DNA of 64,000 nucleotides, from assembly GCA_964438425.1 (NCBI GenBank), contig CAYTKM010000001.1, forward strand, positions 752,401-816,400. Direction: 5' to 3'. Positions 1 through 64,000 of this stretch are shown here, one piece after another (within the stretch, counting starts at the first letter, position 1; the number at the start of each line of letters is the position of its first letter). The notes beneath the pieces are model-generated. The model had not been told where the DNA came from. It made no database searches and saw nothing but the letters and a program-made list of their open reading frames with translations. Origin of the DNA: an uncultured Gammaproteobacteria bacterium (GTDB lineage: Bacteria > Cyanobacteriota > Vampirovibrionia > LMEP-6097). The position numbers were made by a program, and so were the translations under genes.

Positions 1-941
1 GTCAGCTGAGCTGAAGCTTTAGAATTAACTTCGTTATTAATTTCTCTTGCTATCTTTTGTGCTTGCTGGATTAAGTTAAAGGCTGAATAAGGTGGCTCAC
101 CCAAAACTTCAGCTAAGTTTTTTGAATTAGTGTATAAAAATCTTTGTTTTTTAAATAGAGCCAAGCTTTGAGTTAGCTGATTATAATGATGAAAATTAAT
201 AAAGGTTCTAATAAGTTCTTGATCTATTACGCTGCGATCTTCTTTAGTTTTACTAAAAGCAACATTGGCTTGTTCATTTAGTTTCTCGATATTCGTATAC
301 AACTCTTTAAAACTATATTTACGGTGCTTATCTGGCACTAAATTAATGGCTTCAGCACTTTCAGGATTATTGATTAAAAAGATTTTCAGCTCACTGACTG
401 AGCGCGCATCTAATAAAGACCTAAATAGCCATTCACTTGCACTAAGCTTGCCAGCTTTACTTTTACCAGAATATCTAAGTAAGGTAGCCTTAGCATAAGT
501 AGATAATGGTTTGATGCGACCTTCAGCTAAAATCTGGATACTTTCAAACTCGTTTTTTATTTCTTTACTAAAAGCGAGTGGAGTAGATTCTGTATCCACA
601 CTTGAATTTGTAGTTTTGTGACTACTAATATTACTATTATTTGCTAAATCTCTATCTGTGTTTTCAGAATTTATATCACCATTTGAAATTTCAAGCTCAG
701 CAGAGTTAGGCTTGGTGGTGCCTTGTGGCTTTTTAGCTGATTTCAGCTGCTCCCTAGCGCTTTCATTAGCTACAGTTTTTTGGAAATTATTTCCTATATG
801 TCCTTCTTGAGCTAGTACTGGCAAGAAAAATACTAGGCTTAACAAAAAACTTAAAGCTAAAGTGAATTTTCTTATGTCAGCTGTAAGCTTAAAATTTAGA
901 AAGTTCCGGTTAGCTTTAGTATTTAGTAAATTATCAGGCAT
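1..941 (-). CDS. Partial CDS (N-terminal ~313 aa; continues beyond window start): signal-anchor followed by hydrophilic domain; possibly N-terminal extension of a CcsA/ResC-type cytochrome c biogenesis protein given position immediately downstream of ResB-like gene
   Basis: Manual reverse-strand translation from ATG at 939-941 (MPDNLLNTKANRNFLNFKLTADIRKFTLALSFLLSLVFFLPVLAQ...) is open to position 1 with no stop; not in ORF track because it is open-ended; start overlaps ResB-like stop by 8 bp (ATGCCTGA), implying operon; function inferred from synteny only. Confidence 0.4.
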   Translation of the reverse strand, partial: MPDNLLNTKANRNFLNFKLTADIRKFTLALSFLLSLVFFLPVLAQEGHIGNNFQKTVANESAREQLKSAKKPQGTTKPNSAELEISNGDINSENTDRDLANNSNISSHKTTNSSVDTESTPLAFSKEIKNEFESIQILAEGRIKPLSTYAKATLLRYSGKSKAGKLSASEWLFRSLLDARSVSELKIFLINNPESAEAINLVPDKHRKYSFKELYTNIEKLNEQANVAFSKTKEDRSVIDQELIRTFINFHHYNQLTQSLALFKKQRFLYTNSKNLAEVLGEPPYSAFNLIQQAQKIAREINNEVNSKASAQL

Positions 942-2055
942 ATTTTTTCTTTATAAAGTTCCAGAATTGAATTATAAAGTGTAATAATAATCCCAAACTA
1001 GCTAGAATGCCAGAAATATAGGGGATTAACCTACCTTTATTTTCTACTACTGCAAGTGCACTAAATTCACTACCATCAGGTGCGATACCATATGAAGACT
1101 GAAAGAAAGTGAACTCTTTATATCTAAATGGTTTATTCATAGCAACAGTCAAGGTTCTAGCAGGTTTTAAAGGATCTTCAATGACAGCTATTTTACTCTC
1201 ATAAGATTTTGCAATCTGCGTACCTTGGTGCAGGTCACGTTTAACATCTAGCAGCTGAATAGAAACTGGTAATTGGTATTCACGTCTTTTCAGGACGAAT
1301 TCAAAACTGTTTTTAGCCTGTTTATTTTTACTCGCTAAAGTCAGACGACGTTGATTTAAGGCAGATAAATAGTATTCTTGCTGGGCGTCTTTAATGATTA
1401 CTACTGGAAAATTACTTTCCTGCTCTTTTTTTAATGGTAATTCTTTAGCGATGATGCCAGCAAATGGGGTATCAAACACCTGACCATTTTCATAATAGTC
1501 TTTAACTTCAAGTGAGCCCTGACTTAAAAAAGATAAAGGTTTTTCACTTAATAGTTGCTTGTTTAGAGGAAACTCATATTCACGGTATTTAGCTTCACTG
1601 CTAGCATTGGTTGGGTTATGTTCATGCCTGATTTCAAGTAGCCAGTCATAATAGTCAGCGCTGATATTAGAAGCTTCGCCCTCTTTTAATTGTAAAAGTG
1701 ATTCCTTACTAAAATTTAAATTGTAAAAACCGCCAACCAGTAAAATAATAATCCCCAGATGGATAAACCATAAGCCTAGTTTAGACCAGCGGTATTGGAA
1801 AATTAAGATCAAAGATAAACTGAGATTTATAAATAGCACCCACATCACAGATCTAACTGTAGGTAGGGGTATACCTTTAAAAGTGAAAAAAAATGAATTA
1901 AAAAATTTTTCTTGGGCTAAATATAAGCCATGCTCGGCTTGATATACAGTACCCCAAATGATAAGTAAGCTTAAAACAATCAGTGAAATAAGTGTAAGCT
2001 TAATCGAGCTAAGAAATTTAATAATAGGCAGCTTCAGTAAGTCAGCTCGCTTCAT
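934..2055 (-). CDS. ResB/CcsB-like cytochrome c biogenesis membrane protein (system II), ~373 aa from internal Met MKRADLL
   Basis: Topology typical of ResB/Ccs1: three N-terminal TM helices (LTLISLIVLSLLIIWGTVY, VMWVLFINLSLSLILIF, LGLWFIHLGIIILLVGGFY), large hydrophilic domain, C-terminal TM (IPYISGILASLGLLLHFIIQFW). ORF-track start at 2133 runs through the tRNA gene, so the start was moved to the ATG at 2053-2055. Confidence 0.5.
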   Translation of the reverse strand: MKRADLLKLPIIKFLSSIKLTLISLIVLSLLIIWGTVYQAEHGLYLAQEKFFNSFFFTFKGIPLPTVRSVMWVLFINLSLSLILIFQYRWSKLGLWFIHLGIIILLVGGFYNLNFSKESLLQLKEGEASNISADYYDWLLEIRHEHNPTNASSEAKYREYEFPLNKQLLSEKPLSFLSQGSLEVKDYYENGQVFDTPFAGIIAKELPLKKEQESNFPVVIIKDAQQEYYLSALNQRRLTLASKNKQAKNSFEFVLKRREYQLPVSIQLLDVKRDLHQGTQIAKSYESKIAVIEDPLKPARTLTVAMNKPFRYKEFTFFQSSYGIAPDGSEFSALAVVENKGRLIPYISGILASLGLLLHFIIQFWNFIKKKYA

Positions 2056-2059
2056 AAAA

Positions 2060-2147
2060 TGGCGGACAGAGAGGGATTCGAACCCTCGGTAGCTTGCGCT
2101 ACGACGGTTTTCAAGACCGCTCCGATAAACCACTCCGGCATCTGTCC
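2060..2147 (-). tRNA. tRNA-Ser (anticodon UGA), 88 nt, type II with long variable arm, CCA encoded
   Basis: Manual fold of reverse complement: 7-bp acceptor stem GGACAGA/TCTGTCC, D-arm, anticodon stem GCGGT/ACCGT with loop CTTGAAA (anticodon TGA), variable arm hairpin GTAGC-GCAA-GCTAC, T-arm GAGGG-TTCGAAT-CCCTC, discriminator G, 3' CCA. Confidence 0.85.
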
Positions 2148-2206
2148 ATTAACTATAATACAATATTTAGCTATGAAAATTGACCCCTTTTATTTTGTTT
2201 AAATAA

Positions 2207-3172
2207 TTGACAAAATTAAGCCTTATGTCGAAGGTTAAACTAAGCTTGCTGCTGCTGATGTTTTTAATAAGTACTAGTCTAAAAGTAAGTGCTCAAAACA
2301 ATTTCAATCTTTTTAGTCAACCTCAGCTTAAAAGTGATTATAAAAAATCAGGCGCTAGTAGTCGCGCGCAATATAGAGCAAGTAACTATACCAAGACTAA
2401 TAAATACACCAGTGCAAGAGCGAGTAACAACTCTGCTAGTTTTAAGTGGCAAGCCAAAAGTGCTAGTTCTACTTATTCTAATGCGAACTATAGAAATAAA
2501 AAAAATTACACTGAAAAGCTAAATGACCGTATAAATACTAAAAAACGCCAAATAGCTAGAGCTCGCAGCCAGCCATCAAACCGCATAAATATAAAACATA
2601 AGCCAGCTCACTTTGAAAATGACAACTTAGCTAAAAATCAGTCTGCTTATATCGATTCCAAGCACTTACATAAAAGATATATCGCTAAAAACTTGGCAGA
2701 TTATACTTATGATGGCACTTTACCTGATGCGGTAGTTTGGCACGCACCTAAGATTAACAACTTTCACTATTTAAATTATGAAAATATCTATTTTAAGGCT
2801 CTTAAATTAGCTAAAACAGCTTTAGCAAATAAAGATACTAATTTTAAAGAAGCTTTAGCTCATAGTGAACGTAAACTCAATTTTTTAGGTGACAAGTTGC
2901 TCACTAATGGTAGGCAGGCAAAGGAATATCACCACGAAAATATAACTAAGCTAGAAGCTTGTTTATTTAATTACATGCTCGCACGAGGAGCTGAGCCGCA
3001 GCCATTATTTATCAAGCTAAAAAATAATCGAAAAAGTCTGATCGGTAAAGTATCTAAGCTTCAAAAACTTGAAGATTTATTAAATTCAAGAAATACTTTA
3101 ATGGTTTTGACTGATAGTAGCTGCGCGCGCAATGTAGCAAATTTATTTATTACTAAGGTGAGCCTGAGATGA
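2207..3172 (+). CDS. Hypothetical secreted protein, Ser/Asn/Lys/Arg-rich low complexity, N-terminal signal peptide
   Basis: ORF 321 aa; signal-like N-terminus MTKLSLMSKVKLSLLLLMFLISTSLKVSAQ; first of four overlapping/abutting ORFs directly downstream of tRNA-Ser; no recognisable domain. Confidence 0.55.
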   Translation: MTKLSLMSKVKLSLLLLMFLISTSLKVSAQNNFNLFSQPQLKSDYKKSGASSRAQYRASNYTKTNKYTSARASNNSASFKWQAKSASSTYSNANYRNKKNYTEKLNDRINTKKRQIARARSQPSNRINIKHKPAHFENDNLAKNQSAYIDSKHLHKRYIAKNLADYTYDGTLPDAVVWHAPKINNFHYLNYENIYFKALKLAKTALANKDTNFKEALAHSERKLNFLGDKLLTNGRQAKEYHHENITKLEACLFNYMLARGAEPQPLFIKLKNNRKSLIGKVSKLQKLEDLLNSRNTLMVLTDSSCARNVANLFITKVSLR

Positions 3173-3792
3173 GATTTTTAATGCTACTTAGTGTATATAT
3201 TTGCTTTTACGCTCCAGTTTTAGCAGATTTAGCTATCAACGAAGGTGAGTTTACTGTTATAGACTTCGGTAATTTCAATTTAATAAAAAAAGTAACTCTA
3301 AGTTCACCTGAAATAGCGCGCGTTTACCAATTATCAGGCTCCGCCAAGCTAGATAAACATAGTGTACTGGTGCTTCAAGGTCTAAAAACCTTTGGTGAAA
3401 CTGATCTGCTGGCTTACTCTGAGCTTAAAATTCATAGTTTCCACCTGGAAGCTGGCTCTACTAGTAAATCTAAAGTTAAGGTAATTGATCCTTTAAATAC
3501 TAAATTTATTAAACGCGGCACTATTAAAGCTGCGCCTGGTCGATTAATCTTAGTTAATTCGCGCTACCCAGTAAACGAATATGTGCTTGCTGCAAAAGCT
3601 GAGCTCGTTACCTATAAAAAACTACTAGAGCCTAGTGACCCTAACTACCTAAAGACTTTCGGGCTAGCAACGGCCGACTTTGAAGGTCTAACTGAGCTGA
3701 TTATCGCAACTTCTGGTGGTGTATTTATGTATGAACTGGATATAAAAAATGCTTATAAAGGAGAACATCAAAGTGAACTTGAGATTTATTAA
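3169..3792 (+). CDS. Hypothetical secreted protein
   Basis: ORF 207 aa with signal-like N-terminus (MRFLMLLSVYICFYAPVLA); start overlaps upstream stop (ATGA), indicating translational coupling. Confidence 0.55.
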   Translation: MRFLMLLSVYICFYAPVLADLAINEGEFTVIDFGNFNLIKKVTLSSPEIARVYQLSGSAKLDKHSVLVLQGLKTFGETDLLAYSELKIHSFHLEAGSTSKSKVKVIDPLNTKFIKRGTIKAAPGRLILVNSRYPVNEYVLAAKAELVTYKKLLEPSDPNYLKTFGLATADFEGLTELIIATSGGVFMYELDIKNAYKGEHQSELEIY

Positions 3793-4555
3793 GTTTAAAT
3801 ATAAGCGAGGATTACCACTGATGATAGTAATTTTACTAATGCTCATGAACCTGAATCTATCAGCTATTAAAGCTAGCGAATTTCAGCCTCACAAACTAAA
3901 GCCAACCCTAGATTCTAGTTTAACTAAAGGGCGCACCTACAACCATTACAGAAAAGTTAGGGTGATTGCACCTAAAGCTAAAAAATATCCTGTTTTAGAT
4001 CAGTTTGAAAGCTTACTTTACCCAGAAAAAGACTTTTCTAAGGAGCATCCAGGAAAAAGACTTGAGCGCATTGAAATCGCGGTGCTCGGTGATAAGCTAG
4101 ATAACGGTTTAACTATTAAAGAGAGGGTAAATAAGGTTAAAAGTGAGCTGATATCATGGCAAATCGCTAATGAAATGACTTTAGATATTCTTGAGTTACC
4201 TGAATATGAAAAACAAAACACTGCTAGCCACGCTTATATTTCTAGGCTACATAAGCAAGATAGCCTAAAGCAGCCAGCTACTAACAATTTCATCGCTCAG
4301 CACTATAATGCGACTGGTCTAAGTCCTGAAGAAGCGCGTGAACTCAGGCAATACCTTGAAGATCAAGAAAAACAATTGCAAGATCAGTTCACGCGTCAGC
4401 GCGAAGAGCTAACTCAGCTTGAAAATCAGCAGCGAGGTAATAGGCGCGCGCGCAGCCAAGAGCAGTTTACCCGTAATACTGGCGTGCCTTTACTAAGAAG
4501 GCTCGGTGATGAGACGATTAGTCGAATTTTTAATAAAAGGAACAGGTTTTTTTAA
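3749..4555 (+). CDS. Hypothetical membrane/secreted protein with Gln/Arg/Glu-rich coiled-coil C-terminus; true start may be the internal Met near 3821 (MIVILLMLMNL)
   Basis: ORF 268 aa; hydrophobic segment MIVILLMLMNLNLSAIKA; C-terminal heptad-like EQEKQLQDQFTRQREELTQLENQQ. Confidence 0.5.
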   Translation: MLIKENIKVNLRFIKFKYKRGLPLMIVILLMLMNLNLSAIKASEFQPHKLKPTLDSSLTKGRTYNHYRKVRVIAPKAKKYPVLDQFESLLYPEKDFSKEHPGKRLERIEIAVLGDKLDNGLTIKERVNKVKSELISWQIANEMTLDILELPEYEKQNTASHAYISRLHKQDSLKQPATNNFIAQHYNATGLSPEEARELRQYLEDQEKQLQDQFTRQREELTQLENQQRGNRRARSQEQFTRNTGVPLLRRLGDETISRIFNKRNRFF

Positions 4556-5031
4556 TGTTAAAGAGTTATAAAATAAATTTGAAACTAATAAGGTTACTGA
4601 ATCTAAAAAAATCACATTTGCTCTTCGTGATATTAACAAGCTTAAACTTCGTTTCAAGCTATGTTCAGGTGCAAGCTTATCATGCTGAAGGTGTAGTTAT
4701 TAATCGAGGAGGCGCGCGTAGCGTGTACAATCAGTCATTTTTGGATAAAAAATATATCTTTGATCACGCGCCATCGGCGCGCGCGCCTGAAAATTACCAG
4801 ACACCCAGCGCTAATTTAGCTACGCTGGGCGCGCCAAGTTTAAGCCGGCGCGCAACTCCAGTAACTTCGCGCCAGCCAGCTATTGTCGCCAGACAGGTTT
4901 CAAAAGCGCCAATGGCGCGCATCAAACCTAAAAAAATGGTTCATGATCCTTACAGTGACTCAGAGTGGGGAGATTTTGCTGAAGAGTTAGATGAGAGTTT
5001 AAATGTAAACGCGAAACTATTAAATTATTAA
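4555..5031 (+). CDS. Hypothetical membrane-anchored protein rich in Ala-Arg/Arg-Ala dipeptides encoded by GCGCGC
   Basis: ORF 158 aa; ATG overlaps previous stop (TAATG); N-terminal TM (LLFVILTSLNFVSSYVQVQA); contains seven GCGCGC-containing tracts. Confidence 0.5.
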   Translation: MLKSYKINLKLIRLLNLKKSHLLFVILTSLNFVSSYVQVQAYHAEGVVINRGGARSVYNQSFLDKKYIFDHAPSARAPENYQTPSANLATLGAPSLSRRATPVTSRQPAIVARQVSKAPMARIKPKKMVHDPYSDSEWGDFAEELDESLNVNAKLLNY

Positions 5032-5339
5032 TGTCTTGACTAATGTCCTTCATTGAAATATTTATAAGCTGCTAGCGCGATTTTAGCTGTTTGATAACAA
5101 CTTTAACTATCTAAAACAACTTTAGTTATTTGAAAACAAACCAGCTTATCTATTAATAGATTCTTAAGATAGTTTCTTTACTTACTATAAATTATCTTTG
5201 ATAAATATTTTATTTGTTACTTTTACTAAAGAATAATCATTCAGCTTTATAAAGTAATAAAAGGTGCGCTCACTTAAAAATAAATTGCTACTAGCTAGCG
5301 GTCTTTTTAAAATTCTAGAGTACAATATAAATATTAACG

Positions 5340-6062
5340 ATGCAAATTCACGATAAAGAAAGCTTTGTAAACCAAATGTTCACGCGTATAGCGAATAAAT
5401 ATGATCGTTTGAACAATATTATGACACTTGCTTTGCATAAGGGCTGGAAACAAGAGACTATTAAACATGCTTCTTCTAGCATGAAGCAATTAAATAAGGC
5501 TAAAATTTTAGATTTATGTACTGGTACTGGTGATATGGCATTTATGTGGGCTAAAGATCCGCGTGTGAATAAGGTTATCGCCGTAGATACCTGCAAGCCG
5601 ATGCTAGATGTCGCTGATGACAAACTAGCTGGTAAATATAAAAAGTTTGCTGATAAGATCACTTTTATGGAAGGTGATGCGATCGAATTACCTTTCCCAG
5701 ATGATACTTTCGATGCAGTCACTGTAGGTTTTGGTTTAAGAAACGTAGTAGATTTGCAAGCTGCAATTTATGAAATATATCGTGTGCTAAAACCTGAAGC
5801 TTACGTTGCTAGTTTAGATTTAGGGCACCCAGAAAGTGCATTACCTAGCATGGCATATAAAAAAGGCTTTTTAAAATTAGTTCCTTGGATGGGCGCAGCT
5901 TTTGCTAAGGATAAAGAAGCTTATGCTTATTTGACTGAGTCTTTAAAAACTTGGCCTACCCAAAAGGCACTTTCTCAAATGTTCTGGGATTCGCAATTTA
6001 CGCGTAGCTATTATAAAAATGTAATGGCAGGTACCATAGCGATTGTAGTTGCTCAAAAGTAA
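5340..6062 (+). CDS. ubiE: Ubiquinone/menaquinone biosynthesis C-methyltransferase UbiE/MenG
   Basis: Family signature MFTRIANKYDRLNNIMTLALHKGWK and SAM-binding motif ILDLCTGTGDMAF; 240 aa typical length. Confidence 0.85.
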   Translation: MQIHDKESFVNQMFTRIANKYDRLNNIMTLALHKGWKQETIKHASSSMKQLNKAKILDLCTGTGDMAFMWAKDPRVNKVIAVDTCKPMLDVADDKLAGKYKKFADKITFMEGDAIELPFPDDTFDAVTVGFGLRNVVDLQAAIYEIYRVLKPEAYVASLDLGHPESALPSMAYKKGFLKLVPWMGAAFAKDKEAYAYLTESLKTWPTQKALSQMFWDSQFTRSYYKNVMAGTIAIVVAQK

Positions 6063-6064
6063 AG

Positions 6065-6574
6065 TTATTTTTTAGAGACCATGTATCTTTCGGAAGCTCT
6101 TTTAAGTAGACTTACTGTTTCGTATGAACCTACATACTTACCATTTAAATATTGCTTGACAAAACTATGAGCTACTAAATTATCTTTTTCATCAAAAGAA
6201 AAATAATCTTTAGATCTAACAAACCACTTCTTGTCATAGGCTTGAATAAACTTATTATCGCGCTCCCAGACTAGACTATCGTCATTATTGAGTTTGACGC
6301 GTCTGTTTGCTACTAAATCCCAATGAGTGTCTAGCCACTCAGGTTTAACTTCACCTTGATTGAATTTAAACCTGAGTGTTGACTTTGCACTTTTTCCTTC
6401 TTCCACGTATTTGCAATCTGAGGAGATTACATATGTCTGTGCTTTCCATGTACCAAAGAGTCTCAAGTCTATTACATTAGTTGAAGCGCCGAGCTTAAAG
6501 GGAGTAAGTGCCTGGCAGCCTGAACTTAAAGTTAGACATGATAGTAAAGCTAAAACTGTAAACTTTTTGAACAT
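6065..6574 (-). CDS. Hypothetical lipoprotein
   Basis: ORF 169 aa; signal peptide with lipobox MFKKFTVLALLSCLTLSSGC. Confidence 0.55.
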   Translation of the reverse strand: MFKKFTVLALLSCLTLSSGCQALTPFKLGASTNVIDLRLFGTWKAQTYVISSDCKYVEEGKSAKSTLRFKFNQGEVKPEWLDTHWDLVANRRVKLNNDDSLVWERDNKFIQAYDKKWFVRSKDYFSFDEKDNLVAHSFVKQYLNGKYVGSYETVSLLKRASERYMVSKK

Positions 6575-7009
6575 GATTATCTCCTCTTTTTAATAACGGT
6601 AACTAGCTACTAATCTTTAAAAATAGTTAGTATAAAAAATAATTTTGTTTAATTATCTTTACTAAATTAATGCCCGCGATTAATAATAAGACGCGTAGAC
6701 TATTAACCTAAAAATAGTTTTTAAAGTGGTTTTTATGGCTTAAAAATCAAATTAAGCGCTAAGGTTCCCTAAATATTAGCTTTATTTCTATAATTTTAAA
6801 CTTTAGATAAGACTTTAGCTGATATTGAAGGAGAACCATCTCAGGGTTTTAAGCACAAGGCAAGGCTGAGCCACCAGGCACCGTTTTTAAAACGGATTGA
6901 ATTATGCTTTATCGTATAGCTTACACGGAAACTATTAAAAGATCTCTCTCTGTTAGATTAGATACAATTTATACTAAGATATCTTCTAGTATTAGTAATG
7001 TTTATAGCC

Positions 7010-7882
7010 TTATAATAACTCTTTAAAATCTTTAAAGTGCGGTGCAGTTAAGGTTAGCTTTTCTTTAGTAATAGGGTGCAAAAAGGTAAGTGAACGTGCA
7101 TGTAGCATATGGCGTCTCGGGTTTACTTTAGAGTTAAAACGCTCTGCATAAAAGCTATCACCTAAAATAGGATGCTTTAAGTATTCCATATGTACTCTAA
7201 GTTGATGAGTACGACCTGTTTGTGGGGCTAGCTTTACTAAACTATAATTTTTATCAGGGTAAGTTTTTATTAGTTCAACTTTAGTAATGGCACGCTTGGC
7301 TACTTTAATTTTAGAATCAGCTTTTTTTACGCCCCATTTTTGAAAATGTTTGCTTTTAGAAAGTAAGACTAACTCATTGTCGATAGTTTGCTTGAAACTA
7401 GCTGAAACTAAGCCGTCTATTAAAGCTTCATAAGTTTTAGTAATTTTTTTTTCTTCAAATAGCTCAAAAAAATACTTGCTGATTTCTTTATTCTTACTAA
7501 AAATTATTACACCACTAGTATCTTTATCCAGTCTATGTACTGGTTCGATAAAAGAATACTCTTTAGTATCTATAAAAGCCTGATGTAAGTTTGAAGCTTT
7601 AGTACTAGTATTTAAACAGGGGAATAATGGCTCTTTATTATAGGCTATAAAATAATCATCTTCGTATATAATAAGTTCTTTTTTTATGGTAAGCTTCGCT
7701 CGCGCAGTTTTTTTAACAAGCTTAAAGCTGACTTTATCTTTTGCTGGGTCGATTTTACGAGTAATAAATCTTTCGATTTTGCCATTAACTAAACAATTAC
7801 CTTGCTCTAGTGAGTACTTCAAAGTTTTAGTACTTTCATCGGGGTGTTTTCTTTGCAAAAATTGTTTTAAAGTAACTTTCAT
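7010..7882 (-). CDS. RluA-family RNA pseudouridine synthase with N-terminal S4-like domain (RluC/RluD-like)
   Basis: Catalytic motif HRLDKDTSGVIIFSKN; N-terminal S4-like segment ending LVNG; 290 aa. Confidence 0.8.
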   Translation of the reverse strand: MKVTLKQFLQRKHPDESTKTLKYSLEQGNCLVNGKIERFITRKIDPAKDKVSFKLVKKTARAKLTIKKELIIYEDDYFIAYNKEPLFPCLNTSTKASNLHQAFIDTKEYSFIEPVHRLDKDTSGVIIFSKNKEISKYFFELFEEKKITKTYEALIDGLVSASFKQTIDNELVLLSKSKHFQKWGVKKADSKIKVAKRAITKVELIKTYPDKNYSLVKLAPQTGRTHQLRVHMEYLKHPILGDSFYAERFNSKVNPRRHMLHARSLTFLHPITKEKLTLTAPHFKDFKELL

Positions 7883-8255
7883 TTAATTCATATAAAATTT
7901 CATAGAGCTAAAGGTCATAAGTTTAATAACTTGCTCTAGAAACAAAAAGTCAAATCTTAGAAGCTATCTTCTTAGAGACAATTATCAGAACTACCAGGCT
8001 CTACCCTAAAATCTTAACATCAAATAATAAACTTTAAGTGCTAGTTAGTCTGAGCTTGAATTACTTGTTTTAGTTAATCTGGGATAAAAATAGCTGGAAA
8101 CTAAAAAAAACAGCTGCAAAAGTGTCTAAGTCTAGCTACTAAGTTTAGACATGATAAAGTTAGGGTAAGTAATATAATAAGTAATTAGCTTCAATCAGCT
8201 TTTATAAGATATATGCTTAAGATAAAGAACATTAATACTAAAGGAGCAAACAAAG

Positions 8256-9554
8256 ATGTTTGATGAACAAGAAAGCTGGTGGAAGTACACTTTAGATGGT
8301 GCAACCTGTTTTGATGCGAAGTCCTGCTTCGCTGCTAACCGCAAGAAGAACTTACATGGTCAGGAGATTAACGATCAGTTACTATCCTATTTAAATACTT
8401 GTAAACGTGAAATTTTGATGGAAATTCCGTTAAGACTAGATGATGGTTCACTGATGCCAGTTCATGCCTACCGAGTGCAACATAATAATGCACGTGGACC
8501 TTTCAAGGGTGGTATCAGGTATCACGCCGAAGTTAATTTAGCTGAAGTACGTGAAATGGCTAATTTAATGACCTGGAAAACGGCATTAGTGGATATTCCT
8601 TATGGCGGCGCCAAGGGTGGGGTGGCTGTTGACCCTAAAAAACTTAGTTTTCATGAGCTTAGAAGATTAACGAAAGCACTTGTTGCACATTTGGGTAATA
8701 ATATTGGTCCTCATATCGATATTCCAGCACCAGATGTAAACACGACACCCCAAGTTATGGCATGGATTTATGATGAATTTTCTAAAACTCACGCTGAAAA
8801 CTCACCGCTAGCTGTGGTTACTGGTAAACCGATAGAAATTGGTGGCTCGCAGGGGCGTTTAGAAGCTACTGGACGCGGAGTCGCGATCTGTTTAAGAGAA
8901 GCTTGCAAATATAAAAAACTTGATCCTAAAGAACTTACAGTCGCTGTTCAAGGTTTTGGTAATGTAGGTTACTACGCCGCGCGTATTATGCAAAATGAGC
9001 TGGGGGTGAAAGTGATCGGTGTTAGTAATGCACTGGGCGCAGTTTATAATCCTAAAGGTATAGATGTTGAGAAGCTAAAAAAATACGAAGATGAAAATAA
9101 TTTTCGATTTGATGGTTTTGAAGGCGGAGAGATGATACCTCGCGATGAGCTATTACTCGTCGATTGTGATGTTTTAGTGCCAGCAGCTTTATCTAAAGCA
9201 GTTAATACTAAAGTAGCTAAAGCAAATAATCGTATGAAAATCTTACTAGAAGCAGCAAATGGACCGACTACACCTGAAGCTAATGCTATTTTATATGAAA
9301 AAGGCGTCTTAATCGTGCCTAGTATTTTAGCGAATGCTGGTGGTGTAATTGTTAGTTACTTCGAGTGGGTTCAAAACTTACAGCAGTTTTACTGGTCATA
9401 TGAAAAGGTGGTAAAAGAACTTGAAAGTCGCATGTGCCTAGCGTTTAATAACGTAGCGAAACTGGCTGATGAAACAGAAACTGGCTTTAGGCAGGCTGCT
9501 TATTGTATCGCTTTAAATAAAGTTGCTAGTGCCTTAATTTTAAGAGGTTTTTAA
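8256..9554 (+). CDS. gdhA: Glutamate dehydrogenase (short hexameric GdhA/RocG type)
   Basis: Motif IPYGGAKGGVAVDPKK (catalytic Lys region), Rossmann GFGNVGYYAA; strong SD AAGGAG 8 nt upstream of ATG; 432 aa. Confidence 0.9.
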   Translation: MFDEQESWWKYTLDGATCFDAKSCFAANRKKNLHGQEINDQLLSYLNTCKREILMEIPLRLDDGSLMPVHAYRVQHNNARGPFKGGIRYHAEVNLAEVREMANLMTWKTALVDIPYGGAKGGVAVDPKKLSFHELRRLTKALVAHLGNNIGPHIDIPAPDVNTTPQVMAWIYDEFSKTHAENSPLAVVTGKPIEIGGSQGRLEATGRGVAICLREACKYKKLDPKELTVAVQGFGNVGYYAARIMQNELGVKVIGVSNALGAVYNPKGIDVEKLKKYEDENNFRFDGFEGGEMIPRDELLLVDCDVLVPAALSKAVNTKVAKANNRMKILLEAANGPTTPEANAILYEKGVLIVPSILANAGGVIVSYFEWVQNLQQFYWSYEKVVKELESRMCLAFNNVAKLADETETGFRQAAYCIALNKVASALILRGF

Positions 9555-9606
9555 AAAGATCTTTAAACTTGAAATTTACTAGGCTGATAAGGAATATAAT
9601 AGTTAT

Positions 9607-9714
9607 ATGTTAGGAATTGCAATTTTAGGAACCTTAGTGGTCGTGGTTGGCACGGTCGGCTATGTAGTCTTTAAATCTTTTAATGATGATCATGAAGATC
9701 GTGAAAGCTACTAA
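9607..9714 (+). CDS. Possible small hydrophobic protein (35 aa, single TM) immediately upstream of trpA
   Basis: Manual translation MLGIAILGTLVVVVGTVGYVVFKSFNDDHEDRESY*; stop 4 nt before trpA ATG; codon usage unusually G/C-rich for this genome; below ORF-track length cutoff. Confidence 0.3.
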   Translation: MLGIAILGTLVVVVGTVGYVVFKSFNDDHEDRESY

Positions 9715-9718
9715 CTAG

Positions 9719-10504
9719 ATGTTAACTATCTTCATTACAGCTGGCTTTCCAGATTTTGAGCGTAGTGTAAATGCTCTGCGTATTTTAGATAGCCAGAAAA
9801 TCAATTTAATCGAGCTAGGGGTGCCTTATTCTGACCCGCTAGCCGATGGTCCTGTAATCCAAGAAGCTTCTTATACGGCTATCGAGCAGGGTATGAACCT
9901 TGATCGTTTATTTGAGCTGATTGCTACTGCTAAGGACTACGCCGGTTACGACCCTAAAGCTAAGACCGGACTTAATAATATAATTTTGTTTGGTTATTAT
10001 AATGCGTTTTTTGCCTATGGTTTTGAAACTTTAATCGATAAAATGAAAGCAAGTCAGGTTAAAGGTTTGTTGATACCAGATTTACCAGTAAATGAGGCAA
10101 AAAAACTAAACTCTCAGCTGGCTGAGCATGGTCTAAGTTTAACTTTGCTCGCTGCTTTAACTAGCGATGAAGATAGGTTAGCTGAGATCGCTAAATTATC
10201 TGAGCCTTTTATCTATTTAGTTAGTACTATGGGAATCACCGGTTCTAAAGTAGATTTTAATCAAGAGCGCATTAAAAATATTATTTCGAAACTTAAGCAG
10301 GCTGCTCCAAGCACGCCTGTTGGTTTAGGTTTTGGTATTGATAGTGCTGCTAAAGTAGCAGAAGCTTATACTTTAGGGGCTGATCAGGCTATTATCGGCT
10401 CTAAAGCGCTTAAAGTGCTGGCAGCTGATGAAACTACTGAGCTAAATGAGTTTAAAGGTTTTATTGAGAGCTTGCAAAGTGCTAAGGTTGAAAGTCTAAA
10501 TTAG
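9719..10504 (+). CDS. trpA: Tryptophan synthase alpha chain (no adjacent trpB)
   Basis: Motifs FITAGFPD, ELGVPYSDPLADGPVIQ, GFGI; 261 aa. Confidence 0.85.
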   Translation: MLTIFITAGFPDFERSVNALRILDSQKINLIELGVPYSDPLADGPVIQEASYTAIEQGMNLDRLFELIATAKDYAGYDPKAKTGLNNIILFGYYNAFFAYGFETLIDKMKASQVKGLLIPDLPVNEAKKLNSQLAEHGLSLTLLAALTSDEDRLAEIAKLSEPFIYLVSTMGITGSKVDFNQERIKNIISKLKQAAPSTPVGLGFGIDSAAKVAEAYTLGADQAIIGSKALKVLAADETTELNEFKGFIESLQSAKVESLN

Positions 10505-10659
10505 TCTTTAAGACTCTTCTATACTGAAGTAAACTAAGTTCTTGGTATTTAAAGTAACTTAAAAATTATAAATCTATTATTTTTATGCATATTGGTTGTT
10601 TGCACTTTCTTATGTTTATGAAATTACTTGAAAAGTTTTAAAAATTGCAGTCTGAATAA

Positions 10660-10772
10660 TTAGAAAATTTTTCTAAATTCAACCTAAATTTGTAAATATT
10701 TTCTAATAAAGTATAAAAACTATAAAATTTTTCTAAAAAAGCACGGAATTTATAAAAATATTCTAAATTTTA
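10660..10772. repeat. Cluster of about four copies of an imperfect palindrome TTAGAAAATTTTTCTAAA / TTTTCTAAA in a convergent intergenic region
   Basis: Read directly: ttagaaaatttttctaaatt (10660-10679), tattttctaataaa, tataaaatttttctaaaaaa, tataaaaatattctaaatttta; the same motif family recurs at 23634-23717. Confidence 0.5.
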
Positions 10773-10928
10773 GCTAGGGGGATTTGATGCTAATTTTACC
10801 TAACATGGTTAACTGCAAACAGATCTAGGATGTTAAATTACCTGATACGGCTACCTGCAATTTAACCAGGAATGCTAATCTAAGGGTAATATTTAAAGTA
10901 TAAAGATTTAAGTTACTAAGCTATTAAT

Positions 10929-11612
10929 TTATAAATCAAGACCAGCAGTGATTTTTAATTCTTGCCCTGTAATACCGCGAGCGGCATCAGAACATAAATA
11001 ATAAGCGCTCGCGGCGATCTCCGCTGGCTTTAGCCAGCGGTCTTGCAAACTAGCTCCTAAATTAGCTTGAATTAAGTTTTCATCATGATGTAGCTGTTTT
11101 AAAGCTAGATCAGTTTCAACCCAGCCTGGTGAGATTAAATTTACTCTGATATTCCTGTAGGCTAACTCTAAAGCAAGACTTTTGGTTAGACCATATAAAG
11201 CAGCTTTGCTAGCAGCATAAGCCGAGCCCTCTTTTTCACCTAAGCTACCTGAGGTTGAACCTATGAAAATTATGCTGGCACCATCGATAAGATATTTTTC
11301 AAAAACTTTTAAAAGTCTAAAGTTGCCCATAAGATTAATATCAAGCACTTTCTCGACTTTTTCTAAATCTAAAGTTTCGATAGGAGTTTCTATAAAAATA
11401 CCAGCATTTAAAATTAGATTTTCTATTTTTAAGCTTGGTTTTAAAGCAAGATTAGTAGCTAAGTAATTTTCTATTGAGTAAAGTGAAGCTACGTTTAGTT
11501 CTTTAGAATCAGGAGCTAAAACTTTTTTATCTTTTTCAATAAAAAAATCAGCGGTAGCTTTACCGATTCCTCGGGAGCCACCGCTGATTAAAGTTGTGTA
11601 GTTTGAATTCAA
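10929..11612 (-). CDS. Short-chain dehydrogenase/reductase (SDR) family oxidoreductase
   Basis: Cofactor-binding motif LISGGSRGIGKATA and catalytic-region AYAASKAAL (YxxxK); 227 aa. Confidence 0.8.
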   Translation of the reverse strand: MNSNYTTLISGGSRGIGKATADFFIEKDKKVLAPDSKELNVASLYSIENYLATNLALKPSLKIENLILNAGIFIETPIETLDLEKVEKVLDINLMGNFRLLKVFEKYLIDGASIIFIGSTSGSLGEKEGSAYAASKAALYGLTKSLALELAYRNIRVNLISPGWVETDLALKQLHHDENLIQANLGASLQDRWLKPAEIAASAYYLCSDAARGITGQELKITAGLDL

Positions 11613-11615
11613 CTA

Positions 11616-11840
11616 TTAAACAAGTTGTAATTCAGGCTTTTCTTCGTCCAGAATTGCACCTTCGATAGGGCAAGCTGATAGACAAGCACCACAATCGATG
11701 CAAGTTTCGTGATCGATGTATGGGTATTTGAAACCTTTCTCGTTTTTCTTGTCTTCTACCCAGTGGATACAATCAACTGGACATACCGGGATACAATCCG
11801 CAGCACCTTCACAAATTTCTGAAACTATAGTGTATGGCAT
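11616..11840 (-). CDS. Ferredoxin with two Cys clusters (7Fe/2x[4Fe-4S]-type)
   Basis: Cys motifs CPVDCI and CIDCGACLSACP; 74 aa; 3-bp gap to SDR gene. Confidence 0.8.
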   Translation of the reverse strand: MPYTIVSEICEGAADCIPVCPVDCIHWVEDKKNEKGFKYPYIDHETCIDCGACLSACPIEGAILDEEKPELQLV

Positions 11841-12226
11841 AATGTTTACTCCTTAAACTCTCTTAAAAATTCAACCCAACTAAAGGTTATAAAAATATAC
11901 TAGCAACTGATAGTTTGTGTTGTAACTATTGAGAATTATTCTTATTAAGTTTAATGTTTATTTGTGTTTTTTTAGTTTGAGCTTTTAAGTAATTTAATAA
12001 AAGTATAAAAATAAAATAAGTTAATCAGGCTTTAGATAAAAATCCAGATTTAGTGTAATAACATTGTTATTACCGAATTCTTCGTGCTAAAAAAATTAAT
12101 AAAGTATTACAGTTTAATTTATATAGCTGTATGTGGCCTAGTCACGGCTTAAGTTTGCTTCTTATATAAAGATCAATATTTAAACCTCTTAACGGTAAAT
12201 TAATTTATCTATGGCTAACTAAGTAT

Positions 12227-12592
12227 GTGCAGCAGACTTCAACTACGCAAGTTAAAACTAATAATAATCAAGAAAATAGTAATATTACTAGTGATCTTGA
12301 TAAGTTAGCTCTTGAACTTATTAACCAACGTACTTCAGCTACTTCTAACGAAGAAGTTAGTTTAATTAATGCTGCTTTAGCTGACATTCAGGTCCAAAAA
12401 GGCTACGCGCCAGCTGAGACTGCTAATGTCTCTGGTATTGTGGCACTTGATCAAGCAGCTGAAAATACAGCTATTCAGGAAGTGAATTCAGTGCCTATTA
12501 AGGGCCCTTTTAAAACTTATGATGAACACCATCGTGTAAATAAAGTGAATATTAATGGTCTTGAAGCTTTATTATTTAGTAAAGCTGCTTAA
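12227..12592 (+). CDS. Hypothetical protein (Asn/Gln/Thr/Ser-rich N-terminus)
   Basis: ORF 121 aa, no recognisable motif. Confidence 0.4.
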   Translation: MQQTSTTQVKTNNNQENSNITSDLDKLALELINQRTSATSNEEVSLINAALADIQVQKGYAPAETANVSGIVALDQAAENTAIQEVNSVPIKGPFKTYDEHHRVNKVNINGLEALLFSKAA

Positions 12593-12917
12593 AGACTGAC
12601 TCGTTAATACTTTTTACGGTATTTTTTATTATTATTTTAAAATTTTTATATTGTATATTTGAGCTCTGTTTGAATATACGATTTTTTATTATATTGGAAA
12701 ATAATTTTTCTTAACTCTTTAAATTTATCTAATCTAGCAAAGATAATATTATTGATAAAATGATACTTAGCTTAATATAAAGCAGCTAGCTTTATAGATT
12801 TGATAAGAAATTTAAAAATTTTTGAATTAAATTAAGCTTTTGTTAATAATTTACTTGACAAATACGTAATACAAATATTATGATTAAGTTAAAGGTTGAT
12901 TAAGAACTCGTTAATAC

Positions 12918-13727
12918 ATGACTATCGCAAACACTACAGGCCATATCAATAATCTTCAATTCGCGGCTCGCACGCAACAAAGATCACCTGTAAACAATAA
13001 TGCTTTAGCAAATAAACTTGACCGTCTTAATGAAATACGTGAAGAGCAAGCTGAAAGATTAAGAGAACAGCAAGAATTAGCTGCTGAGATTCAAGAAATC
13101 GCTCGCACTGAAGAAATTAATCTTGAAGAGATTGCTGAGCAGTTTGATCCAACTGAGCCTACTGTTGTTGATGAATTTGTAGGTTATCAGCAAGGTTCAG
13201 CGGTTGATAGAGAGAGAGAAAGAGACGAAGAAAGACGTCGCCGTCGTCAGAAAGCTGAAGCTATCAGAGCTACTAAAGGCGTTGCCTCAGCTGATGAGAT
13301 CGCTGATCAAATCGCACCAAATTTCGCTGGTGATGTTAATGCTTTAGCTGAAATCGAAAATAATTACTTAGATAGCCTTGAGTATAGTGATGATACTATC
13401 GATGAGTTGTCGCCAGATAGCTTGTTTGCAAACTGGGTTAATGATGATGAGCCAGCTAATAAAAGAACTACTAAATTAAAGCCACCACCGATATCTGAAA
13501 CACCACCTTATTTCAGAAGATCAGCTTTTGATCCTACTAAAGACAAAAACACTGGTGCAAGTGCTAATCCTGATTACTGGAAAGCTGCTTTAGCTTCTGC
13601 TGGCTTAAATAAAGGTTTATATATCTTAGGTTATTTATTGCGTCATGGCAGTTTAAAAGAAGTTAACGTAGTGGCTGCTGAAATTTTAGCTAAGTACCAA
13701 AACCTAACTATTACAGCTGATGCTTAA
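12918..13727 (+). CDS. Hypothetical acidic, charged-repeat protein (EERRRRRQKAE, RERERDEE)
   Basis: ORF 269 aa; highly charged, probably disordered/coiled-coil; no signal peptide. Confidence 0.5.
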   Translation: MTIANTTGHINNLQFAARTQQRSPVNNNALANKLDRLNEIREEQAERLREQQELAAEIQEIARTEEINLEEIAEQFDPTEPTVVDEFVGYQQGSAVDRERERDEERRRRRQKAEAIRATKGVASADEIADQIAPNFAGDVNALAEIENNYLDSLEYSDDTIDELSPDSLFANWVNDDEPANKRTTKLKPPPISETPPYFRRSAFDPTKDKNTGASANPDYWKAALASAGLNKGLYILGYLLRHGSLKEVNVVAAEILAKYQNLTITADA

Positions 13728-14067
13728 TTAAAATAAAATTTAAAGCACTTAAAATTTATAATATTACTGTTATTGCAGATTATATTTAAATAACCATGGA
13801 CTGTAGAGCTAGCGCTAAATTATAAATTACTTTAAACTATTAAAAAAAATGAACTTTTAATATTAGGATTTTAATTAAAGCTTAGGTAAATTTAATAAAA
13901 CTTATTATCTTGTTTAATGATTTAGGTAAATATTATAAGCTAGCTAGGCTATTTAGCCTAGTAGGCTTGTGAGTTTCTAGTCTGTTAAGTTGAGCTGGTT
14001 TAGGGTTTTGCTTAAGTTAAGACCAAATGTCTATGCATATTTTTAAAAAGTTTTTAATAATTGATTT

Positions 14068-14820
14068 ATGTCTAACATAGATTCATCAAGTAAAATTCCT
14101 TATCCTTCTTATATTGCTAGGTATGAAGCTAATAAGAAACGTAAATACAATAATTTAAGTGAAGCCAGAAAGATATATGAGCATGATACTGGAAATAAAG
14201 TTTTACCTTATGAAAGTGAATGGCATCATATTAACTGGAATCGCGCAGATGGGCGCTCACATAACTTGCATCCTATGTCACATGAGCAGCACTTGCAGGT
14301 TCATCAGCAGTTGCAACAGATGATTACCGATTTAATTGATGCTCACGTGATAGCTTTTGATAAAAAAGGACCGAACTATTATATTACAGATGACGGGCTG
14401 ATAGAAAAGCTACAAAACCTCCAAAAGAAACGCCAAAATCTCGCTACTATCGCTGAAAGAAATCGTCTAACGGATTTGCATACCGTTAAAGTTAACGATT
14501 ACACTAGTAAAAATGATTTTAAGAGTGATTCTTCCTACGTGCAGGCAAGTATAGATGATAGACCTGAAATAAATCTAAAACAAGCTATGCAAAAAGTGTT
14601 TACCCACTTATTAGATCAAAATGCTATTTCATATGATAAAAAACGCGCACGTTACTATTTTAGTGATAGTAGTATCGTAAATAAGTTTAAAAAACTGTAT
14701 AAACAGGAAAAATCTAATCAAGCTAAAGCTGAAAAAATAAACTCAGATGTTGATAAAGATAAGTTGAGATATCAAGAAGAGCGCAGACGAAATGTAGCTG
14801 GTTTATTTTCAAGAAAGTAA
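14068..14820 (+). CDS. Hypothetical protein with HNH-nuclease-like motif (no Zn-binding cysteines) followed by two ~30-aa internal repeats
   Basis: Segment YESEWHHINWNRADGRSHNLHPMSHEQHLQVH fits the HH-x-N/DG-NL-HxxxH pattern of HNH/His-Me finger nucleases; repeats HVIAFDKKGPNYYITDDGLIEKLQNLQKK / NAISYDKKRARYYFSDSSIVNKFKKLYKQ. Confidence 0.45.
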   Translation: MSNIDSSSKIPYPSYIARYEANKKRKYNNLSEARKIYEHDTGNKVLPYESEWHHINWNRADGRSHNLHPMSHEQHLQVHQQLQQMITDLIDAHVIAFDKKGPNYYITDDGLIEKLQNLQKKRQNLATIAERNRLTDLHTVKVNDYTSKNDFKSDSSYVQASIDDRPEINLKQAMQKVFTHLLDQNAISYDKKRARYYFSDSSIVNKFKKLYKQEKSNQAKAEKINSDVDKDKLRYQEERRRNVAGLFSRK

Positions 14821-14865
14821 GTTTGATCATAAATTTGATACCTTTATAATTTTTTTATAAAATTA

Positions 14866-15507
14866 TTGTCAATACTAATTGTGTATATACTATATATTAG
14901 TATGAATGTATCCTTAGCACCTAAAGTAAATGCACGACCTCCAGGAGGAGGCAGACCAATTGATAGCCGAAAAAATAATATTGGTCTTCACAATATTAAA
15001 GAGCAAGGTAAAATTGCAGCGGTTCAAGCCGAAGCTCTTGAAGAGCAGTTACTCTTACAAGAAGAGCAGCAGGTTCAAGATGACGCTTTTGTTAATGCTA
15101 AGCCAACTACTTTAAAGAGTAAGGTTGAAACAGCAGCAGCAGCTTGGGGAGCAGTAGCTAATAAAGATGAAAAATCATCTGGTGACACCCAGCCTAAATC
15201 TAAAGTCGATGAACTTAAAGACTTAGGAAAATCTTTTTTCGCTGGTATCTTTAATAGTGAAAAACCTAAAGCTAGTAAAACTGATAGAACTACAGGACAG
15301 ACTTTAGCTAATACTTCAGGTTTAAATACTAAAGATAGCAAAAACAGTGCTCAATATATGGTGTCACAATTCAGAAACTTTAATTCTAAAGTGACAGATA
15401 ACTTACAGAAGAAAATGCAGTCAGCTTCTAGGTTTGCTTTTAATAGTAGCGGTAAAGTTTCTCAATTTATAGAAGCAGCTAGAACTAGACAAATGGTTGT
15501 AGCATAG
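14866..15507 (+). CDS. Hypothetical low-complexity protein (Lys/Ser/Ala-rich); start may be the internal Met at ~14905 (MNVSLAPK)
   Basis: ORF 213 aa; no domain recognised. Confidence 0.4.
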   Translation: MSILIVYILYISMNVSLAPKVNARPPGGGRPIDSRKNNIGLHNIKEQGKIAAVQAEALEEQLLLQEEQQVQDDAFVNAKPTTLKSKVETAAAAWGAVANKDEKSSGDTQPKSKVDELKDLGKSFFAGIFNSEKPKASKTDRTTGQTLANTSGLNTKDSKNSAQYMVSQFRNFNSKVTDNLQKKMQSASRFAFNSSGKVSQFIEAARTRQMVVA

Positions 15508-15768
15508 ACAAGCTAATAATTAAGAGCTTACTTATAATATTTTAAGTAAGCTCTAACTAAAAAGTAGTTAGTTATAAACAATAGTGTTTTAGAGACTATT
15601 ACACTATTGTTTAACTTTAGTCTTCACTAAATAGTATTTAATTTTTCAGGGATCGGCTTTTGTCTCATAGTAAGTGGCGCGCAGCTTCGATATGCGCGCC
15701 AAGTTAATACTATAGTTTTATAAAAACTTTTTTTCGATTTTTATTTTTGTGCTGAAGCTGTCAGCTTT

Positions 15769-17145
15769 TTACTTAGCCGTACTTTTATTTCTTACCGGTA
15801 AATTTTTAATCTGCTGGCGTGGTCTGGCTATCGCTAAAGAATCAGCTGGCACATCATCTGTGATTACTGAACCAGCAGCCACAGCTGAGCCTTCACCAAT
15901 TTTAATAGGCGCGATCAAGACTGAATTAGCTCCAGTATTGACGTTTTTTGAAATTACTGTAGTCGATTTCTCGCCGCTTAAAGCATCGTAGTTAGCTGTT
16001 ACCGTACCAGCACCGATATTTACATTAGATTTTATGTGAGCGTCACCTAAATAAGCTAAATGCGCTGCTGCCGTATACTCATCAATAATCGAATTTTTCA
16101 CTTCCACGAAGCTACCGATACGCGTATGGTGCGAGATATCACTACCGAAGCGGATATTAGCGTACGGACCGATATTAGAGTGCTCGCCCACTGAACTTCT
16201 AGAAATTTGCGAGCTGTTAACGATACTATGTGCGCCGATTTCAGCAGGACCGTTAATAACCGTATTAGGTCCAATCTGACAGTTATGACCGATAGTTACC
16301 CTTCTTTGAATAAAAGTACCAGGTAAAATAGTTGTATCGTGACCGATATCAGCATCTGGACTAATTAAGGTGCTGCTAGGATCAACGATGGTTACACCAT
16401 TTTCCATAAGTCTTTTTAAAGTTTGCTTATTTTTATATTCATATACTTTGGCGATATCTTCGCGGTTATTAACACCTTTCGCTTCGTATGGGTCTTTTAA
16501 ATTATGATGAGTGATCTTTAAACCCTGTCTGTAGCACCATTCAACTAAATCAGTCAGGTAATATTCTTCTTGAGCGTTATTCGAGCTTAAACGCTTTAGA
16601 CCTTCTTTAACGAACTGCCATTCTAGTAAGTACGTTCCACAATTAATTTCATTAATCGCTTGCTCAGGCTCAGAGCAGTCCTTATCTTCTTTAATGCTAA
16701 TAATCTTACCGTTACGTTTAATAATACGCCCGTAGCCGTATGGATCATCTACCTTGCAGGTAAGTAAAGTCATATGTGAGGCGTTATTATGGTGACTACG
16801 CAGCATAGCGTTAATCGTATCTGAATTAATCAGTGGCGTATCACCGTTAACGACAAGTAAAGTGCCATCGAAATTTTCTAGGGAATCTTGCGCGCATAGC
16901 ACTGCGTGACCTGTACCCATCGGTTCATCTTGGTCAATAGTTTCTACAGGATAAGCGTGCAGAAAGTCTTTGACTACTTCTTTTTTATGACCGCAAACCA
17001 CCATAATTTCATCTTGATCGACTTCAGCTAGACTATCTAAAACCCAAGCTAAAATAGGTTTATCAAAGATTTTATGTAACACTTTAGGAGTGTTAGATCT
17101 TAATCTACTACCTCTACCAGCCGCTAAAACTAAGGTTTTAATCAT
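15769..17145 (-). CDS. glmU: Bifunctional GlmU: UDP-N-acetylglucosamine pyrophosphorylase / glucosamine-1-phosphate N-acetyltransferase
   Basis: N-terminal MIKTLVLAAGRGSRLRSNTPKVLH nucleotidyltransferase motif; C-terminal left-handed beta-helix hexapeptide repeats; start taken at ATG 17143-17145 rather than upstream TTG. Confidence 0.9.
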   Translation of the reverse strand: MIKTLVLAAGRGSRLRSNTPKVLHKIFDKPILAWVLDSLAEVDQDEIMVVCGHKKEVVKDFLHAYPVETIDQDEPMGTGHAVLCAQDSLENFDGTLLVVNGDTPLINSDTINAMLRSHHNNASHMTLLTCKVDDPYGYGRIIKRNGKIISIKEDKDCSEPEQAINEINCGTYLLEWQFVKEGLKRLSSNNAQEEYYLTDLVEWCYRQGLKITHHNLKDPYEAKGVNNREDIAKVYEYKNKQTLKRLMENGVTIVDPSSTLISPDADIGHDTTILPGTFIQRRVTIGHNCQIGPNTVINGPAEIGAHSIVNSSQISRSSVGEHSNIGPYANIRFGSDISHHTRIGSFVEVKNSIIDEYTAAAHLAYLGDAHIKSNVNIGAGTVTANYDALSGEKSTTVISKNVNTGANSVLIAPIKIGEGSAVAAGSVITDDVPADSLAIARPRQQIKNLPVRNKSTAK

Positions 17146-17254
17146 GGCTATTAATAATACCAAATAATCTTAACAATTACTTCATTTTTTACCTAATTCG
17201 TAAACTAAATAGAAAATTTTGTCAAATCTGCTTAGTTATTAGCCTTATATAAGC

Positions 17255-17494
17255 ATGAATACACTTTTCTTAGACTCTGGATACATGGAAGATAACACTG
17301 CTGGTGTAGCAGCTAATTCTAAGACTGATGCGTATACAGTTGCGTATAATGCAAGTCAAATTTACCAAGCTCAAAAAGCGATGGAAAAGTACGGTTCTAA
17401 GATGAGTGGTACTAATGAAGATGAGCGTGAGCTTAATAAAAACAAGTACTACCAAATGCTAAGTCGTATCCGCGAACTTAAAGAAAAACTTTAA
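17255..17494 (+). CDS. Hypothetical small protein (79 aa)
   Basis: ORF followed 33 nt downstream by a strong intrinsic terminator. Confidence 0.45.
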   Translation: MNTLFLDSGYMEDNTAGVAANSKTDAYTVAYNASQIYQAQKAMEKYGSKMSGTNEDERELNKNKYYQMLSRIRELKEKL

Positions 17495-17526
17495 AACTCC
17501 CAAACCCCAACCTAATCTAATCTAAA

Positions 17527-17572
17527 AAACTCCCTCAGCCCTATTAAATGGATCCTGAGGGAGTTTTTTTAT
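17527..17572 (+). terminator. Rho-independent terminator (A-tract / 9-10 bp GC-rich stem / T7), potentially bidirectional
   Basis: aaaaaaCTCCCTCAGccctattaaatggatCCTGAGGGAGttttttt read directly. Confidence 0.8.
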
Positions 17573-17786
17573 ATGAATCGACTGTGAAATTTATATTTAA
17601 TAGAGTGTTATATAAATATTTATGAGATTAATAAGTATGCACAAGTTTAAGGAAGAGCAACTTCTATAAAAGTGATATGTTTATTTATTCTTTTATAAAA
17701 TATAAATAAACATATTAAACAAAGTTCTATCCATAAAGCCTTAAGCAGCAGATCTCATTTAAATAGTAAAATAGATATCTTAGTAA

Positions 17787-18443
17787 GTGCTAAAACCGAA
17801 TTTTAATCACTGCAAAGTACTAATAATTGATAATCATGATAGTTTTACCTATAATTTGGTGTATTACTTAAATGAGTTAGGCGCGCAAACTCTAGTTATT
17901 AATGATCTAGACCTTAACTTAAGTGATTTTGAACAAAACTACCTTAATTTAAGCTCATTAAAGGCATTACATATTACACATATCTTACTTTCACCTGGTC
18001 CAGGCACGCCAGAGCAGGCTACTTATAATAACCTTACGCTAAGTAACCTTGCAGGTAAGTTACCGATACTTGGAGTTTGTTTAGGGCATCAGTGTCTAGC
18101 TATTTTTGCTGGCGCTGCTGTAGCTCCCAGCGTGCAGCTAATGCATGGTATGACTAGTTTAGTTAGTTTAAGTACTAAAGCTATTAATGAGCCTATTTTT
18201 AGGAGTATACCCAGCCAATTTACTGTTTGCCGCTATCATTCTTTGTTAATAAATCAAGAAAGTGTTAAAAATAGTGAACTAGAGCTGCTTGCACTTGCTG
18301 GTGAGCAAGATATAAATAACTCAGCTATTATGGCGATAAAACATAAAAAACATAAAAATTTATATGGCGTGCAGTTCCACCCTGAGGCTATCTTAACTGA
18401 ATATGGACATCAGCTATTAATAAATTTTTTAGCCTTAGTTTGA
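17787..18443 (+). CDS. Glutamine amidotransferase, anthranilate/aminodeoxychorismate synthase component II (TrpG/PabA); GTG start
   Basis: Motifs LIIDNHDSFTYNLV, GVCLGHQ (catalytic Cys), GVQFHPE; 218 aa; no trpE/pabB adjacent. Confidence 0.8.
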   Translation: MLKPNFNHCKVLIIDNHDSFTYNLVYYLNELGAQTLVINDLDLNLSDFEQNYLNLSSLKALHITHILLSPGPGTPEQATYNNLTLSNLAGKLPILGVCLGHQCLAIFAGAAVAPSVQLMHGMTSLVSLSTKAINEPIFRSIPSQFTVCRYHSLLINQESVKNSELELLALAGEQDINNSAIMAIKHKKHKNLYGVQFHPEAILTEYGHQLLINFLALV

Positions 18444-18499
18444 AGTAGTATTACGATTTAAGGTGGAAATACCTTTGTCTTTGCTATAATATAAGCTTT

Positions 18500-19582
18500 A
18501 TGAAAGTTCTCGGTATAAATACAGGCACTTCTCTTGATGCTGTAGATTTGTGTCTGGTTGACTGGCAGGATGTCAATAACCCGAAAGCATTTGAAATTTT
18601 AGCTAGTAAAAGCTATCCTTTCGTTCCTGAGGTCAAAAAGCTAATAGATCGCTTAATACGCAGGCAAGAAGGTAGTCTGCAAATGATTTCTGACCTGAAT
18701 TTTTCATATACCGAATTTATTGCAGCTAAAGTTGCTGAGTTTAAAGCTGAATTTAGTGATTTGGAGATCGAAGTCATCGGCTTTCACGGTCAAACTATTT
18801 TTCATAGCACCCATAGCACTTGGCAGCTAGGAGACGGCTCTGTGCTGGCTAACTTGACTGGCATACATACAGTCTCTGATTTTAGAAAAGCAGATATGTC
18901 TGTTGGTGGCTGCGGCGCGCCTTTAATTAGTTATCTCGATGATCAGTTATTGCGCTCAGATACTGAAAATTTAGCGACTTTGAATTTAGGTGGCATCGCT
19001 AATATTACTGTCATGATTAAAGATCAACCGACTATCGCTTATGATACTGGTCCAGGTAATACTTTGATTGATGTTTTATGCGCTAAACTTTTTCATACAC
19101 CTTTCGATAAAAATGGTGATATCGCAAATAACGGCAAAATTAACGAAAACTTTGTCCACCAAATCATTAAAAATCAGGATTACTTCCAGCTAGAACCACC
19201 AAAAGCAAGTGGTAGAGAGTACTTTAACCAAAAATTTGCTGATAAATTCTTGGATTTAGGTAATAAAAGTAATATTATCAGCTCAGTTAGTTATTTAACG
19301 GTAAAGTCTATATCGATTGAACTAGCTAAATACCCGATCGAAAAAGTTTTAGTTTCTGGCGGCGGCGTTAATAATAAATTTATTATGGATAAACTAAAAG
19401 TAGAAAATCCAACGATTAATTTTACCAATCACGATGAATTTAATATTGAAAGTCAGTTTAAAGAAGCTGTTTTATTCTCTTTATTAGCTTTTACTAGCTA
19501 TAATAAAGTCCCCAACAATATTCCTAGCTCCACAGGCGCTAGCAAAGAAGTAATTTTAGGAAAAATCACATATGTCAATTAA
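18500..19582 (+). CDS. anmK: Anhydro-N-acetylmuramic acid kinase
   Basis: N-terminal GINTGTSLDAVDLCLV matches AnmK SGTSLDGVD signature; 360 aa. Confidence 0.8.
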   Translation: MKVLGINTGTSLDAVDLCLVDWQDVNNPKAFEILASKSYPFVPEVKKLIDRLIRRQEGSLQMISDLNFSYTEFIAAKVAEFKAEFSDLEIEVIGFHGQTIFHSTHSTWQLGDGSVLANLTGIHTVSDFRKADMSVGGCGAPLISYLDDQLLRSDTENLATLNLGGIANITVMIKDQPTIAYDTGPGNTLIDVLCAKLFHTPFDKNGDIANNGKINENFVHQIIKNQDYFQLEPPKASGREYFNQKFADKFLDLGNKSNIISSVSYLTVKSISIELAKYPIEKVLVSGGGVNNKFIMDKLKVENPTINFTNHDEFNIESQFKEAVLFSLLAFTSYNKVPNNIPSSTGASKEVILGKITYVN

Positions 19583-21140
19583 TATTAATAAAGAATACTC
19601 ACTAACTAAAATCGTAGCTACCTTAGGTCCTGCGACTGAAACTTACGAAGCGATCAGCAGCTTAATTGAAGCCGGCATGAATGTAGCTAGATTAAACTGC
19701 TCTCATGGTGACTGGGATGTTAGAGCTCAGCGTATCGAAAATATCCGCAAGGCATCAGCTAATATGCAAAGACCGATCGGTATTTTAGCTGACTTGCAGG
19801 GACCGAAAATCCGTACTGGTATCGTACCTGGTGAGGGTATTAATGTAGATAAAGGCGAAGAAATTATTTTAGTTATTGATGAAAATCAAGCTGATTACTC
19901 TGATGATAGTAGTGTAAAAAAACTTTTTATAAAAAACTATTTAGAATTACCACAAGACGTTTCTATCGGACAAAGAATTTTACTGGATGATGGCGTTATT
20001 CGTCTTAAAGTAAAAGAAATTAAAGGTAATGACGTTCATTGTGAAGTGATCTTTGGTGGTTTAATTCGTTCTAATAAAGGTGTTAACTTACCTGAATCTA
20101 GTCAAAAAAATCTTGAAGCCATTACCAAAAAAGATAAAGAAGATTTAATCGAAGCTGTTAAGCATAAAGTAGAATTTATTGCCTTGAGTTTTGTAAAAAC
20201 TGCTGCTGATATCAGATATTTAAAACAGCTTATCGCTGAAGCTAATTCTGATGAGCATCCGATTAAGATCGTAGCTAAGATTGAAAAACCACAGGCTTTA
20301 GATCATTTAGATGAAATTTTGGATGTAGTTGATGGTGTAATGGTTGCTAGGGGTGATCTTGGTGTGGAATTAGAACCAGAAAGAGTGCCTGTCGTCCAAA
20401 AAGAAATCATTCGCAAGGCTAATCTTAAAAAGAAATTTGTTATTACGGCAACTCAAATGATGGATTCAATGATTAGTAAACCATTCCCAACACGTGCAGA
20501 GGTTTCTGATGTAGCCAATGCAATTTTAGATGGAACAGATGCTGTTATGTTATCTAACGAAACTGCAATGGGCTCATTTCCATATGAAACTGTTGATCAA
20601 ATGCGTAAAATAGCTTTAGAAATCGAGAAAAATGGTGATATTCGCGTGCAGAAAATTGATCTCTTTGAGATGGATCCTAATTTAGATAATATTAATCACT
20701 TGGCGATGGCTCAGTCAGTTGAAAATCTGGCTAAATTAGCTCATGTAAAAACTATTTTATGTTTTAGCTGTTCAGGTGCCAGCGCTACTTTAATTTCTAA
20801 ACTTAAACCTAAATCTAGAATTATCGCAGCAACCACTTATGATCATACTTATAACTATTTATCTATTGTTTGGGGTGTGATGCCGATTTATTTTGATCAG
20901 GTTCAGCAAACTACACAGACTATTTATAATATTGAAAATCATTTAATTGAAGAAGGCTTAGTTGAGCAAGATGAGACTATAATTATTACAGGTGGCTTGC
21001 CGATTGCAGCTCGCGGACCTTCTAACTTTGTTAAAGTTCACAAATGTGACGGTTCGATACATGAAAAATCGATTAAAAAATTAAGTATCGAGAATACACG
21101 TAAGCTGGGACCGCTTAAAAAAAAACTAGTTAGTGCGTAA
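19572..21140 (+). CDS. pyk: Pyruvate kinase
   Basis: KIVATLGPATE..GMNVARLNCSHGDW, MVARGDLGVE motifs; 522 aa; overlaps anmK end by 11 nt. Confidence 0.9.
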   Translation: MSININKEYSLTKIVATLGPATETYEAISSLIEAGMNVARLNCSHGDWDVRAQRIENIRKASANMQRPIGILADLQGPKIRTGIVPGEGINVDKGEEIILVIDENQADYSDDSSVKKLFIKNYLELPQDVSIGQRILLDDGVIRLKVKEIKGNDVHCEVIFGGLIRSNKGVNLPESSQKNLEAITKKDKEDLIEAVKHKVEFIALSFVKTAADIRYLKQLIAEANSDEHPIKIVAKIEKPQALDHLDEILDVVDGVMVARGDLGVELEPERVPVVQKEIIRKANLKKKFVITATQMMDSMISKPFPTRAEVSDVANAILDGTDAVMLSNETAMGSFPYETVDQMRKIALEIEKNGDIRVQKIDLFEMDPNLDNINHLAMAQSVENLAKLAHVKTILCFSCSGASATLISKLKPKSRIIAATTYDHTYNYLSIVWGVMPIYFDQVQQTTQTIYNIENHLIEEGLVEQDETIIITGGLPIAARGPSNFVKVHKCDGSIHEKSIKKLSIENTRKLGPLKKKLVSA

Positions 21141-21531
21141 TTACGAAATAAACTTACTATATGATGATCAAGATGGATTTTGTAAATTCATAAAGAGGCT
21201 AATAGCCTTTTTTAGTTCATCGTATATTAATTTTAAACCTTTAAGTGAGCTTGAAGGATCTTATGCTGGTTTAAAGGCTGCTGATCTTAAGTATGACTTT
21301 AGACTCATTTATGATTTTGAGATTACTGAAGATGAGTTTGAAGCTATGGACACTTCTTATATTCATGGTGTATCAGATAAACGTATCTACTCTGGTGGTG
21401 AAGCTTTCGTAAAGGCTTTAGCTTTAAATAGCTTTTTAGGTACTTTAGCTAATTGGTATTACAAAGACGATAATTTAAAAAAATATATCGATGATTATAT
21501 CTATGAAAACACCTTAGCCAAAAAACGTTAA
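21133..21531 (+). CDS. Hypothetical protein (weak resemblance to DUF393/DCC thiol-disulfide oxidoreductase family, single Cys)
   Basis: ORF 132 aa overlapping pyk stop by 8 nt; LYDDQDGFCKF segment. Confidence 0.45.
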   Translation: MRNYEINLLYDDQDGFCKFIKRLIAFFSSSYINFKPLSELEGSYAGLKAADLKYDFRLIYDFEITEDEFEAMDTSYIHGVSDKRIYSGGEAFVKALALNSFLGTLANWYYKDDNLKKYIDDYIYENTLAKKR

Positions 21532-21679
21532 CTAATGTATTAATTTTGCTTTAGAATATTAAGTTTTTTTTAAGTTGGTTGCGCTTCTAGTTAATTAAGT
21601 TATGATAGTTTGTCAATCTGACATTGAAACGAAATACTAAAGTTTAGATGAAGGTACTTGCTTTAGCTATATCAAGCTA

Positions 21680-22372
21680 ATGTATTTTTCTTTTAGTGAA
21701 GATTTTTTAACTATGAATAATTTAAAAACGAATCTTACTTCGGGTACTTTTGGTGCTCTAATGATGGGAGCTTTAGCTAGTAACCTGAATGCAGTAGCTG
21801 GTGAAAAGCCTCATTTTATTAGTTCACCGATAATCCCCCAAAATTCTAAGGTTTTTCCGACTAATACTAAGCAACCTAAACTATATGCAAGAGACTTAGG
21901 TCGTAAAATTGCTAGTACTAAGACTGATAATATTTTTGGTAAATTTCCACCTACGTATAACCTGGTGTCTGTGCTAAATGCTGCACTTAAACATAACTAT
22001 AGTCCAGACAAATCTACAGTAACTGATTTTGATGGTAAGAAAATAATCTATCGAAGTAAAAGTGCCAGTCCACTAGTAATTAAACCAGATAATCATAATA
22101 CTAAGCTAACTCATGACGTGACTGTAAATGTATATAAAGATAAAGTTACCTTTGATATTAAAGGTCATGGCACTGCTGGAACAAGTTCTAAACTAAGTGT
22201 CGCTAATTTTAAAAAATATAAAGATAATATTTATAAAGTCGATGTTGATTATCAGGAATTTAGTCAGGGAAGTTTAGTGGCAAATCAAAGAGCAAGTAAA
22301 ATGAATGTTGAATATAAACACCTAAAACCTCTACTTGAAATGCAAAATCAGTTAAAAGCCTTACTTAAGTAA
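21680..22372 (+). CDS. Hypothetical secreted protein; likely start at internal Met 21713 (MNNLKTNL)
   Basis: Signal-like TSGTFGALMMGALASNLNAVAG; 230 aa. Confidence 0.5.
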   Translation: MYFSFSEDFLTMNNLKTNLTSGTFGALMMGALASNLNAVAGEKPHFISSPIIPQNSKVFPTNTKQPKLYARDLGRKIASTKTDNIFGKFPPTYNLVSVLNAALKHNYSPDKSTVTDFDGKKIIYRSKSASPLVIKPDNHNTKLTHDVTVNVYKDKVTFDIKGHGTAGTSSKLSVANFKKYKDNIYKVDVDYQEFSQGSLVANQRASKMNVEYKHLKPLLEMQNQLKALLK

Positions 22373-22515
22373 TAAGTTTTTTAGCTTCCAGATATCCTGA
22401 TTATCTAACTGATTAAATAGTTAAATTGATAGTCAGAACATGCTTAGATAATTAAAGATTTTAGCTTAAGTGGGTAAGAGTTATGAAAGGTCTATAGTTT
22501 AGATTTAATTTGTTA

Positions 22516-23514
22516 TTAAGCTTCACCACTGTCGGCGACTTCGCCGCCGCCAGCATCACCACCGCCAGCATCAGCTGTTACTACAGCTGCACCACCAGCA
22601 TCAGCGCTACCACTAAAACTTGCACCAGCTAGATCACCAGCAGAAACTGCTGCATTGCTTTCAGCACCTACAGCCATTACACTGTCTGCGATAGTACTTT
22701 CACCATTTGTATTAGAACCTTCAGCACCATACATGATTACCGCTGCCGAAACGGATGCTACCGTCATAGCAACGCCACCTTTATCTTCAGAAGCGATGTT
22801 ATTAGTATCATCACCTTTACCAGCGCCATCTACGCTATTTTCGCCCATGAAGCTAGGCATATTGGCAATAATATCTTGGACTTCATTACTACCGTATACA
22901 TCACTTGCGGTGTTGCCAGCTCTCGCTAGGGTGTTATTACTAGCTGCGGTAAAAGAATTTTCATTTAAAGCAAGTGCGCTAAAACCAGGCCCTGAAATCG
23001 ATTCGGCTGGACTTACATTACCAGGATCATTCGCTGCTGATAAATTAACCGCTTGGTTGCCAGGTGCATTTACTATGTTGTTTGCAGCGCTGACTTCATT
23101 TGCTTGCGTGCCAGCTGTTAGTTTAGCTGTACTACTTTCGTTACTGGTTGTTGCGCTAAGTTTTACTGTACTACCAGATTTACTGGTCGCATTAGCTGAA
23201 AGTTTAGTTACATTATTATCGTTAGACCCAAAAGCGCTAAATGCGTTTTGCATACTGCCATTACCAGTCGGACCAGCTTTGGCAAGTGCACTTGGACCAG
23301 TTAACTGATCACCTTTAGCAGCAATAGCAGCTCTGGCGTTATCTGCTTTTGAGCTTACAGCAGCCTTACTACTAGCATCAACTTCTTCAGTTCCCTGAGG
23401 GCTAAACTCACCGCCAGTAACTTTAGGTGCTGCGGCTTTTGCTGTACTACCATTAGGTTTACCTGAATCAGGGTTACCAAAGTCGGGTCTTTTTGTTATC
23501 AGCTCATTAGACAT
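22516..23514 (-). CDS. Hypothetical Ala/Gly/Ser/Asn-rich intrinsically disordered protein; locally GC-rich
   Basis: ORF 332 aa of very low complexity (e.g. GGAAVVTADAGGGDAGGGEVADSGEA); the opposite-strand ORF 22655..23308 is its antisense shadow. Confidence 0.55.
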   Translation of the reverse strand: MSNELITKRPDFGNPDSGKPNGSTAKAAAPKVTGGEFSPQGTEEVDASSKAAVSSKADNARAAIAAKGDQLTGPSALAKAGPTGNGSMQNAFSAFGSNDNNVTKLSANATSKSGSTVKLSATTSNESSTAKLTAGTQANEVSAANNIVNAPGNQAVNLSAANDPGNVSPAESISGPGFSALALNENSFTAASNNTLARAGNTASDVYGSNEVQDIIANMPSFMGENSVDGAGKGDDTNNIASEDKGGVAMTVASVSAAVIMYGAEGSNTNGESTIADSVMAVGAESNAAVSAGDLAGASFSGSADAGGAAVVTADAGGGDAGGGEVADSGEA

Positions 23515-23633
23515 AATTATATCTAAGCATTACAAGTTTAACTTTTGTTTAAATCTAGCTAAGTGAATGTTATAGCTTTGTAGCTTACTAACTTATTATC
23601 TAAACTAATTAAAATATATTTTCTTAGCTTGAA

Positions 23634-23717
23634 TTTAGAAAAATTTTATAAATATAGGTGAAATTTAGAATTAATTTATAAATTTGTGGTTTTTTTAGAA
23701 AAAAATTCTAAATTTTA
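23634..23717. repeat. Three copies of palindromic motif TTTAGAAAA(n)TTyTAAA in the divergent promoter region between 22516..23514(-) and purA(+)
   Basis: tttagaaaaattttataaa, tttagaattaatttataaa, tttagaaaaaaattctaaatttta read directly; same family as 10660-10772. Confidence 0.5.
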
Positions 23718-23807
23718 GCTGCGGGCTTGGTGAGTTTATAATCCTTAAAATAAGTTGTGGAAATCACTAGCTAGCTAAGTTTAGAAAATACTAAATGCTA
23801 AAATTAG

Positions 23808-25115
<1,308 letters not shown>

Positions 25116-25372
25116 GTTTAAGTAATTTTCTTGTCTTATAAGTGACACTCTTATTTTATAGGTGGCTTTAACCACGCCTTTGTTTTAAAAATCACTTATT
25201 TAATTTGTAACTGAAATTGACTTAACTATTTATCTGCTACTACGTATATAATGAACCAGCTCATAAGATATTTTTAGTCACTAAACTAAATTGATTATGT
25301 GAAATTGTTATTTCGCAGCTAAATTGACACTAACGAAGATGAAATTATGTAGAATAAAGATAGTGGTTTCAT

Positions 25373-26773
25373 ATGATAAAGACCCAAACACAGCTTTACA
25401 ATACTTATCTTAAAAAACTTGCTGGCAAGGTAGGTTACCTTAATATACCTGATCAAGCGATCAAAGCTGGTTCCGCTAGTGAAAATTCTTTAAAAAGCTT
25501 AAAATTAGCTGCAAATGATAACCTGCAAGCGCTTTTTGAAAAACCAGCTGAGCGTATCAGCACTTTAAAAGAGTTTGATAATTATATAAAGAAAGAATTT
25601 AAGCTATCTAAAGATTTAGTAACTACAAATTTAGATCATAAATTAACTAAACAGGCAGCTGAGCTGTCAACTTTAGCGCCAGCTAAATTAAAAGAGCTTC
25701 GTAAAAAGCATTTAGATAAACTAGAGCTTCTATTTACTGATCTTGAGCAGGGTTGGATGAATTTCATGCAGCACTATCAACAACTAAGCGCCGATCCTAG
25801 CTTAAATGAATACAGTAATACTTATATTCCTAAGTCAATAGCTAAGCTAGATCTACATGATCTTAGTAAATTTTTTAAGGCTAATTTAGATACTTACCGG
25901 AATACTTTACTTAAAATAGAACCTAACATAGCAGATAATGACATACATTATCTTAGTTTAAACCATACTAAACTTGATGACGCTCTTTATAATATTTTTA
26001 TTCATCAAGGTCTGCCTTTAAAACCTGAGGTGTTTCATTTTTTCGATAAGCTACTTGGCACTGACCAGAGAGTGACTATCAGCAGACCGACTGAAAATAA
26101 TTTTAGTCTTCAAGAACCGATAGCTCATGATCATAGGTTGATTATAACTAGGGGGGATGCTGGTAGTATAAAACTTGAATTTGATGATAATGAAAAAACT
26201 GTCGAGCTGTTAGCAGCTCACCTTAATAATAAACTAGTATTAGCTTTAAATAAAGAACAGAGCACCAGTGAAATTAAACACTTTAGCTTTCAAAAAAAGG
26301 CTATTAACCATAAAAAGCAGACTGAAACTGTAGTAGATAGGTTCAATTATAGCCCTGAGCAAGTTGAAAAGTCTGGCTTAGTGTCAGCTGAAGATGAAAA
26401 ATTGATTTTAAAAGATAAGCTAGCAGTCAATTTGGCTAATATAAATGATATTTTGCTTAAATTAATTAGTAATTATTACCTGAAACCTAAGTTTATCTAT
26501 GCACCAGGTGAACTTAGGAGCCCTTTGATTATGCGTGTCGCAGATTTGCGCCAAGATCCACTTGCCTCTGATGAAGTGCAAGACGAAAATTTAAATAGTA
26601 ATAACTTAAATCTAAAAGTTGAAATTATGAATCAAGATTTTAAATTAGAAAATCAAAGTGAAACTCATAAGCTAAAATTTCCACAAGTGAAAACTAAGAA
26701 TTTTAAAACTTCATTTGAAGGAGTAGATAAACAAACTAAAGCCGCTTTCGAATATTTAATTACTGAAATGTAG
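25373..26773 (+). CDS. Hypothetical hydrophilic protein (466 aa), ORFan
   Basis: Long ORF with no recognisable motif or signal peptide. Confidence 0.5.
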   Translation: MIKTQTQLYNTYLKKLAGKVGYLNIPDQAIKAGSASENSLKSLKLAANDNLQALFEKPAERISTLKEFDNYIKKEFKLSKDLVTTNLDHKLTKQAAELSTLAPAKLKELRKKHLDKLELLFTDLEQGWMNFMQHYQQLSADPSLNEYSNTYIPKSIAKLDLHDLSKFFKANLDTYRNTLLKIEPNIADNDIHYLSLNHTKLDDALYNIFIHQGLPLKPEVFHFFDKLLGTDQRVTISRPTENNFSLQEPIAHDHRLIITRGDAGSIKLEFDDNEKTVELLAAHLNNKLVLALNKEQSTSEIKHFSFQKKAINHKKQTETVVDRFNYSPEQVEKSGLVSAEDEKLILKDKLAVNLANINDILLKLISNYYLKPKFIYAPGELRSPLIMRVADLRQDPLASDEVQDENLNSNNLNLKVEIMNQDFKLENQSETHKLKFPQVKTKNFKTSFEGVDKQTKAAFEYLITEM

Positions 26774-26885
26774 TCAATTCTTTGATGAAAATTAACTGCT
26801 TGCAATTACATCTAATTTTTATGATGATTTCAGATACGACTATAGAATTTTAATATTTAAACTCTATAGTCACAAATTAATTAAA

Positions 26886-27680
26886 CTAACCTGCAACTTT
26901 ACGCATCATGTCACGAGCTGCCCTAGTTTTAGCTTTTCGTGGTGCAAATTTACTTAAAAACATGGTAATTTGGTTAAAAAATCCATTAATTTTAACTTTG
27001 GATTGCTGTTTTTGGCTTATTCTTAAACAATCTTCAGCTACACTTTCAGCTGTTGCAAGTACATTTGCTGGTAACTTAAATTCACCCATATCAGCTCGCA
27101 TATTAAACTCTGTTTTAGTTGGACCAGGGCAAACGCAAGAAACTTTTATCTGACTATCAGCAAGCTCACAAGCTAAAGCTTCAGAAAAACTTAGTACATA
27201 AGCTTTGCTAGCGGCATAAACTCCCATTAAGGGTATAGCTTGAAAAGCTGCGGTAGAAGCTATATTAATAATTTCACCTGCTAAGTTTCTATCTAGGCGC
27301 TCTTTTATATAAAAATAACTTAATTTAGTTAAACTTTCGATGTTTAGTTTAATAATATTCTTTAATCTTACCCACTCTGCATCTTTGAATTCCGCAAAAT
27401 CACCGACACCAGCATTATTGATTAAGATATCTGCTGAGATTTCCAATCTTGCCAGCTCTAAAAAAACTTCTTCAATTGCATGCGTCATGCTTAAGTCTTT
27501 TGAGATGATATCCACTCTTAAATCTGCTTGCTCGGAGCTAATACTAATAGCTAGTTCACTTAATCTATGCTCTCTTCTGGCTATTAAAACTAAGTTATAA
27601 CCAGCTGCGGCGTAAACCTTAGCACATGCTGCACCGATACCACTTGAAGCCCCAGTTATTAAGACGGTTTTTCTATTCAT
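26886..27680 (-). CDS. SDR family oxidoreductase
   Basis: VLITGASSGIGAACA and YAASKAYV (YxxxK) motifs. Confidence 0.85.
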   Translation of the reverse strand: MNRKTVLITGASSGIGAACAKVYAAAGYNLVLIARREHRLSELAISISSEQADLRVDIISKDLSMTHAIEEVFLELARLEISADILINNAGVGDFAEFKDAEWVRLKNIIKLNIESLTKLSYFYIKERLDRNLAGEIINIASTAAFQAIPLMGVYAASKAYVLSFSEALACELADSQIKVSCVCPGPTKTEFNMRADMGEFKLPANVLATAESVAEDCLRISQKQQSKVKINGFFNQITMFLSKFAPRKAKTRAARDMMRKVAG

Positions 27681-27821
27681 GGTTTTTATTATGACATTAA
27701 AGTGTGGTTTTGAATTTTAGGCTTATTTATTTAAAATCGTAGTCTATCAGTTAGTAAGCTTATAATAGAACAATTGCTGACTTTAAAAATACTAGGAATT
27801 AGAGATAGCTATCTTGTGGGT

Positions 27822-28094
27822 CTAAAGCACTGCCAGCTCAGGAATTCGCATAATAAATTTACGGGTGAAATCTACGATCATAGTAGTAATCCAAGGTCCG
27901 AAGATTAAAAAACTAATAATCATAATAAACAATTTAGGCACGAAAGTCAGTGTTTGTTCACTGATTTGAGTTACTGCTTGAAACAAACTAATTAAAATAC
28001 CACTAACTAGACTTGGCACCAGAATAGGCAAAGCGGTAAGACCAATCATAAATAAAGTCTTATTCACAAGTTCCAGAAAAAGTGATTCGTCCAT
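27822..28094 (-). CDS. fliQ: Flagellar/type III export apparatus protein FliQ (SctS family)
   Basis: LFQAVTQISEQTLTFVPKL matches FliQ core LQAATQINEQTLSFIPK; 90 aa, two TM. Confidence 0.85.
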   Translation of the reverse strand: MDESLFLELVNKTLFMIGLTALPILVPSLVSGILISLFQAVTQISEQTLTFVPKLFIMIISFLIFGPWITTMIVDFTRKFIMRIPELAVL

Positions 28095-28224
28095 ATCAAT
28101 CTTATACCCTAAAGTTGGTCTAGAGTTATAAGCTAAGTAGTTTAAAACTATATCATTGTTCAGAATTTATGTCATTTAGTCTTAAAATCACCTAGTAGTT
28201 TATTTTTTTAATCTGGCATCTGTG

Positions 28225-28989
28225 CTATTGCGTGTTTGTAAAGCTACTAACTAGATTTTCGGTAATCAGGTTCCAACCATCTACTAAAATAAATAAAACT
28301 ACCTTGAATGGTAGCGCGATAGTCGCTGGTGGTAAGAACATTAGACCGATTGAAACCAAGGCACTAGCAGCAATCATATCAATAACTACAAATGGTAAAA
28401 ATAAGGTAAAGCCAATTTGAAAGGCTTTTTTTAGTTCACCTAACATGTAAGCAACCATCAAGACATGAGTTGGTAAGTCATCGGTGCTATCTACCTGCTC
28501 TAAATTTGCGATCTTGAAAGATAATTTAAGCTGCTCATCGCTAGTTTGGGTAAGCATAAAGTCTTTTAAAGGTCCCATAGTACGCTTGAAAAATTGTTTT
28601 TCATCTATTTCCTGAGCTAAAAACGGTTGCAAGGCAGTATCATTAATCTCAGTAAAAGTGGGTTTCATAACCATAAAGGTTAAAATTAAAGCTAAACCAA
28701 TAAGAACTTGAGTAGGCGGTAACTGTCCTAAACCTAAAGCTAGGCGTAGCATACCGAAAACCACTATAAAGCGAATAAAGCTAGTAGTCATGAGTAATAT
28801 AGATGGCGCTACACTCAGTACTGTCATCAGTACTAAAATTTGTAGTCCAGTGCTTAAACTTTGGCCACTATCACCAATTTGAATGGATAGAGCGTTAGCT
28901 GCTTGAACAGGAGCTATGCAGATTATTCCACAAATAAAAAATGGCAGAATTACTTTGAAAAGTAACCTGCCAGCAAAAGGACTGTGCAT
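28225..28989 (-). CDS. fliP: Flagellar/type III export apparatus protein FliP (SctR family)
   Basis: PSILLMTTSFIRFIVVFGMLRLALGLGQLPPTQVLIGLALILTFMVMKP is near-identical to the FliP signature; N-terminal signal peptide; 254 aa. Confidence 0.9.
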   Translation of the reverse strand: MHSPFAGRLLFKVILPFFICGIICIAPVQAANALSIQIGDSGQSLSTGLQILVLMTVLSVAPSILLMTTSFIRFIVVFGMLRLALGLGQLPPTQVLIGLALILTFMVMKPTFTEINDTALQPFLAQEIDEKQFFKRTMGPLKDFMLTQTSDEQLKLSFKIANLEQVDSTDDLPTHVLMVAYMLGELKKAFQIGFTLFLPFVVIDMIAASALVSIGLMFLPPATIALPFKVVLFILVDGWNLITENLVSSFTNTQ

Positions 28990-29028
28990 TAAATATATTA
29001 AAGCACAATATATTTAAATTGAAAAATA

Positions 29029-29307
29029 CTAAGCTTCGCTTGGAGCTGCTGCTTTAGCAATAAAGTTAGCTAAACGGCTTTTAAGGCGCGCTGCTGTATT
29101 TTTATGATAAACGTTATTTTTTACAGCTTTATCCATAGCCTGATAAGCTAAACTAAGTTGGCTATTTACTTCTTCAGTTTTACCTTCAGTTGCAGATTCC
29201 CTAACTTTTCTGAATAAAGTTCTCACTTTAGACTTAGTGCTGATGTTTCTTAATCTATTTCTTTCAGCGATCTGAACTCTTTTTTTAGCTGATTTAATAT
29301 TTGGCAT
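29029..29307 (-). CDS. rpsT: 30S ribosomal protein S20
   Basis: MPNIKSAKKRVQIAERNRLRN... from internal ATG 29305-29307; the longer ORF-track version (to 29481) is a spurious upstream extension overlapping map. Confidence 0.9.
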   Translation of the reverse strand: MPNIKSAKKRVQIAERNRLRNISTKSKVRTLFRKVRESATEGKTEEVNSQLSLAYQAMDKAVKNNVYHKNTAARLKSRLANFIAKAAAPSEA

Positions 29308-29363
29308 AGAAAGCTTATAATAACACATAGGATAATTATTTTGCATGTTATTCTTAAAAAGTA

Positions 29364-30194
29364 ATGTCTGGAAATTCAAAACATATATATAAAGAAAGTG
29401 AATACGAAAATCTAAGAACCGCAGGTTGGCTAGCAGGTGAAGTACTTCATTTAGCAGGTGCAATGTGCGTGCCTGGGGCAAATTTGCTTGAGATAGATAA
29501 ATTTGCTCATGACTGGATTACTGAAAAGGGGCACAAGCCTACTTTTCTGGGATATCACGGTTTTCCTAATACTCTATGTATTTCAGTAAATGAACAAATA
29601 GTTCATGGTATTCCTAACGAAAGACTTTTAAAAGAAGGTGACATCGTTAGTATCGATGTTGGGGTCACAGTAACTGCTGAGCATGAAGGTCAGGATAAAA
29701 CTTATGTCGGTGATAATGCTTTTACTTTTCCTGTAGGTGAGATTACTCCTAAAATTAAACGTTTATTAAAGGTTAATAATGATGGTCTGTGGGCTGGCTT
29801 GGATGCAATTAAAGCGGGTAATATGATCAGTGATATCGCTAAAGCTGTTGAAGCTGTAGTAAAACCGCTGCGCTACGGTAATGTTAAAGAATATGGTGGT
29901 CATGGTATTGGCCCTGATTATCATTGCCAACCATTTATTCCGAATTATGAAAGTTTCTTTAAATTTCAAGCAGATGAAGAAATTGAAGTAGGTATGGTCT
30001 TGGCTGTAGAGCCGATGTTTTGTTTAGGTAATTCGACTACGAAAAAGCATCGTGATGGTTGGACTGTTGTTACAGCTGATCGTAAACCAGCAGCGCACTT
30101 TGAACATTCTGCTTTAGTAAAAGCCGACGGTATTGAAATTATTACTGATGCTCGTAAAACTAGAGAAATGTTTAAAGAATTTGCTGAGGCTTAA
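29364..30194 (+). CDS. map: Methionine aminopeptidase type I
   Basis: Metal-ligand regions DIVSIDVG, HGIGPDYHCQP, VLAVEPM; 276 aa. Confidence 0.9.
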   Translation: MSGNSKHIYKESEYENLRTAGWLAGEVLHLAGAMCVPGANLLEIDKFAHDWITEKGHKPTFLGYHGFPNTLCISVNEQIVHGIPNERLLKEGDIVSIDVGVTVTAEHEGQDKTYVGDNAFTFPVGEITPKIKRLLKVNNDGLWAGLDAIKAGNMISDIAKAVEAVVKPLRYGNVKEYGGHGIGPDYHCQPFIPNYESFFKFQADEEIEVGMVLAVEPMFCLGNSTTKKHRDGWTVVTADRKPAAHFEHSALVKADGIEIITDARKTREMFKEFAEA

Positions 30195-30300
30195 GTAAAT
30201 TAAAACTAAAAAATCGTTAATTGCAGATAATAAGCAAGAAGCAAGAACTTATAGCGCTTAAATATGCTATTTTATATAACTTGAAGGGAGATAAGTTAAC

Positions 30301-30552
30301 TTGTCAAAACAAATCATTGAAATGGAAGGCACGGTTAAAGAGACCGTACAAGGAGCTAAGTTTGTTGTAAAACTTGATAATGACCATGAAGTAATGGCAA
30401 GTATCTCTGGCAAGATCCGTAAGAACTATATTAAGATCTTACCCGGCGATCGAGTTAGAGTAGAACTTACACCATATGACCTAAGTGTTGGACGCATTAC
30501 GTTTAGAATTGCTAAGCGTCGTGTAGACTTCAATAAGGAAGAGGAAGAATAG
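30301..30552 (+). CDS. infA: Translation initiation factor IF-1 (TTG start, short acidic C-terminal tail)
   Basis: [64 protein letters not shown]. Confidence 0.95.
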
Positions 30553-30628
30553 GCAGTTTAACAAAGTTTTAATTCTTGCACCTACATCGTTTGTGCTACA
30601 ATTTTGTTTCTGTTAATTAGGCAATTAA

Positions 30629-30742
30629 ATGAAAGTAAGATCATCAGTCAAAAAAATATGTGCGAAATGCAAAGTTATCCGTCGTAAAGGGCGAGTAATG
30701 GTAATTTGTGAAAACCCAAAGCATAAGCAAAGACAAGGATAA
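30629..30742 (+). CDS. rpmJ: 50S ribosomal protein L36
   Basis: Manual translation [37 protein letters not shown] (CxxC...C...H zinc ribbon); not in ORF track (too short). Confidence 0.9.
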
Positions 30743-30766
30743 TAATAAAAAAGGTTATATAAAAAC

Positions 30767-31141
30767 ATGGCTAGAGTCGCAGGCGTAGATTTACCAAATA
30801 AAAGAATAGTAATAGCACTTACCTACATTTTCGGTGTGGGCTTAACTACTTCTAAAGAGATATTAAAAAAAGTTGATATCGATGAGAGCGTTAGAGCTAA
30901 CGATCTTACAGAGGATCAATTAGTTAAAATCAGAGACATTTTAAAAACTTACATGATTGAAGGTGATCTTCGTCGTAAGTTTGGTCTGAATATTAAACGA
31001 TTGATCGAAATTAACTGTTACCGTGGTATTAGACACAGGAAAGGTTTACCAGTTAGAGGTCAGCGTACTAAAACTAACTCTCGTACACGTAGATCTAAGA
31101 AACGTATTGCAGTTCCAGGTAAAAAACAACCTGGTAAATAA
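30767..31141 (+). CDS. rpsM: 30S ribosomal protein S13
   Basis: [25 protein letters not shown]... 124 aa. Confidence 0.95.
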
Positions 31142-31170
31142 AAACTAGTACTCTCTAAAAAGGAAATTTT

Positions 31171-31572
31171 ATGGCAAGTCCAAAATCTAAATCAAAAGCT
31201 AAACCAAGAAAGAATAAAAGAACAGTCAATAAAGGTGTTGTTCATATTAGTTCGACTTTTAATAACACCATTGTTACTATTACTGACACTACTGGCGGAG
31301 CAATTTCATCTGCTTCTGCTGGTCAAGTTGGATTCAAAGGTTCTAAAAAAAGTACTCCATTTGCAGCTCAGCTAGCCGCTGAATCTGCTGCTCGTAAGGC
31401 TATCGATAATTTTAGTTTATCAGAAGTTATTGTTCAAGTGAGTGGTCCTGGTGCTGGTCGTGAGACTGCTGCTAGAGCTATTCAGCAAGCTGGTCTAAAG
31501 ATCATCGCGATTAAAGATGTAACTCCATTACCACATAATGGTTGTCGTGCACCTGGTGCTAGAAGAGTTTAA
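31171..31572 (+). CDS. rpsK: 30S ribosomal protein S11
   Basis: [21 protein letters not shown]...[11 protein letters not shown]; 133 aa. Confidence 0.95.
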
Positions 31573-31649
31573 TCGACAGAACTCGAATCATAAAATACAA
31601 TATATGTTGAGCTAAGCTCACATACGACATAAGCGGAGACAATTTACAA

Positions 31650-32642
31650 ATGAACATGGAACTCAAGATCACTATAGATGATGAAAAAACTTTAGACGAT
31701 GGTTATAATAGAAGCCAAGTTGTTATGGAACCTTTATATAGAGGTTTCGGTCATACTATCGGTAACATACTTAGAAGAGTTTTATTATCAAGAATTCAGG
31801 GTTCAGCAGTAACTCATGTACGTATTGAAGGTGTTAATCACGAATTCACAACTTTAGATGGTGTTTCTGAAGATATTTTAAACATAATTTTAAACCTTAA
31901 GCAGTTAATCGTTAAGATGCACGGTGATGAGTCTAGAACCTTGACTTTAAGTGCTAACGAGGCTGGTGAAGTTAGAGCTTCACAAATCCAATGTCCTAGT
32001 GATGTTGAAATCATTAATCAAGACTTGGAAATTGCTAATTTATCAGCTGGTGCTAAATTAAATGCTGAAATCACAGTGAATAAAGGTATCGGTTATGTTC
32101 CTGCTGAAGAACATGAAGCTGCTACATCTTTAGACGTGATTCCTATTGACTCAGTTTTTACACCAATAAAAAATGTTTCTTATTCAGTTGACCAAGTCGC
32201 TGGCACTACAGGTCAAGCTAACAAATACGATAAGTTAATCTTAGATGTATGGTCTGATGGTTCAGTACCGATAAGTGATGCTGTTGGTCAATCTGCTGCA
32301 CAAATTGTTGAATTAATGAATGCATTAATTAATTACACTGGTCAGAAAGTTGGTGTTATCAAGACTGTTGAAGAAGTTGAAGATACACAAGAAGATACTG
32401 AAGAGAATAAATTTGCAAACATCAGTGTTGAAGAACTTGAGCTTTCAGTTAGATCTTATAACTGTTTAAAGAGAGCTAATATTAACAATTTAGCTGATCT
32501 ACTTAAGTTAACTGACTTTGATTTAATGAATATTAAAAACTTTGGTAAGAAATCTGCTGAAGAAGTGTTAGAAAAAGTTCAAAGCATGGGTTACAAGCTT
32601 AAAAGCAGAGATAACTTAGCTGGTCAGGGTGTTGAATACTAA
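31650..32642 (+). CDS. rpoA: DNA-directed RNA polymerase subunit alpha
   Basis: N-terminal dimerisation domain (EPLYRGFGHTIGNILRRVLLS) and C-terminal CTD (LSVRSYNCLKRANI); 330 aa; rpsD absent between rpsK and rpoA. Confidence 0.95.
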   Translation: MNMELKITIDDEKTLDDGYNRSQVVMEPLYRGFGHTIGNILRRVLLSRIQGSAVTHVRIEGVNHEFTTLDGVSEDILNIILNLKQLIVKMHGDESRTLTLSANEAGEVRASQIQCPSDVEIINQDLEIANLSAGAKLNAEITVNKGIGYVPAEEHEAATSLDVIPIDSVFTPIKNVSYSVDQVAGTTGQANKYDKLILDVWSDGSVPISDAVGQSAAQIVELMNALINYTGQKVGVIKTVEEVEDTQEDTEENKFANISVEELELSVRSYNCLKRANINNLADLLKLTDFDLMNIKNFGKKSAEEVLEKVQSMGYKLKSRDNLAGQGVEY

Positions 32643-32696
32643 AAATATCAATTAGAGCACTCTAAAATACAAAATAAATTATAAGGATAATTAGTC

Positions 32697-33047
32697 ATGA
32701 GACATAGAATGAAGAAAAGAAGAATGAATAGACCTGCTGATCAGCGTAAAGCTGCTTTGCGTGCACTAACTACTAACCTTCTAAGATCTAAAAAAATTAG
32801 TACAACTTTAGCTAACGCTAAAGCTGCTGCTCCTGAAATTGAAAAAATGATTGGTTTAGCTAAACGTGGTGACCTTCATGCAAGAAGACAAGCTGCTGCT
32901 TTCATCTATGATAATGATGTTGTTCAAGATTTATTTACTACAGTAGCTGATCGTTATCAAGAACGTACTTCAGGTTACACTAGAATTATTAAAGCTGGTC
33001 GTCGTCGTGGTGACAATTCTCAGTTAGCTATTTTAGAATTAGTTTAA
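32697..33047 (+). CDS. rplQ: 50S ribosomal protein L17
   Basis: MRHRMKKRRMNRPADQRKAALRALTTNLL...; 116 aa. Confidence 0.9.
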   Translation: MRHRMKKRRMNRPADQRKAALRALTTNLLRSKKISTTLANAKAAAPEIEKMIGLAKRGDLHARRQAAAFIYDNDVVQDLFTTVADRYQERTSGYTRIIKAGRRRGDNSQLAILELV

Positions 33048-33143
33048 CTTCTTATAAATTACTAATCTCATTGATTAAACTCCATGTTATTTTCAATAGC
33101 TTTTAATCTATAGTAATTTCAATACAATTTAATATAAAATTTT

Positions 33144-33198
33144 GGTCATGCTCCTTTAGATCTCCCCCCCCCCATAAATTAGCATGACCTCTTTTTAT
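33144..33198 (+). terminator. Terminator-like hairpin (9-bp stem GGTCATGCT/AGCATGACC, 28-nt loop containing a C10 homopolymer) followed by TCTTTTTAT; candidate end of rpsM-rplQ operon
   Basis: tttGGTCATGCTcctttagatctccccccccccataaattAGCATGACCtctttttat read directly ~100 nt after rplQ stop. Confidence 0.4.
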
Positions 33199-33619
33199 AT
33201 GCAGTTTTAGCTTTATGATTTTTTTGTTATAGGCAATTTTTAGTTGTGGCTAGTTACATATAATTAACTATGATATCTGGGGGCACCAAAATTGATTCTA
33301 TTACCTTGCGTTTTTTTATATTTTATTTAAGGATGGACATTTAGCTTTATATTTTTATATAACCTAAGGCTAAAATAGTTATATCACTGATTAAGCTAAG
33401 TATACAGAAGCAAATTCATAACCCAATTTCACTTAAATAAAGCTAAACTTATTTAATAATTTAATGTTCAAGCTTATACCTTTAAATAGTCTAATAATTT
33501 TACAAATTTTAGTTTGAAAGTTTTATTTACCAAAAATCTAAATTCATAATTTTGTAATTAATTAAAGATCATAGAAACTCGTAAAAATGTTAAAGTAGTA
33601 ATTCACTAGATTTAATTCA

Positions 33620-34081
33620 ATGAAGTATTCTATCCAAAAGCTAAAAACTCAGGAAAGCTTAGAGCTACAAAGCTTAATAAATAAGTACGCTGAACAAAAA
33701 CTTCTTTTACATAAAAGTTTAGATGAAATTTATCATTTATTGAGAGGTTTTAGAATTATTAAAAACGAGCACGAAAAGATCATCGCTTGCGCTCATTTAG
33801 ATCTTTTTACAGAGGAATTAGCTGAAGTTAAAAGTTTGGTCGTAGCCGAGGAGTACCAAGGTCTAGGTTTAGGGCGCAAATTAGTTGAGGATTGCCAGCT
33901 TGAAGCTAAAGAATTGGGTATCAAGAAGTTATTTGCTTTAACTTATCAAGAAGAATTTTTTAAAAAACTAGATTTTGAAGTGGTAGATTTGAAAACTCTT
34001 CCTGAAAAAGTCTTTAAAGAATGTGTTACTTGCCCTTTTTTTAATAATTGTAATGAAATTGCGATGCTAAAATTTATTTAA
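33620..34081 (+). CDS. GNAT family N-acetyltransferase (short ArgA/NAGS-like)
   Basis: GNAT motif A AEVKSLVVAEEYQGLGLGRKLV; 153 aa. Confidence 0.7.
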   Translation: MKYSIQKLKTQESLELQSLINKYAEQKLLLHKSLDEIYHLLRGFRIIKNEHEKIIACAHLDLFTEELAEVKSLVVAEEYQGLGLGRKLVEDCQLEAKELGIKKLFALTYQEEFFKKLDFEVVDLKTLPEKVFKECVTCPFFNNCNEIAMLKFI

Positions 34082-35486
34082 AGAAATCTTTAATCGTATT
34101 ACTTATAAAATCGACATTCTTTATACCAAGTTCAGGATAAATCGGTATTGAAAGTACACTTGCTGCTGCATATAAAGTATTTAAGTAATCATTATCTACT
34201 AAGTTCAAATTTGTATAGACTTCTTGAGCGTGCAAAGCTAGTGGATAGTAAATTTCACTGGCTATATTATGCTCTTTCAAATGATTACGTAAGTTATCTC
34301 TCAGCTTACTTAACTGTTCAAGTTCAGTATAAACTTTTTTTAGATCACTTTTATCTTCCTTATTAGCTGTTGAATCATTCGTTAAGCTGTTTAAACTAAG
34401 TATTGCACCATCAACTACATGGATTTCATCAGCTTTTTCAGTAAGCTTAGTAACATTAGACTTACTTTGAGAGATTTCAGCTGGATCTGACCTATCACTT
34501 TCATCTGTGAGACTATCAGTAACTTCAAGCTCTTCATGGTTTAGTGGGGAGTTAGAATCACTGCCTACTAAAGCTGGGTTAATTTTAATGGTAAACTGGT
34601 GAAAAATATGACTGGAGTAGTCAGTTTCTCTTTTAGGTAGGATAATATTATCGAAATCAGTTAAGTTTTCATAGTATCTATCAGCATTGAGCGCGCGCGC
34701 ACCGTTCCAGGATTGAATATGTTTAAGTTTTTCACGTAAAATACATGCTTGAATCGCATCAAGTCTACTGTTTACCCCTAAACAGCTATGATAATATCTC
34801 TTTTTAGAGCCATGAGCTTTAATAACACTGATTCTTTCGGCTAGCTCTGCATCATTAGTGCTAAGCATGCCACCATCACCAGCACATGATAAATTTTTAG
34901 TCGGATAAAAGCTATAAGTACCGATATCTCCTACTGTGCCAGCATAATGCCACTTATTATTATAAAAAACTTTAGTGCCAAATGATTGTGCTGTATCTTC
35001 GATAACAGCAATATTATGCTTTCTAGCTAGCAGCATGATATCTGTCATCGCTGCGGCTTGACCATACAAGTGTACTACTATAATAGCCTTTGTTTTACTG
35101 GTGATTTTACTTTCAATAGATTTAGGATCAATATTAAAATTGTCTACATCGATATCTGCAAGTACTGGTTTAGCGCCGCATTGGTCTATTGATTCTGAGC
35201 TCGCTATATAAGTAAAGTTACTGGTAATTACTTCATCGCCAGCACCAATACCTAAAGCTAGTAAAGCTATATATAAAGCATCAGAACCATTCGCGCAGCT
35301 AATAACATGCTGAGTTTCTAAAAATTTAGCAGCTTCAGCTTCAAAATTACTAACCTCGCTGCCACCAATATACGCGCCACTTGCTAAGATATCTAAAACT
35401 TTAGGATCAGTTACCTCTTTAATTTGGGCGTATTGAGCTGGCAGGTCGATTAAAGGTATAGCAGTTTTTTGGCTAATGTTAGTCAT
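34074..35486 (-). CDS. DegT/DnrJ/EryC1/StrS-family PLP-dependent sugar aminotransferase carrying a ~90-aa low-complexity insertion
   Basis: N-terminal IPLIDLPAQY, GSDALYIAL, PLP-Lys region YSFYPTKNL, GDGGM; 470 aa vs ~370-390 typical; insertion LVGSDSNSPLNHEELEVTDSLTDESDRSDPAEISQSK... between conserved blocks; 3' end overlaps GNAT 3' end by 8 nt. Confidence 0.8.
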   Translation of the reverse strand: MTNISQKTAIPLIDLPAQYAQIKEVTDPKVLDILASGAYIGGSEVSNFEAEAAKFLETQHVISCANGSDALYIALLALGIGAGDEVITSNFTYIASSESIDQCGAKPVLADIDVDNFNIDPKSIESKITSKTKAIIVVHLYGQAAAMTDIMLLARKHNIAVIEDTAQSFGTKVFYNNKWHYAGTVGDIGTYSFYPTKNLSCAGDGGMLSTNDAELAERISVIKAHGSKKRYYHSCLGVNSRLDAIQACILREKLKHIQSWNGARALNADRYYENLTDFDNIILPKRETDYSSHIFHQFTIKINPALVGSDSNSPLNHEELEVTDSLTDESDRSDPAEISQSKSNVTKLTEKADEIHVVDGAILSLNSLTNDSTANKEDKSDLKKVYTELEQLSKLRDNLRNHLKEHNIASEIYYPLALHAQEVYTNLNLVDNDYLNTLYAAASVLSIPIYPELGIKNVDFISNTIKDFFK

Positions 35487-35684
35487 AGATATTGAAGTTC
35501 ACAATTACGAGATTTAGTAATTATGATACTTACTTTTATTTTAAAATATAATTCAGGATAAAGCTTGACTGTTATACTATTTTAAATTTATTTGGATTAT
35601 GAAGCGTGTCAGATTTACTAGATCTAAATTTTAAATAGTATAACAAATTAGAGTAAGTAAGTTTAAAAAAGTAAGGGTAAGTTG

Positions 35685-37016
35685 TTAACTATCTAAAACT
35701 TTAAGTTCTGTTAAGATATCGAAGAAATTTGGAAACGAAGTATTGATAAATTCGCTTTGTAGGATTTCAACTGGCTGATGAGCATGTAAAGCTGCAATTG
35801 CTGAACTCATAGCGATACGGTGGTCACCTTTCGAATCAATAATTATCTTTTCGCCTTTTTTGTTAGCATCACCAAAGGGGCTACCTGCTTGACCTTGAAT
35901 GATCATACCATCACTAGTCTCTTCCACTTCCACACCCAGTGCTCTTAACATATTAATAGTACTGGTAATGCGGTTAGATTCTTTTACTTTAAGCTCTTCG
36001 GCATCTTTAATTATTGTCGTACCTTCAGCCTGCGCTGCTAAGATAGCCAAAATAGGAATTTCATCAATTAATCTAGGGATTAAGGCGCCCGCTATCTCGC
36101 AAGCTTTTAAATCAGCATGCTTTATAACTAAGGTCGCACGTGGCTCACTTGCAGCCAGGCGTTTGTTTTGGATCTGTAGTTTAACCTGCATCATTTCCAA
36201 AGCCTCGATTACACCCATGCGAGTCGGATTAATACCTACGCAAGGTAGTTCAATCTCGGAGCCTGGTACTATCGCACCAGCTACTAACCAAAAAGCAGCA
36301 CTCGAAATATCAGCTGGCACTTCAATCTTAGCTGCGCTAAGTGGTCTTTCAAGTGGATCAATATGAACTTTCAAACCATCAACCTCAACATGCGCGCCTA
36401 AAAAAGCTAACATGCGCTCGGTATGATCGCGCGAACGCTCCGGCTCGATAATAGTTGAGCCGGAATCTGCTCTTAAAGTAGCTAGCATGATACAAGATTT
36501 AACTTGCGCTGAAGCTACTGGTGAGTGGTAGGTAATTCCATGTAATTTACTACCACTATGGATAGTAAGTGGCGCTTTATAACCAGCTTCCGAGCTAATT
36601 TTAGCTCCCATTTCAGCCAAAGGTAAAATTACTCTATCCATAGGTCTAGAGCTTAAAGATTCATCACCTGTAAGTTTAGTATCGAAGGCTAAATTAGTAT
36701 ATAAACCAGTAAGTAAGCGCATTGCAGTGCCAGAATTACCTAAATATAAATCTTGAGTCGGCTTTTTTAAATCCGCCATCTTTTTACCATGAATTTTTAA
36801 AGCAGTTTCACTAATATTTTCTACTTCTACACCCATTGCAGTGAAAGCCTTTTGAGTGCATAGACAATCCTCGCCATTAAGAAAACCACTTATTTCAGAG
36901 CTGCCTTCAGCGAGCGAAGCGAGCATCACGGAACGGTGAGAGATAGATTTATCTCCTGGAACCTGTATTTTAAGTTTAATAGCCTGCTGGCAAGAATTTA
37001 CGGTTATCTTTGGCAC
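35685..37016 (-). CDS. aroA: 3-phosphoshikimate 1-carboxyvinyltransferase (EPSP synthase)
   Basis: PGDKSISHRSVMLASLAEGSSEI, LGNSGTAMRLL motifs; 443 aa. Confidence 0.95.
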   Translation of the reverse strand: MPKITVNSCQQAIKLKIQVPGDKSISHRSVMLASLAEGSSEISGFLNGEDCLCTQKAFTAMGVEVENISETALKIHGKKMADLKKPTQDLYLGNSGTAMRLLTGLYTNLAFDTKLTGDESLSSRPMDRVILPLAEMGAKISSEAGYKAPLTIHSGSKLHGITYHSPVASAQVKSCIMLATLRADSGSTIIEPERSRDHTERMLAFLGAHVEVDGLKVHIDPLERPLSAAKIEVPADISSAAFWLVAGAIVPGSEIELPCVGINPTRMGVIEALEMMQVKLQIQNKRLAASEPRATLVIKHADLKACEIAGALIPRLIDEIPILAILAAQAEGTTIIKDAEELKVKESNRITSTINMLRALGVEVEETSDGMIIQGQAGSPFGDANKKGEKIIIDSKGDHRIAMSSAIAALHAHQPVEILQSEFINTSFPNFFDILTELKVLDS

Positions 37017-37277
37017 ATAGCTATTTTAGCTTAAATTTTAAAGACTTGTCCTTAGTTGAAATATTAATTGTTTTATAGAAATTATTGTAGAACCTTAATT
37101 TTTTGTTCTTAGCTCTTTATCTAAACTTTAAGCTAACAAATTATAGTACTTCACTGAACTATAATCAAATATCAAAACTATGTAGCTATATAAAAAGTTA
37201 TTTAAAAAACTAAATTAAGTCACTAGAATCAAAATATTTATTTGGTGTTAACTTAAAACTTTGTTTAAATTAAGGTT

Positions 37278-37727
37278 TTAACTTAAAGCAGCGAAAACTT
37301 CATTCTTCCACTTATCAAAATGATCATCAAAATCAGTATCTAGTTCAGTGCGCTCTTTAAACTGGGCAGAGCCTAAACGCTCTAAGTGACCATCAAGTCT
37401 ACGCCCGCAACCACAAAAATCGTCATAACTTTTATCGCCTAAAGCTAAAATATGGTGTTTTAAGCCTGTTAAATCTACTTCGCCATCTGGAGTTGTAAAA
37501 AATTTATCACAAAATTTCTCGGCATCTGCTGGTGGGTCACCCTCACCCCAGGTGGAAATTACAGTTATTAAAGTATCAAGTGCTTTTAGTTCTTCTGGTT
37601 TTTTAGCGCTTAGTGGTCCGAAGTCTACTTCAAATCCTTTTCCTTTAGCTTCTTCAGCAAAAGCCTCGGCTAAACCCTCTGAATTACCAGTTTCTGATCC
37701 GAATAATACTGCAAGTTTTTTTGACAT
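37278..37727 (-). CDS. Flavodoxin (short-chain)
   Basis: N-terminal FMN phosphate-binding loop LFGSETGNSE; 149 aa. Confidence 0.8.
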   Translation of the reverse strand: MSKKLAVLFGSETGNSEGLAEAFAEEAKGKGFEVDFGPLSAKKPEELKALDTLITVISTWGEGDPPADAEKFCDKFFTTPDGEVDLTGLKHHILALGDKSYDDFCGCGRRLDGHLERLGSAQFKERTELDTDFDDHFDKWKNEVFAALS

Positions 37728-37799
37728 TTATGTTTATATTATACCAAGAAAATGATGCTTTTCACTTCGTGGATGTTGTTAAAAAATAAAGTTAATAGC

Positions 37800-38591
37800 T
37801 TAAATAATTGGGTCAAAAGCCTGATACGGATTTTCACTAGTTAAGCTTTCTGATACCGCCAGCAACTCCTGCATGCGCTGGCGGCACTTGATGATCTCAG
37901 GATCGCTAAGCGCCCTCGGGCGCTTAGCTTTTATATCGAGCTCAAAAATTTTTGAGTGGGCTTTATCTGTGTTATTAATGACTAAAATTTTTGAAGCCAA
38001 TAAAAGTGCTTCATCAACACTATGCGTGATTAGTAAAGTAGTTTGTTTTAATTCAAGCCAAATTTTAATCAGTTCTTTTTGTAGGTTTTGCCGTGCTTTT
38101 TCATCGAGCGCACCTAGTGGTTCGTCCAGTAATAAAATCTCTGGGCGCACCGCTAGCGCGCGTGCGATCGCTACTCTTTGTTGCATGCCGCCAGATAATT
38201 CGGTGATAGGTTTTTTGGCATGTTCCAGCAAACCTACCATAGCTAAATATCTTGAGGCGAGCATTAAGCGCTCAGTTTTGCTTTTTAAACGGTATTTTAG
38301 ACCGAAACTGACATTCTCGATTACATTTAACCAAGGGAAAAGTGCATAGTTCTGAAAAACCACAGCTCTTTCGATACTAGGCTTGGTAATAAGTTTTTGA
38401 TTAGAGTAGACTTCACCTTCATAATCAGTGATAAACCCAGCGATAATATTTAAAAGTGAGCTTTTACCTGAACCTGAAGGACCGACTATGCAAACAAACT
38501 CACCATCTTCAATGGTCAGATTTAAGTCCTTAAAAAGATAGTTATTGGTATTTTCTAACTTTAAAGTCAGATTTTTAAATTCGACGTTCAT
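37800..38591 (-). CDS. ABC transporter ATP-binding protein (NitT/TauT family: SsuB/TauB/NrtD-like)
   Basis: Walker A GPSGSGKSSLLN, signature LSGGMQQRVAIARAL, Walker B LLLDEPLGALD, family-typical VFQNYALFPWLNV. Confidence 0.9.
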   Translation of the reverse strand: MNVEFKNLTLKLENTNNYLFKDLNLTIEDGEFVCIVGPSGSGKSSLLNIIAGFITDYEGEVYSNQKLITKPSIERAVVFQNYALFPWLNVIENVSFGLKYRLKSKTERLMLASRYLAMVGLLEHAKKPITELSGGMQQRVAIARALAVRPEILLLDEPLGALDEKARQNLQKELIKIWLELKQTTLLITHSVDEALLLASKILVINNTDKAHSKIFELDIKAKRPRALSDPEIIKCRQRMQELLAVSESLTSENPYQAFDPII

Positions 38592-38767
38592 CTTTAGGTT
38601 GCGAGTTTAGCTAATCACTTTGTACTTTGTAAGTTTACAATATTTTTGTCTTTAGATATAAGATTTACAGTATTCAATAAAACTAGTGTTTATGAAGCTC
38701 TAAACCTAAATTAATATTGCTCTTTAAACCTAGCTTCTCTAAAGTACATAATTAAATTAACTCTAAT

Positions 38768-40967
<2,200 letters not shown>

Positions 40968-41066
40968 CTAAGTAGTGAATTTTTTAGCTATTTTATATTG
41001 TCTTAGTTAAAGTTTGAATTATTACTATAAATTTTAAGTAATAAAGCACTTTTTAGTAAAACTATT

Positions 41067-41270
41067 TTACTTTTTGGTTTTGTTGTTTTGATAATCTACA
41101 AAGCGCTTGATTTTGACTCCAGTTAAAATCAGCCCTAGCGCTGCACCTAGAATAATCGAAACTACCATAATATCTTTCTGGTAGTGATTCTGCACGTATA
41201 ATGCGATAAAATAAGCCAAAAAAACTGCTGCTGGAGTTACATAAGCTATATCTAAAAGTTGCCAGAACAT
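41067..41270 (-). CDS. Hypothetical small membrane protein (2 TM)
   Basis: ORF 67 aa, two hydrophobic helices. Confidence 0.45.
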   Translation of the reverse strand: MFWQLLDIAYVTPAAVFLAYFIALYVQNHYQKDIMVVSIILGAALGLILTGVKIKRFVDYQNNKTKK

Positions 41271-41333
41271 AATTACTTAAGTTTAACGGGTTAAAGGGAA
41301 TTTAAAATTTATAATTTTAAATTTTGCTCGAAG

Positions 41334-41711
41334 CTAATCTAATGGAGGTAAATCAAATTCACCATAATCGTCATTCATTAATGCATCTTCAATTTGCTCT
41401 GGACTTTGCTTGGCTGGTGGTAATTTGCGCTCGGGGTTAGCTAGTTTAGGTTTTAAATGTGGGCTGCCTTCTCCATCTACTATATTGACGATACTAATTC
41501 GATCGCGATTTAAACTGGATTTAAGCTCGCCAGCATGCGTATAGCCATCTTCACTACGTTTGACAGTGTTTACTAGATCCATAGAGTTACCTGAAACCTG
41601 CTTAGGCATAGTTTTAAAATAGTTAATACGATTACTTAAATCTTGAGCACTTTGATCAAAATTTTCTGTTATTTCTGTTTCATCTTCAGGTTTAGGGTGT
41701 TCTTCATTCAT
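41334..41711 (-). CDS. Hypothetical acidic protein
   Basis: ORF 125 aa; Asp/Glu-rich termini. Confidence 0.45.
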   Translation of the reverse strand: MNEEHPKPEDETEITENFDQSAQDLSNRINYFKTMPKQVSGNSMDLVNTVKRSEDGYTHAGELKSSLNRDRISIVNIVDGEGSPHLKPKLANPERKLPPAKQSPEQIEDALMNDDYGEFDLPPLD

Positions 41712-41840
41712 CTAAATTAGCCTAATATTTTAGTATATCGGCACTTTAATTGTAAAAATAATACAAAAAGCCGGTTAATTTTCATTATTCTTACTATAAA
41801 CCTACATAAAGCAGGTTAAATTTTTTATAATAGAAGTTAT

Positions 41841-42662
41841 ATGGATCAAAAGAGAATACTTAGTGATGCAGATATTAAAGGATTTGTGAATCTTTTAAAA
41901 GATTCTGAAGATAGTATTATAGCTTTAATGGCTAAGCAGCTATCAAATATGAGCTCTGAAGCTTTGCAGGTTATAGATCATATGGCCGAGAACTCTAATA
42001 ATGAAAGCCTGGTTGATAACTGGTACCACACTTCACGTTTAAGTCTTAAGTATCGTATAGAAGAATGGAAAAAAGCTAAAGGTGAAAATCTAGAGGAAGG
42101 TTTATATTTAGTCTCTAGAATAAAAAAACCAGCTTTTGATGAGCAACGTTACCGCGATAAACTAGATTCATATGCTAAGCGTGTTAATGATAAACTAACT
42201 CCACAAAGTTCATCTGATGATGTTATCGAAGCTATCAACACAGTTTTATTTGAAGAAGAGAAGTTTACTGGTAACCAAGTCAACTACTACGACATTAATA
42301 ACAACTTTATTCACTCAGTTTTAGATACTAAGCTTGGCAACCCGATCATGCTATCTTCTTTATATATTTTAGTCGCTCGAAGACTAGGTTTGGAAGTGCA
42401 AGGTATCGGCGCTCCTGGACATTTTATTATTAAATTTAATGATCAATTATTAGACCCATTTTTTAATGGACGTAAGATCAGTCGGGAAGAATGCATCATT
42501 CGCGCTCAAGAACTTAGTGTATTTTGGCGTGATGAATACCTAGATCCTATCGATGATTCTTTCGTGGTAGCTAGATGTGTTAGAAATTTAATCGCGATCT
42601 ATAAGCGCAATAACGATTTAGATAAAGCTAGTGATATTACTGAGCTATTGAAACTAATTTAA
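41841..42662 (+). CDS. SirB1/YchA-like (UPF0162) transglutaminase-like protein
   Basis: GNPIMLSSLYILVARRLGLEVQGIGAPGHFIIKF closely matches the YchA/SirB1 core (G.P.SLA.L...AR.LGL......FPGHFL). Confidence 0.65.
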   Translation: MDQKRILSDADIKGFVNLLKDSEDSIIALMAKQLSNMSSEALQVIDHMAENSNNESLVDNWYHTSRLSLKYRIEEWKKAKGENLEEGLYLVSRIKKPAFDEQRYRDKLDSYAKRVNDKLTPQSSSDDVIEAINTVLFEEEKFTGNQVNYYDINNNFIHSVLDTKLGNPIMLSSLYILVARRLGLEVQGIGAPGHFIIKFNDQLLDPFFNGRKISREECIIRAQELSVFWRDEYLDPIDDSFVVARCVRNLIAIYKRNNDLDKASDITELLKLI

Positions 42663-42669
42663 CTTTATC

Positions 42670-43689
42670 TTGTTTTCAAACTTAAAAAAACTTAGTTTAG
42701 TTTTACTATTAGGTCTAAGTGCTGGCACTGCTTACGCTTTGCCTGAGCATTTCGAACTAAAAAAGAAGTTGGTTAAAGGTCAGTTTCCTGAAGTTAGAGA
42801 CACTTATAAGAAAGATAAAAAAGTAGTCAAGTTTTTAACTGGTAAAAGTAAAAAGCTGCGCATTGGGGCTGAGCATTGTATCTTATATATGACTTGTCTC
42901 GTGGCTGAAGGTAAGCTTGATGAAATGTCTTTAGTCGCGCCAGCTTGCTATGAGCATGATCGCAAAGATTTAGAAATCCATAAGTTTTATGAAGACTATT
43001 TGCTTGCCACTAGAAACTTTCACCCTGAAGATAATAGATTTGACTTTAGCCAAACTACCAAGCAGGCTTTAAAGCTTAACTATGATATTGAAAAAATGCT
43101 AATTTCTGCTAACGAAACTACCGTATCTGATCCTGATGAAGCTAACTTAATAGCCGAAAGTAAGGTTACAGCTAAACAATTAATGGAATATTACCCACTA
43201 GCTAAGTTTTATTTGCCTTCACGTTTTGAATTGTTACTTAAAATAGGGGCTGAAGATCAAGCTGAGCGCTTAGCAGAAAAGATTATTTCTCAGCAGATTT
43301 ATAGACTTTACCCTAAAACACCTGAATTTTATACCTTGAGTGAGGCTTACAAAACCATGGCTCAAATTCACTTAAACCATGCTAAAAAGCTGCACGCTAG
43401 TTTATTTGAAATCCAAAGCCAGGGACTAAAATTAACAGCTAATGATCCAGAATTGGTAGACCTGAAAACTAAGTTTTTGAGTTTAGAAAAAAAATTCAAC
43501 GAGCAGGATAAAAAGGCTAAATACTATCTTTCTTTAGCAGCTACTAGCGCTGATCGTCTAAAGTCTTTTTGGTTAGAAGAAGACATCCATGTTTTTCACC
43601 CTTATATGAAAAACACTGATCATAGTGTAATTATAGGTTCAGTCTTTCCGCAATGGTTAGAAACTAAGCAATTAAAAGCTAAAGAGTAA
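42670..43689 (+). CDS. Hypothetical secreted protein
   Basis: Signal peptide MFSNLKKLSLVLLLGLSAGTAYA; 339 aa; 8 nt after previous stop. Confidence 0.55.
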   Translation: MFSNLKKLSLVLLLGLSAGTAYALPEHFELKKKLVKGQFPEVRDTYKKDKKVVKFLTGKSKKLRIGAEHCILYMTCLVAEGKLDEMSLVAPACYEHDRKDLEIHKFYEDYLLATRNFHPEDNRFDFSQTTKQALKLNYDIEKMLISANETTVSDPDEANLIAESKVTAKQLMEYYPLAKFYLPSRFELLLKIGAEDQAERLAEKIISQQIYRLYPKTPEFYTLSEAYKTMAQIHLNHAKKLHASLFEIQSQGLKLTANDPELVDLKTKFLSLEKKFNEQDKKAKYYLSLAATSADRLKSFWLEEDIHVFHPYMKNTDHSVIIGSVFPQWLETKQLKAKE

Positions 43690-43908
43690 TTGTTCTATAA
43701 AAAACTAAGATACTGCTTAGGCTGGGTGCATATGCTACAGTACTACTACTAGTATGTATTTTCCAGCCTTAGAAAGTTAAATAATTAGTTTCTATAGGTT
43801 TAGTTAAACCGACTTTAGACCTGGCTAGCACTAATTAGCTTAAGCTTCAAAAATTAGCTAGATTTGTTTTATACTTTTCAAAACTAATTTACATAGAAGT
43901 TAAGGATA

Positions 43909-44739
43909 TTAAAATTTAAATAACTTTTCAGCATTACTGGAAGTCTGGTCTTGAATTTCTTCTAGGCTTACACCTTTTAGTTCAGCTAAAAATTCAGCTA
44001 CATATTTAACATAGCTCGGTTCATTACGTTTACCGCGGCGCGCCTGCGGCGCTAAAAAAGGACAATCCGTTTCTAAAAGTGTTTTTTCAAGTGGTAACTT
44101 TTTAGCAACTGCTTGCAACTCTTTAGAATTTTTAAAAGTCACTATACCAGACCATGAAATATAAAAACCACGTTCGATGCAATCCTGGGCAAATTTCAGA
44201 TCACCAGTAAAACAGTGAATAGTACCACTGCATTCGGAGCCTACTGGATAATATTCCTGCAAAATTTTAAGCGTATCTTCCCAGGCATCTCTGGTATGTA
44301 CGATAATTGGTAATTTAAATTCACGCGCGATTTCAATTTGAGCTCTAAATATATCTTGCTGCTGCAAGTGCTCGCTACTGTTTTTACAATGGTAATAATC
44401 TAAACCAGTTTCACCGATAGCTCTGACTTTATGATCAGGTTTTTGTAATTCAATTTTTAGTTTTTGGCGGATAAAATCTTTAGAATCTACAGTCCAGCTT
44501 TTAAATTCAGTCGGATGAACCCCGAATGCTATATATAAATCGCTAGTTTCATTGCCGTCATATTGATAACTATAATTGATCAACTCATTAATTTCACTAA
44601 CACGGCAACAGCTGTGTAAGATTTTACTCACTCCGACATCATAAGCGCGGCGCATCATTTCATCTCGATCTTCTTTATATTCTGGAAAGTTTATATGTGC
44701 GTGAGTGTCAATTAGGTAGTTTAGGGTGCTGCTGGTCAT
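43909..44739 (-). CDS. tatD: TatD-family metal-dependent hydrolase/DNase
   Basis: LIDTHAHINF, GETGLDYY, IVHTRDA, ETDCPFLAP motifs; 276 aa. Confidence 0.9.
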   Translation of the reverse strand: MTSSTLNYLIDTHAHINFPEYKEDRDEMMRRAYDVGVSKILHSCCRVSEINELINYSYQYDGNETSDLYIAFGVHPTEFKSWTVDSKDFIRQKLKIELQKPDHKVRAIGETGLDYYHCKNSSEHLQQQDIFRAQIEIAREFKLPIIVHTRDAWEDTLKILQEYYPVGSECSGTIHCFTGDLKFAQDCIERGFYISWSGIVTFKNSKELQAVAKKLPLEKTLLETDCPFLAPQARRGKRNEPSYVKYVAEFLAELKGVSLEEIQDQTSSNAEKLFKF

Positions 44740-44795
44740 TATGATTAATTAAAACTTACTATTCTAAATATTAGTATAATAAATTTTTAGTAAAT

Positions 44796-45626
44796 ATGAA
44801 GAAAGAATTTTTACCATTTTGGATTGTTGATGCTTTTGCTTCTGAGCCTTTTAAAGGTAACCCTGCTGCGGTTTATATTTTACATGAAGAAATTACTGAT
44901 GAACTTATGCAGGATATTGCTATTGAAATGAATCAGTCTGAAACAGCCTTTTTACTTATTAGAAAAGAACAAAATCCACTTATTAGGTGGTTTACATCAG
45001 TTATGGAAATTGATTTATGTGGACATGCAACCTTAGCTTCTGCTCATATCTATTTCTCAGAAATTGACTCGGCTGCAAATGAAGTGATTTTTGACACTAA
45101 ATTCGTAGGTGAATTAAGAATAGCTAAGAATTTTAATCAATATTCTATGGATTTCCCAAGTCGCTTAGGCTCGAAATTGTCATCTAAAGATGTCCCGGAG
45201 TATGTTTTAAATTCTCTATCTTCAAATAAACCAATTGAAATATACCAATCTAGGGACTTAATGCTTGTTTATGAGAATGAAGACATTATTAAAAATATTA
45301 AACCTGATTTTAATAAATTGATTAATTTTGAAAGTTTTATCATAGTAACATCTCTAAGCTCTGATTCTAATTATGACTTTATATCAAGGTTTTTCTGTGC
45401 TAATGACGCAGTACCTGAAGATCCAGTAACAGGTTCAGCGCACTGTACTTTAGCGCCTTATTGGTCTATAAAGCTGAATAAAGTAGACTTAAAGGCTTAC
45501 CAAGCTTCAAAGCGTGGTGGTGAATTACACATAAAAAATTTTTCTGATAGAGTTATAATTTCTGGTCAGGCTTTATCTGTTATTGAAGGTAAACTGAATC
45601 TAAAGATTTTAAATAACTTAATTTGA
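44796..45626 (+). CDS. PhzF-family isomerase/epimerase-like protein
   Basis: FWIVDAFASEPFKGNPAAVYIL and catalytic-region SETAFL; 276 aa. Confidence 0.8.
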   Translation: MKKEFLPFWIVDAFASEPFKGNPAAVYILHEEITDELMQDIAIEMNQSETAFLLIRKEQNPLIRWFTSVMEIDLCGHATLASAHIYFSEIDSAANEVIFDTKFVGELRIAKNFNQYSMDFPSRLGSKLSSKDVPEYVLNSLSSNKPIEIYQSRDLMLVYENEDIIKNIKPDFNKLINFESFIIVTSLSSDSNYDFISRFFCANDAVPEDPVTGSAHCTLAPYWSIKLNKVDLKAYQASKRGGELHIKNFSDRVIISGQALSVIEGKLNLKILNNLI

Positions 45627-45649
45627 AACACTAGAGCTGAAATTAAATT

Positions 45650-45690
45650 ATAAACAAAAAAACGCGCCTCAATTTTAAACTGAGGCGCGC
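45650..45690 (-). terminator. Rho-independent terminator for rpsD (minus strand): GCGCGCCTCA stem, then T7 on minus strand; A-tract on plus side (may also serve the PhzF-family gene)
   Basis: plus strand aaacaaaaaaaCGCGCCTCaattttaaacTGAGGCGCGcatctt; read on minus strand the hairpin is followed by TTTTTTTGTTT. Confidence 0.7.
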
Positions 45691-45719
45691 ATCTTAGAAC
45701 TTTTAAATTAGAAAAATTA

Positions 45720-46325
45720 CTATCTTGAATAATATTCAACGATCATACGTTCGTTAACTGCAACTGGAATTTGTTCACGAGCTGGAATTTCTACAAACTC
45801 ACCAACAAAAGCATCTTTTTCACGTTTAACATAAGGAATAGCATCTACCCAATTCTTAACACTTTCTTGTACAGCAGGAATCTTTTGAGATTTTTCCTTA
45901 ACACCGATCATGTCACCAGGCATAACTCTATATGAAGGAATATCAACCTTGTAACCATTTACAATAATATGACCATGAACGATCAACTGTCGTGCTGCTG
46001 CCATAGTAGTTGCAAAACCAAGTCTATAAACAACACTGTCAAGTCTACTTTCTAATAATTGCATTAAAACTTCGCCAGTAGGACCTTTAGCACGAGTAGC
46101 TTTATCTACATAACGTCTGAATTGTTTCTCTTGTAAGACACCGTAACTAAATCTAAGCTTTTGCTTTTCTTTTAGCAAAGTCGCATATTCAGAAGGTTTA
46201 CTTCTTCTTTGTCCATGCTGACCAGATTTATATGGTCTTTTCGCAATTTCAAAAACAGGCATGCCGTTTAGCATTTCGCCGTATCTTCTTGATAATTTAT
46301 CTTTTGGTCCTCTGTACCTACTCAT
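45720..46325 (-). CDS. rpsD: 30S ribosomal protein S4
   Basis: MSRYRGPKDKLSRRYGE... S4 N-terminus, RLDSVVYRLGFA S4 domain; 201 aa; located away from rpsK-rpoA. Confidence 0.95.
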   Translation of the reverse strand: MSRYRGPKDKLSRRYGEMLNGMPVFEIAKRPYKSGQHGQRRSKPSEYATLLKEKQKLRFSYGVLQEKQFRRYVDKATRAKGPTGEVLMQLLESRLDSVVYRLGFATTMAAARQLIVHGHIIVNGYKVDIPSYRVMPGDMIGVKEKSQKIPAVQESVKNWVDAIPYVKREKDAFVGEFVEIPAREQIPVAVNERMIVEYYSR

Positions 46326-46388
46326 AGATCATACAATAATACCTTACTTGCTTTAGATATCGCCACTTTTCGCCATAAATTTCAGATT

Positions 46389-47912
46389 TTGTTAATATTG
46401 ATAGATATGCTCACTATTGATTACACTAAATTTAGTAAAATTACCACCGACAGCAGGCAAGTTAGCCAGCAGTCAATTTTTGTATGTATTAAAGGTGTCT
46501 CAACTGACGGTCATCAATATATAAAACCTGCTATTGAAAATGGTGCGGCGCACATCGTTATTAGCAAAGAATTTTTTGAAAGTAATCAGGTACTTATTGA
46601 AGATTTTAAAACAAGCTCTCAAGTTGACTTTGAAATTACTGAAGATACTAGCTTAAAACTAACTGAAATTCTTAAAGCTTATTATAAAAACGCACTTGAA
46701 AAGGTCACTTTATACGGTGTGACTGGTACTAATGGTAAAACTACGATCACGCATTTAATCCAGGAATTAATGTCAGATAAGCAAGGTAGTTGTGCCATGC
46801 TAGGTACTATTGGCTTTAAAGCTAGTCCTAATAAAGAGTACGAAGAATTAACTAACACTACTCCAGCACGTGAAATTGTTTATGACTATATTAACCAAGC
46901 TAGCCAGCAGGGAGCAAATAGCCTCACTATGGAAGTTAGCTCTCATGCTTTAGACCAAGGTAGAAGTGCTGGACTTAATTTTAAGCATGCGATAGTTAGT
47001 AATTTAACTCAAGATCACCTTGATTATCACCAAACCATGGATAATTACTTTGAAGCTAAAGCAAAGCTTCTAGAGCAAACCGAGGATCAGTTAATTGTAA
47101 ATCTAGATGATAGTTACGCTCAGCGTTTCATGTCTAAAGCTAAAGCTTCGATAACTGTTTCACTAAAAAATAAAGAAGCCGATTTATACGCTAGTAAAAT
47201 AGAAATCTCTGATGGAGGTCTATGCTACGAGGTAACTTTAAGTGAGGCTTTTAAAACAGCTTTTAAGATTTCAGTGAGTAGTTTTACTCTTAAAACTAAA
47301 CTGAATGGTATTTTTAATGTTTATAACACTTTGCTTGCTAGCACACTTGCGCTGATTGAGGGCATGGACACTGACACTTTAGCTGATAGACTAGTTAAGA
47401 TTGAGCCGATATCTGGGCGTTTTGAAACTATTACTGAACCTCAAAAACCACTTTGTATAGTGGATTATGCGCACAGTCCTGATGGCTTGAAAAATATTTT
47501 AACGGGTGCGCGCGCTTTAATCGATAAGACAGCTGAGTATGAAAAATTAATTTGTATTTTTGGTTGTGGTGGCGACCGTGATATTACTAAAAGACCGATC
47601 ATGGCAAGCATAGCCTATGAGCTATCAGATTATGTCTATGTGACTTCTGATAACCCACGTACTGAAGATCCTGCACAGATTATCTCAGATATACTAGCTG
47701 GCATGCCTAACCTCGATAAGGTAAAAGTGCTTGAAAATCGGGCTGAGGCTATCGCTGAGGCTATTAGGCAAGCTACTGCAAATGACGTGATTGTAGTAGC
47801 AGGTAAAGGGCATGAAGATTATCAAATATTAAAAGATAAAACTATAGATTTTGATGACAGGCTTCATGTTAAAGAGGCTTTAAAAGCTAGCTCCTCTTCC
47901 CAAAGCAACTGA
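46389..47912 (+). CDS. murE: UDP-N-acetylmuramoyl-L-alanyl-D-glutamate--2,6-diaminopimelate ligase (MurE); solitary, no dcw neighbours
   Basis: Mur ligase P-loop YGVTGTNGKTT; DNPR motif (SDNPRTEDP) consistent with DAP-type MurE; true start may be a downstream Met (MLTIDYTKF). Confidence 0.9.
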   Translation: MLILIDMLTIDYTKFSKITTDSRQVSQQSIFVCIKGVSTDGHQYIKPAIENGAAHIVISKEFFESNQVLIEDFKTSSQVDFEITEDTSLKLTEILKAYYKNALEKVTLYGVTGTNGKTTITHLIQELMSDKQGSCAMLGTIGFKASPNKEYEELTNTTPAREIVYDYINQASQQGANSLTMEVSSHALDQGRSAGLNFKHAIVSNLTQDHLDYHQTMDNYFEAKAKLLEQTEDQLIVNLDDSYAQRFMSKAKASITVSLKNKEADLYASKIEISDGGLCYEVTLSEAFKTAFKISVSSFTLKTKLNGIFNVYNTLLASTLALIEGMDTDTLADRLVKIEPISGRFETITEPQKPLCIVDYAHSPDGLKNILTGARALIDKTAEYEKLICIFGCGGDRDITKRPIMASIAYELSDYVYVTSDNPRTEDPAQIISDILAGMPNLDKVKVLENRAEAIAEAIRQATANDVIVVAGKGHEDYQILKDKTIDFDDRLHVKEALKASSSSQSN

Positions 47913-48886
47913 TAAACCAGATTTATAGCAAGTTCCTTAGCGATACTTGGTAAATTGTCATGATTTAATACTAGCCGATCATTTTTAACTTCCTGCGTGA
48001 AGTTATCGAGTTCGTATGGGTTAGTTTCTTTTAATTCGAAATATTTCACCGAGTGAGCTGCTAAGTGCTTTTGAACTTTATAATATAAATTTTGATTGGC
48101 TAAAACAGCTTCATAAATCTGAAAATTAAGCAGGTTGTTAGTGCCTTTAAGTGGTTTTAGATGATTAGGGTTTTTTATTAAAATAATTTTATCTTCTTCT
48201 AAAGAAATTAAATGAGAAGCTTTATCTTCAGATTCGTTATTTCGGTATTGTTTAAAATTTTTTTTAAATTCCTGCAACTTGATCTCACATAAATTCAAAT
48301 CTTTACTAATATGCAACATGTTAGGCTGATCTGAAATAGAGATCTTTAAAGTTTTAATGGTATCTATGGTATTTAGTACGATATCAAAGATTACATTAGG
48401 GTTCAGCACACAGTCACAGGCGCTAATTGCATTTTCATAACTTTTAAAAAACTTTTCAGATAAAGATTCTATGGCTGATTTCTGGGCTGTTTGTTGATTA
48501 CCTAGTAAAAGTTCACTATGCTTTGCGATACGATCAAAGGCGTCTTGCTCATTATTTAATAAAGTTTGATTAATAATTCTAATAAACGGCTGAGCATCGA
48601 AGATGAAGGCTTTAGCTTTAAAATACCAAGGTTTGCCGGCAAGCAGTTCAGCGAACTCTTGTTGTTTGCTAGCTAGAGTTTTAGGGTCTCTGTATTTGAT
48701 AGCTTCAGTTAGGCGCTCTAAAGTTTCGCACGCTAGTTGTTCTTTTAAAGCAAACCGCTCGTCATAACTTTTATTTGTTATTTCTACTAATTTGACTGAG
48801 ATTCTAAATGGTAAGAAGTGGTATTTATCCAAATCGTAACTTTGGAAAGACTTATTAAATTTTCTTACTACCTCAGCTAATTTCAT
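47864..48886 (-). CDS. Hypothetical helical protein (340 aa), ORFan
   Basis: Long ORF; 3' end overlaps murE 3' end by ~49 nt; no motif recognised. Confidence 0.45.
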   Translation of the reverse strand: MKLAEVVRKFNKSFQSYDLDKYHFLPFRISVKLVEITNKSYDERFALKEQLACETLERLTEAIKYRDPKTLASKQQEFAELLAGKPWYFKAKAFIFDAQPFIRIINQTLLNNEQDAFDRIAKHSELLLGNQQTAQKSAIESLSEKFFKSYENAISACDCVLNPNVIFDIVLNTIDTIKTLKISISDQPNMLHISKDLNLCEIKLQEFKKNFKQYRNNESEDKASHLISLEEDKIILIKNPNHLKPLKGTNNLLNFQIYEAVLANQNLYYKVQKHLAAHSVKYFELKETNPYELDNFTQEVKNDRLVLNHDNLPSIAKELAINLVYQLLWEEELAFKASLT

Positions 48887-48943
48887 TTATTTACTATAGT
48901 AAAACATTTAGAGCTTTCATAAATTTTGCTAAGCTAAATAAAA

Positions 48944-49723
48944 ATGGTTTTAAGCAAAAGAATTATTCCCTGCCTAGATGTTGACCAAGGACGTGTGGTC
49001 AAGGGTGTTAACTTTGTTAACATTAAAGACGCTGGTGACCCAGCTGAACTAGCTCTAAAGTACTATGAGATGGGCGCAGATGAAATCTGCTTTTTAGATA
49101 TTACAGCAAGTCATGAAGCTCGTAAGACCACTTATGAAATCGTCTCTAAAACAGCTAAACAGATTTTTATTCCACTTACTGTAGGTGGTGGCGTAAATAG
49201 TGTAAGTGATGTTGAAAAGCTGTTACTGGCTGGAGCCGATAAGGTTGCTATTAATTCTGGTGCGGTGAAAAATCCAGAGTTAATTAATGAAGCCAGTAAG
49301 TGCTTTGGTAAGCAATGTATAGTGGCAGCAGTTGATGTAAAAAAGGTTACTGAAAATGAGTGGCATGTATTTACCATGGGTGGACGCCATGATACAGGTT
49401 TAGATGGTATCGAATGGATTAAAGAGCTTCAAGAGCGCGGTGCTGGTGAGCTTTTACTTACTAGCATGGATGGAGATGGCTCTAAGCAGGGCTATGATAT
49501 CGAGCTGACTACAGCAGTGGCTAAGTTCTTAGAGATTCCAATGATTGCAAGTGGCGGTGCTGGTAAGCTTGAGCATATTACGGATGTACTTAAAAGTGGT
49601 GCTGACGCTGCTTTGCTAGCTTCTATGCTACATTACGGTGAAACAACCGTAGGTGAAATTAAAGATTTTATGAATCGTCACCAGATACATGCGCGCGCGC
49701 AAAATGATTCTATAATATTTTGA
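48944..49723 (+). CDS. hisF: Imidazole glycerol phosphate synthase cyclase subunit HisF (solitary)
   Basis: [51 protein letters not shown] motifs; 259 aa. Confidence 0.9.
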
Positions 49724-49745
49724 GACAATAGAGTTGGAAGTACTT

Positions 49746-50666
49746 TTATAAGGCAAATTTAAGATGGTTTATTAAATTTAAAGTATCTATCTTGAGCTGT
49801 GAAAGCGGCTCCGATTTGATTAAGAGCTCTTTATAAAAGTTGACTAAAGACTTAAGTAACAGGCTTTTTTCACTTTCAGAAATTTTAAAACTCTTCAAAT
49901 CCAATATTAATTGATACACTTTTTTATTATTGAAGCTGTTATAACGGCTAACATCATAAAAGTTAGCTTCTGAATCGACATTAATATCTAAACCAGATTC
50001 AGTATCTATTTTTACTGGAATAGCTAAAGGTAAGTCTATCTTGTTATAAGACTCTTCGATATAAAAAGCTGGCTCGTAGCAAGGTAATTCTCGTTTATTT
50101 TTAATAGAAGTCAATTTAAAGCCAAGGTCTTTAATAAATTCACTGCGCACACCCTGTGATAAACAGTCACCATCTAAATTGTTTAGTTTATCTATTAAGT
50201 ACAAATCCTGATTTAACTTCTCTATATCCAGCTCCGTTCTATCCAGACCGAAAATATACTTATCAATAGCAAAGTTCACGGCGTAGAGTTTATAGTCATA
50301 CTCAATATCAAATTGATTATTATTAACTAATTTGCCAGCTATATTTTTTTCGTAATGCAACTGCTCAGCTTGTAAAATTTTCTTTAAACGACGATCAAGA
50401 CTACCTGACCATTTATTTTTATGGTTTAGTTTTAAATTATCAATTTCGGTTTGTAGGTTTTGATAGGTTTTTTCATCAAGCTTGATAATTTTATTTTCTA
50501 AACCATTAATAATGTAATGTAACATTACCGATTTTTGTTGTATGTCAGCTCTAGCTAGCCTATCGATAATTTCATCGATAGCTGTACTACCTAAAATTTC
50601 CCAAAAAAAACTATCATGCTTTGAGGCAAATTGGTTTGAAGTAAATTCTGAAAACTTTTGCTTCAT
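49746..50666 (-). CDS. Hypothetical protein (306 aa), ORFan
   Basis: Long ORF, Asn/Lys/Asp-rich, no motif recognised. Confidence 0.45.
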   Translation of the reverse strand: MKQKFSEFTSNQFASKHDSFFWEILGSTAIDEIIDRLARADIQQKSVMLHYIINGLENKIIKLDEKTYQNLQTEIDNLKLNHKNKWSGSLDRRLKKILQAEQLHYEKNIAGKLVNNNQFDIEYDYKLYAVNFAIDKYIFGLDRTELDIEKLNQDLYLIDKLNNLDGDCLSQGVRSEFIKDLGFKLTSIKNKRELPCYEPAFYIEESYNKIDLPLAIPVKIDTESGLDINVDSEANFYDVSRYNSFNNKKVYQLILDLKSFKISESEKSLLLKSLVNFYKELLIKSEPLSQLKIDTLNLINHLKFAL

Positions 50667-50779
50667 TCATGTGCAGATAATATCATGATACCGATAGCTA
50701 AATCAAGAATTAATGCAGATGATCTACTTAGCCTGATAAGTATGGTTTTACCTTAAGGTATAATCTAGTTAAGGTATTT

Positions 50780-52189
50780 ATGAGCGAACTAAGGTATGAA
50801 TTATTAGAAGACTTTAAAGATTATAATCAGTCTTCGCTACTAAGAATTAGTCTTCAAGAATACGCTGAAAAAGGCGCTGATGTGTTTAATGCAGATAAAA
50901 CAAAAGACATCGTTCCTAATGCTATTACTAATAGCTATCCGCACGCTTTATCACTAGCTAGAATTGTGGTAAGTCAGCTTAAAAAAATTACACTTTTAGC
51001 CGATGAGAAATTCTTGGTACTTGAATGTGGCTGTGGTTCAGGGCTATTTACCAGAAATTTTCTAACAGCCTGCCGTAATTTAGAGATTTTAGATAAAATT
51101 CACTATTTAGCGAGTGATTTTGCAGAAACATTTTTAAATCAAATCAAACTCAGTGACTTACTTTGCGATTTTAATGAAGGTGAGCATTATAGTTTGATCA
51201 CTTTAGACTTGTTGAATATAGATCTATGTAAAAATTTAACTACCAGTCAGTCCTATGATTTAAAAAATTTGGATTTCGTGATTCTAAACTATGTTTTAGA
51301 TGTCTTACCGATGAGTGTTTATAAAAAAGTGCTACCTAATGAAGCTGCGGGCGCTAGTGAAGATGTTATTGATAGTGAAAGCAAGCTTATCAATGACAGA
51401 AATATTGAAGCTGAAACCTTAAAGCATAGTCCTAAGTTTCAAAAATTACAGCTAAAGCTAAGCAAACCTGAGGCTAAACAATCAGTACTGGCTGAATTAA
51501 AGGTAGAGGAGCGCTGGCAGGAGACTGATTTTAATGAACTTGAGAAACTTGAATTTAAGCATCTTGAAGTGCTTAAGTCATACGCAGATGTTTTTGCGCC
51601 AGACACTCGTCTTCACTTTAGTTATGGAGCAGTCGAGGTTATTAAGCAGCTGATTATTAAGTTAAGTGAACGTGGCTTTATTTATGCCTGCGAGGTGCCG
51701 TTTGCTAAATACTATGAGACTACGAACTATCAGATTTATAATAACGTACTTGTACATATGATTAATTTAGGGCAATTAAAGCTAAGTCTAGTCGATGAAA
51801 CACCAGCTGACACTTATGGTGATAATTATTTTCAAAGATTAATCATAGCTAAAAATTCAGAGACCTATAAAAGTTATCAGCTAGCTTTCAAAAGAGAATT
51901 TATCTACGAAAATAATACTACAGCTTACTATGAGATTAAACAAGCAATTAGAAAGCTAAAATCTCCCCAAAGCATAAAATATAGCTGGCCTTTAATTGAA
52001 AATTTAAAGACTCTAGACCCAGTTTCAGCGACTTACTGGTATTTTAAGGCTGAGTATCATAATCTTACCTATGAGCTTACAGAAGCTTATCAAGCTTATT
52101 TAAAAGTGCAGGAATTAGATATAACTTCTGAGTATGAAATCAAAGAAAAGCTAGCTAGTTTAGCTAAAGCTTTGCAAATAAATAATTAA
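50780..52189 (+). CDS. Class I SAM-dependent methyltransferase-like protein (possibly MidA/NDUFAF7-like) with helical C-terminal region
   Basis: Motif I-like FLVLECGCGSGLFTRNFL (compare MidA LVELGPGRGTL); 469 aa. Confidence 0.5.
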   Translation: MSELRYELLEDFKDYNQSSLLRISLQEYAEKGADVFNADKTKDIVPNAITNSYPHALSLARIVVSQLKKITLLADEKFLVLECGCGSGLFTRNFLTACRNLEILDKIHYLASDFAETFLNQIKLSDLLCDFNEGEHYSLITLDLLNIDLCKNLTTSQSYDLKNLDFVILNYVLDVLPMSVYKKVLPNEAAGASEDVIDSESKLINDRNIEAETLKHSPKFQKLQLKLSKPEAKQSVLAELKVEERWQETDFNELEKLEFKHLEVLKSYADVFAPDTRLHFSYGAVEVIKQLIIKLSERGFIYACEVPFAKYYETTNYQIYNNVLVHMINLGQLKLSLVDETPADTYGDNYFQRLIIAKNSETYKSYQLAFKREFIYENNTTAYYEIKQAIRKLKSPQSIKYSWPLIENLKTLDPVSATYWYFKAEYHNLTYELTEAYQAYLKVQELDITSEYEIKEKLASLAKALQINN

Positions 52190-52224
52190 GCTTACTAAAA
52201 GCCATTTGGCATATAATTTATTGA

Positions 52225-52977
52225 ATGTCTAACAACCAAATCGATGAATTTGCTAAGTGCTTTGATGATATTGCGGAAGACTTAGCTTGGTATTTAAAGC
52301 GTAATTATAAAAGTAGAATTAGATACCAGACTCATAATATAGAAACTAGCTTTAATAAAATTTTAGATAAAATTCAGGAGTTGGATGATTATATGTTTAA
52401 TACAGGTGATATCGAATTTTTGCATTCATGTCGATATTTAAGAAATTATATATTTCATAACAATCACCATCAAGCGATTAAAGATCTTAATAAAAGCTTT
52501 GTTACTAAGTTTAAAAAAATTCACCGTAAAGTATGTAAACCGATTACTGATGCTGAAGGGTTTAAGTCGGTTAGACAACTGCAAACAGCTAAGTGGACAG
52601 ATAAAGTGGAAAAACATGTCAAGCTGATGAAGTTACATGATCTACGTTTCATACCTATCTTAGTTAAAGGTAAACTGGATGGTATATTTAGTAGAAACAC
52701 TTTTTATGAAGCTTGCATAGACTCTGAAGCCTTTTATTACGATAGTACTACTAAATTAAATAATCCTGACCTTAAAAACTACATAAAATTTGATGAGAAA
52801 ATGATGGACTACGTGAAATTTGTGCCTAATAACTTACCGATATTCCTTATTGATGAAATATTTTATAAAGAAATGAAAAAGGGTAGTAAAACCAGCTTGC
52901 TGATAGTAACTGAAGATGGTAAAGCTAACCAGAAGGTTGAAGGTATGTTTAGCATCTGGGGGCTGTCAAGTTTATAA
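52225..52977 (+). CDS. Hypothetical protein: N-terminal helical domain with HEPN-like Rx4H motif + C-terminal CBS-pair-like region
   Basis: CRYLRNYIFHNNHH (R-x4-H); CBS-like strand-helix motifs FIPILVKGKLDGIFSRNTFYEA and SLLIVTEDGKANQKVEGMFSIWGL; 35 nt downstream of the MTase-like gene. Confidence 0.45.
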   Translation: MSNNQIDEFAKCFDDIAEDLAWYLKRNYKSRIRYQTHNIETSFNKILDKIQELDDYMFNTGDIEFLHSCRYLRNYIFHNNHHQAIKDLNKSFVTKFKKIHRKVCKPITDAEGFKSVRQLQTAKWTDKVEKHVKLMKLHDLRFIPILVKGKLDGIFSRNTFYEACIDSEAFYYDSTTKLNNPDLKNYIKFDEKMMDYVKFVPNNLPIFLIDEIFYKEMKKGSKTSLLIVTEDGKANQKVEGMFSIWGLSSL

Positions 52978-53010
52978 GTTGAAGATAATAGGCTAATTTA
53001 AAGTTTTAAA

Positions 53011-54003
53011 TTAATCCACTGCGTTTTCAAGTTCACTACCATCAATAAATTCAGCGAAGTTCTTAATAGTAGTACCAGCAATATTTAATAGAGCGTTTCT
53101 AGTTAAAAACGCCTGGTGACCGGTCACTAGAACATTTGGGAAGCTTAGCAGTCTGGTTAGTTGATCGTCGTCAATTATTTTATCTGAGACATCTTCAAAA
53201 AATATGCCAGCTTCTTCTTCATAAACATCTATACCTAAGTAAGCAATTTTCTTAGACTTTAAAGCCTGGATCGCAGCTTTAGTGTCGATTAAAGCACCTC
53301 TACTAGTATTAATAAGCATGACACCAGTTTTCATCTGAGCTATTAGTTTTTCATCAATCATATGATGAGTATCTGGAGTTAAAGGGCAGTGCAGGCTTAT
53401 AATATCTGACTTACTAACTAATTCATCAAGCTCAACTTTAGTTACGTTTTCAGGTTCTTTTTTTAAATAAGGGTCAGCTACCAGTACTTTTGCGCCGAAA
53501 CCATTTAAAATATTAGCCATACATTCACCAATCGCACCATAGCCGATTAAGCCGACATTTAAACCATGTATATCAAAACCTTCCAGACCAGCTAAAGCAA
53601 AATTACCTTCGCGCACACGGTTATAAGCTTTATGAGTTTTACGGTTTAAAGTTAAAATTAGTGACATAGCATGCTCAGCTACCGCATACGGTGAGTACTT
53701 AGGTACTCTAGCTACTTTAATACCGTATTTTTTGCAGGCATCTAAATCTACATTGTTAAAACCCGCACATCTAAGTAAAATTAACTTAATGCCGAACGTA
53801 TTTAATTTTTCTATCACATCAGCGCCGCAGTGATCATTTACAAATATACAGATCGCTTCATAATCTTTAGCTAGATCTACAGTCTTTAAATCTAAAGCTG
53901 GCTCGATATATTCAAATTCTATATCTTTTGAAGCAGATTTATCTAAAGCCTGCTTAAAGTGCTCGACTTCGTATTTTTTACTATTAAACATTAAACATTT
54001 CAT
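53011..54003 (-). CDS. D-isomer-specific 2-hydroxyacid dehydrogenase (D-lactate dehydrogenase-like), NAD-dependent
   Basis: Rossmann GLIGYGAIGECMANILNGFGAKV, catalytic R/E/H context (TSRGALID, VTGHQAF); 330 aa. Confidence 0.85.
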   Translation of the reverse strand: MKCLMFNSKKYEVEHFKQALDKSASKDIEFEYIEPALDLKTVDLAKDYEAICIFVNDHCGADVIEKLNTFGIKLILLRCAGFNNVDLDACKKYGIKVARVPKYSPYAVAEHAMSLILTLNRKTHKAYNRVREGNFALAGLEGFDIHGLNVGLIGYGAIGECMANILNGFGAKVLVADPYLKKEPENVTKVELDELVSKSDIISLHCPLTPDTHHMIDEKLIAQMKTGVMLINTSRGALIDTKAAIQALKSKKIAYLGIDVYEEEAGIFFEDVSDKIIDDDQLTRLLSFPNVLVTGHQAFLTRNALLNIAGTTIKNFAEFIDGSELENAVD

Positions 54004-54297
54004 TACTTTAGACCTTTACTTATTAAATATTATTTGTGTTTTTAAACAAGCTTAAAACTCACTAACTCTCTAGTGAATGCTATTTACACTTAACTTAATA
54101 CTATTTAAGTTATTTCCTTTGTCACTTAAATAGCGAAACCATAATACAGCTTAGCTAAGTAATACAATGGTTTCAAATATTTATAATATCAAATAAGCGC
54201 TTAATAAATAATATGGAATTAAATTTATTTTTTCATTACAAAATTCCAATTAATGCAAGCAGCAGTAAGTAGTAGTTTTATTATAAATAATAATTAG

Positions 54298-56400
54298 CTA
54301 ACTAGCGCTGGTCGCTGGTTGTGATTCTACTTTACGAAAAACTGAGCGGCTAAGAATCACCGCAACATCTTCTATGTCAGGAGCTTTAGCAATGCCAGTT
54401 GTGTTAGCTGAACTTAACATTATATTACAGTATGGACAAGCTACCGCGACTTTATCAGGGCTATGCTCAGCTAGCTGCTCTAGTCTGTAAGCGTTAATCT
54501 CGCTACCAGGCATTTCATACCAGATCTGCGCGCCGCCGCCGCCACAGCAGGTGCTTTGGGTTTTTTCTTTAGCAATGGCTTTTAATTCGACTCCAGGAAT
54601 ATTTTCTAAAATATAACGTGGTGGATCCATCACGCGGTTGTATCTGGCTAAATAACAAGGATCATGGTAAGTAATAGTTTCATTAAGTTCGATGCTTGGT
54701 CTAAGTTTGTTGTTGGCGATTAGGTCAGCTAGAATTTCACTATGATGATAGACTTCTACATTTTCTAAACCGAAGTTTGGATATTCGTTTTTAAAAGTAT
54801 TATAAACATGCGGGCATTGCGTGATAATTTTTTTCACTCCGTAAGCTTTCATAATCTCGATATTTTCTATCACGATCTCTTGATACATCGCTTCATCGCC
54901 CGCGCGGCGCGCTACATCACCTGAGCTTTGTTCCTCTTTACCTAAAACTGCGAACTTTAAACCAGCTTCACTAAATAGCCTAGCGTTAGCGATAGTCACT
55001 TGCATATTTTTACTGTCGTAAGCACCTGGGCTACCTACCCAGTATAGGTATTCAAAGTTTTCAGAGTTTTTAGCTAGTACCTGGATGTCTAGATTATGAT
55101 CTTCTGTTACAGTTTTAATCCAGTTTAGTCTATCAGCAGCTGGCAAACCCCAAGGATTAGATTTAGTACGTACATTTTTTAAAGTGCTTTGCAGGTTGGC
55201 TGGAGCTTTATTACTAGCTAGTAAACCACGGCGCATATCAACTATGCTATCAACATGTTCGATTAGTACCGGGCAAGCTTCCACGCAGGCATAGCAGGTA
55301 GTACATGACCATAAAACATCTTCAGAAATGTGACTGTAAATGTCGCTTTTATTTTCAGTATCTGTGTAAGATAGCTGCTTAATATCTAGCATTAGGTGTT
55401 TAGGAGAAAGTGGTTTATCAGTGTTAACAGCCGGGCATTCCACGTGGCAGCGCCCGCAAGCAGTGCAAGCTTCACTATCCATTAGGGTTTTCCAGCTCAA
55501 ATCTTCATAGTTAAAAACACCAGCATTAAACTGCTCTTCATCGATCTCGATGCCCTTTTCTTCAGCTTCGAGCATATCCATTAATTTAAAAGGCGTATTT
55601 AGTTCACCGCGCGCGCGTCTAGATTTAAAAAAGATACTAAGCGGAGCAGTCATAATATGAATAAATTTAGTACGTGGTAATAGTGCGATAAAAGTAAAGG
55701 TAAGTACAGCATGTAGCCACCATAGACTTTGATGCGCGCTAGCTTGGTCAGCTGGAGTCATAAAACGAAATAGACTAGCTAGAGAATTACCTATAAAAGC
55801 ATAAGGCTCACTGGCATTAGTGCCAGCTATTCTTAAAGCCTCAGTTAAAAAACCAGTAATAACGAAAGCAAGTAGATAAGCAGGTTGAATCCAGTCATGT
55901 TGTCTACGATCAAGTTCACGTGGGTTAATGATGTATCTTCTCACGGTAAAAGCGATCACCCCTAAGAGTAAAAATAGCCCACCAATTTCAGCAGCTACGC
56001 TAATTAATTTGTAAAAACTACCCTGGAAAAAGTATGGACCTATATCCTGGGTGTAATCTTGCACGGCAACTATATTAGTTACTATCCACAAGGTCATGAA
56101 ACCTAAAAATACACCGATATGCGCTAAGCCTGGAACTTTACGTTTAGCTGTTTTTTTCTGCAAGAAAGCATACTGGAAAACATATTTAAGGCGACCTAAT
56201 AGATTATTAGTACGCGGCTCATATGGCATAGATTTGCCGTTAGTGATAGTTTTTAATCTTTTATATAAACCTGTAAGGAAAAACCCTACGCTAACTACAG
56301 CTAAAGCATAAAAAACGAAATGATGCCAGAAACCATGAAGGTTCCACCAAAGCTCACGCGTATCAAGGTTTACATTTGGTAATATTAAGTTGTATTCCAT
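54298..56400 (-). CDS. Membrane-anchored Fe-S oxidoreductase: N-terminal NarI/HdrE-like di-heme b domain fused to HdrD/GlpC-like 2x[4Fe-4S] + two CCG domains
   Basis: Five to six N-terminal TM helices with conserved His (HGFWHHF, HIGVF, HQSLWWLH); ferredoxin motifs CTACGRCHVECP and CTTCYACVEACP; CCG motifs ...ITQCPHVY... and TCCGGGGAQIW; 700 aa. Confidence 0.75.
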   Translation of the reverse strand: MEYNLILPNVNLDTRELWWNLHGFWHHFVFYALAVVSVGFFLTGLYKRLKTITNGKSMPYEPRTNNLLGRLKYVFQYAFLQKKTAKRKVPGLAHIGVFLGFMTLWIVTNIVAVQDYTQDIGPYFFQGSFYKLISVAAEIGGLFLLLGVIAFTVRRYIINPRELDRRQHDWIQPAYLLAFVITGFLTEALRIAGTNASEPYAFIGNSLASLFRFMTPADQASAHQSLWWLHAVLTFTFIALLPRTKFIHIMTAPLSIFFKSRRARGELNTPFKLMDMLEAEEKGIEIDEEQFNAGVFNYEDLSWKTLMDSEACTACGRCHVECPAVNTDKPLSPKHLMLDIKQLSYTDTENKSDIYSHISEDVLWSCTTCYACVEACPVLIEHVDSIVDMRRGLLASNKAPANLQSTLKNVRTKSNPWGLPAADRLNWIKTVTEDHNLDIQVLAKNSENFEYLYWVGSPGAYDSKNMQVTIANARLFSEAGLKFAVLGKEEQSSGDVARRAGDEAMYQEIVIENIEIMKAYGVKKIITQCPHVYNTFKNEYPNFGLENVEVYHHSEILADLIANNKLRPSIELNETITYHDPCYLARYNRVMDPPRYILENIPGVELKAIAKEKTQSTCCGGGGAQIWYEMPGSEINAYRLEQLAEHSPDKVAVACPYCNIMLSSANTTGIAKAPDIEDVAVILSRSVFRKVESQPATSAS

Positions 56401-56432
56401 TTATAGTAATAATATAGCCTAAATTTAAACAA

Positions 56433-59400
56433 ATGTCCGTTAACACTACCTTAAACACTCCTGAAATTTTTCATAAGCCATTATTCATAAAGCAACTAGC
56501 TAAAAAAGTGATCATTTATGACGGTGCTATGGGCACTAACCTCTTTAGTTATGATCTAAGTATAGAAGATTATGGTGGCGCCGAATATGAAGGCTGCCCT
56601 GAAAACCTAAACTATACTAAACCTGAGATAATTCAGGAAATTCATCGAAATTTTTATCAAGCTGGCGCTGATATTGTCGAAACTAATACCTTTGGTGCTT
56701 CGATTATTACGCTAGCTGAGTATAACCTTCAAGACAAGTGTAGAGAAATTAATATGCTCGCCGCTGCGCTGGCTCGCGAAGTTGCAGCTGAGTTCACCGC
56801 AGCCGAGCCCGCTAAGCCACGTATGGTCGCGGGCTCGATCGGTCCTGGAACTAAGCTGCCATCTTTAAATCATGTCGGCTTTGATGAACTTAAAGAATCA
56901 TATAAAGTGCAGATTAGAGCTTTAGTGGATGCGCTGGTTGATGTGATTTTAATTGAAACCTGTCAGGATCCTTTGCAGATTAAAGCCTGCATGATCGCTT
57001 GTTTTGAAGCTTTTCAGGATATTGAAGCTGAAAATAGTGAGCTTACTAATGAGCAGTTAGCTGAAAAATACCCGAATGCTGTCATCTATGAAAATGATAC
57101 CAGTGGGCGCGCAGGTCTTTATCAAAGATTTCGAGTGCCACTACAAGTGCAGGTGACAGTCGAGCAAATGGGAACTTTGCTAGTAGGCTCAGAACTTTCA
57201 AGCGCACTTACGACTGTTTCAGCTTACCCGATAGATATTTTCGGTATGAACTGTGCGACTGGTCCTAAAGAAATGCAGGAGCATTTGCAGTATCTGTCAC
57301 TAAACTCTCCATTCCAGATTAGTTGTTTGCCGAATGCTGGTATTCCAGAGAATGTATGTGGTCACGCGCATTTCCCGCTTAAGGCAGGTGAATTTACAGA
57401 ATACATGACTAAATTCATAGATAAGTATCAGCTAAGGGTAGTCGGTGGTTGTTGTGGTACTAGCTACGACCATATAAAGATGCTAAATGATGCTTATGAG
57501 GCTAGTGCTACTGCTAGTAAAGATCAAGCTAGGCTAGATTCGCTTTCGGAAACTAGCACTCTAAACCAGGACTTAGATAAAAACGATGTTTCTGATGAAG
57601 TCCAGAATGAAAGCAGCCATAGTAACTTTGCATGTGAAAGTACGAAAAATAATCTAACCAGTCCACAAAGCACTGAAAATAAACCTATATATAAAGACTC
57701 TGAAACTTTAATGGAAGCTTCAGCCCAGCCGATGGGGCGTAGACTTGAAAGTAACATTTTTAACTATGTTTCAAGTGTTTACGGTAATTTAGATATGGAC
57801 TTGGAGACTAAGCCGATTATAGTCGGTGAAAGAACTAATGCTAATGGCTCTAAAAAATTCCGTGATTTGCTGGCGGCTGAAAACTACGAAGAGATTATAG
57901 ATCTGGCTAAAGAGCAGTTAGCTGAAGGCGCGCAAATTTTAGATCTTTGTGCTGCGTTTGTCGGACGCGATGAGTCGCGTGATATGCAGGAGATTTTAAA
58001 AAGAGCTAACACTGCAGTTAATATTCCGATTATGATCGATAGCACAGAATCCAATGTGATTGAGGATTCCTTAAAGCTCATTTCAGGTAAATCGATTATT
58101 AATTCGGTAAACCTGGAAGATGGCGAAGAGCGCGTAGCTGAGATCGCTAAGCTTTGTAATAAATATGGCGCAGCGCTAGTAGTTTTAACTATTGATGAAA
58201 AGGGCATGGCTAAATCGATCGAAGATAAAGTTAGTATTGCTAAGCGTTTGTATGATCTGTTAGTTAACAAGCATGGTATGCGACCGTATGACCTGATTTA
58301 TGACACGCTAACTTTTACTTTGGGTTCAGGAGATGAGGAGTTTCGTCCAGCTGGCATTAATACCATCGAAGCGATTCGCGAGTTAAAGCGCGCCTTGCCT
58401 CACGTTAAAACTATTTTAGGGGTCAGTAACATTTCCTTTGGTTTAGATGCTAAATTGCGCCCAGCACTTAATTCTGTATTTTTATTTGAGGCGGTGAAAG
58501 CTGGCTTGGATATGGCGATTGTTAATAATAAAAAGATTATTCCTTTACATAAGATAGATGACGAGCTTAAGAAATACTGTTTAGACTTAGTCTATGACAA
58601 GCGTGAATTTAATGATCAAGAGGAAACTACTTACGATCCGCTAACTAAACTTATCGGTCTTGCTGAAAATGTAACTGCGTTTGATAACTCCCAGAAAAAT
58701 CCTTATGAAAAACTAACGACTGAAAAAACATTGGAACAAAGAATCATCGATGGTAATAAAACTAATATTGATGTTGACTTGCAGTTAGCTTTAGATAAAG
58801 GTTATAAACCACTTGAAATCATTAACGGCTTTTTAATGGATGGTATGAAAATTGTCGGTGAGCGTTTTGGAGCTGGTGAAATGCAGTTACCGTTTGTCTT
58901 ACAGTCCGCTACCACCATGAAAGCTGCGGTTGCGTACTTAGAGCCGTTTATGGAAAAGCTGGATGCTTCTAGTCATAAAGGCTCAATGGTACTTGCGACT
59001 GTTAAAGGTGACGTGCATGATATTGGTAAAAATCTGGTAGATATCATTTTAAGTAACAATGGCTATAAAGTGCATAATTTAGGTATCAAACAGCCTGTTG
59101 AAGAGATTTTGAAAGCTGTTGAAGCTCACAAACCTGACTTAGTAGCGCTTTCTGGTCTGCTGGTTAAATCCACTTTAATCATGAAGCAGAATCTGGAGGT
59201 TTTTAATGACAGGAATATAGACGTGCCAGTTATTTTAGGTGGCGCGGCGCTAACTAGAAAGTTTGTTGAGCAGGATTGTGCGGGGCTTTATAATGGTGAA
59301 GTTTATTATGGTGTAGATGCCTTTACTGATCTTGATATCATGGAAGATTTATGCGTGCATAAGATCTCAGCAGCCGAGGTGCGCGAAAAATATCATAAAG

Positions 59401-60335
59401 TGAAAAGTGCTGATAATGACGATCAGGCTTATGAAGTTGTCAGTGAGCAAGAGGAAGAAGAAAATCTACGCAAAGCTATAGAGTTTACTAGTAAACTCTC
59501 TGAAACTAAGATTCTAACCCCAGCTGAAGTGCCTGTGGCGCCGTTTTATGGTTTTAAACATTTAGGCAGTCAGGACATACCTTTAGGTGAAATCTGGCAT
59601 TACTTAAATTTAGATGCCATGATCATCGGACAGTGGCGTATGGGTAAAGGTAAGATGAGCGTTGAGGAGTACGCTGAGCACCGCCGACATGTAATTATGC
59701 CTATTTTAGAGCGTTTGAAACGTGAAACACTTGCTAGTAATTGGTTGCAGGCTCAAGCTGCTTATGGTTATTTCTATGCTAAAGTTGATCCTGAAAATCC
59801 TAATAAACTAAATATATATGATGAGCAGCGTGAAAATATCATCGAAACTTTTGTCTTTCCGCGTCAGTCAGAGAAAAAGAATTTATGCCTGACTGATTAT
59901 TTCAGATTAAGTGATCCTGAAGCCTTTAATTTAGTCGGTTTTCAAATCGCGACCATCGGCGAGTCGGCAGCGAACTTCGTGCAAAAACTCTACACCAGTG
60001 ATGAGTATAGTGAATATTTATATTATTATGGTTTCGCCACTGAATGCACTGAAGCTACAGCTGAGTGGGTGCACGCTAGAGCGCGCCGTGAATTAGGTTT
60101 CGGGGCTGAAGATGTGGCTGAGGTACCTAAGTTACTGCGTGGTGGCTATCATGGTATGCGCTTTAGTTTTGGTTATCCAGCTTGCCCGCGCCTAGAGGAC
60201 CAGGAACAGCTCTTTAGATTATTAAAGGCTGATGATTTAGGTCTTAAGCTGAGTGAAGAGTGGCAGATTCACCCTGAACATAGTACAAGTGCGATCGTGA
60301 TTCATCATCCTGAGGCTAAGTATTTTAATATTTAA
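56433..60335 (+). CDS. metH: Cobalamin-dependent methionine synthase MetH with ~75-aa low-complexity linker insertion (1300 aa)
   Basis: Hcy-binding domain (GGCCGT region VVGGCCGTSYDHI), pterin-binding domain, B12-binding DVHDIGKN (DxHxxG), C-terminal AdoMet activation domain; low-complexity insertion SKDQARLDSLSETSTLNQDLDKNDVSDEVQNESS... between Hcy and pterin domains. Confidence 0.95.
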   Translation: MSVNTTLNTPEIFHKPLFIKQLAKKVIIYDGAMGTNLFSYDLSIEDYGGAEYEGCPENLNYTKPEIIQEIHRNFYQAGADIVETNTFGASIITLAEYNLQDKCREINMLAAALAREVAAEFTAAEPAKPRMVAGSIGPGTKLPSLNHVGFDELKESYKVQIRALVDALVDVILIETCQDPLQIKACMIACFEAFQDIEAENSELTNEQLAEKYPNAVIYENDTSGRAGLYQRFRVPLQVQVTVEQMGTLLVGSELSSALTTVSAYPIDIFGMNCATGPKEMQEHLQYLSLNSPFQISCLPNAGIPENVCGHAHFPLKAGEFTEYMTKFIDKYQLRVVGGCCGTSYDHIKMLNDAYEASATASKDQARLDSLSETSTLNQDLDKNDVSDEVQNESSHSNFACESTKNNLTSPQSTENKPIYKDSETLMEASAQPMGRRLESNIFNYVSSVYGNLDMDLETKPIIVGERTNANGSKKFRDLLAAENYEEIIDLAKEQLAEGAQILDLCAAFVGRDESRDMQEILKRANTAVNIPIMIDSTESNVIEDSLKLISGKSIINSVNLEDGEERVAEIAKLCNKYGAALVVLTIDEKGMAKSIEDKVSIAKRLYDLLVNKHGMRPYDLIYDTLTFTLGSGDEEFRPAGINTIEAIRELKRALPHVKTILGVSNISFGLDAKLRPALNSVFLFEAVKAGLDMAIVNNKKIIPLHKIDDELKKYCLDLVYDKREFNDQEETTYDPLTKLIGLAENVTAFDNSQKNPYEKLTTEKTLEQRIIDGNKTNIDVDLQLALDKGYKPLEIINGFLMDGMKIVGERFGAGEMQLPFVLQSATTMKAAVAYLEPFMEKLDASSHKGSMVLATVKGDVHDIGKNLVDIILSNNGYKVHNLGIKQPVEEILKAVEAHKPDLVALSGLLVKSTLIMKQNLEVFNDRNIDVPVILGGAALTRKFVEQDCAGLYNGEVYYGVDAFTDLDIMEDLCVHKISAAEVREKYHKVKSADNDDQAYEVVSEQEEEENLRKAIEFTSKLSETKILTPAEVPVAPFYGFKHLGSQDIPLGEIWHYLNLDAMIIGQWRMGKGKMSVEEYAEHRRHVIMPILERLKRETLASNWLQAQAAYGYFYAKVDPENPNKLNIYDEQRENIIETFVFPRQSEKKNLCLTDYFRLSDPEAFNLVGFQIATIGESAANFVQKLYTSDEYSEYLYYYGFATECTEATAEWVHARARRELGFGAEDVAEVPKLLRGGYHGMRFSFGYPACPRLEDQEQLFRLLKADDLGLKLSEEWQIHPEHSTSAIVIHHPEAKYFNI

Positions 60336-60657
60336 CTAGTTTTTGTTTTAATAATTTGAAGTGTTTATTTGATATTTGAAACTGATAGTCCGCAAATAGG
60401 CACTAACTAGTCGAGCTTCTTGGCGCATACGCTTAATGATTTCCAAGATATTTTTCACTTGAAAAAATTAGTTCTCTCTAGATGTTTTTGCACTTTTGTA
60501 CTTAAATTTTCATGGAAATACCAAAATTTCTTTCTTTTTTTAGAGATTTAGCTTAAATATAAGTAAAAATGGCACTTAATTAAACATAATATGCTCCAAT
60601 GGAGTAAATGTGCTGCGCCATGACATATAAATTTTAAAAACTATAGCTGTAAATTAA

Positions 60658-60909
60658 GAAACTAGTGCTCCCAATTTGAAAACTAGTGCTTCCAATTTGG
60701 AAACTAGTGCTGTAACTTCGAAAACTAGTGCTCCCACTTAAGAAACTAGCGCTCCCACTTTAGAAACTAGTGCTCCCACTTAAGAAACTAGTGCTCCCAC
60801 TTTAGAAACTAGTGCTCCCACTTTGGAAACTAGTGCTCTCAATTTGGAAACTAGTGCTCTCAATTTGGAAACCAGTGCTGTAAATTAAGAAACTAGCGCT
60901 GCAACTTCA
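60658..60909. repeat. Tandem array: 12 exact-period copies of a 21-bp unit GAAACTAGTGCT-CCCACTTTA (conserved 5' 12-mer, variable 3' 9-mer), non-coding
   Basis: Units read directly at 60658, 60679, 60700 ... 60889 (every 21 nt); degenerate extra copy at ~60641; stops in all six frames. Confidence 0.9.
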
Positions 60910-61070
60910 AATAAGAATTCTTAGCTAAAGCTATTAATTTGCATTTGAAGCTAATTTGAAGTTTCAATTATTCTTGAGATTAACATTTAACAATTACTAG
61001 TGTTTGTCGAGACACCAGAATATAATCTCTAGATTAAGGAATGTGACATTAAGATGTCAGGATGAAAAAA

Positions 61071-64000
61071 TTATAAAGGCATAACGTTTTCATGCTTTAA
61101 ATCGTCTTGAAGATTAGTTTGAATTGGTAAATATTCAAAGATTTGATTGATTTTCTGATTAACCAAATCGTCAAAATTTGAATCCGAATCTGAAAGAAGG
61201 CTTTCAAGACCATCGTGCTTTTCTTGACTATGGAATTTATATCTATTGTCGTCTAGTACTCCTTTTAGTGGTTTTTTCAAAAATTCAAGGTCTATATAAT
61301 GAATTTTAAAACCCAAATTCTTGCTAACTTTATCATAAGTGTATATAGCTGTAAGTAGTATTCTGAAATTAGCAATAAACAGTACGGCTAAATCTTTTAG
61401 ATTGTAATAATTATTTCTTATATACCAACCTGATGAATTACCTTGATCAGCAAATCTCTCTTTTTCATATAAAATTCCAAAATATTCAGCATAAGCTTTC
61501 AAATAATACTTAACTTGATTATATCCTTGATTTACTACATATTCATTAGGTTGACTTGTTTCAAGCTGAGATGCCTTTTTTTGCAAAGCCTGTAAATGAG
61601 ATTTAATTTCACATACTGTTTCGTGAAATTGATCTGAGTTTTGGTTAGATATTAGTTCTTCTATTCTCTCTATAAATCTATCTACTTTTTGAGTATCGAA
61701 TACATCATGCATAGGTCGCTTACATCTAAAAGCATTATTTAGAGAAGTGAATGACGTACTTTCAAACTCATTAAGCCTATTACCTATTTGGTGGGGGGCA
61801 CTATGAATATCGGGTTCATCAGACATGACAACACCATTTAATAATGTCCATTGCTTAATATCTGGGTCAAGTGTAAAACGAGTCTTAAATTTAGTAAGTT
61901 CATCTTTAAAATCCTTAATATTAGTAGTAGTCCGGAAATCCTCGTCGGTGATGATTCTACGATTTAATAGTTCATCTATATCAGACTTCAAATTATCCAA
62001 ATACTCTCCTGATAAAGTTTGTTGTATGCAAAGCAGTGTTTTAGAAAGTAACCTATTAAACTGTTTTTGTAAAATGTTATACATCACACTTCTATCTTCA
62101 GGTGGATTATTTAAGGATTCATCAGAAGTATTAAGTAGAGTAGTATATTGATTGAAACCAAAATTTGAATTAAAAATAAATTGATCTAAGGTATGAAAGT
62201 ATATCTGAGAAATATTGAATGTGCTGGCATTTTGATTCCAAGACTGTAGTAATTCGTTTCCAAGGTCGTATTCAAGAAAGCCAATTAACAACATATCGTA
62301 AAGTTGCTTTTTTTCTGGCTCATTGTAATTGCTATAAGTGTAATTTAAAATTACGTCTAATTTAGCTAATAGGTTGGAGCCAACTTCAAGCTCCCAATTG
62401 TTGTAGCTAGCTGGTACATGTTCAGGTTTTGTTATATCTTTAACAATATTTTCAGTCGTGTAGGTCTTATATTTATCTGAAAAAAACTTAAAAAAGTTAT
62501 ATAAAATTTTCTTTTCACCAGTAACATTGTAAATCTTTATATCCTTAAGACTAGTGGTGTTAAGAATAGCAATTTTAGCTGGATCACGATAGTAAAAATT
62601 CATACGATTAACTATCTCTAAGTTAGTAGATTTTATTTCTTTATAATTTGGACACAAAACAGTATTAAATTCATCTATTAACTCTAAATCATCTATACGA
62701 TCTTTAAGATTTTTACAAAAACAATGAAGTAATATTTCGACTGGAAAATAAATGTTTTTTTCCTTTAGAGAGATATCTAAAAAATCAAAGCAGATTTTTT
62801 CAAGTATTCTATACGAATTTATGTATTTGGATAATAGCGAAAAAGCTGTAATTAGCTTTTTTTCTTTCATTCGAGAATTATTTTCAAACAGCTGCTTAAC
62901 ATTTTCAAGAACTTCTAGTCTATTTTTTAAACTAAAGTAAGTACTTTCATAAGAAATTAACTTAATCGCTCTTTCTATAACTTTAATAACTAAACTTTCA
63001 CTACTAAATTTTACTTGGATCTCTTTATCAAAAATCTTTTCTAAATATATTGATGCTTGATTATCCATATTTGAATTTGCGTTTAAACTATTTTCAATAG
63101 AGCTATTAATTAGTAATTTATCGTATGCTACGAAAATGTAAGTATTAACGAAATCTAGCCTATTTCTGATTAAACCTAAAATATTACGGATATCTTCCTT
63201 GTCTAGTAGACGATCAATATTATCTATGAAAATAAATATTTGCCTGTTATTTTCGAAGATTTTGTTATTGATGTCTCTAAGATTTTGATTAATATTGTCA
63301 TTAATTAGAAATGAATTAAAGTAACTGATCCATGGGTGCAGGGAAGATATTTGAGCTATATAACGTTGTAGATTTTTATTGATGGTGGGTATCTCGCTAA
63401 TTAGTTTGTCTTCAATCTGATCTAAGAAATTTCGAATTAGAAGATCACTTTTTAGAAGATCACTTTTTGAATCGTATTGCCATAAGTCAAAATCTATAAT
63501 AATAGGGTCTGTGCACGCTAAAAAATTTAAAGCTGGACTGTTAGTCTGACCTTCAATAATACTTTTAATTGCTTGCATGTAACTTGACTTGCCAGTCCCC
63601 CAGCCACCAGTGATACCTGTAATAAAACTGTTTCTGGTTTGCGATGATATTTCTTCTTTTAAAGGAGATTCACTCTTATTATTTATTAAGTTATATATAG
63701 AAGTCACATGCTGGAGAACCTCTATTTTAATAGATTCGTTGTAATTTGAAAAACTATAAAGCTGATTTAGGCTTGTGACTTTAGTGCTTTGAGTTTCATT
63801 TAAATAATTACCTAAGTCTATAAAATTCACATAGTCTTCTTCACTGTTAATAGCATTACTTTGATTTAAACTCTCACGATCATCTAAGTATTCTAGTAGA
63901 ATATCGAGTGCACTTTCAGTTGGTACTTTAGTCGCTTTTATATTGTTTGATAGATAAGTTATAAAACCTATAGGTAATGGCAGGATAAATAAAATTAAAT
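61071..64000 (-). CDS. KAP-family P-loop NTPase, large (>975 aa), partial: N-terminus lies beyond window end
   Basis: KAP Walker A GITGGWGTGKSSY (G-x-W-G-x-GKS) and Walker B-like IFIFIDNIDRLL; no TM insertion in the NTPase domain; ~600-aa C-terminal region without recognisable motifs; manual translation shows the frame stays open upstream of the ORF-track GTG (63828-63830) through position 64000. Confidence 0.8.
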   Translation of the reverse strand, partial: LILFILPLPIGFITYLSNNIKATKVPTESALDILLEYLDDRESLNQSNAINSEEDYVNFIDLGNYLNETQSTKVTSLNQLYSFSNYNESIKIEVLQHVTSIYNLINNKSESPLKEEISSQTRNSFITGITGGWGTGKSSYMQAIKSIIEGQTNSPALNFLACTDPIIIDFDLWQYDSKSDLLKSDLLIRNFLDQIEDKLISEIPTINKNLQRYIAQISSLHPWISYFNSFLINDNINQNLRDINNKIFENNRQIFIFIDNIDRLLDKEDIRNILGLIRNRLDFVNTYIFVAYDKLLINSSIENSLNANSNMDNQASIYLEKIFDKEIQVKFSSESLVIKVIERAIKLISYESTYFSLKNRLEVLENVKQLFENNSRMKEKKLITAFSLLSKYINSYRILEKICFDFLDISLKEKNIYFPVEILLHCFCKNLKDRIDDLELIDEFNTVLCPNYKEIKSTNLEIVNRMNFYYRDPAKIAILNTTSLKDIKIYNVTGEKKILYNFFKFFSDKYKTYTTENIVKDITKPEHVPASYNNWELEVGSNLLAKLDVILNYTYSNYNEPEKKQLYDMLLIGFLEYDLGNELLQSWNQNASTFNISQIYFHTLDQFIFNSNFGFNQYTTLLNTSDESLNNPPEDRSVMYNILQKQFNRLLSKTLLCIQQTLSGEYLDNLKSDIDELLNRRIITDEDFRTTTNIKDFKDELTKFKTRFTLDPDIKQWTLLNGVVMSDEPDIHSAPHQIGNRLNEFESTSFTSLNNAFRCKRPMHDVFDTQKVDRFIERIEELISNQNSDQFHETVCEIKSHLQALQKKASQLETSQPNEYVVNQGYNQVKYYLKAYAEYFGILYEKERFADQGNSSGWYIRNNYYNLKDLAVLFIANFRILLTAIYTYDKVSKNLGFKIHYIDLEFLKKPLKGVLDDNRYKFHSQEKHDGLESLLSDSDSNFDDLVNQKINQIFEYLPIQTNLQDDLKHENVMPL

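Follow-up and report, generated by a model that had tools for sequence, protein, structure and literature searches.

Alternating runs of G and C, from (GC)3 to (GC)5 and built on the core word GCGCGC, have, as ortholog comparison shows, been written by substitution into the genome of the bacterial lineage represented by the 64-kb stretch of DNA analysed here (the window). We infer that these tracts are a HIP-like iterated palindrome, probably driven by methylation or repair. An uncultured Melainabacteria-like bacterium is the source of the window, a piece of ordinary chromosome with housekeeping, ribosomal and flagellar-export genes and a G+C content of 34.9 %, as opposed to the ~30 % given in the initial annotation.

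Exact counting found 46 matches to GCGCGC, including overlapping ones, in 35 distinct alternating-GC tracts each 6-11 nt long. The over-representation described in the initial annotation, from an estimate of ~30 copies, had therefore been under-counted: each of the 30 positions it listed has a real tract no more than 13 nt away, and five tracts, at 402, 29086, 36392, 54528 and 58388, had been missed. Base composition predicts 1.8 copies, in keeping with the 'fewer than 1-2' originally expected, while dinucleotide-preserving shuffles yielded 5.5 +/- 2.6 (maximum 13) over the whole window and 9.7 +/- 3.2 (maximum 20) within 100-bp blocks. GCGCGC ranks first for over-representation among all strand-symmetrised hexamers (z = 17) and is contained in each of the ten most over-represented 8-mers; GCGCGCGC occurs 11 times in the window and GGCGCGCC three times. 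Among hexamers of G and C only, counted on both strands, it is by far the commonest, with 92 copies compared with 10 for GGCGCC, six for GCCGGC and two for CCGCGG.

The unit of the signal is the alternating-GC run and not a discrete GCGCGC palindrome. The likeness to HIP-type palindromes proposed at the outset is borne out in several respects. CGCGCG is enriched nearly as much as GCGCGC, at 6.8x, and enrichment climbs with run length, from about 5x for (GC)3 to 23x for (GC)4 and 158x for (GC)5. A maximal-order (fourth-order) Markov model had been proposed as a check, with a result within twofold of expectation taken to speak against the signal; it predicts 34 copies, giving a ratio of 1.34, yet the ratio is so low because the pentamers GCGCG and CGCGC stem mostly from the tracts themselves and because the run, not the hexamer, is the unit. 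With the tracts masked, these pentamers lie near expectation (16 versus 11.3 and 17 versus 11.6). No flanking consensus was found around the 35 tracts.

The excess acts at the level of DNA and not through amino acid or codon usage, because it is found in all three reading frames (13, 19 and 9 matches), exceeds synonymous-codon shuffles about ninefold (41 copies in genes versus 4.6 +/- 2.2) and is accompanied by strongly context-dependent codon choice. Overall, 21 % of protein-compatible positions are occupied against 2.4 % expected, the values by frame being 17, 26 and 20 %. As the initial annotation had it, the genome prefers AGA (38 % of Arg, CGC being 18 %) and GCT (58 % of Ala, GCG being 13 %), but the choice depends on the neighbouring bases. 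GCG encodes Ala in 62 % of cases ahead of CGC versus 5-14 % ahead of A, G or T, and the share of Arg written as CGC is 40 % following G versus 10 % following A or T.

Most tracts lie in genes and have no positional relation to promoters. One (402-407) encodes Ala-Arg (GCG CGC) in a CcsA-like cytochrome-c-assembly gene (-) extending past the left end of the window. The operon at 2207-5031, in which 14 of 28 compatible sites are occupied, harbours CGCGCGC at 2363-2369 and (GC)4 at 3123-3130 in ORF 2207-3172 (+) and GCGCGCG at 3316-3322 in ORF 3169-3792 (+), both ORFs being of unknown family; (GC)5 at 4444-4453 in ORF 3749-4555 (+), coding for part of ...GNRRARSQ...; and, in ORF 4555-5031 (+), where 7 of 10 sites are taken, GCGCGCG at 4712-4718, in an Ala/Arg/Pro/Ser-rich and probably disordered segment, (GC)5 at 4777-4786 and GCGCGC at 4829-4834 (within GGGCGCGCC), 4848-4853 and 4915-4920. 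A dense cluster had rightly been noted at 4440-4920, although it comprises 10 overlapping matches in six tracts instead of seven copies. None of the 15 compatible sites in the ribosomal/rpoA cluster is occupied, and occupancy is heterogeneous between genes (p = 0.001).

Elsewhere, GCGCGC is found in glmU (16890-16895; gene 15769-17163, -), a class-I glutamine amidotransferase gene (17881-17886; 17787-18443, +), anmK (18915-18920, within GGCGCGCC; 18500-19582, +), purA (24115-24120, 24481-24486 and, within CGCGGCGCGC, 24786-24791; 23814-25115, +), aroA, encoding EPSP synthase (36392-36397, GGC GCG CAT; 35685-37016, -), an ABC permease gene (38964-38969; 38768-39565, -) and a tatD-family gene (44038-44043, within CCGCGGCGCGCC; 43909-44739, -). 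A further copy, at 29086-29091 upstream of fliP, lies either in ORF 29029-29481 (-), as GCG CGC, or in a spacer, its coding status being uncertain. Longer tracts are found in a DegT/PseC-type aminotransferase gene ((GC)5, 34691-34700; 34074-35486, -), an ABC ATPase gene (GCGCGCG, 38156-38162; 37800-38591, -), in which a conserved Ala-Arg-Ala-Leu is written GCA CGC GCG CTA, and near the 3' end of hisF ((GC)5, 49691-49700, GCG CGC GCG for Ala-Arg-Ala; 48944-49723, +).

The excess is lineage-specific. Twenty Melainabacteria-type loci contain 0-4 copies of GCGCGC per ~21 kb, at or below expectation, and the closest relative (L085, 69 % MetH identity) has two against 1.2 expected; no divergent strain was found, all other copies of the window DNA being 100 % identical. 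Ortholog alignments covered 12 tracts and contained no indels at the 11 within conserved segments, which shows an origin by nucleotide substitution. About seven of the aligned tracts are purely synonymous recodings, falling on conserved Ala, Arg and Gly residues, and about five involve amino acid replacements. Thus the conserved Gly-Ala-Pro of anmK is GGC GCG CCT here and GGA GCT CCA in a relative, and the (GC)4 of murE (47508-47515; 46389-47912, +) writes a conserved Ala-Arg as GCG CGC where relatives have GCA AGA, the next residue being Ala in place of Glu or Asp. In the Fe-S/CCG-domain oxidoreductase gene (54298-56400, -), three conserved stretches are recoded: Gly-Ala-Gln is GGC GCG CAG (54528-54533; relatives GGT GCT CAG), Ala-Arg-Arg-Ala is GCG CGC CGC GCG (54907-54912; relatives GCT CGT AGA GCT) and Arg-Ala-Arg is CGC GCG CGC, a (CG)5 tract (55608-55617; relatives AGA GCA AGG), with a further GCGCGC at a variable position (55734-55739, AGC GCG CAT, Ser-Ala-His). 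In metH (56433-60335, +), a conserved Gly-Ala-Gln is GGC GCG CAA (57928-57933), relatives having GGT GCT CAA except for L086, which has the tract too; Gly-Arg-Ala (57107-57112) lies in a variable segment where relatives have Ser/Thr-Lys-Thr; Lys-Arg-Ala (58388-58393, AAG CGC GCC) stands where five relatives have Lys-Glu/Gln/Asp-Lys, including Lys-Glu-Lys; and Ala-Arg-Arg (60081-60086, GCG CGC CGT) where five have Ile-Arg-Lys/Arg, including Ile-Arg-Lys.

Clearly intergenic copies of GCGCGC all lie in terminator-like hairpin stems, and the two such hairpins previously noted both exist. One, at 15675-15701 between the convergent genes 14866-15507 (+) and glmU, has a 9-bp stem formed by the copies at 15677 and 15694 (-20.3 kcal/mol, z = -3.1). 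The other (45662-45690, minus strand) is the canonical intrinsic terminator of rpsD, a 13-bp stem, at the base of which GCGCGC (45685-45690) pairs with GGCGCG, followed by a T-run.

Our favoured but tentative explanation is a HIP-like process, in which a lineage-specific methyltransferase and methylation-biased mismatch repair would build the tracts. The target of this cytosine DNA methyltransferase, probably an orphan enzyme, would be GCGCGC or the CGCG/GCGC nested in it, and repair would keep mutations that create or extend sites more often than those that destroy them, as in the ratchet of Elhai 2015, itself an unproven model. The rare codons GCG, CGC and GGC are picked where the protein permits Ala-Arg, Arg-Ala, Gly/Ser-Ala-(C..) and similar, giving an alternating-GC run, and where constraint is weaker the residues themselves have been replaced. 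Translational and purifying selection would counteract accumulation, which would explain both the tract-free, highly expressed ribosomal-protein cluster and the half-saturated, weakly constrained operon. Against such a process, placement is clumped (variance/mean 1.7), when a strand signal for mismatch repair would be expected to be evenly spaced. Within the window, a motif scan and Pfam/NCBIfam found no gene for a DNA methyltransferase, Vsr or a restriction enzyme; transition-derived 1-nt variants of GCGCGC are not depleted, leaving no Vsr-type signature, and outer-position variants are not favoured, contrary to the prediction of Elhai's CGATCG-type ratchet.

It is possible, if somewhat doubtful, that methylation is not involved, and that a context-dependent bias of mutation or repair, rooted in some lineage-specific property of replication or repair, promotes GpC steps and lengthens alternating-GC runs cooperatively, these being neutral, functionless and limited solely by selection on proteins and codons. 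GpC is unusually high all along the window (odds ratio 1.65, rising to 1.95 in spacers, versus 1.2-1.4 in relatives), AGCT (1.58x) and CAGC (1.36x) are raised too, and an unrelated Elusimicrobia MAG locus (L067) combines the same abundance of alternating GC with a GpC odds ratio of 1.77. The density of tracts peaks where constraint seems weakest, the fourth-order chain almost reproduces their count, and the window lacks both a methyltransferase and a 1-nt-variant signature; the smooth rise with length, together with the enrichment of CGCGCG, is as compatible with a cooperative process as with a fixed recognition site. However, dinucleotide composition by itself predicts just 5.5-9.7 copies, there is no enrichment of other dinucleotide repeats ((AT)n about 1x; (AC)3 0 versus 9.1 expected; (CA)3 2 versus 10.1), and several tracts required 4-6 clustered substitutions, some replacing residues conserved in five relatives, which is hard to ascribe to a weak neutral bias. 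No mutational mechanism dedicated to generating (GC)n through substitutions is known to us. Generic slippage is excluded, as it would have enriched other dinucleotide repeats and, in 2-bp steps, would also frameshift genes.

That the tracts are selected functional DNA is rather unlikely. They might be sites for a protein organising the nucleoid or chromosome, carry a methylation state read by the cell, or tag self-DNA for recombination or uptake, all functions now discussed for HIP1. Selection conserves HIP1 sites (Xu et al. 2018, PMC5861425), and a 2024 preprint reports that HIP1 raises natural transformation in a methylation-dependent manner (10.1101/2024.09.10.611283). Consistent with function, tracts override protein conservation at some MetH positions (Ile to Ala, Lys to Ala), occupy a fifth of compatible sites, form the intergenic hairpin stems and, at two of the eight positions examined in metH and the Fe-S gene, are also present in L086, a distant relative. 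By contrast, they are clumped and leave gaps as large as 10.6 kb; the enrichment is missing from the closest relatives, which would make any function very recent; and the variable tract length, without flanking consensus, argues against a defined protein site. A 6-nt palindrome offers little specificity as an uptake or binding tag, and the uptake role originally suggested for it is without support. A candidate ~10.6-kb period was not significant when clustering was preserved (p = 0.52).

Selection for left-handed Z-DNA or another supercoil-dependent structure affecting transcription or supercoiling is very improbable, even though no sequence is more Z-prone than (GC)n. Tracts of 6-11 nt are too short for the B-to-Z transition at physiological superhelicity. 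The tracts are also mostly genic, in all frames and unrelated to promoters, and a general preference for Z-prone DNA is contradicted in the 64-kb window by the strong depletion of (AC/GT)3 and (CA/TG)3. A survey found general suppression in prokaryotes of alternating-GC runs at least 6 nt long (PMC4060949); the present excess is unusual against that background and could hint at a structural use. Least credible of all is that composition of bases, dinucleotides or codons, local G+C-rich patches or a few Ala/Arg-rich proteins explain the count: the low Markov ratio, the 10 of 46 matches in one 480-bp stretch and the mild elevation of all 1-nt neighbours of GCGCGC (1.3-2.7x), indicating some G+C clustering, would agree with this, but all nulls free of the tracts' own pentamers fall short 5-26 fold, the tracts are scattered among some 20 functionally unrelated genes, nothing similar occurs in ~30 low-GC control loci (of 80 loci examined), and the shuffles, hexamer ranking, G/C-only counts and site occupancy refute it.

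The proposed HIP-like process has parallels among cyanobacteria. There, sporadic 'alternate HIPs' (GGCGCC, GCsGC, rCCGGy) accompany matching methyltransferases in single lineages (Elhai 2015, PMC4390886); similarly, GCGCGC is the top-ranked palindrome of the window, spread by substitution and lineage-specific. The suggestion that it is a methyltransferase target is plausible, and GCGCGC-specific m5C methyltransferases exist in N. meningitidis (PMC7973814). The strong avoidance of GGCC (0.19x), CTGCAG (1 versus 15.6) and TGCGCA (3 versus 11) indicates a genome under restriction-modification pressure, despite which GCGCGC, in contrast to these palindromes, has become commoner, as targets of orphan methyltransferases do. 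Under a frame-aware second-order Markov model the hexamer is enriched 4.7x, below the 16x that defines HIP1-rich genomes, and octamers alone reach about 19x. With the tracts masked, CGCG loses its enrichment (1.17x) and GCGC retains only 1.5x, the pattern that Elhai reported for CGATCG outside HIP1 (PMC4390886).

The hexamer GCGCGC occurs 46 times across the 64,000 bp window when overlapping matches are counted, and these resolve into 35 distinct alternating-GC tracts, each 6-11 nt long. The window also holds 11 occurrences of GCGCGCGC, three of GGCGCGCC and 21 of the shifted palindrome CGCGCG. The initial annotation had estimated around 30 sites in a genome of ~30% G+C; all 30 of its positions are genuine, each having a tract within 13 nt, but the count was too low, five tracts (402, 29086, 36392, 54528 and 58388) having been missed, and the measured G+C content is 34.9%.

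The over-representation itself is borne out by shuffling and by second-order Markov modelling, both of which place 46 matches far beyond chance. Base composition predicts only 1.8. Dinucleotide-preserving shuffles of the whole window generate 5.5 ± 2.6 matches (maximum 13), and those restricted to 100 bp blocks, which are conservative because the GC and CG steps within a tract are left where they are, generate 9.7 ± 3.2 (maximum 20). A frame-aware second-order Markov model, the null of Xu et al. 2018, predicts 9.8 (O/E 4.7), and synonymous-codon shuffles of the 57 called genes, which preserve all protein sequences and overall codon usage, yield 4.6 ± 2.2 where 41 are observed. Base, codon or amino-acid composition can consequently be ruled out as the cause by the global and local dinucleotide, synonymous and codon-order shuffles and the frame-aware model. 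The maximal-order (fourth-order) Markov check proposed in the initial annotation gives an expectation of 34 (O/E 1.34), formally inside the twofold range that had been named there as refuting an excess, but this ratio is uninformative here because the conditioning pentamers stem mostly from the tracts themselves: when tracts of at least 6 nt are masked, pentamers lie near expectation (GCGCG 16 vs 11.3, CGCGC 17 vs 11.6), the enrichment of CGCG is lost (1.17-fold) and that of GCGC is only 1.5-fold. The excess is therefore confirmed as real and far beyond chance, and it is scarcely credible that there is no real feature.

Against synonymous shuffles, no strand-symmetrised hexamer is more over-represented than GCGCGC (z = 17), with CGCGCG (7.3-fold) next and then GGCGCG/CGCGCC (5.2-fold); it is likewise the highest of the 64 hexamer palindromes under the frame-aware second-order model. 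On both strands together there are 92 copies of GCGCGC, compared with ten of GGCGCC, six of GCCGGC and two of CCGCGG, and since GCGCGC outnumbers other G/C-only hexamers 3- to 45-fold, neither general G+C clustering nor G+C-rich patches can be the cause. Enrichment over a second-order Markov model climbs with length, from 1.3-fold for (GC)2 to 5.1-fold for (GC)3, 23-fold for (GC)4 and 158-fold for (GC)5, with the same trend in (CG)n. Other dinucleotide repeats behave differently, (AT)n being found at about its expected frequency, (AC)3 not at all (9.1 expected) and (CA)3 twice (10.1 expected). GCGCGC is present in all ten of the most over-represented 8-mers of these 64 kb. Beyond a slight surplus of G and shortage of A at position -1, the flanks exhibit no extended consensus, and a longer repeat or mobile mini-element around the hexamer is rejected on this basis and through the absence of indels relative to orthologs. 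With CGCGCG also enriched and enrichment growing with run length, the discrete hexameric site originally envisaged is not supported, and the feature is best described as a set of iterated alternating-GC tracts with GCGCGC as their core word. The GpC odds, 1.65 overall and 1.95 in spacers, are above those of all relatives examined. Within coding regions further GpC-centred words are raised, comprising AGCT (1.58-fold vs synonymous shuffles, z = 14.7), CAGC, AAGC and GAGC. The sole long G/C homopolymer of the window is a run of ten C at 33164-33173, in the spacer following rplQ.

Within genes, every reading frame contributes matches (13, 19 and 9), with 3-5 further matches outside called genes; that at 402 actually lies inside a gene running off the window, and the coding status of that at 29086 is uncertain. 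Where the encoded protein is compatible with the hexamer, it is present at 41 of 192 positions (21%), as against 2.4% expected from codon usage, and the realised fraction is 17, 26 and 20% in the respective frames; for control palindromes, the observed/expected ratio at compatible positions is 0.4-2.0. As had been claimed, Arg is preferentially encoded by AGA and CGT, and Ala by GCT and GCA. Codon choice depends on context: GCG accounts for 33% of Ala codons before C, 62% before CGC and 5-14% before A, G or T, and CGC for 40% of Arg codons after G and ~10% after A or T. The presence in every frame, the level of occupancy and this context dependence together indicate that the drive acts on the nucleotide sequence, in agreement with the original suggestion.

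Codon-level alignments with orthologs of metH, the adjacent Fe-S gene, murE, aroA, anmK and an ABC ATPase gene cover 12 tracts. No indel is associated with any of the 11 tracts in conserved segments (11/11), the twelfth, at 57107, falling in a variable, gapped segment. Approximately seven tracts encode residues conserved among relatives and differ through synonymous choice alone, for instance Arg-Ala-Arg (AGA GCA AGG to CGC GCG CGC), Ala-Arg-Arg-Ala (GCT CGT AGA GCT to GCG CGC CGC GCG) and Gly-Ala-Gln (GGT GCT CAG to GGC GCG CAG). Another five or so involve amino-acid replacements, some at positions invariant in five relatives, such as Lys-Glu-Lys to Lys-Arg-Ala and Ile-Arg-Lys to Ala-Arg-Arg in MetH, and Ala-Arg-Glu to Ala-Arg-Ala in MurE. 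Recoding in the absence of indels means that GCGCGC spreads by substitution, like HIP1, a highly iterated palindrome (HIP) of cyanobacteria, under a pressure able to alter proteins. A dinucleotide microsatellite or phase-variable repeat is rejected, as only GC/CG repeats are enriched and indels relative to orthologs are lacking, and general dinucleotide slippage is rejected as other dinucleotide repeats are not enriched. Tract length is invariant across four independently assembled contigs.

The tracts are clumped, with a variance/mean ratio of 1.7 in 2 kb bins and gaps of up to 10.6 kb, and occupancy of compatible sites is uneven among genes (permutation p = 0.001). An operon of four genes at 2207-5031 has half of its compatible sites occupied (14/28) and contains ten of the 35 tracts; its proteins have no Pfam or NCBIfam match, and the last is rich in Ala, Arg, Pro and Ser, with a segment that is probably disordered. 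The map-infA-rpsM-rpsK-rpoA-rplQ cluster has none of its 15 compatible sites occupied, a contrast consistent with a drive that strong translational or purifying selection holds back. The best period, 10.6 kb, is significant relative to uniform placement (p = 0.005) but not to a cluster-preserving null (p = 0.52), a 64 kb window being too short for this purpose. The clearly intergenic copies are in two hairpins, namely the intrinsic terminator of rpsD, a 13 bp stem followed by a T-run, and a 9 bp stem between convergent genes; both contain GCGCGC, which is not evidence of a special role, since two copies of any palindrome are able to pair.

The window is otherwise ordinary chromosome with 57 genes, around 18 of them lacking a family match. 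These include genes for metabolism and the cell wall (ccsA/resB, ubiE, gdh, trpA, glmU, anmK, pyk, purA, aroA, tatD, murE, hisF, metH and an Fe-S/CCG oxidoreductase), flagellar export (fliP, fliQ and a FliI-type ATPase), translation and transcription (map, infA, rpsM, rpsK, rpoA, rplQ and rpsD), and one KAP-family NTPase. The gene for the last, a P-loop NTPase of 1089 aa, is truncated by the end of the window and precedes an AAA_16/ATPase_2 gene, 29% G+C (61071-64000 of the window, and 11531-16040 of L093, a copy of this DNA with additional flank); alongside metH, the two genes may form an island with a defence or mobile character. The spacer that separates metH from the KAP-family gene contains a tandem array (60652-60900) of 11.9 copies of a 21 bp unit, consensus AATTTAGAAACTAGTGCTCCC, with an 85% match.

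Identical contigs are found in JGI metagenomes 3300040788 and 3300040789 and in a Logan assembly, and the other copies of the window DNA (L001, L093, L094 and L095) are 99.99-100% identical. Searches of metagenomes, genomes and proteins for diverged strains found only identical copies or relatives with at most 69% MetH identity. By MurE (42-52% identity) and MetH (54-56%), the most similar genomes carry the labels Melainabacteria, Gastranaerophilales or Caenarcaniphilales, the best-matching MetH sequences of all (68-69%) coming from unclassified MAGs, and these best matches would place the host in or near the Melainabacteria. The GCGCGC excess is absent from all low-GC loci among 80 loci of other genomes: 20 Melainabacteria-type loci have 0-4 copies per ~21 kb, no more than the dinucleotide expectation, and several avoid GCGC altogether. 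This tetramer is nearly absent from six loci of Melainabacteria and Firmicutes (L010, L015, L017, L019, L073 and L076; e.g. 0 vs 12, 0 vs 16.7 and 1 vs 34 expected), the reverse of the window, which suggests HhaI-type restriction pressure on them.

Nor is the word enriched in the closest relatives recovered from metagenomes. L085, with 69% MetH identity, has two copies of GCGCGC (1.2 expected) and L082 has none; L086, with 54% identity, is the sole one of the metagenome relatives to have a mild excess (8 vs 1.9). At these 54-69% MetH identities, none of eight tract positions in metH and the Fe-S gene is shared with L082 or L085, and two of eight are shared with L086. Elsewhere, an unrelated Elusimicrobia MAG locus (L067; JAEWSL010000028.1, 1-16797; 45% G+C, GpC odds 1.77) harbours 39 tracts and 52 copies of GCGCGC in 16.8 kb, and appears to be a separate instance of this signature, such that the phenomenon would recur sporadically. 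Within the lineage of the window, the tract excess appears from these comparisons to be derived and fairly recent.

Restriction enzymes usually lead to the avoidance of short palindromes, and GCGCGC is the site of BssHII. In N. meningitidis it is a restriction-modification motif with a specific m5C methyltransferase (PMC7973814). Among the 57 window genes, neither motif expressions nor Pfam/NCBIfam HMMs detect any DNA methyltransferase, Vsr or restriction enzyme, and there is no methyltransferase in 7.7 kb of extra flank from L093 and L094. The sole hint is a sub-threshold match to TaqI_C (PF12950; E = 0.007, 17 bits vs a cut-off of 26.5) in a 169 aa ORF at 6065-6574 on the reverse strand, which may be what is left of a methyltransferase or restriction specificity domain, or may have arisen by chance. 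The window strongly avoids several palindromes, including GGCC (11 vs 57, 0.19-fold), CTGCAG (1 vs 15.6), TGCGCA (3 vs 11.2) and CCGG (22 vs 36), as expected of restriction-modification targets; the Gly codon GGC almost never precedes a codon starting with C, by which GGCC is avoided. GCGCGC is enriched, not avoided, so an active restriction enzyme cutting it is unlikely to be present in the lineage.

Variants one nucleotide removed from GCGCGC have O/E ratios of 1.46, 1.87 and 1.64 at the outer, second and third positions, and of 1.37-1.88 for transitions and 1.31-2.66 for transversions. The signature of Vsr-driven over-representation is lacking, the C-to-T (G-to-A) variants not being depleted relative to transversions. 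In cyanobacteria, one-off variants deviating mostly at the outer positions have been interpreted as intermediates of a ratchet (Elhai 2015, PMC4390886), and this pattern is likewise lacking here, there being no outer-position excess.

Known precedents for over-represented short palindromes, Dcm/Vsr and the cyanobacterial HIPs, are methylation-linked. The explanation tentatively favoured, at well short of an even chance, is a comparable methylation- or repair-linked ratchet, whereby a cytosine methyltransferase, probably orphan, together with biased repair would cause GCGCGC to accumulate. A top-ranked, lineage-specific word occurring in all frames and arising by substitution is consistent with this, as are the lack of CGCG enrichment outside the motif and the avoidance of GGCC, CTGCAG and TGCGCA when GCGCGC shows the opposite, as the target of an orphan methyltransferase would. 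However, no methyltransferase is seen in the window, the variants lack an outer-position excess, the spacing is clumped rather than even, and enrichment grows smoothly with length and extends to CGCGCG; for a Vsr mechanism specifically, transition variants are not depleted despite the size of the effect. The interpretation in the initial annotation is partly supported, in that a HIP-like, DNA-level phenomenon is present, and the tracts are classified as a lineage-specific iterated palindrome, a known type of phenomenon.

A mutational context bias independent of methylation, which the smooth length growth, the enrichment of CGCGCG and the raised GpC odds fit equally well, is a possible though rather doubtful source of the tracts. 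Their selection as functional DNA elements is unlikely. DNA uptake sequences, one such function suggested at the outset, are non-palindromic words of ~9-12 nt found about once per kb and frequently arranged as inverted pairs within terminators, and the present 6 nt palindromic core, with no conserved flanks and only two hairpins containing it, does not match this description. A role in forming Z-DNA, also suggested initially, is very improbable, as alternating purine-pyrimidine runs flip at ~12 nt or more, no pure alternating tract exceeds 10-11 nt and (CA/TG)n repeats are depleted.

Whatever drives it, the accumulation of GCGCGC recodes conserved residues and changes MetH and MurE amino acids, and so represents a strong DNA-level force on coding sequence. 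Melainabacteria are the sister group of cyanobacteria, in which HIP1 has been the subject of a 30-year debate over its origin and function, between a methylation-directed repair ratchet and selection for chromosome structure or transformation. It is conceivable, if doubtful, that a HIP-type system with its own word, GCGCGC/(GC)n, had a recent and independent origin in a Melainabacteria-like lineage that does not photosynthesise, with an orphan cytosine methyltransferase and biased repair as the driver; no report of HIP-like words in Melainabacteria was found in the literature. An independent and apparently recent case with unenriched relatives could help to separate ratchet from selection, and, if true, would offer a young natural before/after comparison of the origin of a palindrome, as the closest sampled relatives are unenriched. 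Lineage-specific words of this kind also bias binning or HGT detection based on codon usage and k-mers, and indicate which methyltransferase specificity should be sought in the MAG.

Among known systems, restriction-site avoidance (of the type described by Gelfand & Koonin; Rusinov et al. 2015, PMC4687349) similarly concerns short palindromes of the Type II kind, and GGCC, CTGCAG and TGCGCA are avoided in this same window, but for GCGCGC the sign is reversed; alternating-GC runs are moreover generally suppressed in prokaryotic genomes (PMC4060949). In E. coli, the target of Dcm, CCWGG, is over-represented and its T-variants depleted in association with Vsr (Bhagwat & McClelland 1992, as cited in PMC4687349). 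The likeness would be that of a methyltransferase target over-represented by biased repair and not by selected function, although here C-to-T variants are not depleted, the effect, at ~9-fold, is far larger and the window contains no vsr.

HIP1 (GCGATCGC) is an 8-mer with a central AT that is enriched 16-317-fold, is found phylum-wide, is conserved between genomes beyond neutral expectation, is periodic at 10-90 kb and has been proposed to be kept by selection (Xu et al. 2018, PMC5861425). The tracts resemble it in being hyper-abundant relative to codon-aware nulls, occupying coding and non-coding DNA, being made by substitution rather than insertion and having no evident peptide or RNA role. 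Canonical HIP1 itself is not enriched in the window (1 vs 0.6 expected). In relation to the threshold of the same authors, written for octamers and so only loosely applicable here, of at least 0.2 per kb and at least 16-fold over a frame-specific second-order Markov model (PMC5861425), the hexamer is found at 0.72 per kb with an O/E of 4.7, GCGCGCGC at 0.17 per kb with 18.5 and CGCGCGCG at 0.09 per kb with 19.0.

The alternate HIPs are lineage-specific words that differ from HIP1, such as GGCGCC in Calothrix PCC 7103, GCsGC in Cyanothece PCC 7822 and rCCGGy in Oscillatoria PCC 10802; they are sporadic and co-occur with methyltransferases of the same genome whose specificity matches or is nested in the palindrome, and have been proposed to arise through a ratchet from methylation-directed mismatch repair (Elhai 2015, PMC4390886). 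Unlike these, the present word is hosted by a non-photosynthetic, Melainabacteria-like organism of 35% G+C, extends to (GC)3-5 runs with the shifted CGCGCG also enriched, and is 4.7-fold over a second-order Markov model where GGCGCC reaches ~15-fold or more; and, in contrast to those with a known methyltransferase, none accompanies it in the window and the 7.7 kb flank. In common with them, it is a short G+C-rich palindrome of GC steps, no word of equal length being more over-represented, the leading 8-mers all overlap the core word, and the nested shorter word, in this case CGCG, shows no enrichment beyond the full motif. Like them, too, it is sporadic in one lineage and missing in relatives, has a density of ~0.5-0.7 per kb, and lies within genes in any reading frame.

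Follow-up and report, generated by a model that had tools for sequence, protein, structure and literature searches.

A divergent MidA-type methyltransferase gene and a HEPN-CBS gene that are adjacent but not co-conserved

Organization of the locus

Two genes lie close together on the same strand of a 64,000 nucleotide window, the whole stretch of DNA that was analysed, and the question that they raise is whether they are functional partners or merely neighbours. The sequence-only reading of this DNA had proposed that their products, a MidA-like S-adenosylmethionine (SAM) methyltransferase and a protein combining a HEPN-like domain with a CBS pair, form a two-gene toxin/sensor, defence or effector module. 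The physical arrangement described in that reading agrees with the ORF list: the methyltransferase ORF (50780..52189, + strand, 469 amino acids) and the HEPN-CBS ORF (52225..52977, + strand, 250 amino acids) are co-oriented and separated by an intergenic spacer of 35 nt (52190..52224, + strand). The spacer has no terminator-like hairpin, and a terminator scan of positions 50500-53200 gave no sites. Since the spacer lacks a terminator, co-transcription of the two genes is possible and a lineage-specific functional link is conceivable.

The surroundings had been described as ORFans on alternating strands with hisF between them, a picture that the ORF coordinates and the null results of the family searches both support. 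An ORF of 340 amino acids (47864-48886, - strand) lies to the left of hisF (48944-49723, + strand), and another of 306 amino acids (49746-50666, - strand) lies between hisF and the methyltransferase gene; neither product had a match in Pfam, NCBIfam, PADLOC or the PDB. Housekeeping genes (hisF, ldhA, murE and metH) flank the locus.

The 469 amino acid methyltransferase

The upstream gene encodes a divergent class I SAM methyltransferase of the MidA/COG1565 (NDUFAF7) type with a C-terminal TPR. When searched by itself against Pfam, NCBIfam and PADLOC, the window protein gave sub-threshold matches to generic methyltransferase models only, and it fell short of the Pfam cut-off for Methyltransf_28 (PF02636), which is 23.3 bits, with a score of 15.7 (E value 0.01). 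All four aligned members of the methyltransferase family matched PF02636, the best with an E value of 1.3e-8, and a precomputed match to the same model exists for the family member P0003. The best four PDB matches to the AlphaFold2 (AF2) model in Foldseek were MidA (5zu0 and 5ztz) and COG1565 (4g67 and 1zkd) structures, with E values between 1.3e-6 and 7e-5 that outranked all other methyltransferases; the TM scores to the MidA structures were 0.38-0.47 for a model with a pLDDT of 67. A profile of the family compared with PDB sequences found TPR proteins only and missed MidA, so the MidA assignment rests on Pfam and Foldseek. More generally, both window proteins are sub-threshold in Pfam, and the domain calls made here depend on family-level profiles together with two AF2 models whose mean pLDDT values, 73.9 and 67.3, indicate moderate confidence.

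The SAM-binding motif I, VLECGCGSGLF, which the sequence-only reading had picked out along with the motif RNYIFH of the second protein, is found in the translation at residues 80-90 (51017..51049, + strand). In a four-sequence alignment of the family the invariant positions of this motif are V80, L81, E82, C83, G84, G86, S87, G88 and F90, and a block containing N170, Y171, D174 and P177 is likewise invariant. The C-terminal region, from about residue 360 to 465 (51857..52174, + strand), is all-helical in the AF2 model, where these helices have a pLDDT of approximately 77-95, and includes at least one TPR unit. Positions 390-430 of the family profile matched PDB entries for consensus TPR proteins (E value 1.3e-13), and two relatives of the methyltransferase match TPR Pfam models. 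Thus the family Pfam matches, the Foldseek results and the TPR profile match together uphold the earlier description of this protein as a MidA-like methyltransferase with a long helical C terminus.

The window protein shares with MidA/NDUFAF7 (5zu0, 5ztz, 4g67 and 1zkd) the class I SAM methyltransferase fold and motif I, but its sequence identity to the solved MidA structures is just 11-13%. It differs further in having a lineage-specific insertion of about 30 amino acids (residues ~186-215, with low pLDDT) and the C-terminal TPR, and in that complex I genes are not linked to it within the window. Protein arginine methyltransferase activity, directed at an arginine of NDUFS2/NuoD, is known only for the eukaryotic and alphaproteobacterial MidA proteins (PMC3829151; PDB 5zu0 title). 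By analogy with this family chemistry the window enzyme may act on a protein arginine, and its C-terminal TPR probably recruits the protein substrate.

The 250 amino acid protein and its HEPN-like domain

An indexed homology search with the 250 amino acid protein returned only the protein itself, and it had no match when scanned alone against Pfam, NCBIfam or PADLOC. An exhaustive phmmer (HMMER) search recovered 289 relatives of approximately 240 amino acids at E values of 1e-3 or below, with matches that were near full length, and thereby overturned its apparent ORFan status. These 289 cluster representatives come mainly from anaerobic and gut bacteria, and the profile built from the family recovers the window protein with an E value of 1.4e-55. 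The protein is a divergent member of this widespread family and consists of a HEPN-like domain followed by a CBS pair.

The HEPN-like domain is the N-terminal helical part of the protein, from residue 1 to about 105 (52225..52539, + strand), as delimited by AF2 and by profiles. AF2 places helices at residues 3-27, 39-60, 62-79 and 90-104, with a pLDDT of approximately 50-73 in this half of the protein. The motif RNYIFH (residues 73-78; 52441..52458, + strand), with R73, N74 and H78, is of the catalytic R-N-x3-H type and falls in the last stretch of the third long helix, within a four-helix arrangement like that of the HEPN topology. HEPN domains have been defined by an Rx4-6H motif with a polar residue (N, D or H) after the arginine, located where helix 3 ends or where the loop between helices 3 and 4 begins (PMC3710099). 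In composition-preserving shuffles of the 250 amino acid sequence, Rx4H arose by chance in 25% and R[NDH]x3H in 5%, so that Rx4H in the window protein alone is not beyond chance, and it is solely its invariance among the relatives that gives the motif meaning; among 138 relatives the arginine is kept in 136, the asparagine in 136 and the histidine in 137.

Profile comparisons point in the same direction. A profile restricted to the N-terminal domain matched, among PDB entries at E values up to 10, only the HEPN nucleases HepT (E value 0.04) and Cas13b; both HEPN motifs of Cas13b were matched, and the catalytic motifs were aligned. When 41 relatives were searched against the Pfam HEPN clan (CL0291), weak matches were obtained to at least seven families, including HepT-like (6 relatives, best E value 1.9e-5), RiboL-PSP-HEPN (6), Cthe2314 (3) and DUF4145 (2). 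Also visible in the 138 relatives is the other HEPN signature, in which R or K stands four positions after an acidic residue: E or D occurs in 133 of them and the R or K in 87. In these columns A17 and A21 are found in the window protein, with E18 and D19 adjacent, in a part of the alignment that is uncertain. With the conservation of the motif, the HepT and Cas13b profile matches and the HEPN-clan matches taken together, the HEPN-like character that had been proposed for this domain is borne out at the family level.

The CBS pair and its ligand site

The C-terminal part of the protein, from about residue 108 to 250 (52546..52974, + strand), is a CBS pair, or Bateman module, as identified by Pfam, profile and Foldseek searches. 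The window sequence alone is below Pfam significance for PF00571. This model is matched by 40 of the 41 relatives, with a best E value of 2.4e-15, and the family profile matches CBS proteins of the PDB with E values down to 2.6e-17. In Foldseek the window model matched the CBS pairs of AMPK-gamma, AcuB and IMPDH with E values of about 1e-5 and target-normalised TM scores of 0.6-0.7 over 135-150 columns. The CBS pair named in the sequence-only reading is therefore borne out by all three approaches.

The ligand site of the window copy is degenerate. In canonical CBS domains, the aspartate of the G-h-h-[TS]-x-x-D motif contacts the ribose of the adenosyl ligand. The second CBS domain of the window protein departs from this motif, reading G240-M-F-S243-I-W-G246; the aspartate column contains D in 128 of 138 relatives and glycine (D246G) in the window protein. 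At residue 140, 115 of the 138 relatives have Y or F and the window protein has leucine. The residues that mark the degenerate site are L140, R157 (E157R), S243 and G246. These substitutions (D246G, Y/F140L and E157R) suggest that ligand dependence may be altered or lost in the window copy. In view of the missing aspartate and aromatic residue and of the blurred first acidic motif of its HEPN domain (A17/A21), this copy might be an inactive form or one with a regulatory role; the R-N-x3-H motif is nevertheless intact despite the loss of conserved residues from the CBS ligand site. SAM, which had been among the ligands envisaged for the CBS pair, finds no support as its ligand, and the window protein is without the canonical ribose-binding aspartate. 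The idea of a secreted-effector pair likewise has no positive evidence.

Neighbours of the two genes in other genomes

If the two genes formed a module, they might be expected to occur together elsewhere, and the sequence-only reading had itself named a lack of co-conservation in other genomes as a ground for rejecting the proposal. No MidA-like gene was found by tblastn at any of 48 HEPN-CBS loci covering 25 lineages and 313 kb, with nothing better than an E value of 0.01; the wider search for HEPN-CBS loci used a tight 17-sequence alignment as the query. In the reciprocal comparison, none of six MidA-like loci contained a HEPN-CBS gene (tblastn, again with nothing better than an E value of 0.01). 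The two genes were thus neighbours in none of the other genomes examined.

The relatives of each gene have neighbours of their own. Those of the MidA-like gene adjoin pheT and an M20 peptidase gene, a GH31 hydrolase gene, or a gene for a TPR-sulfotransferase, while the HEPN-CBS relatives are stand-alone genes with varying neighbours. All-against-all clustering of the neighbours from the 25 lineages showed clade-specific synteny only, involving SpoU, ABC-F, HEPN-CBS and MnmA; since the ABC-F proteins in this shared synteny are 85-87% identical, it represents a single related clade. A conserved small partner gene of HEPN-CBS was found in none of the 25 lineages. Because co-conservation is absent at the 48 HEPN-CBS and six MidA-like loci, the proposal of a two-gene toxin/sensor, defence or effector module is unsupported.

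Interpretation of the locus

The two genes are probably independent chromosomal genes that have become neighbours by chance in one lineage, one of them encoding a divergent MidA-type methyltransferase and the other a probable ligand-regulated dimeric HEPN-CBS RNase. For the latter we envisage that the CBS pairs would dimerise and in doing so juxtapose two HEPN domains, which could create a composite, metal-independent RNase site as is typical of HEPN enzymes, and that an adenine-nucleotide-type ligand in the Bateman cleft may control HEPN activity. An earlier survey predicted that fusions of HEPN and CBS domains act as RNases which respond to nucleotides and regulate RNA stability (Anantharaman et al. 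2013, PMC3710099), and this ligand-gated mechanism draws on that prediction and on the mutagenesis of the anti-phage protein DS-11 described below.

How do other explanations compare? A functional toxin/sensor or defence module of the two genes, in which for example the CBS pair gates the nuclease by sensing the SAM or S-adenosylhomocysteine (SAH) that the methyltransferase consumes or produces, would accord with their common orientation, the 35 nt spacing and the lack of a terminator-like hairpin between them. Some CBS pairs can bind SAM, and the remodelled ligand site of the window copy could reflect a changed ligand. We nevertheless regard such a module as very improbable, given the co-occurrence counts of zero out of 48 and zero out of six, the other and varied neighbours of the relatives of both genes, the housekeeping genes that flank the locus, and a PADLOC scan that gave no meaningful match, the sole result being a weak one of the 469 amino acid protein to the generic methyltransferase model mad2 (E value 0.0024). 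A coupling confined to this lineage, in which the genes are co-transcribed and the remodelled pocket (D246G, Y140L, E157R) senses SAM/SAH or the methylated product of the MidA-like enzyme, would yield a HEPN RNase gated by methylation state, and we give it just as little credence. It is also quite improbable that the N-terminal domain lacks nuclease function and that the protein is a CBS-pair sensor joined to a helical adaptor that binds protein or nucleic acid, the R, N and H being kept for binding. The HEPN matches are statistically weak (0.04 for HepT and 0.048 for the HEPN domain of DS-11), the N-terminal pLDDT is only about 50-73, and one relative bears the JGI name 'predicted transcriptional regulator'; non-catalytic HEPN-like domains are moreover known, one example being the domains with which nucleotidyltransferases bind their substrates (PMC3710099). 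The Rx4-6H motif, however, is typically lost from non-catalytic HEPN domains in the 2013 survey (PMC3710099), whereas here each of R, N and H persists in 136 or 137 of the 138 relatives and is accompanied by the second, acidic/basic motif, a pattern typical of active HEPN RNases, and Pfam scans of the window protein and its relatives detected no DNA-binding domain.

The 250 amino acid protein might instead act alone, as a single-gene abortive-infection system against phage in which a CBS-regulated HEPN RNase like that of DS-11 responds to a phage-induced nucleotide trigger. DS-11 (WP_000257686.1; NCBIfam NF053863, 'CBS domain-containing anti-phage protein') has been validated as an anti-phage system in the DefensePredictor study (Science 2026, PMC13092281), and its defence is abolished by the CBS substitution Y157A and also by R330A/H335A in the HEPN domain (PMC13092281). 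As in the window family, its single polypeptide combines a CBS pair with a HEPN domain that bears R-N-x3-H. Comparison of DS-11 with the HEPN-CBS family by hhalign aligned single motifs only, namely CBS1 (E value 2.5e-5, including the Y157 column) and HEPN (E value 0.048), and 15 of the 41 relatives weakly match the DS11_antiphage model NF053863 (best E value 2.6e-6). One relative lies near genes for PglZ, an SNF2 helicase and resolvases, and another adjoins an N6 DNA methylase gene. On the other side, the domain order is reversed, running from an N-terminal region through the CBS pair to HEPN in DS-11 and from HEPN to CBS in the window family, and DS-11 is a protein of 365 amino acids whose extra N-terminal region of about 120 has no equivalent in the 250 amino acid window protein. 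The window protein itself does not match NF053863; it retains the HEPN R and H, but has L140 at the position equivalent to Y157 and glycine in place of D246. The neighbourhoods of the family are mostly of a housekeeping kind (ABC-F, MnmA, SpoU, NadA, RelA/SpoT and GGDEF), the PADLOC matches among the neighbours amount to cross-matches of a generic ABC-ATPase or UvrD kind, and the window locus lies in a core-gene context. A tblastn search of phage and plasmid collections with the 250 amino acid protein gave no homologue. An anti-phage role is therefore unlikely for this protein, and two independent genes, with a probable HEPN-CBS RNase encoded by the second, remain our preferred interpretation.

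Comparison with known systems

The window pair amounts to two separate and fairly ordinary genes, and the biological news is modest. A tempting new two-gene defence or effector module is removed from consideration, and an apparent orphan is now placed in a sizeable, never-characterised family of small HEPN+CBS proteins. Fusions of this kind have been known since 2013, the family of approximately 240 amino acids being itself previously uncharacterised. Among the examples listed at that time are gi 118580987 of Pelobacter propionicus and alr3009, the latter with an added HD domain (PMC3710099). By their published description they have in common with the window protein an intact Rx4H HEPN domain fused to CBS, and some of them carry an extra HD phosphohydrolase domain.

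HepT, of the HepT/MntA type VII toxin-antitoxin system (PDB 5yep and 6m6u; PF01934), is the best profile match to the N-terminal domain (E value ~0.04). Its alignment to the HEPN domain of the window family covers 72 residues including the catalytic RNxxxH, and six of the 41 relatives match PF01934. In the window family, unlike in HepT-MntA, the HEPN domain shares one polypeptide with a CBS pair. We considered whether the two window genes might themselves be a HepT-MntA pair and rejected this, as the upstream gene encodes a MidA-like methyltransferase and not a nucleotidyltransferase, and an adjacent MNT antitoxin gene is absent both in the window and among the relatives.

The architecture of the ~240 amino acid family is the mirror image, with reversed domain order, of that of the recently validated DS-11, whose HEPN domain is of the Swt1/SAV2148-like type. 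Unlike DS-11, the family is found mostly among genes for translation, tRNA and nucleotide signalling, and it is a reasonable place to ask whether CBS-gated HEPN RNases serve housekeeping or stress roles.

The gene pair and its surroundings

The genes for the 469-aa protein (50780-52189) and the 250-aa protein (52225-52977) lie on the forward strand and are separated by a gap of 35 nt (52190-52224). The sequence-only reading had described two co-oriented ORFs at this spacing, and its coordinates match the ORF list exactly; the two peptides that it quoted, VLECGCGSGLF in the 469-aa protein (51017-51049, +) and RNYIFH in the 250-aa protein (52441-52458, +), were both confirmed by translation. Its description of ORFans around a solitary hisF also holds, in that hisF (48944-49723, +; His_biosynth, E 6.8e-82) is flanked by a 340-aa ORF (47864-48886, -) and a 306-aa ORF (49746-50666, -), neither of which had a match in Pfam, NCBIfam, PADLOC or PDB sequences. 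Each of these ORFs is a singleton at 90% clustering, with no occurrence outside contigs of the same organism, and the 340-aa ORF converges on murE and shares 49 nt with its 3' end. Downstream of the pair, 53011-54003 encodes a D-2-hydroxyacid dehydrogenase in convergent orientation. GC content around the pair is flat (~0.33-0.35), and the window at large is core chromosome (rpoA, aroA, rpsD, murE, metH).

Just downstream of the pair are a 700-aa membrane Fe-S/CCG-domain oxidoreductase (54298-56400, -) and a full-length B12-dependent methionine synthase, MetH, of 1300 aa (56433-60335, +), which supplies the SAM cycle and shows no link to the methyltransferase. The gene for a 919-aa protein with a KAP-family P-loop NTPase domain (61071-63830, -; E 2e-19) sits where the GC content of the window is lowest (62-64 kb, 0.28), ~8 kb from the pair, and is a possible mobile or conflict-related gene. 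By its domain set, a 478-aa ATP-synt_ab family ATPase (39531-40967, -) belongs to the FliI / type III secretion type; it lies outside any F1Fo operon here.

Domains of the 250-aa protein

The 250-aa sequence itself matched nothing in Pfam, NCBIfam or PADLOC, and an indexed search of 5.8 billion clusters retrieved the protein alone. When 1.84 billion representatives were searched exhaustively with phmmer, 289 relatives emerged at E<=1e-3, 18 of them at E<=1e-10, nearly all of 225-250 aa and 20-30% identical over most of their length, and a profile made from 41 relatives re-detected the protein at E 1.4e-55. On these alignments it is a divergent member of a HEPN-then-CBS family.

The CBS pair (residues about 108-250) that had been called from the lone sequence was borne out at the family level. 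PF00571 was matched by 40 of the 41 relatives (best 2.4e-15), the family profile matched solved CBS proteins (e.g. MJ1225, E 2.6e-17), and the CBS half of the model (pLDDT 80-94, compared with 73.9 overall) superposes on the Bateman modules of AMPK-gamma, AcuB, IMPDH and CcpN over 135-150 columns, with target-normalised TM of 0.6-0.7.

The HEPN-like domain (residues 1 to about 105) had been proposed from an Rx4H motif, which in the lone sequence is weak evidence, being present in 25% of shuffles of the protein (R[NDH]x3H in 5%). The call gained its footing from the family: R73, N74 and H78 are invariant across the 41-sequence alignment and are retained in 136, 136 and 137, respectively, of 138 full-length relatives. 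The first helix of the family carries E/D (133/138) followed four residues on by R/K (87/138), a pair that seems to correspond to the second HEPN signature, E-x3-[KR] (PMC3710099). Of all 177,635 PDB sequences, the N-terminal-domain profile matched only four at E<=10, three HepT toxins and Cas13b; the HepT match (E 0.04, 72 aligned residues) places RNxxxH over the catalytic RNIAVH, and the Cas13b match falls at both of its HEPN motifs. Individual relatives gave weak matches to HepT-like (6), RiboL-PSP-HEPN (6), Cthe2314-HEPN (3) and DUF4145 (2; placed in clan CL0291 by a table in PMC13092281), and also to MAE_28990, Swt1 and Abi_2. In the model the third long helix (62-79) carries RNxxxH at its C-terminal end, ahead of a final helix (90-104), and this motif position is the one given in the 2013 survey of the HEPN fold (PMC3710099). 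These lines of evidence are individually weak and converge, and the N-terminal domain is very probably HEPN.

The copy in the window retains the catalytic-type R-N-x3-H and deviates at CBS-pair positions that are otherwise strongly conserved among the 138 relatives: G246 (D in 128), R157 (E in 107), L140 (Y or F in 115), F142 (H in 81) and S243 (T in 117). G246 stands where the G-h-h-T-x-x-D strand has its Asp, the residue that binds the ligand ribose in CBS domains, and hhalign paired the L140 column with Y157 of the anti-phage protein DS-11. Ala is present at both columns of the acidic/basic N-terminal motif. Because these CBS positions depart from the family, this copy may have changed or lost its dependence on a ligand. 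It cannot clearly be called a pseudogene, since its reading frame is uninterrupted and several metagenome contigs carry identical copies.

The MidA-like methyltransferase

Against Pfam, the 469-aa protein alone gave sub-threshold matches (Methyltransf_12, E 0.0039; Methyltransf_28, E 0.01, 15.7 bits with a cut-off of 23.3). Three full-length relatives at 27-32% identity came from the indexed search and two more, in uncultured gammaproteobacterial MAGs, from a genome scan. In the alignment, motif I (V80-L-E-C-G-x-G-S-G-x-F90), D113 and the N170-Y-V-x-D174-x-x-P177 block are invariant, and Methyltransf_28, the MidA family of Pfam, was matched by all four aligned members (best E 1.3e-8). The best four PDB matches of an AlphaFold2 model (pLDDT 67.3, pTM 0.69) were MidA (5zu0, 5ztz; E 1.3e-6) and COG1565 (4g67, 1zkd) structures, which outrank all other methyltransferases; family and fold matches together uphold the earlier MidA-like assignment. 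The helical C-terminus noted from the sequence is present in the model, with the last 100 residues helical at high pLDDT, and includes a TPR unit (family profile against consensus TPR proteins, E 1.3e-13, positions 390-430). The known chemistry of MidA/NDUFAF7 is arginine methylation of NDUFS2 (PMC3829151), and by this analogy the enzyme most likely methylates a protein bound via its TPR, independently of the neighboring gene.

A ~30-residue acidic insertion (residues about 186-215; 51335-51424), PNEAAGASEDVIDSESKLINDRNIEAETLKHS, is lineage-specific, is missing in all relatives and has pLDDT below 50.

Genomic contexts of the two families

The two genes had been proposed to form a toxin/sensor or defence module. 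No co-occurrence was found in 48 HEPN-CBS loci, which span 313 kb and 25 lineages at 70% identity, or in 6 MidA-like loci: tblastn of each family against the loci of the other gave nothing better than E 0.01, and neighbor clustering across the 25 lineages brought out neither an antitoxin nor any other small partner that is conserved. The genes for the HEPN-CBS relatives stand by themselves, next to GGDEF-EAL, AraC/FecCD, ABC-F/NadA and others. In the window the 35-nt gap holds no terminator-like hairpin, so that the two genes may be co-transcribed, but adjacency in one genome is all that connects them. The domain interpretation is supported, and the two-gene module is not.

In two gammaproteobacterial MAGs (loci L009, 2698-5264, and L010, 5935-8540; also L007) the MidA-like/TPR gene is divergent to pheT and is followed by an M20/M25/M40 peptidase gene that overlaps its stop codon by 4 bp; pheT is again upstream on a third contig, and other neighbors are a DAO oxidase with a GH31 hydrolase, and a TPR-sulfotransferase. 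The methyltransferase and peptidase genes may be a conserved operon, and the linkage may point to a protein- or peptide-modifying function of the methyltransferase family; the peptidase bears no relation to the 250-aa protein.

Among 77 flanking proteins from the 25 HEPN-CBS lineages scanned for Pfam families, ABC_tran/ABC_tran_Xtn (ABC-F) was seen four times, MnmA tRNA 2-thiouridylase three times, SpoU, UvrD, DegV, GGDEF and RelA_SpoT twice each, and RtcB and N6 DNA methylase once each; PADLOC matches were generic ATPase/helicase cross-matches. In one gut/rumen clade (loci L016, L039, L040, L053/L054 and L058) the genes run SpoU methylase, ABC-F ATPase, HEPN-CBS, MnmA, and 3-42 nt separate the HEPN-CBS gene from its neighbors. 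We regard these loci as one related group because their ABC-F proteins are 85-87% identical; their HEPN-CBS proteins are <70% identical, and the clade suggests a fast-evolving gene of a translation/tRNA operon. No homologue of the 250-aa protein was found in phage and plasmid collections. Overall, the family context is housekeeping, RNA and nucleotide signalling, not defence islands.

One relative, the protein P0168 (JGI 3300047160), is encoded with three resolvase genes on one side and a PglZ / SNF2-helicase cluster (BREX-like) on the other, the sole clearly defence- or mobile-element-like context among those seen.

Proposed mechanism and comparison with known systems

The family joins a helical domain with a HEPN-type motif to a Bateman module, conserves the catalytic-type residues throughout and shows no conserved partner gene across the 25 lineages. 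In such a protein the CBS pairs would dimerise, the HEPN RNase would require a composite site formed by the dimer, and a ligand in the Bateman cleft would govern RNA cleavage by setting how the two HEPN domains are arranged. In the window copy, where the ligand site is degenerate, activity may be constitutively on, constitutively off or responsive to a different ligand.

A HepT/MntA toxin-antitoxin identity was rejected because no nucleotidyltransferase is adjacent. A 2013 study described fusions of HEPN to CBS, in some cases with an HD domain as well, and predicted that they control RNA stability in response to nucleotide ligands (PMC3710099). DS-11 (WP_000257686.1, 365 aa; NCBIfam model NF053863) is a one-protein CBS+HEPN anti-phage system described with DefensePredictor in 2026, and its defence is abolished by each of Y157A, R330A and H335A (PMC13092281). 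By sequence and the HHpred table it consists of an N-terminal region, a CBS pair (about 125-245) and a Swt1/SAV2148-like HEPN domain (252-362). Membership of the 250-aa protein in the DS-11 family was rejected on the reversed order and the lack of a match to NF053863. The kind of fusion was already described in 2013 and its mirror-image form experimentally validated in 2026, and what remains of value is chiefly the whole HEPN-then-CBS family, which is uncharacterised, rather than the window locus. Both DS-11 and this family hold a CBS pair and a HEPN domain with RNxxxH in one protein, and from these shared parts the 250-aa protein is predicted to resemble DS-11 in working principle; in contrast, the family has the reverse order and is ~120 residues shorter, and in profile comparison only the RNxxxH segments (E 0.048) and the CBS1 segments (E 2.5e-5) align, so that the HEPN-then-CBS proteins are best regarded as a HEPN+CBS fusion that is either independent or permuted.

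Follow-up and report, generated by a model that had tools for sequence, protein, structure and literature searches.

What is a row of phased 21-bp repeats doing in the gap between metH and a gene coding for a KAP-family NTPase? It could be a site bound by a protein, part of a transcript, the relic of a coding sequence, an artefact of assembly or a minisatellite with no sequence-specific role. The initial annotation of the window (the whole stretch of DNA that was analysed, 64 kb in length) had put forward an iteron-like replication or partition site, a regulator landing pad, a phase-variable minisatellite and a repetitive non-coding RNA. The analysis presented here indicates that the array is most likely a lineage-specific, non-coding minisatellite of the VNTR type, a reading in which the mode of origin and the lack of a sequence-specific function are the parts that we infer. 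Its anatomy is observed directly, and neither coding capacity nor relatives nor signatures of replication, partition, promoters or RNA were detected.

The array and the gap that holds it

The metH and KAP NTPase genes converge on a gap of 735 bp (60336-61070), as had been annotated. The array starts 322 nt past the metH stop codon, and its end is separated by 161 nt from the KAP stop codon, a distance initially given as 160 nt. The gap and its borders comprise the following features:

56433..60335, plus strand: metH, coding for a protein of 1300 aa with all five MetH domains; last gene syntenic with relatives
60420..60636, no strand: AT-rich spacer with A/T tracts roughly in phase
60637..60657, no strand: degenerate 13th unit (AAAACTATAGCTGTAAATTAA) at the left edge of the array, in phase, with 9 of 21 positions off consensus
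60658..60909, no strand: tandem array of 12 units of 21 bp with the consensus GAAACTAGTGCTCCCACTTTG, delimited by reading of the sequence, register parsing and TRF
60898..60966, no strand: AT-rich inverted repeat (long hairpin) with two extra ATTTGAAG motifs, extending from the last unit into the right flank
60997..61018, minus strand: weak terminator-like hairpin, 53 nt past the KAP stop codon, preceding the array on the KAP strand
61071..64000, minus strand: 3' part of the KAP-family P-loop NTPase gene (1089 aa in full), which continues beyond the end of the window

Each unit consists of a core, RAAACYAGYGCT, followed by a tail, NNNANTTNN. Parsing in a 21-bp register places the unit starts at 60658, 60679 and so on to 60889, with a spacing of 21 bp throughout and with neither indels nor spacers, and the phase of 21.0 bp is held across 13 units when the degenerate unit is counted. 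The array had been described as a perfect repetition of 21 bp in 12 copies; the period is indeed exact and free of indels, but the units are not identical, since 11 distinct sequences are found among the 12 (u09 = u10). Twelve is likewise the right number of units that conform to the consensus in phase, but the degenerate 13th unit at 60637-60657 had been overlooked. TRF delimits the array at 60652-60900 (period 21, 11.9 copies, 85% matches) and gives it a score of 286, compared with 74 for the second-ranked array in the window. No further copy of the unit or of its flanks was found within the 64-kb window, and the statement that nothing else there resembles the array is thus upheld. The 12-mer GAAACTAGTGCT occurs 25 times in the window with at most two mismatches, of which 12 occurrences are in phase in the array and 13 are elsewhere; none of the shuffles matched this total.

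The units vary at positions 1, 6 and 9 of the core and at positions 13, 14, 15, 17, 20 and 21 of the tail, while positions 16, 18 and 19 of the tail are also invariant. The core has five variant cells (AAAAC... twice, ...CCAG... once and ...AGCGCT twice) and includes the 6-bp palindrome ACTAGT. The alleles are ordered from GTAA/GCAA types at the edge, through CCAATTTG and CTCAATTTG types, to five central CCCACTT types; this is the order given initially, except that the allele TCCAATTTG had been left out. A 42-bp sub-pattern, DEDE, is also present. The array has a GC content of 40%, against 27-29% in the flanking spacer, and is devoid of internal 7-nt periodicity, the three heptamers of the unit (GAAACTA, GTGCTCC and CACTTTG) being unrelated to each other. 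CRISPR arrays consist of 23-47-bp repeats with unique spacers of similar length between them; no such features were detected at the array, which has no spacers, a unit of 21 bp and no match to a CRISPR family (Rfam, E <= 10).

A wedge model with assumed parameters places the starts of the most curved 252-bp segments of the whole 64 kb at 60397-60481, to the left of the array. The curved spacer (60397-60732, most strongly bent at about 60420-60690) is predicted to have a ratio of end-to-end distance to contour length of 0.40, compared with a window median of 0.90, whereas the array is predicted to be no more than ordinarily curved (24th percentile).

Several other observations were made on the gap and on the window. 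An exact 11-bp direct repeat, TAATTTGAAGT, is present at 60352-60362 and 60952-60962; its two copies are 600 bp apart and bracket the spacer, the array and the hairpin. A MITE with its target-site duplication was considered for this pair and rejected, as terminal inverted repeats are lacking and the window contains no further copy; since many exact 11-12-mers recur in the rest of the window, the pair was put down to chance. The motif AATTTGRAR is enriched in the metH/KAP gap. A reading of the array as restriction sites or as a restriction decoy was also rejected: CTAG and ACTAGT occur at the expected frequency in the window and are not avoided. GGCC is strongly avoided across the window (11 observed against 56 expected under a Markov model, ratio 0.19) and CCGG mildly so (ratio 0.61), which hints that the host has a restriction-modification system of the HaeIII type.

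Genomic context and search for related arrays

The closest relatives of metH (at most 69% amino-acid identity) are found in Caenarcaniphilales, Melainabacteria or Vampirovibrionia MAGs, and the host is a Caenarcaniphilales/Melainabacteria-like bacterium. The gene upstream of metH is syntenic in the relatives, nothing downstream of their metH matches the window, and a tandem array was found downstream of metH at none of the 19 metH loci of relatives. Synteny ends at the 3' end of metH, and the array therefore lies at the junction with the genes that follow on the other side. These are visible in a 16.5-kb contig from a JGI metagenome (L020), which is 100% identical to positions 50433-64000 of the window, i.e. 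over 13.6 kb across the array. This contig encodes the full KAP NTPase (L020:10639-13908, 1089 aa), preceded on the same strand by a 387-aa AAA_16/AAA_22 ATPase, beyond which lies a divergent gene coding for a TPP enzyme. The GC content is 28% for the KAP gene, 35% for the window and 40% for metH, and the AAA_16 and KAP genes probably form a small, acquired, low-GC island of two genes.

The KAP protein shows weak matches to PifA and QatA. Its homologues, searched with HMMER among 1.84 billion representatives (about 670 at E <= 1e-3), cover the P-loop domain only (approximately residues 200-560, about 26-41% identity); no homologue of residues 1-200 or of residues ~560-1089 was detectable among these representatives, and the sole match of the protein in a word-indexed database was itself. 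The AAA_16 protein matches Orc1/Cdc6, but this match is confined to the P-loop and reaches 25 bits against a cut-off of 181 bits; no relative was found in the PDB. Pfam, NCBIfam and PADLOC assigned the flanking NTPases to KAP_NTPase and AAA_16/AAA_22 only, and a DNA-binding domain was detected in neither protein. The 90%-identity clusters of the two proteins that flank the array have one member each, and the public records that carry the locus are one metagenome contig and one MAG contig, identical across the array.

This context bears on whether the array is real. It could be an assembly artefact, a chimeric join through the repeat or a row whose copy number has been collapsed, given that the source is metagenomic, that synteny breaks exactly at the array and that the near-identical DEDE units could be collapsed. 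However, L020 and the longer contig of the window are 100% identical throughout the 13.6 kb that span the array, the records place both flanking proteins on a single contig of 929,942 bp, and the order of the units is anchored because 11 of the 12 are distinct, and an error of this type is very improbable.

Two peculiarities of metH were observed. The linker between the homocysteine-binding match (ending at residue 354) and the pterin-binding match (starting at residue 465) is approximately 110 residues long, which is longer than expected from the canonical enzyme. In three Caenarcaniphilales/Melainabacteria MAGs (L012, L014 and L016), metH appears as two overlapping stop-to-stop segments (in L016, for example, 5980-7947 and 7940-9691), which could reflect a frameshift, a truly split gene or a sequencing error.

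Related arrays were searched with a pattern of two cores 21 bp apart, which fixes 11 of the 21 positions. This pattern had no match in GTDB (one genome for each of 185,579 species) and none in IMG/VR, and blastn of the array against PLSDB (72,556 plasmids) and against 50,697 phages returned nothing. Among the contigs of metagenomes (241 million records), eight matches were obtained, two of which are arrays: (i) L022 (704-852) has 7 units of 21 bp, GAAACTAGCGCT+TGTAAAAGT, and (ii) L023 (1-889) has 42 units of 21 bp, TAAGCTAGTGCTGCAACGTTA, approximately 70% identical to the array of the window by blastn. Neither contig has ORFs under any bacterial code, L022 contains further minisatellites, and both look like eukaryotic DNA. 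They were therefore not retained as homologues of the array: beyond the positions imposed by the pattern, 6-7 of 10 positions match, which is within chance because 11 of the 21 positions are forced, the comparison is the best of many unit pairs and 241 million records were searched. Their likeness to the array is probably due to chance matches. As side observations, the minisatellites of L022 and L023 share a CTAGYGCT core with the array, and the frame (AALAYNV)n of L023 is nearly open (2 stops in 306 codons).

The other six metagenome matches are two-copy motifs or coding repeats. Paired AAACTAGTGCTAGTT motifs, 21 bp apart, were noticed in L021:4982-5013, L025:11422-11453, L027:2011-2042 and L028:8674-8705; these are four related AT-rich contigs in which the stretch with the motifs is apparently non-coding and the flanks are otherwise conserved. 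The pairs might be a conserved operator-like site in a genome that is perhaps plastid-like. A looser pattern (three times CTAGYGCT) gave 26 matches in IMG/VR, which were discarded as relatives since, judged by eye from their repeat units, they resemble coding heptads rich in T, S and A on phage or giant-virus contigs. In the literature, the core of the array is named solely as a primer sequence, and no report was found that links KAP NTPases to such arrays or that describes 21-bp intergenic arrays in bacteria.

Candidate roles of the array

If the array had a role, it could be that of a phased protein-binding array (iteron-like, centromere-like or a pad for a regulator or a nucleoid protein), in which the 12-nt core with its ACTAGT palindrome would be recognised and all sites would face the same side of the helix. 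The AAA_16/KAP pair might encode the protein or cooperate with it, in a layout like that of sopA-sopB-sopC. Like iterons, the array consists of direct repeats in the range of 17-22 bp whose core is conserved; the 21.0-bp period, kept without indels over 13 units, amounts to exactly two helical turns, strongly curved AT-rich DNA is predicted next to the array, and the core, which contains the 6-bp palindrome, is better conserved than the tail, although this constraint is of marginal significance. The array lies 161 nt past the last gene of an operon of two NTPases, but no member of a Rep, ParA/ParB or integrase family was found among its neighbours (metH, KAP NTPase, AAA_16 ATPase and TPP enzyme), nor any DNA-binding domain. 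Housekeeping genes are present on both sides, which gives the array a chromosomal context, and no plasmid or phage matches it; the proposal of an iteron or of a replication or partition site is accordingly not sustained. The same applies to the proximity of a replication origin or terminus, for which a check had been suggested: the cumulative GC skew climbs steadily through the array (54-64 kb) without a switch. No DnaA box (TTWTNCACA) is present within about 30 kb, and an AT-rich spacer predicted to be curved lies beside the repeats. A role in regulation also fits poorly with the position. Indeed, no gene starts beside the array because the gap is convergent, and a promoter scan beside it gave nothing above the shuffle expectation, so that there is no promoter to regulate and the idea of a regulator landing pad is not supported. 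The idea of a phase-variable minisatellite finds no support either, as the array is located in neither a promoter nor a coding region. Motifs of the MetJ, TrpR or CsrA type seem implausible because of the host lineage and the position of the array.

One further locus speaks for a binding array. The best-scoring homologue of the KAP protein (P0003) is encoded on L058 (ENA ERZ26165795 contig_78), a contig of 29% GC with Bacteroidota-like neighbours, and just past its operon an array with a 21-bp period and about 13 units is present (L058:6451-6723). Its units have the core AAAAGTTTA, followed by 12 variable nt, and show a 63-bp super-period; a palindromic insert of 42 bp (6493-6534) preserves the phase. 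The array starts 70 bp past the ORF that follows the KAP gene and ends approximately 100 bp before the next gene. The arrays of L058 and of the window thus agree in period, copy number and position, but their unit sequences differ: 9 of 21 positions match and the sequences are unrelated. No comparable array was found at L087 and L088-L091, the loci of the two closest relatives of P0003, at four other KAP loci (L059-L063) or at the 23 KAP loci present in 200 kb of viral contigs. As one of about 30 KAP loci has such an array, no association between KAP NTPases and arrays is established, and it is very unlikely that some KAP-NTPase defence-type islands carry, at their 3' end, a helically phased array of about 13 units of 21 bp that would act as a landing pad for the NTPases of the island or for a host factor. 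The roughly 30 other loci without an array, including those of the closest relatives of the L058 protein, also count against the binding array in general, which on the whole of this evidence is rather unlikely.

The array might instead be transcribed on the KAP strand, into the 3' end of the operon transcript or into a repetitive RNA of its own, in which a row of hairpins (GUUUCNNAARUGGGAGC) would act as stacked weak terminators or as a sponge for an RNA-binding protein. On the minus strand, hairpins of 6-7 bp (-2.6 to -5.9 kcal/mol) are predicted at 7 of the 12 unit junctions, two of them flagged as terminator-like, and the plus strand mostly cannot form them because the G·U pairs become C·A; nevertheless, the hairpin is broken at 6 of 13 junctions and, although it recurs, no covariation supports it, as 378 of 500 shuffles score at least as well. 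The whole array folds with a z-score of -4.9 against shuffles on the minus strand, but the plus strand also reaches -3.9, and low values on both strands are expected since any repeat with the palindromic ACTAGT core gives them. Rfam returned no match for the array, either at the gathering score or at E <= 10, and there is no promoter; the repetitive ncRNA proposed initially is therefore not borne out. Moreover, the two hairpins that precede the array on this strand may already end the KAP transcripts, and the layout is not that of a type III toxin-antitoxin system, as no ORF of at least 40 aa follows the array on either strand. A functional RNA is accordingly improbable.

The array could also descend from a gene with heptad repeats that has since decayed; these would read (ETSAPTL)n if translated from the plus strand, and (KVGALVS)n or (QSGSTSF)n if translated from the minus strand. 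In favour of this, the period is divisible by three, and heptads with ACT-AGT-GCT (T-S-A) seem, by eye, to be frequent among those coding repeats, of phages and others, that share the core pattern. Stops are present in all six frames, at least three in each, in agreement with the initial annotation of the array as non-coding. Three frames have just 3-4 stops in 91 codons, but this is near the random expectation for AT-rich codons. The core changes at positions 6 and 9 would be synonymous in the plus frame; however, the changes per codon position in this frame number 4, 7 and 6, without an excess at third positions. No remnant of an ORF was found in the flanks of the array, and a protein search with the four least-interrupted translations gave no match. 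A coding relic is therefore very unlikely.

Divergence of the units and comparison with known systems

From u00 to u12, the units differ from the consensus at 9, 1, 3, 4, 3, 2, 2, 1, 0, 2, 2, 7 and 5 positions: the central units are alike, and those at either edge have diverged. In tandem arrays, such a pattern is expected from slippage or unequal exchange, and selection is not needed to produce it. The DEDE pattern and the adjacent identical units u09 and u10 point to recent block duplications, and the segmental duplication suggested initially agrees with the internal order of the units, which fits growth through duplicated units.

The core had been called essentially invariant. It does vary less than the tail: 5 of 144 cells are variant in the core against 27 of 108 in the tail (Fisher P = 4e-7 with the units treated as independent), and the per-site difference among distinct units is 0.07 in the core (12 nt) against 0.35 in the tail (9 nt), approximately fivefold. 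However, the units descend from one another by duplication, and cells can therefore not be counted as independent. When changes are counted by the Fitch method along a neighbour-joining tree of the units, 5 fall in the core and 12 in the tail (binomial P = 0.02), or 8 and 12 when the degenerate unit is added (P = 0.09), so that the constraint is weak once shared descent is counted (P 0.02-0.09). The edge units are off at 4-6 of 9 tail positions yet have retained the core. These figures hint at a constraint on the core, and the retention of the core in the edge units could reflect selection on it.

The array is an uninterrupted head-to-tail repetition of a unit of the 10-100-bp range, with the unit pattern of slippage or unequal exchange, as in minisatellites. 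It resembles intergenic minisatellites and VNTR (MLVA loci, mycobacterial MIRU-VNTR) in its head-to-tail units of tens of bp, in its intergenic, non-coding position, in its variant-rich units with a homogeneous centre and decayed edges and in the absence of an associated gene function. Nonetheless, VNTR are defined by length polymorphism from strain to strain, whereas the array is known from two identical records, and MIRUs are dispersed families, whereas the unit of the array is a singleton within the 64-kb window.

Other systems share some of these traits. The iterons of plasmids (pSC101, R6K, RK2, P1 and F; 17-22 bp, bound by Rep) are also conserved-core direct repeats of about two helical turns with AT-rich bent DNA alongside, which is predicted here; the array differs from them in lacking a rep gene, DnaA boxes and a plasmid or phage setting, in lying in a convergent chromosomal gap and in its 13 contiguous units, which exceed the usual number. 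The sopC site of the F plasmid (12 tandem repeats of 43 bp after sopA-sopB) is similar in having approximately 12 units directly past a two-gene NTPase operon and a short palindrome in each unit, but the array has AAA_16 and KAP instead of ParA/ParB as neighbours, a unit of half the length and a chromosomal context, and a binding protein is hypothetical here. ToxI of type III toxin-antitoxin systems (5.5 repeats of 36 nt upstream of toxN) is likewise a tandem non-coding array beside a defence-type gene; however, the array of the window is downstream of KAP and convergent with metH, its unit is 21 instead of ~36 nt, and there is neither a toxin ORF after it nor a promoter. The heptanucleotide STRR repeats of cyanobacteria are tandem and intergenic in the same phylum, and 21 is 3 x 7, but the array lacks a 7-nt periodicity, and heterocystous cyanobacteria have numerous STRR copies scattered over the genome.

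Taken together, the array is somewhat better than evenly likely (probability of approximately 0.55) to be a minisatellite generated by slippage or unequal exchange, without a sequence-specific role, at the junction between the core genome and an acquired island. A 21-bp seed would have been duplicated in the AT-rich spacer where metH abuts the low-GC AAA_16/KAP island, and replication slippage and/or unequal recombination would then have lengthened the row; repeated exchange would keep the central units alike, and the edge units, engaged in fewer exchanges, would decay. Against the minisatellite weigh the contrast between core and tail, the period of exactly two turns, the higher GC content of the array and the array of L058.

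KAP NTPases of the PifA/QatA type act in defence, and little is known of the nucleic acids with which they interact. The core would matter more if it were a protein-binding site tied to the KAP and AAA_16 NTPases, for which the coincidence with L058 is the sole support. If the array is only a minisatellite, its main value would be practical: it could mark strains of an uncultured cyanobacterial lineage that is non-photosynthetic, and signal the junction between the core genome and an acquired island.

Follow-up and report, generated by a model that had tools for sequence, protein, structure and literature searches.

The window analysed here, a stretch of 64,000 nt from contig CAYTKM010000001.1, ends within a genuine gene that encodes a KAP-type P-loop NTPase of 1089 residues (P0001). 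The protein is membrane-anchored, not soluble, and stands by itself, elongated and highly divergent, within a large clade of KAP proteins of ~850 aa. As its role we tentatively favour, at a little less than even confidence, single-gene conflict or anti-phage defence by a membrane-anchored NTPase switch; it is only through family-level association and recent literature (PMC13552941) that this role may be called plausible.

Gene and domain architecture

Residues 115-1089 and the stop codon lie in the window, where the minus-strand frame is open from position 63998 to the stop codon (Table 1). That the gene runs off the window and exceeds 975 aa had been stated in an earlier note on this DNA, and is borne out by a metagenome contig (L001) which is 100% identical to window positions 51071-64000, extends beyond the edge and completes the product, with a start codon at virtual coordinate 64340, 340 bp past the edge. 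In the region of the gene, the two other frames hold 85 and 151 stops, this frame a single one, and 975 stop-free codons have a probability of ~1e-37 at this composition. The sequence was identical across three independent samples. The GC content of the gene (28%, range 24-33%) is low compared with ~35% for the genome and the window, which is consistent with acquisition by transfer or with fast evolution. A word-indexed search of 5.8 billion proteins matched only the protein itself, and a scan of the GTDB species representatives gave no close relatives.

Table 1. Features of the KAP NTPase gene and of the intergenic region downstream of it (window coordinates; aa numbering of the full-length product)
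Feature	Position	Strand	Basis or remark
In-window part of the KAP NTPase gene	61071..64000	-	stop codon 61071-61073; contig L001 completes product
C-terminal half of fourth TM helix, aa 115-130, LILFILPLPIGFITYL	63951..64000	-	Kyte-Doolittle, AlphaFold
Asn/Ser/Glu-rich linker of ~100 aa, aa 131-229	63654..63950	-	pLDDT <50 for aa 137-201
KAP-family P-loop NTPase domain, aa 230-491	62868..63653	-	Pfam PF07693, hhalign, pLDDT 80-95
Walker A GGWGTGKS, aa 245-252	63585..63608	-	read from sequence
15-bp tandem duplication, KSDLL-KSDLL, in NTPase domain	63437..63468	-	Tandem Repeats Finder, 2.1 copies, 100% match
Walker B region FIFIDNIDR, aa 369-377	63210..63236	-	D373, D376, R377 conserved
Post-NTPase helical region, aa 492-634, collinear with relatives	62439..62867	-	HMMER, alignments
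Orphan C-terminal region, aa 635-1089, predicted all-alpha	61074..62438	-	no detectable homologue
Terminator-like hairpin, ~53 nt downstream of KAP stop, before the array	60997..61018	-	consensus scan, L001 5023-5044; weak pattern match
21-bp tandem array, 11.9 copies	60652..60900	.	convergent metH/KAP intergenic region

Four hydrophobic segments (aa 17-44, 53-71, 75-93 and 109-130, with Kyte-Doolittle peaks of 1.8-2.1), all predicted as helices by AlphaFold, make up an N-terminal membrane module, which consists of the 114 residues past the window edge and the first 16 in-window residues (LILFILPLPIGFITYL). The earlier description of the protein as soluble is contradicted by these helices, the last of which reaches into the window. 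Helices 1-3 and the beginning of helix 4 fall outside the window. From aa 131 to 980, no 19-residue stretch attains a Kyte-Doolittle value of 1.6. The P-loop domain had been described as lacking a TM insertion, and indeed there is no hydrophobic segment between Walker A and Walker B; TM helices inside this domain are, as Aravind et al. are said to have reported in 2004, common in KAPs and not universal, PifA being without them. The linker that leads from the membrane module to the NTPase domain is longer than that of the relatives, with Walker A at aa 245 versus ~190-215.

The assignment to the KAP family, for which the earlier note had proposed a check against Pfam KAP_NTPase (PF07693) and had taken a missing HMM match as refutation, holds up: the in-window translation matches this profile over positions 11-258 of 293 with 70.2 bits (E 2.3e-19) at a gathering cutoff of 20. 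A profile of the clade matches aa 233-450 with E 8.8e-36 (hhalign). Without exception, the 46 aligned relatives have the Walker A residues G245, W247, G248, G250 and K251. Position 374 in Walker B is Asn; it is Asp in all 46 close relatives (DDxDR form). Among 151 relatives with a recognisable motif, this second position is Asp in 145 and Asn in three, and a more distant KAP (P0283) likewise has IDNLDR. Substitutions at clade-invariant or near-invariant sites comprise D374N (of the GAT-to-AAT type), R/K389G, Y410L, Q438D, P444K, D512I and N518F; not affected are Walker A, K435, R511 and, in Walker B, the first Asp and the DR pair. In EF_KAP, the equivalent Walker B substitution D247A abolished defence (PMC13552941), and by this analogy the NTPase described here may bind nucleotide yet hydrolyse it poorly, or may be decaying.

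Decay would make the protein a catalytically dead remnant of a four-helix KAP that drifts under AT mutational pressure and has lost its switch. The replaced clade-invariant residues, D374N, R/K389G, Y410L and P444K among them, would fit such a course. So would the KSDLL-KSDLL repeat, which is a slippage duplication located where hhalign shows a gap in the alignment with the relatives, and the expanded, Asn/Lys/Ile-rich linker and tail with their low pLDDT, together with the GC content of 28%. At this GC content ~8% of random codons are stops, yet the frame of 1089 codons is intact, against the very small chance given above for its in-window part. The retained Walker and DR residues, K435 and R511, the recurrence of DNxDR in three relatives and in P0283, and the identity of the sequence in three samples argue against decay as well, which we regard as clearly unlikely.

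The helical region that follows the NTPase domain includes the invariant R511 and an F/Y-Y-F/Y motif at aa 582-584. Collinear similarity to the relatives ends at ~aa 530-634, some matches reaching query aa 540-634, and the clade HMM could be aligned collinearly over aa 18-730. An exhaustive HMMER search of 1.84 billion representative proteins yielded nothing matching past the NTPase and helical lid, and no second significant stretch. When aa 451-1089 were compared with the clade profile, hhalign gave E 0.6, and phmmer of aa 531-1089 against 162 relatives gave no significant match. The C-terminal motifs of the clade, SIxxPxxFxxYF and LSxxEF, are not found in the protein, only R511 and F-Y-Y at aa 582-584 being common to both. 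No match to the C-terminal region was found in Pfam, NCBIfam, PADLOC, PHROG or PDB, so that it does not turn out to be a known enzymatic domain, an outcome the earlier note had allowed for. Its statement that the C-terminal two-thirds carry no motif agrees with these searches, but is somewhat overstated in extent, as similarity runs to ~aa 530-634 and the orphan part comprises only ~aa 635-1089.

Self-comparison of the tail was empty and gave no internal repeats or coiled-coil arrays. In the AlphaFold2 model, built from an alignment of 47 sequences, pLDDT values are 33-70 beyond aa 560, mostly so in aa 635-1089, and a fold search with the C-terminus is therefore not meaningful. PDB profile matches to a cGAS chain and an ABC-F protein (E ~1e-3) are weak and were taken as chance, as was a sub-cutoff Pfam match to Flp_N (E 0.019) at in-window aa 887-939, i.e. 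aa 1001-1053 of the full product.

Relatives and similar systems

The clade, to which the protein belongs through its membrane module and NTPase domain, is experimentally uncharacterised; the annotation of its members goes no further than KAP family or hypothetical. From the N-terminus onwards, these proteins consist of a membrane bundle of 3-4 helices, the KAP NTPase and a helical C-terminus. At least two hydrophobic segments precede Walker A in 99 of the 124 best relatives, none of which (0/124) has such a segment between Walker A and B, and among the 82 relatives with a length of 780 aa or more, 77 have the N-terminal module. With clade members such as P0122, P0271 and P0272 the protein shares a membrane bundle outside the P-loop domain, a Walker A of the form GxWGxGK[ST], a Walker B ending in DR, K435, R511 and the F/Y-Y-F motif, collinearity to ~aa 630-730 and the occurrence as a solo gene. 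It differs from them in that the best pairwise match reaches only 75 bits and 35% identity and covers the NTPase alone, in being 200-250 aa longer (linker and tail), and in its ~450-aa C-terminus without detectable kinship.

Across 80 related metagenome loci, the clade behaves as a solo gene without a conserved neighbour, the biggest neighbour cluster having four members. A raw tally, without background control, of the 117 genes directly beside the clade members lists, among others, type I restriction-modification subunits, N6_N4 methylases, TIR/SEFIR proteins, AbiEii-like AAA_21, BrxL, ApeA, a DrmD-like protein and type IV restriction enzymes. Three other members, inspected gene by gene, have housekeeping surroundings. 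All 46 sampled members match the PADLOC models for PifA (best 1.2e-64) and QatA, and 40 of the 46 match the defence candidate PDC-S20.

PifA is also the top defence-model match of our protein (46.4 bits, profile positions 35-253 of 720), while similarity over the full length of PifA is not found and no PADLOC model is reached at full length. Like the protein described here, PifA of the F plasmid, which excludes phage T7, is encoded by a single gene and has a KAP NTPase fold; unlike it, PifA is without transmembrane helices (PMC13001434), of which there are four here, and the C-terminal halves are unrelated. QatA of QatABCD, likewise a KAP-type ATPase, gives a weak HMM match at the N-terminus, but the NCBIfam QatA score is 17.8 bits against a cutoff of 600, and QatB, QatC and QatD are not found near the gene.

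For the EF_KAP-type proteins, which were compared by description, the resemblance lies in one polypeptide in which membrane helices and a KAP NTPase are joined to a large C-terminus for which no domain or structural similarity is known. In EF_KAP, one helix is N-terminal, one lies in the KAP domain, and the tail measures 322 aa (PMC13552941), in contrast to four N-terminal helices, none in the domain, and a tail of ~450-600 aa in our protein. Tmn, also compared by description, exports Mg2+; it is a P-loop NTPase bound to the membrane and equipped with sensor arms (PMC13001434). It resembles the present protein as a membrane-anchored P-loop NTPase in single-protein defence, with sensing arms and an output at the membrane level (PMC13001434), but is of another family, and its P-loop domain contains an insertion of two helices.

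A representative of the clade could be modelled with confidence (pLDDT 90.3, pTM 0.80). Its best PDB matches are RdrA of RADAR, ORC/Cdc6 and plant NLR resistosomes, and the model of our protein gives the same; a viral structure library gave generic ATPase matches only. For the NTPase and lid, RdrA, ORC/Cdc6 and STAND/NLR proteins are the top structural matches (Foldseek E 1.7e-6 to 4e-4, probability 1.0), and in all of them accessory domains flank a nucleotide switch. Identities of 11-16%, TM-scores of 0.2-0.3 and the lack of an RdrB partner set the protein apart from them, and the NACHT, NB-ARC and RdrA HMMs of Pfam and PADLOC do not match it. The models thus point to a resemblance in fold, not to membership in these families.

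Proposed function

KAP NTPases were put forward as conflict proteins two decades ago. That a KAP NTPase fused to an uncharacterised C-terminal region can confer phage resistance as a single gene was demonstrated only in 2026; resistance depends on the Walker B motif as well as on the C-terminal region (PLoS Biol 2026, PMC13552941). PifA acts at the membrane, causing depolarisation and nucleotide leakage (PMC13001434, citing Cheng 2004 and Schmitt 1991).

The protein comprises a bundle of four TM helices, a linker of ~100 aa, a cytoplasmic KAP NTPase with an ORC/STAND-like lid and a C-terminus of ~450 aa predicted to be all-helical, and we suggest that it most likely operates alone. The C-terminal helical region, for which the model is of low confidence, may sense an invader-derived cue, and the NTPase could switch in a nucleotide-dependent manner or act as a motor of oligomerisation. 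At the membrane, the four-helix module would deliver the output, in the manner of PifA-type permeability lesions or Tmn-type ion export. A more far-reaching version, which we consider a long shot, would make the ~450-aa tail a new sensor/effector module and the four-helix bundle an effector that forms a membrane channel or lesion upon NTP-dependent oligomerisation. If true, bacteria would possess a KAP-based equivalent of the immune pores of resistosome type, and hundreds of them, non-photosynthetic relatives of the cyanobacteria among them, would share a single-gene defence of a new mechanistic class.

New in this analysis are the defined architecture of the membrane-bundle KAP clade with a confident structural model of one representative, and the survey which finds its members as solo genes in defence-rich neighbourhoods (by raw tally). 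Should the membrane bundle be the effector, nucleotide switching would in this clade be coupled to membrane-level immunity in a new way. The protein itself, an extreme outlier with an orphan tail from an uncultured Melainabacteria-like genome, illustrates the extent of divergence possible, and for the same reasons is a poor first experimental target.

Locus and 21-bp array

Partner nucleases, sensors or the remainder of an island had been considered possible just upstream, and extension of the contig had been proposed. The extension reached instead a 387-aa AAA_16 ATPase, encoded on the same strand at a distance of 76 bp, and then an acetolactate-synthase-like, TPP-dependent housekeeping gene. 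No PADLOC-grade defence gene is present within ~13 kb on one side and ~3 kb on the other, and no integrase, nuclease or restriction-modification gene was found near the KAP gene, the flanks being metH, the TPP enzyme and the AAA_16 ATPase. As to a plasmid or phage origin, a PLSDB megablast of positions 60400-64000 was empty, and the window is chromosomal (metH, hisF, murE, rpsD). The KAP, AAA_16 and TPP genes are all absent from the metH loci of 19 Melainabacteria-like MAGs; with identities of at most 69% these loci are too distant for presence or absence of the island to be scored from them.

Such surroundings would suit a regulatory NTPase that is associated with the membrane and has a cellular function other than defence, as would the housekeeping genes around the three inspected clade members and the lack of a full-length PADLOC model match. 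For a protein of this kind orthologues would be expected, yet there are none: no other of the 1.84 billion representatives reaches E 1e-30, and a relative is missing from all 19 metH loci. The neighbours of the clade vary and frequently include defence genes, and the GC content of the gene is atypically low, which also speak against a cellular role; we hold it to be rather unlikely.

The adjacent, co-oriented AAA_16 gene raises the question if the KAP gene could be the second of a two-gene system with this AAA_16/ATPase_2 protein. The AAA_16 protein has a weak match to PADLOC mad8 (E 3.5e-7) and one to a PHROG without assigned function, and its homologues occur in variable positions, some beside prophage-like genes. 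None of six loci with such homologues has a KAP gene nearby, however, and at the 80 loci of the KAP clade, with up to two ORFs taken per side, no AAA_16-like protein is found among the 220 neighbours. The AAA_16 ATPase is thus not a conserved partner of the clade. Moreover, the 76-bp gap contains a promoter-like site that matches 10 of 12 positions, and GC contents are ~36% for the AAA_16 gene versus 28% for the KAP gene. We therefore consider a two-gene system very unlikely and retain single-gene defence as the preferred, if tentative, reading.

The tandem array of 21-bp units in the intergenic region gave no Rfam match, and its two-unit pattern was unmatched in the metagenome collection. An interpretation as plasmid iterons is unsupported, with no replication initiator gene nearby. 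No functional link between the array and the KAP gene was found; the terminator-like hairpin lies between them. The array begins 170 bp past the stop codon, in keeping with the adjacency stated in the earlier note. Its unit is matched nine times, as compared to 0.02 matches expected, and the array is unique within the window.

The complete gene and its membrane module

The KAP NTPase gene at the window edge is genuine. On the minus strand its frame is open from 63998 to a TAA stop at 61071-61073 and holds this single stop codon, compared with 85 and 151 in the two other frames; the probability of 975 stop-free codons at ~29% GC is ~1e-37. A database record exists for the complete product (P0001, 1089 aa), and a JGI metagenome contig (L001), identical to window positions 51071-64000 (100% over 12,930 bases), carries sequence ~2 kb past the edge. 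The large gene running off the window, as proposed in the earlier note, is thus borne out, and so is its family assignment: the HMM check of the in-window translation gave 70.2 bits (E 2.3e-19) against Pfam KAP_NTPase (PF07693, gathering cutoff 20). The GC content of the gene is 24-33% versus ~35% for the window, and ~36% for the AAA_16 gene upstream of it.

The protein had been described as soluble, which it is not, since its N-terminus carries four strongly hydrophobic segments (aa 17-44, 53-71, 75-93 and 109-130; Kyte-Doolittle peaks 1.8-2.1) that form helices in the AlphaFold model. They are located in the 114 residues outside the window and the first 16 residues inside it. The P-loop domain of P0001 itself lacks a TM insertion, as had been claimed. 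The cytoplasmic N-terminal tip (aa 1-15, L001 1701-1745; MSKLSELCEKCKDHP) shows a CxxCxxH pattern directly before the first membrane helix, which may be a small knuckle that binds metal or a chance occurrence.

Relatives, NTPase substitutions and the C-terminal tail

A word-indexed search of 5.8 billion proteins with P0001 returned no protein besides itself. When 1.84 billion cluster representatives were scanned exhaustively with HMMER, 670 matches at E <= 1e-3 were obtained, with the query alone below E 1e-30 and a best non-self match of 75 bits; nearly all matches covered only query aa ~230-530. Of the 124 best matches in which Walker A could be recognised, 99 carry two or more hydrophobic segments ahead of this motif; a segment between Walker A and Walker B was seen in none. 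The N-terminal membrane module is present in 77 of the 82 matches of at least 780 aa. Judged by sequence, P0001 belongs through this module and the NTPase to a large unstudied clade, whose members typically comprise 830-880 aa; it is a divergent form within the already known KAP NTPases fused to uncharacterised regions.

Compared with a clade profile built from 46 members, the NTPase of P0001 scored E 8.8e-36, the N-terminal region aligned weakly (83% probability, which transmembrane composition may explain) and aa 451-1089 did not align (E 0.6). A clade HMM aligned collinearly across aa 18-730, and R511 as well as an aromatic triplet (aa 582-584) are common to P0001 and the clade. On the basis of these comparisons, the part without detectable relative is roughly aa 635-1089 (~450 aa), in which we found no internal repeats and no match to Pfam, NCBIfam, PADLOC, PHROGs or PDB sequences.

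The P0001 model (47-sequence alignment) reached pLDDT values of 80-95 in the NTPase and moderate ones in the membrane helices, whereas the region beyond ~aa 560 was predicted as all-helical with poor values (33-70). The clade representative P0271 (865 aa, 91-sequence alignment) folded confidently (pLDDT 90.3, pTM 0.80). Its model begins with a bundle of membrane helices and the P-loop domain; a helical lid and a beta-hairpin element come next, and the C-terminal domain is large and helical. For both models, the top Foldseek PDB matches included RdrA of the RADAR defence system, archaeal and eukaryotic ORC/Cdc6 and plant NLR resistosomes, at 11-16% identity and low TM-scores; as modelled, this likeness is a resemblance of switch modules, not membership. 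A search of a viral structure library returned generic ATPases only.

P0001 retains D373, D376, R377, K435, R511 and the invariant Walker A residues, but several positions invariant or near-invariant among 46 relatives are replaced (D374N, R/K389G, Y410L, Q438D, P444K, D512I and N518F). D374N affects the second Walker B aspartate and could matter, because in EF_KAP, a KAP defence protein tested by experiment, D246A and D247A in Walker B each led to loss of defence (PMC13552941). This raises the question if the gene is a decaying or catalytically dead copy, which we consider unlikely. Asn also occupies this position in P0283, a distant KAP protein, and in 3 of 151 relatives; D374N is therefore not proof of inactivity. 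The 15-bp duplication encodes KSDLL-KSDLL, adding KSDLL where relatives show an alignment gap, and looks like a recent slippage insertion. The linker and tail of P0001 are also longer than those of its relatives, which, together with the substitutions and the duplication, fits rapid evolution in an AT-rich genome.

Genomic surroundings

The window is chromosomal. It includes metH, which is convergently oriented to the KAP gene, along with hisF, murE, rpsD and the genes for an HdrD/CCG-type iron-sulfur protein and a 2-hydroxyacid dehydrogenase. As the closest metH relatives (up to 69% identity) derive from Melainabacteria, Vampirovibrionia and Caenarcaniphilales MAGs, the host is probably a non-photosynthetic cyanobacterial relative.

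Partner genes or the remainder of a defence island had been suspected upstream. Instead, the extension (L001) contains an AAA_16 ATPase gene and, beyond it in divergent orientation, a TPP-dependent, acetolactate-synthase-like gene, and no nuclease, integrase or restriction gene. A promoter-like site in the gap between the AAA_16 and KAP genes agrees at 10 of 12 positions, as a consensus match only. The AAA_16 protein shares 63-70% identity with the best 120 of at least 8,000 candidates scored (all 8,000 significant); its relatives come from Alphaproteobacteria, Bacteroidota and other MAG groups, and the local copy resides in a Melainabacteria-like genome of 35% GC. The gene is probably horizontally mobile. 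For the clade, we surveyed 80 metagenome loci by calling up to two neighbouring ORFs on each side. No recurrent neighbour family emerged (largest cluster, 4 members) and none of the 220 neighbours was AAA_16-like, so that clade members count as solo genes. At all six AAA_16 loci examined, the homologues stood alone in varied contexts with no KAP gene beside them, which together with the survey makes a two-gene system of KAP and AAA_16 proteins quite improbable. Some AAA_16 homologues adjoin prophage-like genes (Minor_tail_Z, ParB, resolvase).

The 21-bp array indeed lies next to the KAP gene, starting 170 bp past the stop codon, with a terminator-like hairpin in between. Its consensus is AATTTAGAAACTAGTGCTCCC, with the palindrome ACTAGT in each unit. 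It occurs once in the window and is non-coding (60336-61070 contains no ORF of 50 aa or more). No Rfam match was obtained, a two-unit pattern was not found in the metagenome collection, and neither these sources nor the window gave evidence of a functional link to the KAP gene.

Four consecutive ORFs among the housekeeping genes at 47864-52977 had no Pfam, PADLOC or PHROG match. In the metH product (1300 aa), ~110 residues (aa 355-464) between the homocysteine-binding and pterin-binding domains lack Pfam coverage; about 70 of them (roughly aa 360-430) show a high content of Ser, Asn, Asp and Glu, and the stretch seems to be an insertion of low complexity specific to the lineage.

Coordinates of features in the window and, as virtual coordinates, in its extension by L001
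Feature	Position	Strand	Remark
AAA_16/ATPase_2 gene (387 aa)	virtual 64417-65580 (L001 461-1624)	-	upstream of KAP gene, same strand, 76-bp gap
KAP gene, start codon	virtual 64340	-	from L001
KAP gene, part in window	61071-64000	-
Walker A GGWGTGKS	63585-63608	-	read in translation
15-bp perfect tandem duplication	63437-63468	-	NTPase domain, between Walker A and Walker B
Walker B FIFIDNIDR	63210-63236	-	read in translation
21-bp tandem array (11.9 copies)	60652-60900		intergenic, metH/KAP convergent pair
metH	56433-60335
ORF without match	52225-52977	+
ORF without match	50780-52189	+
ORF without match	49746-50666	-
hisF	48944-49723		between the flanking ORFs
ORF without match	47864-48886	-

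Defence associations and possible role

All 46 sampled clade members matched PADLOC PifA (best 1.2e-64) and QatA, and 40 of them the defence candidate PDC-S20; P0001 reached only 46 bits against PifA, across the NTPase. When 117 immediate neighbours of clade genes were scanned with Pfam and PADLOC, we detected type I restriction-modification subunits (Methylase_S 3, N6_Mtase/HsdM_N 2, ResIII 3), two each of N6_N4 methylases, TIR_2, SEFIR and AbiEii-like AAA_21, one each of BrxL, ApeA and a DrmD-like fragment, and up to four matches to type IV restriction enzyme models. These counts are suggestive of defence neighbourhoods. They form an uncontrolled tally in which one neighbour can count under several families. 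The three clade members examined individually were all located amid housekeeping genes; that P0001 is a membrane regulatory NTPase outside defence is not very likely in our estimate.

The best-supported reading, still a tentative one, is that of a single-gene, membrane-anchored KAP NTPase of a PifA-like branch serving as a defence switch. The NTPase would act as a nucleotide-dependent switch between the C-terminal helical region and the membrane module; this division into sensor, switch and effector, like the defence role, is inferred. Precedents lend it support: four KAP fusion proteins, EF_KAP among them, protect against phages as single genes, and this protection depends on the Walker B motif as well as on the uncharacterised C-terminal region (PMC13552941). 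PifA, in the summary given in PMC13001434, causes membrane depolarisation and nucleotide leakage upon T7 infection, and Tmn, a P-loop NTPase of the membrane, has sensor arms and exports Mg2+ (PMC13001434). The whole clade is a more attractive target than the P0001 copy itself.

Two genomes also carry a KAP relative at the same position (749 aa, L025 6001-8250, and 727 aa, L032 6001-8184), downstream of genes for a peptidase M3 and an MFS/PTR2 transporter. The genes that follow differ, with a LepB_N domain (Legionella effector-type) in one and a ShlB-type transporter in the other, suggesting that this position is a variable hotspot of Legionellales-like genomes.
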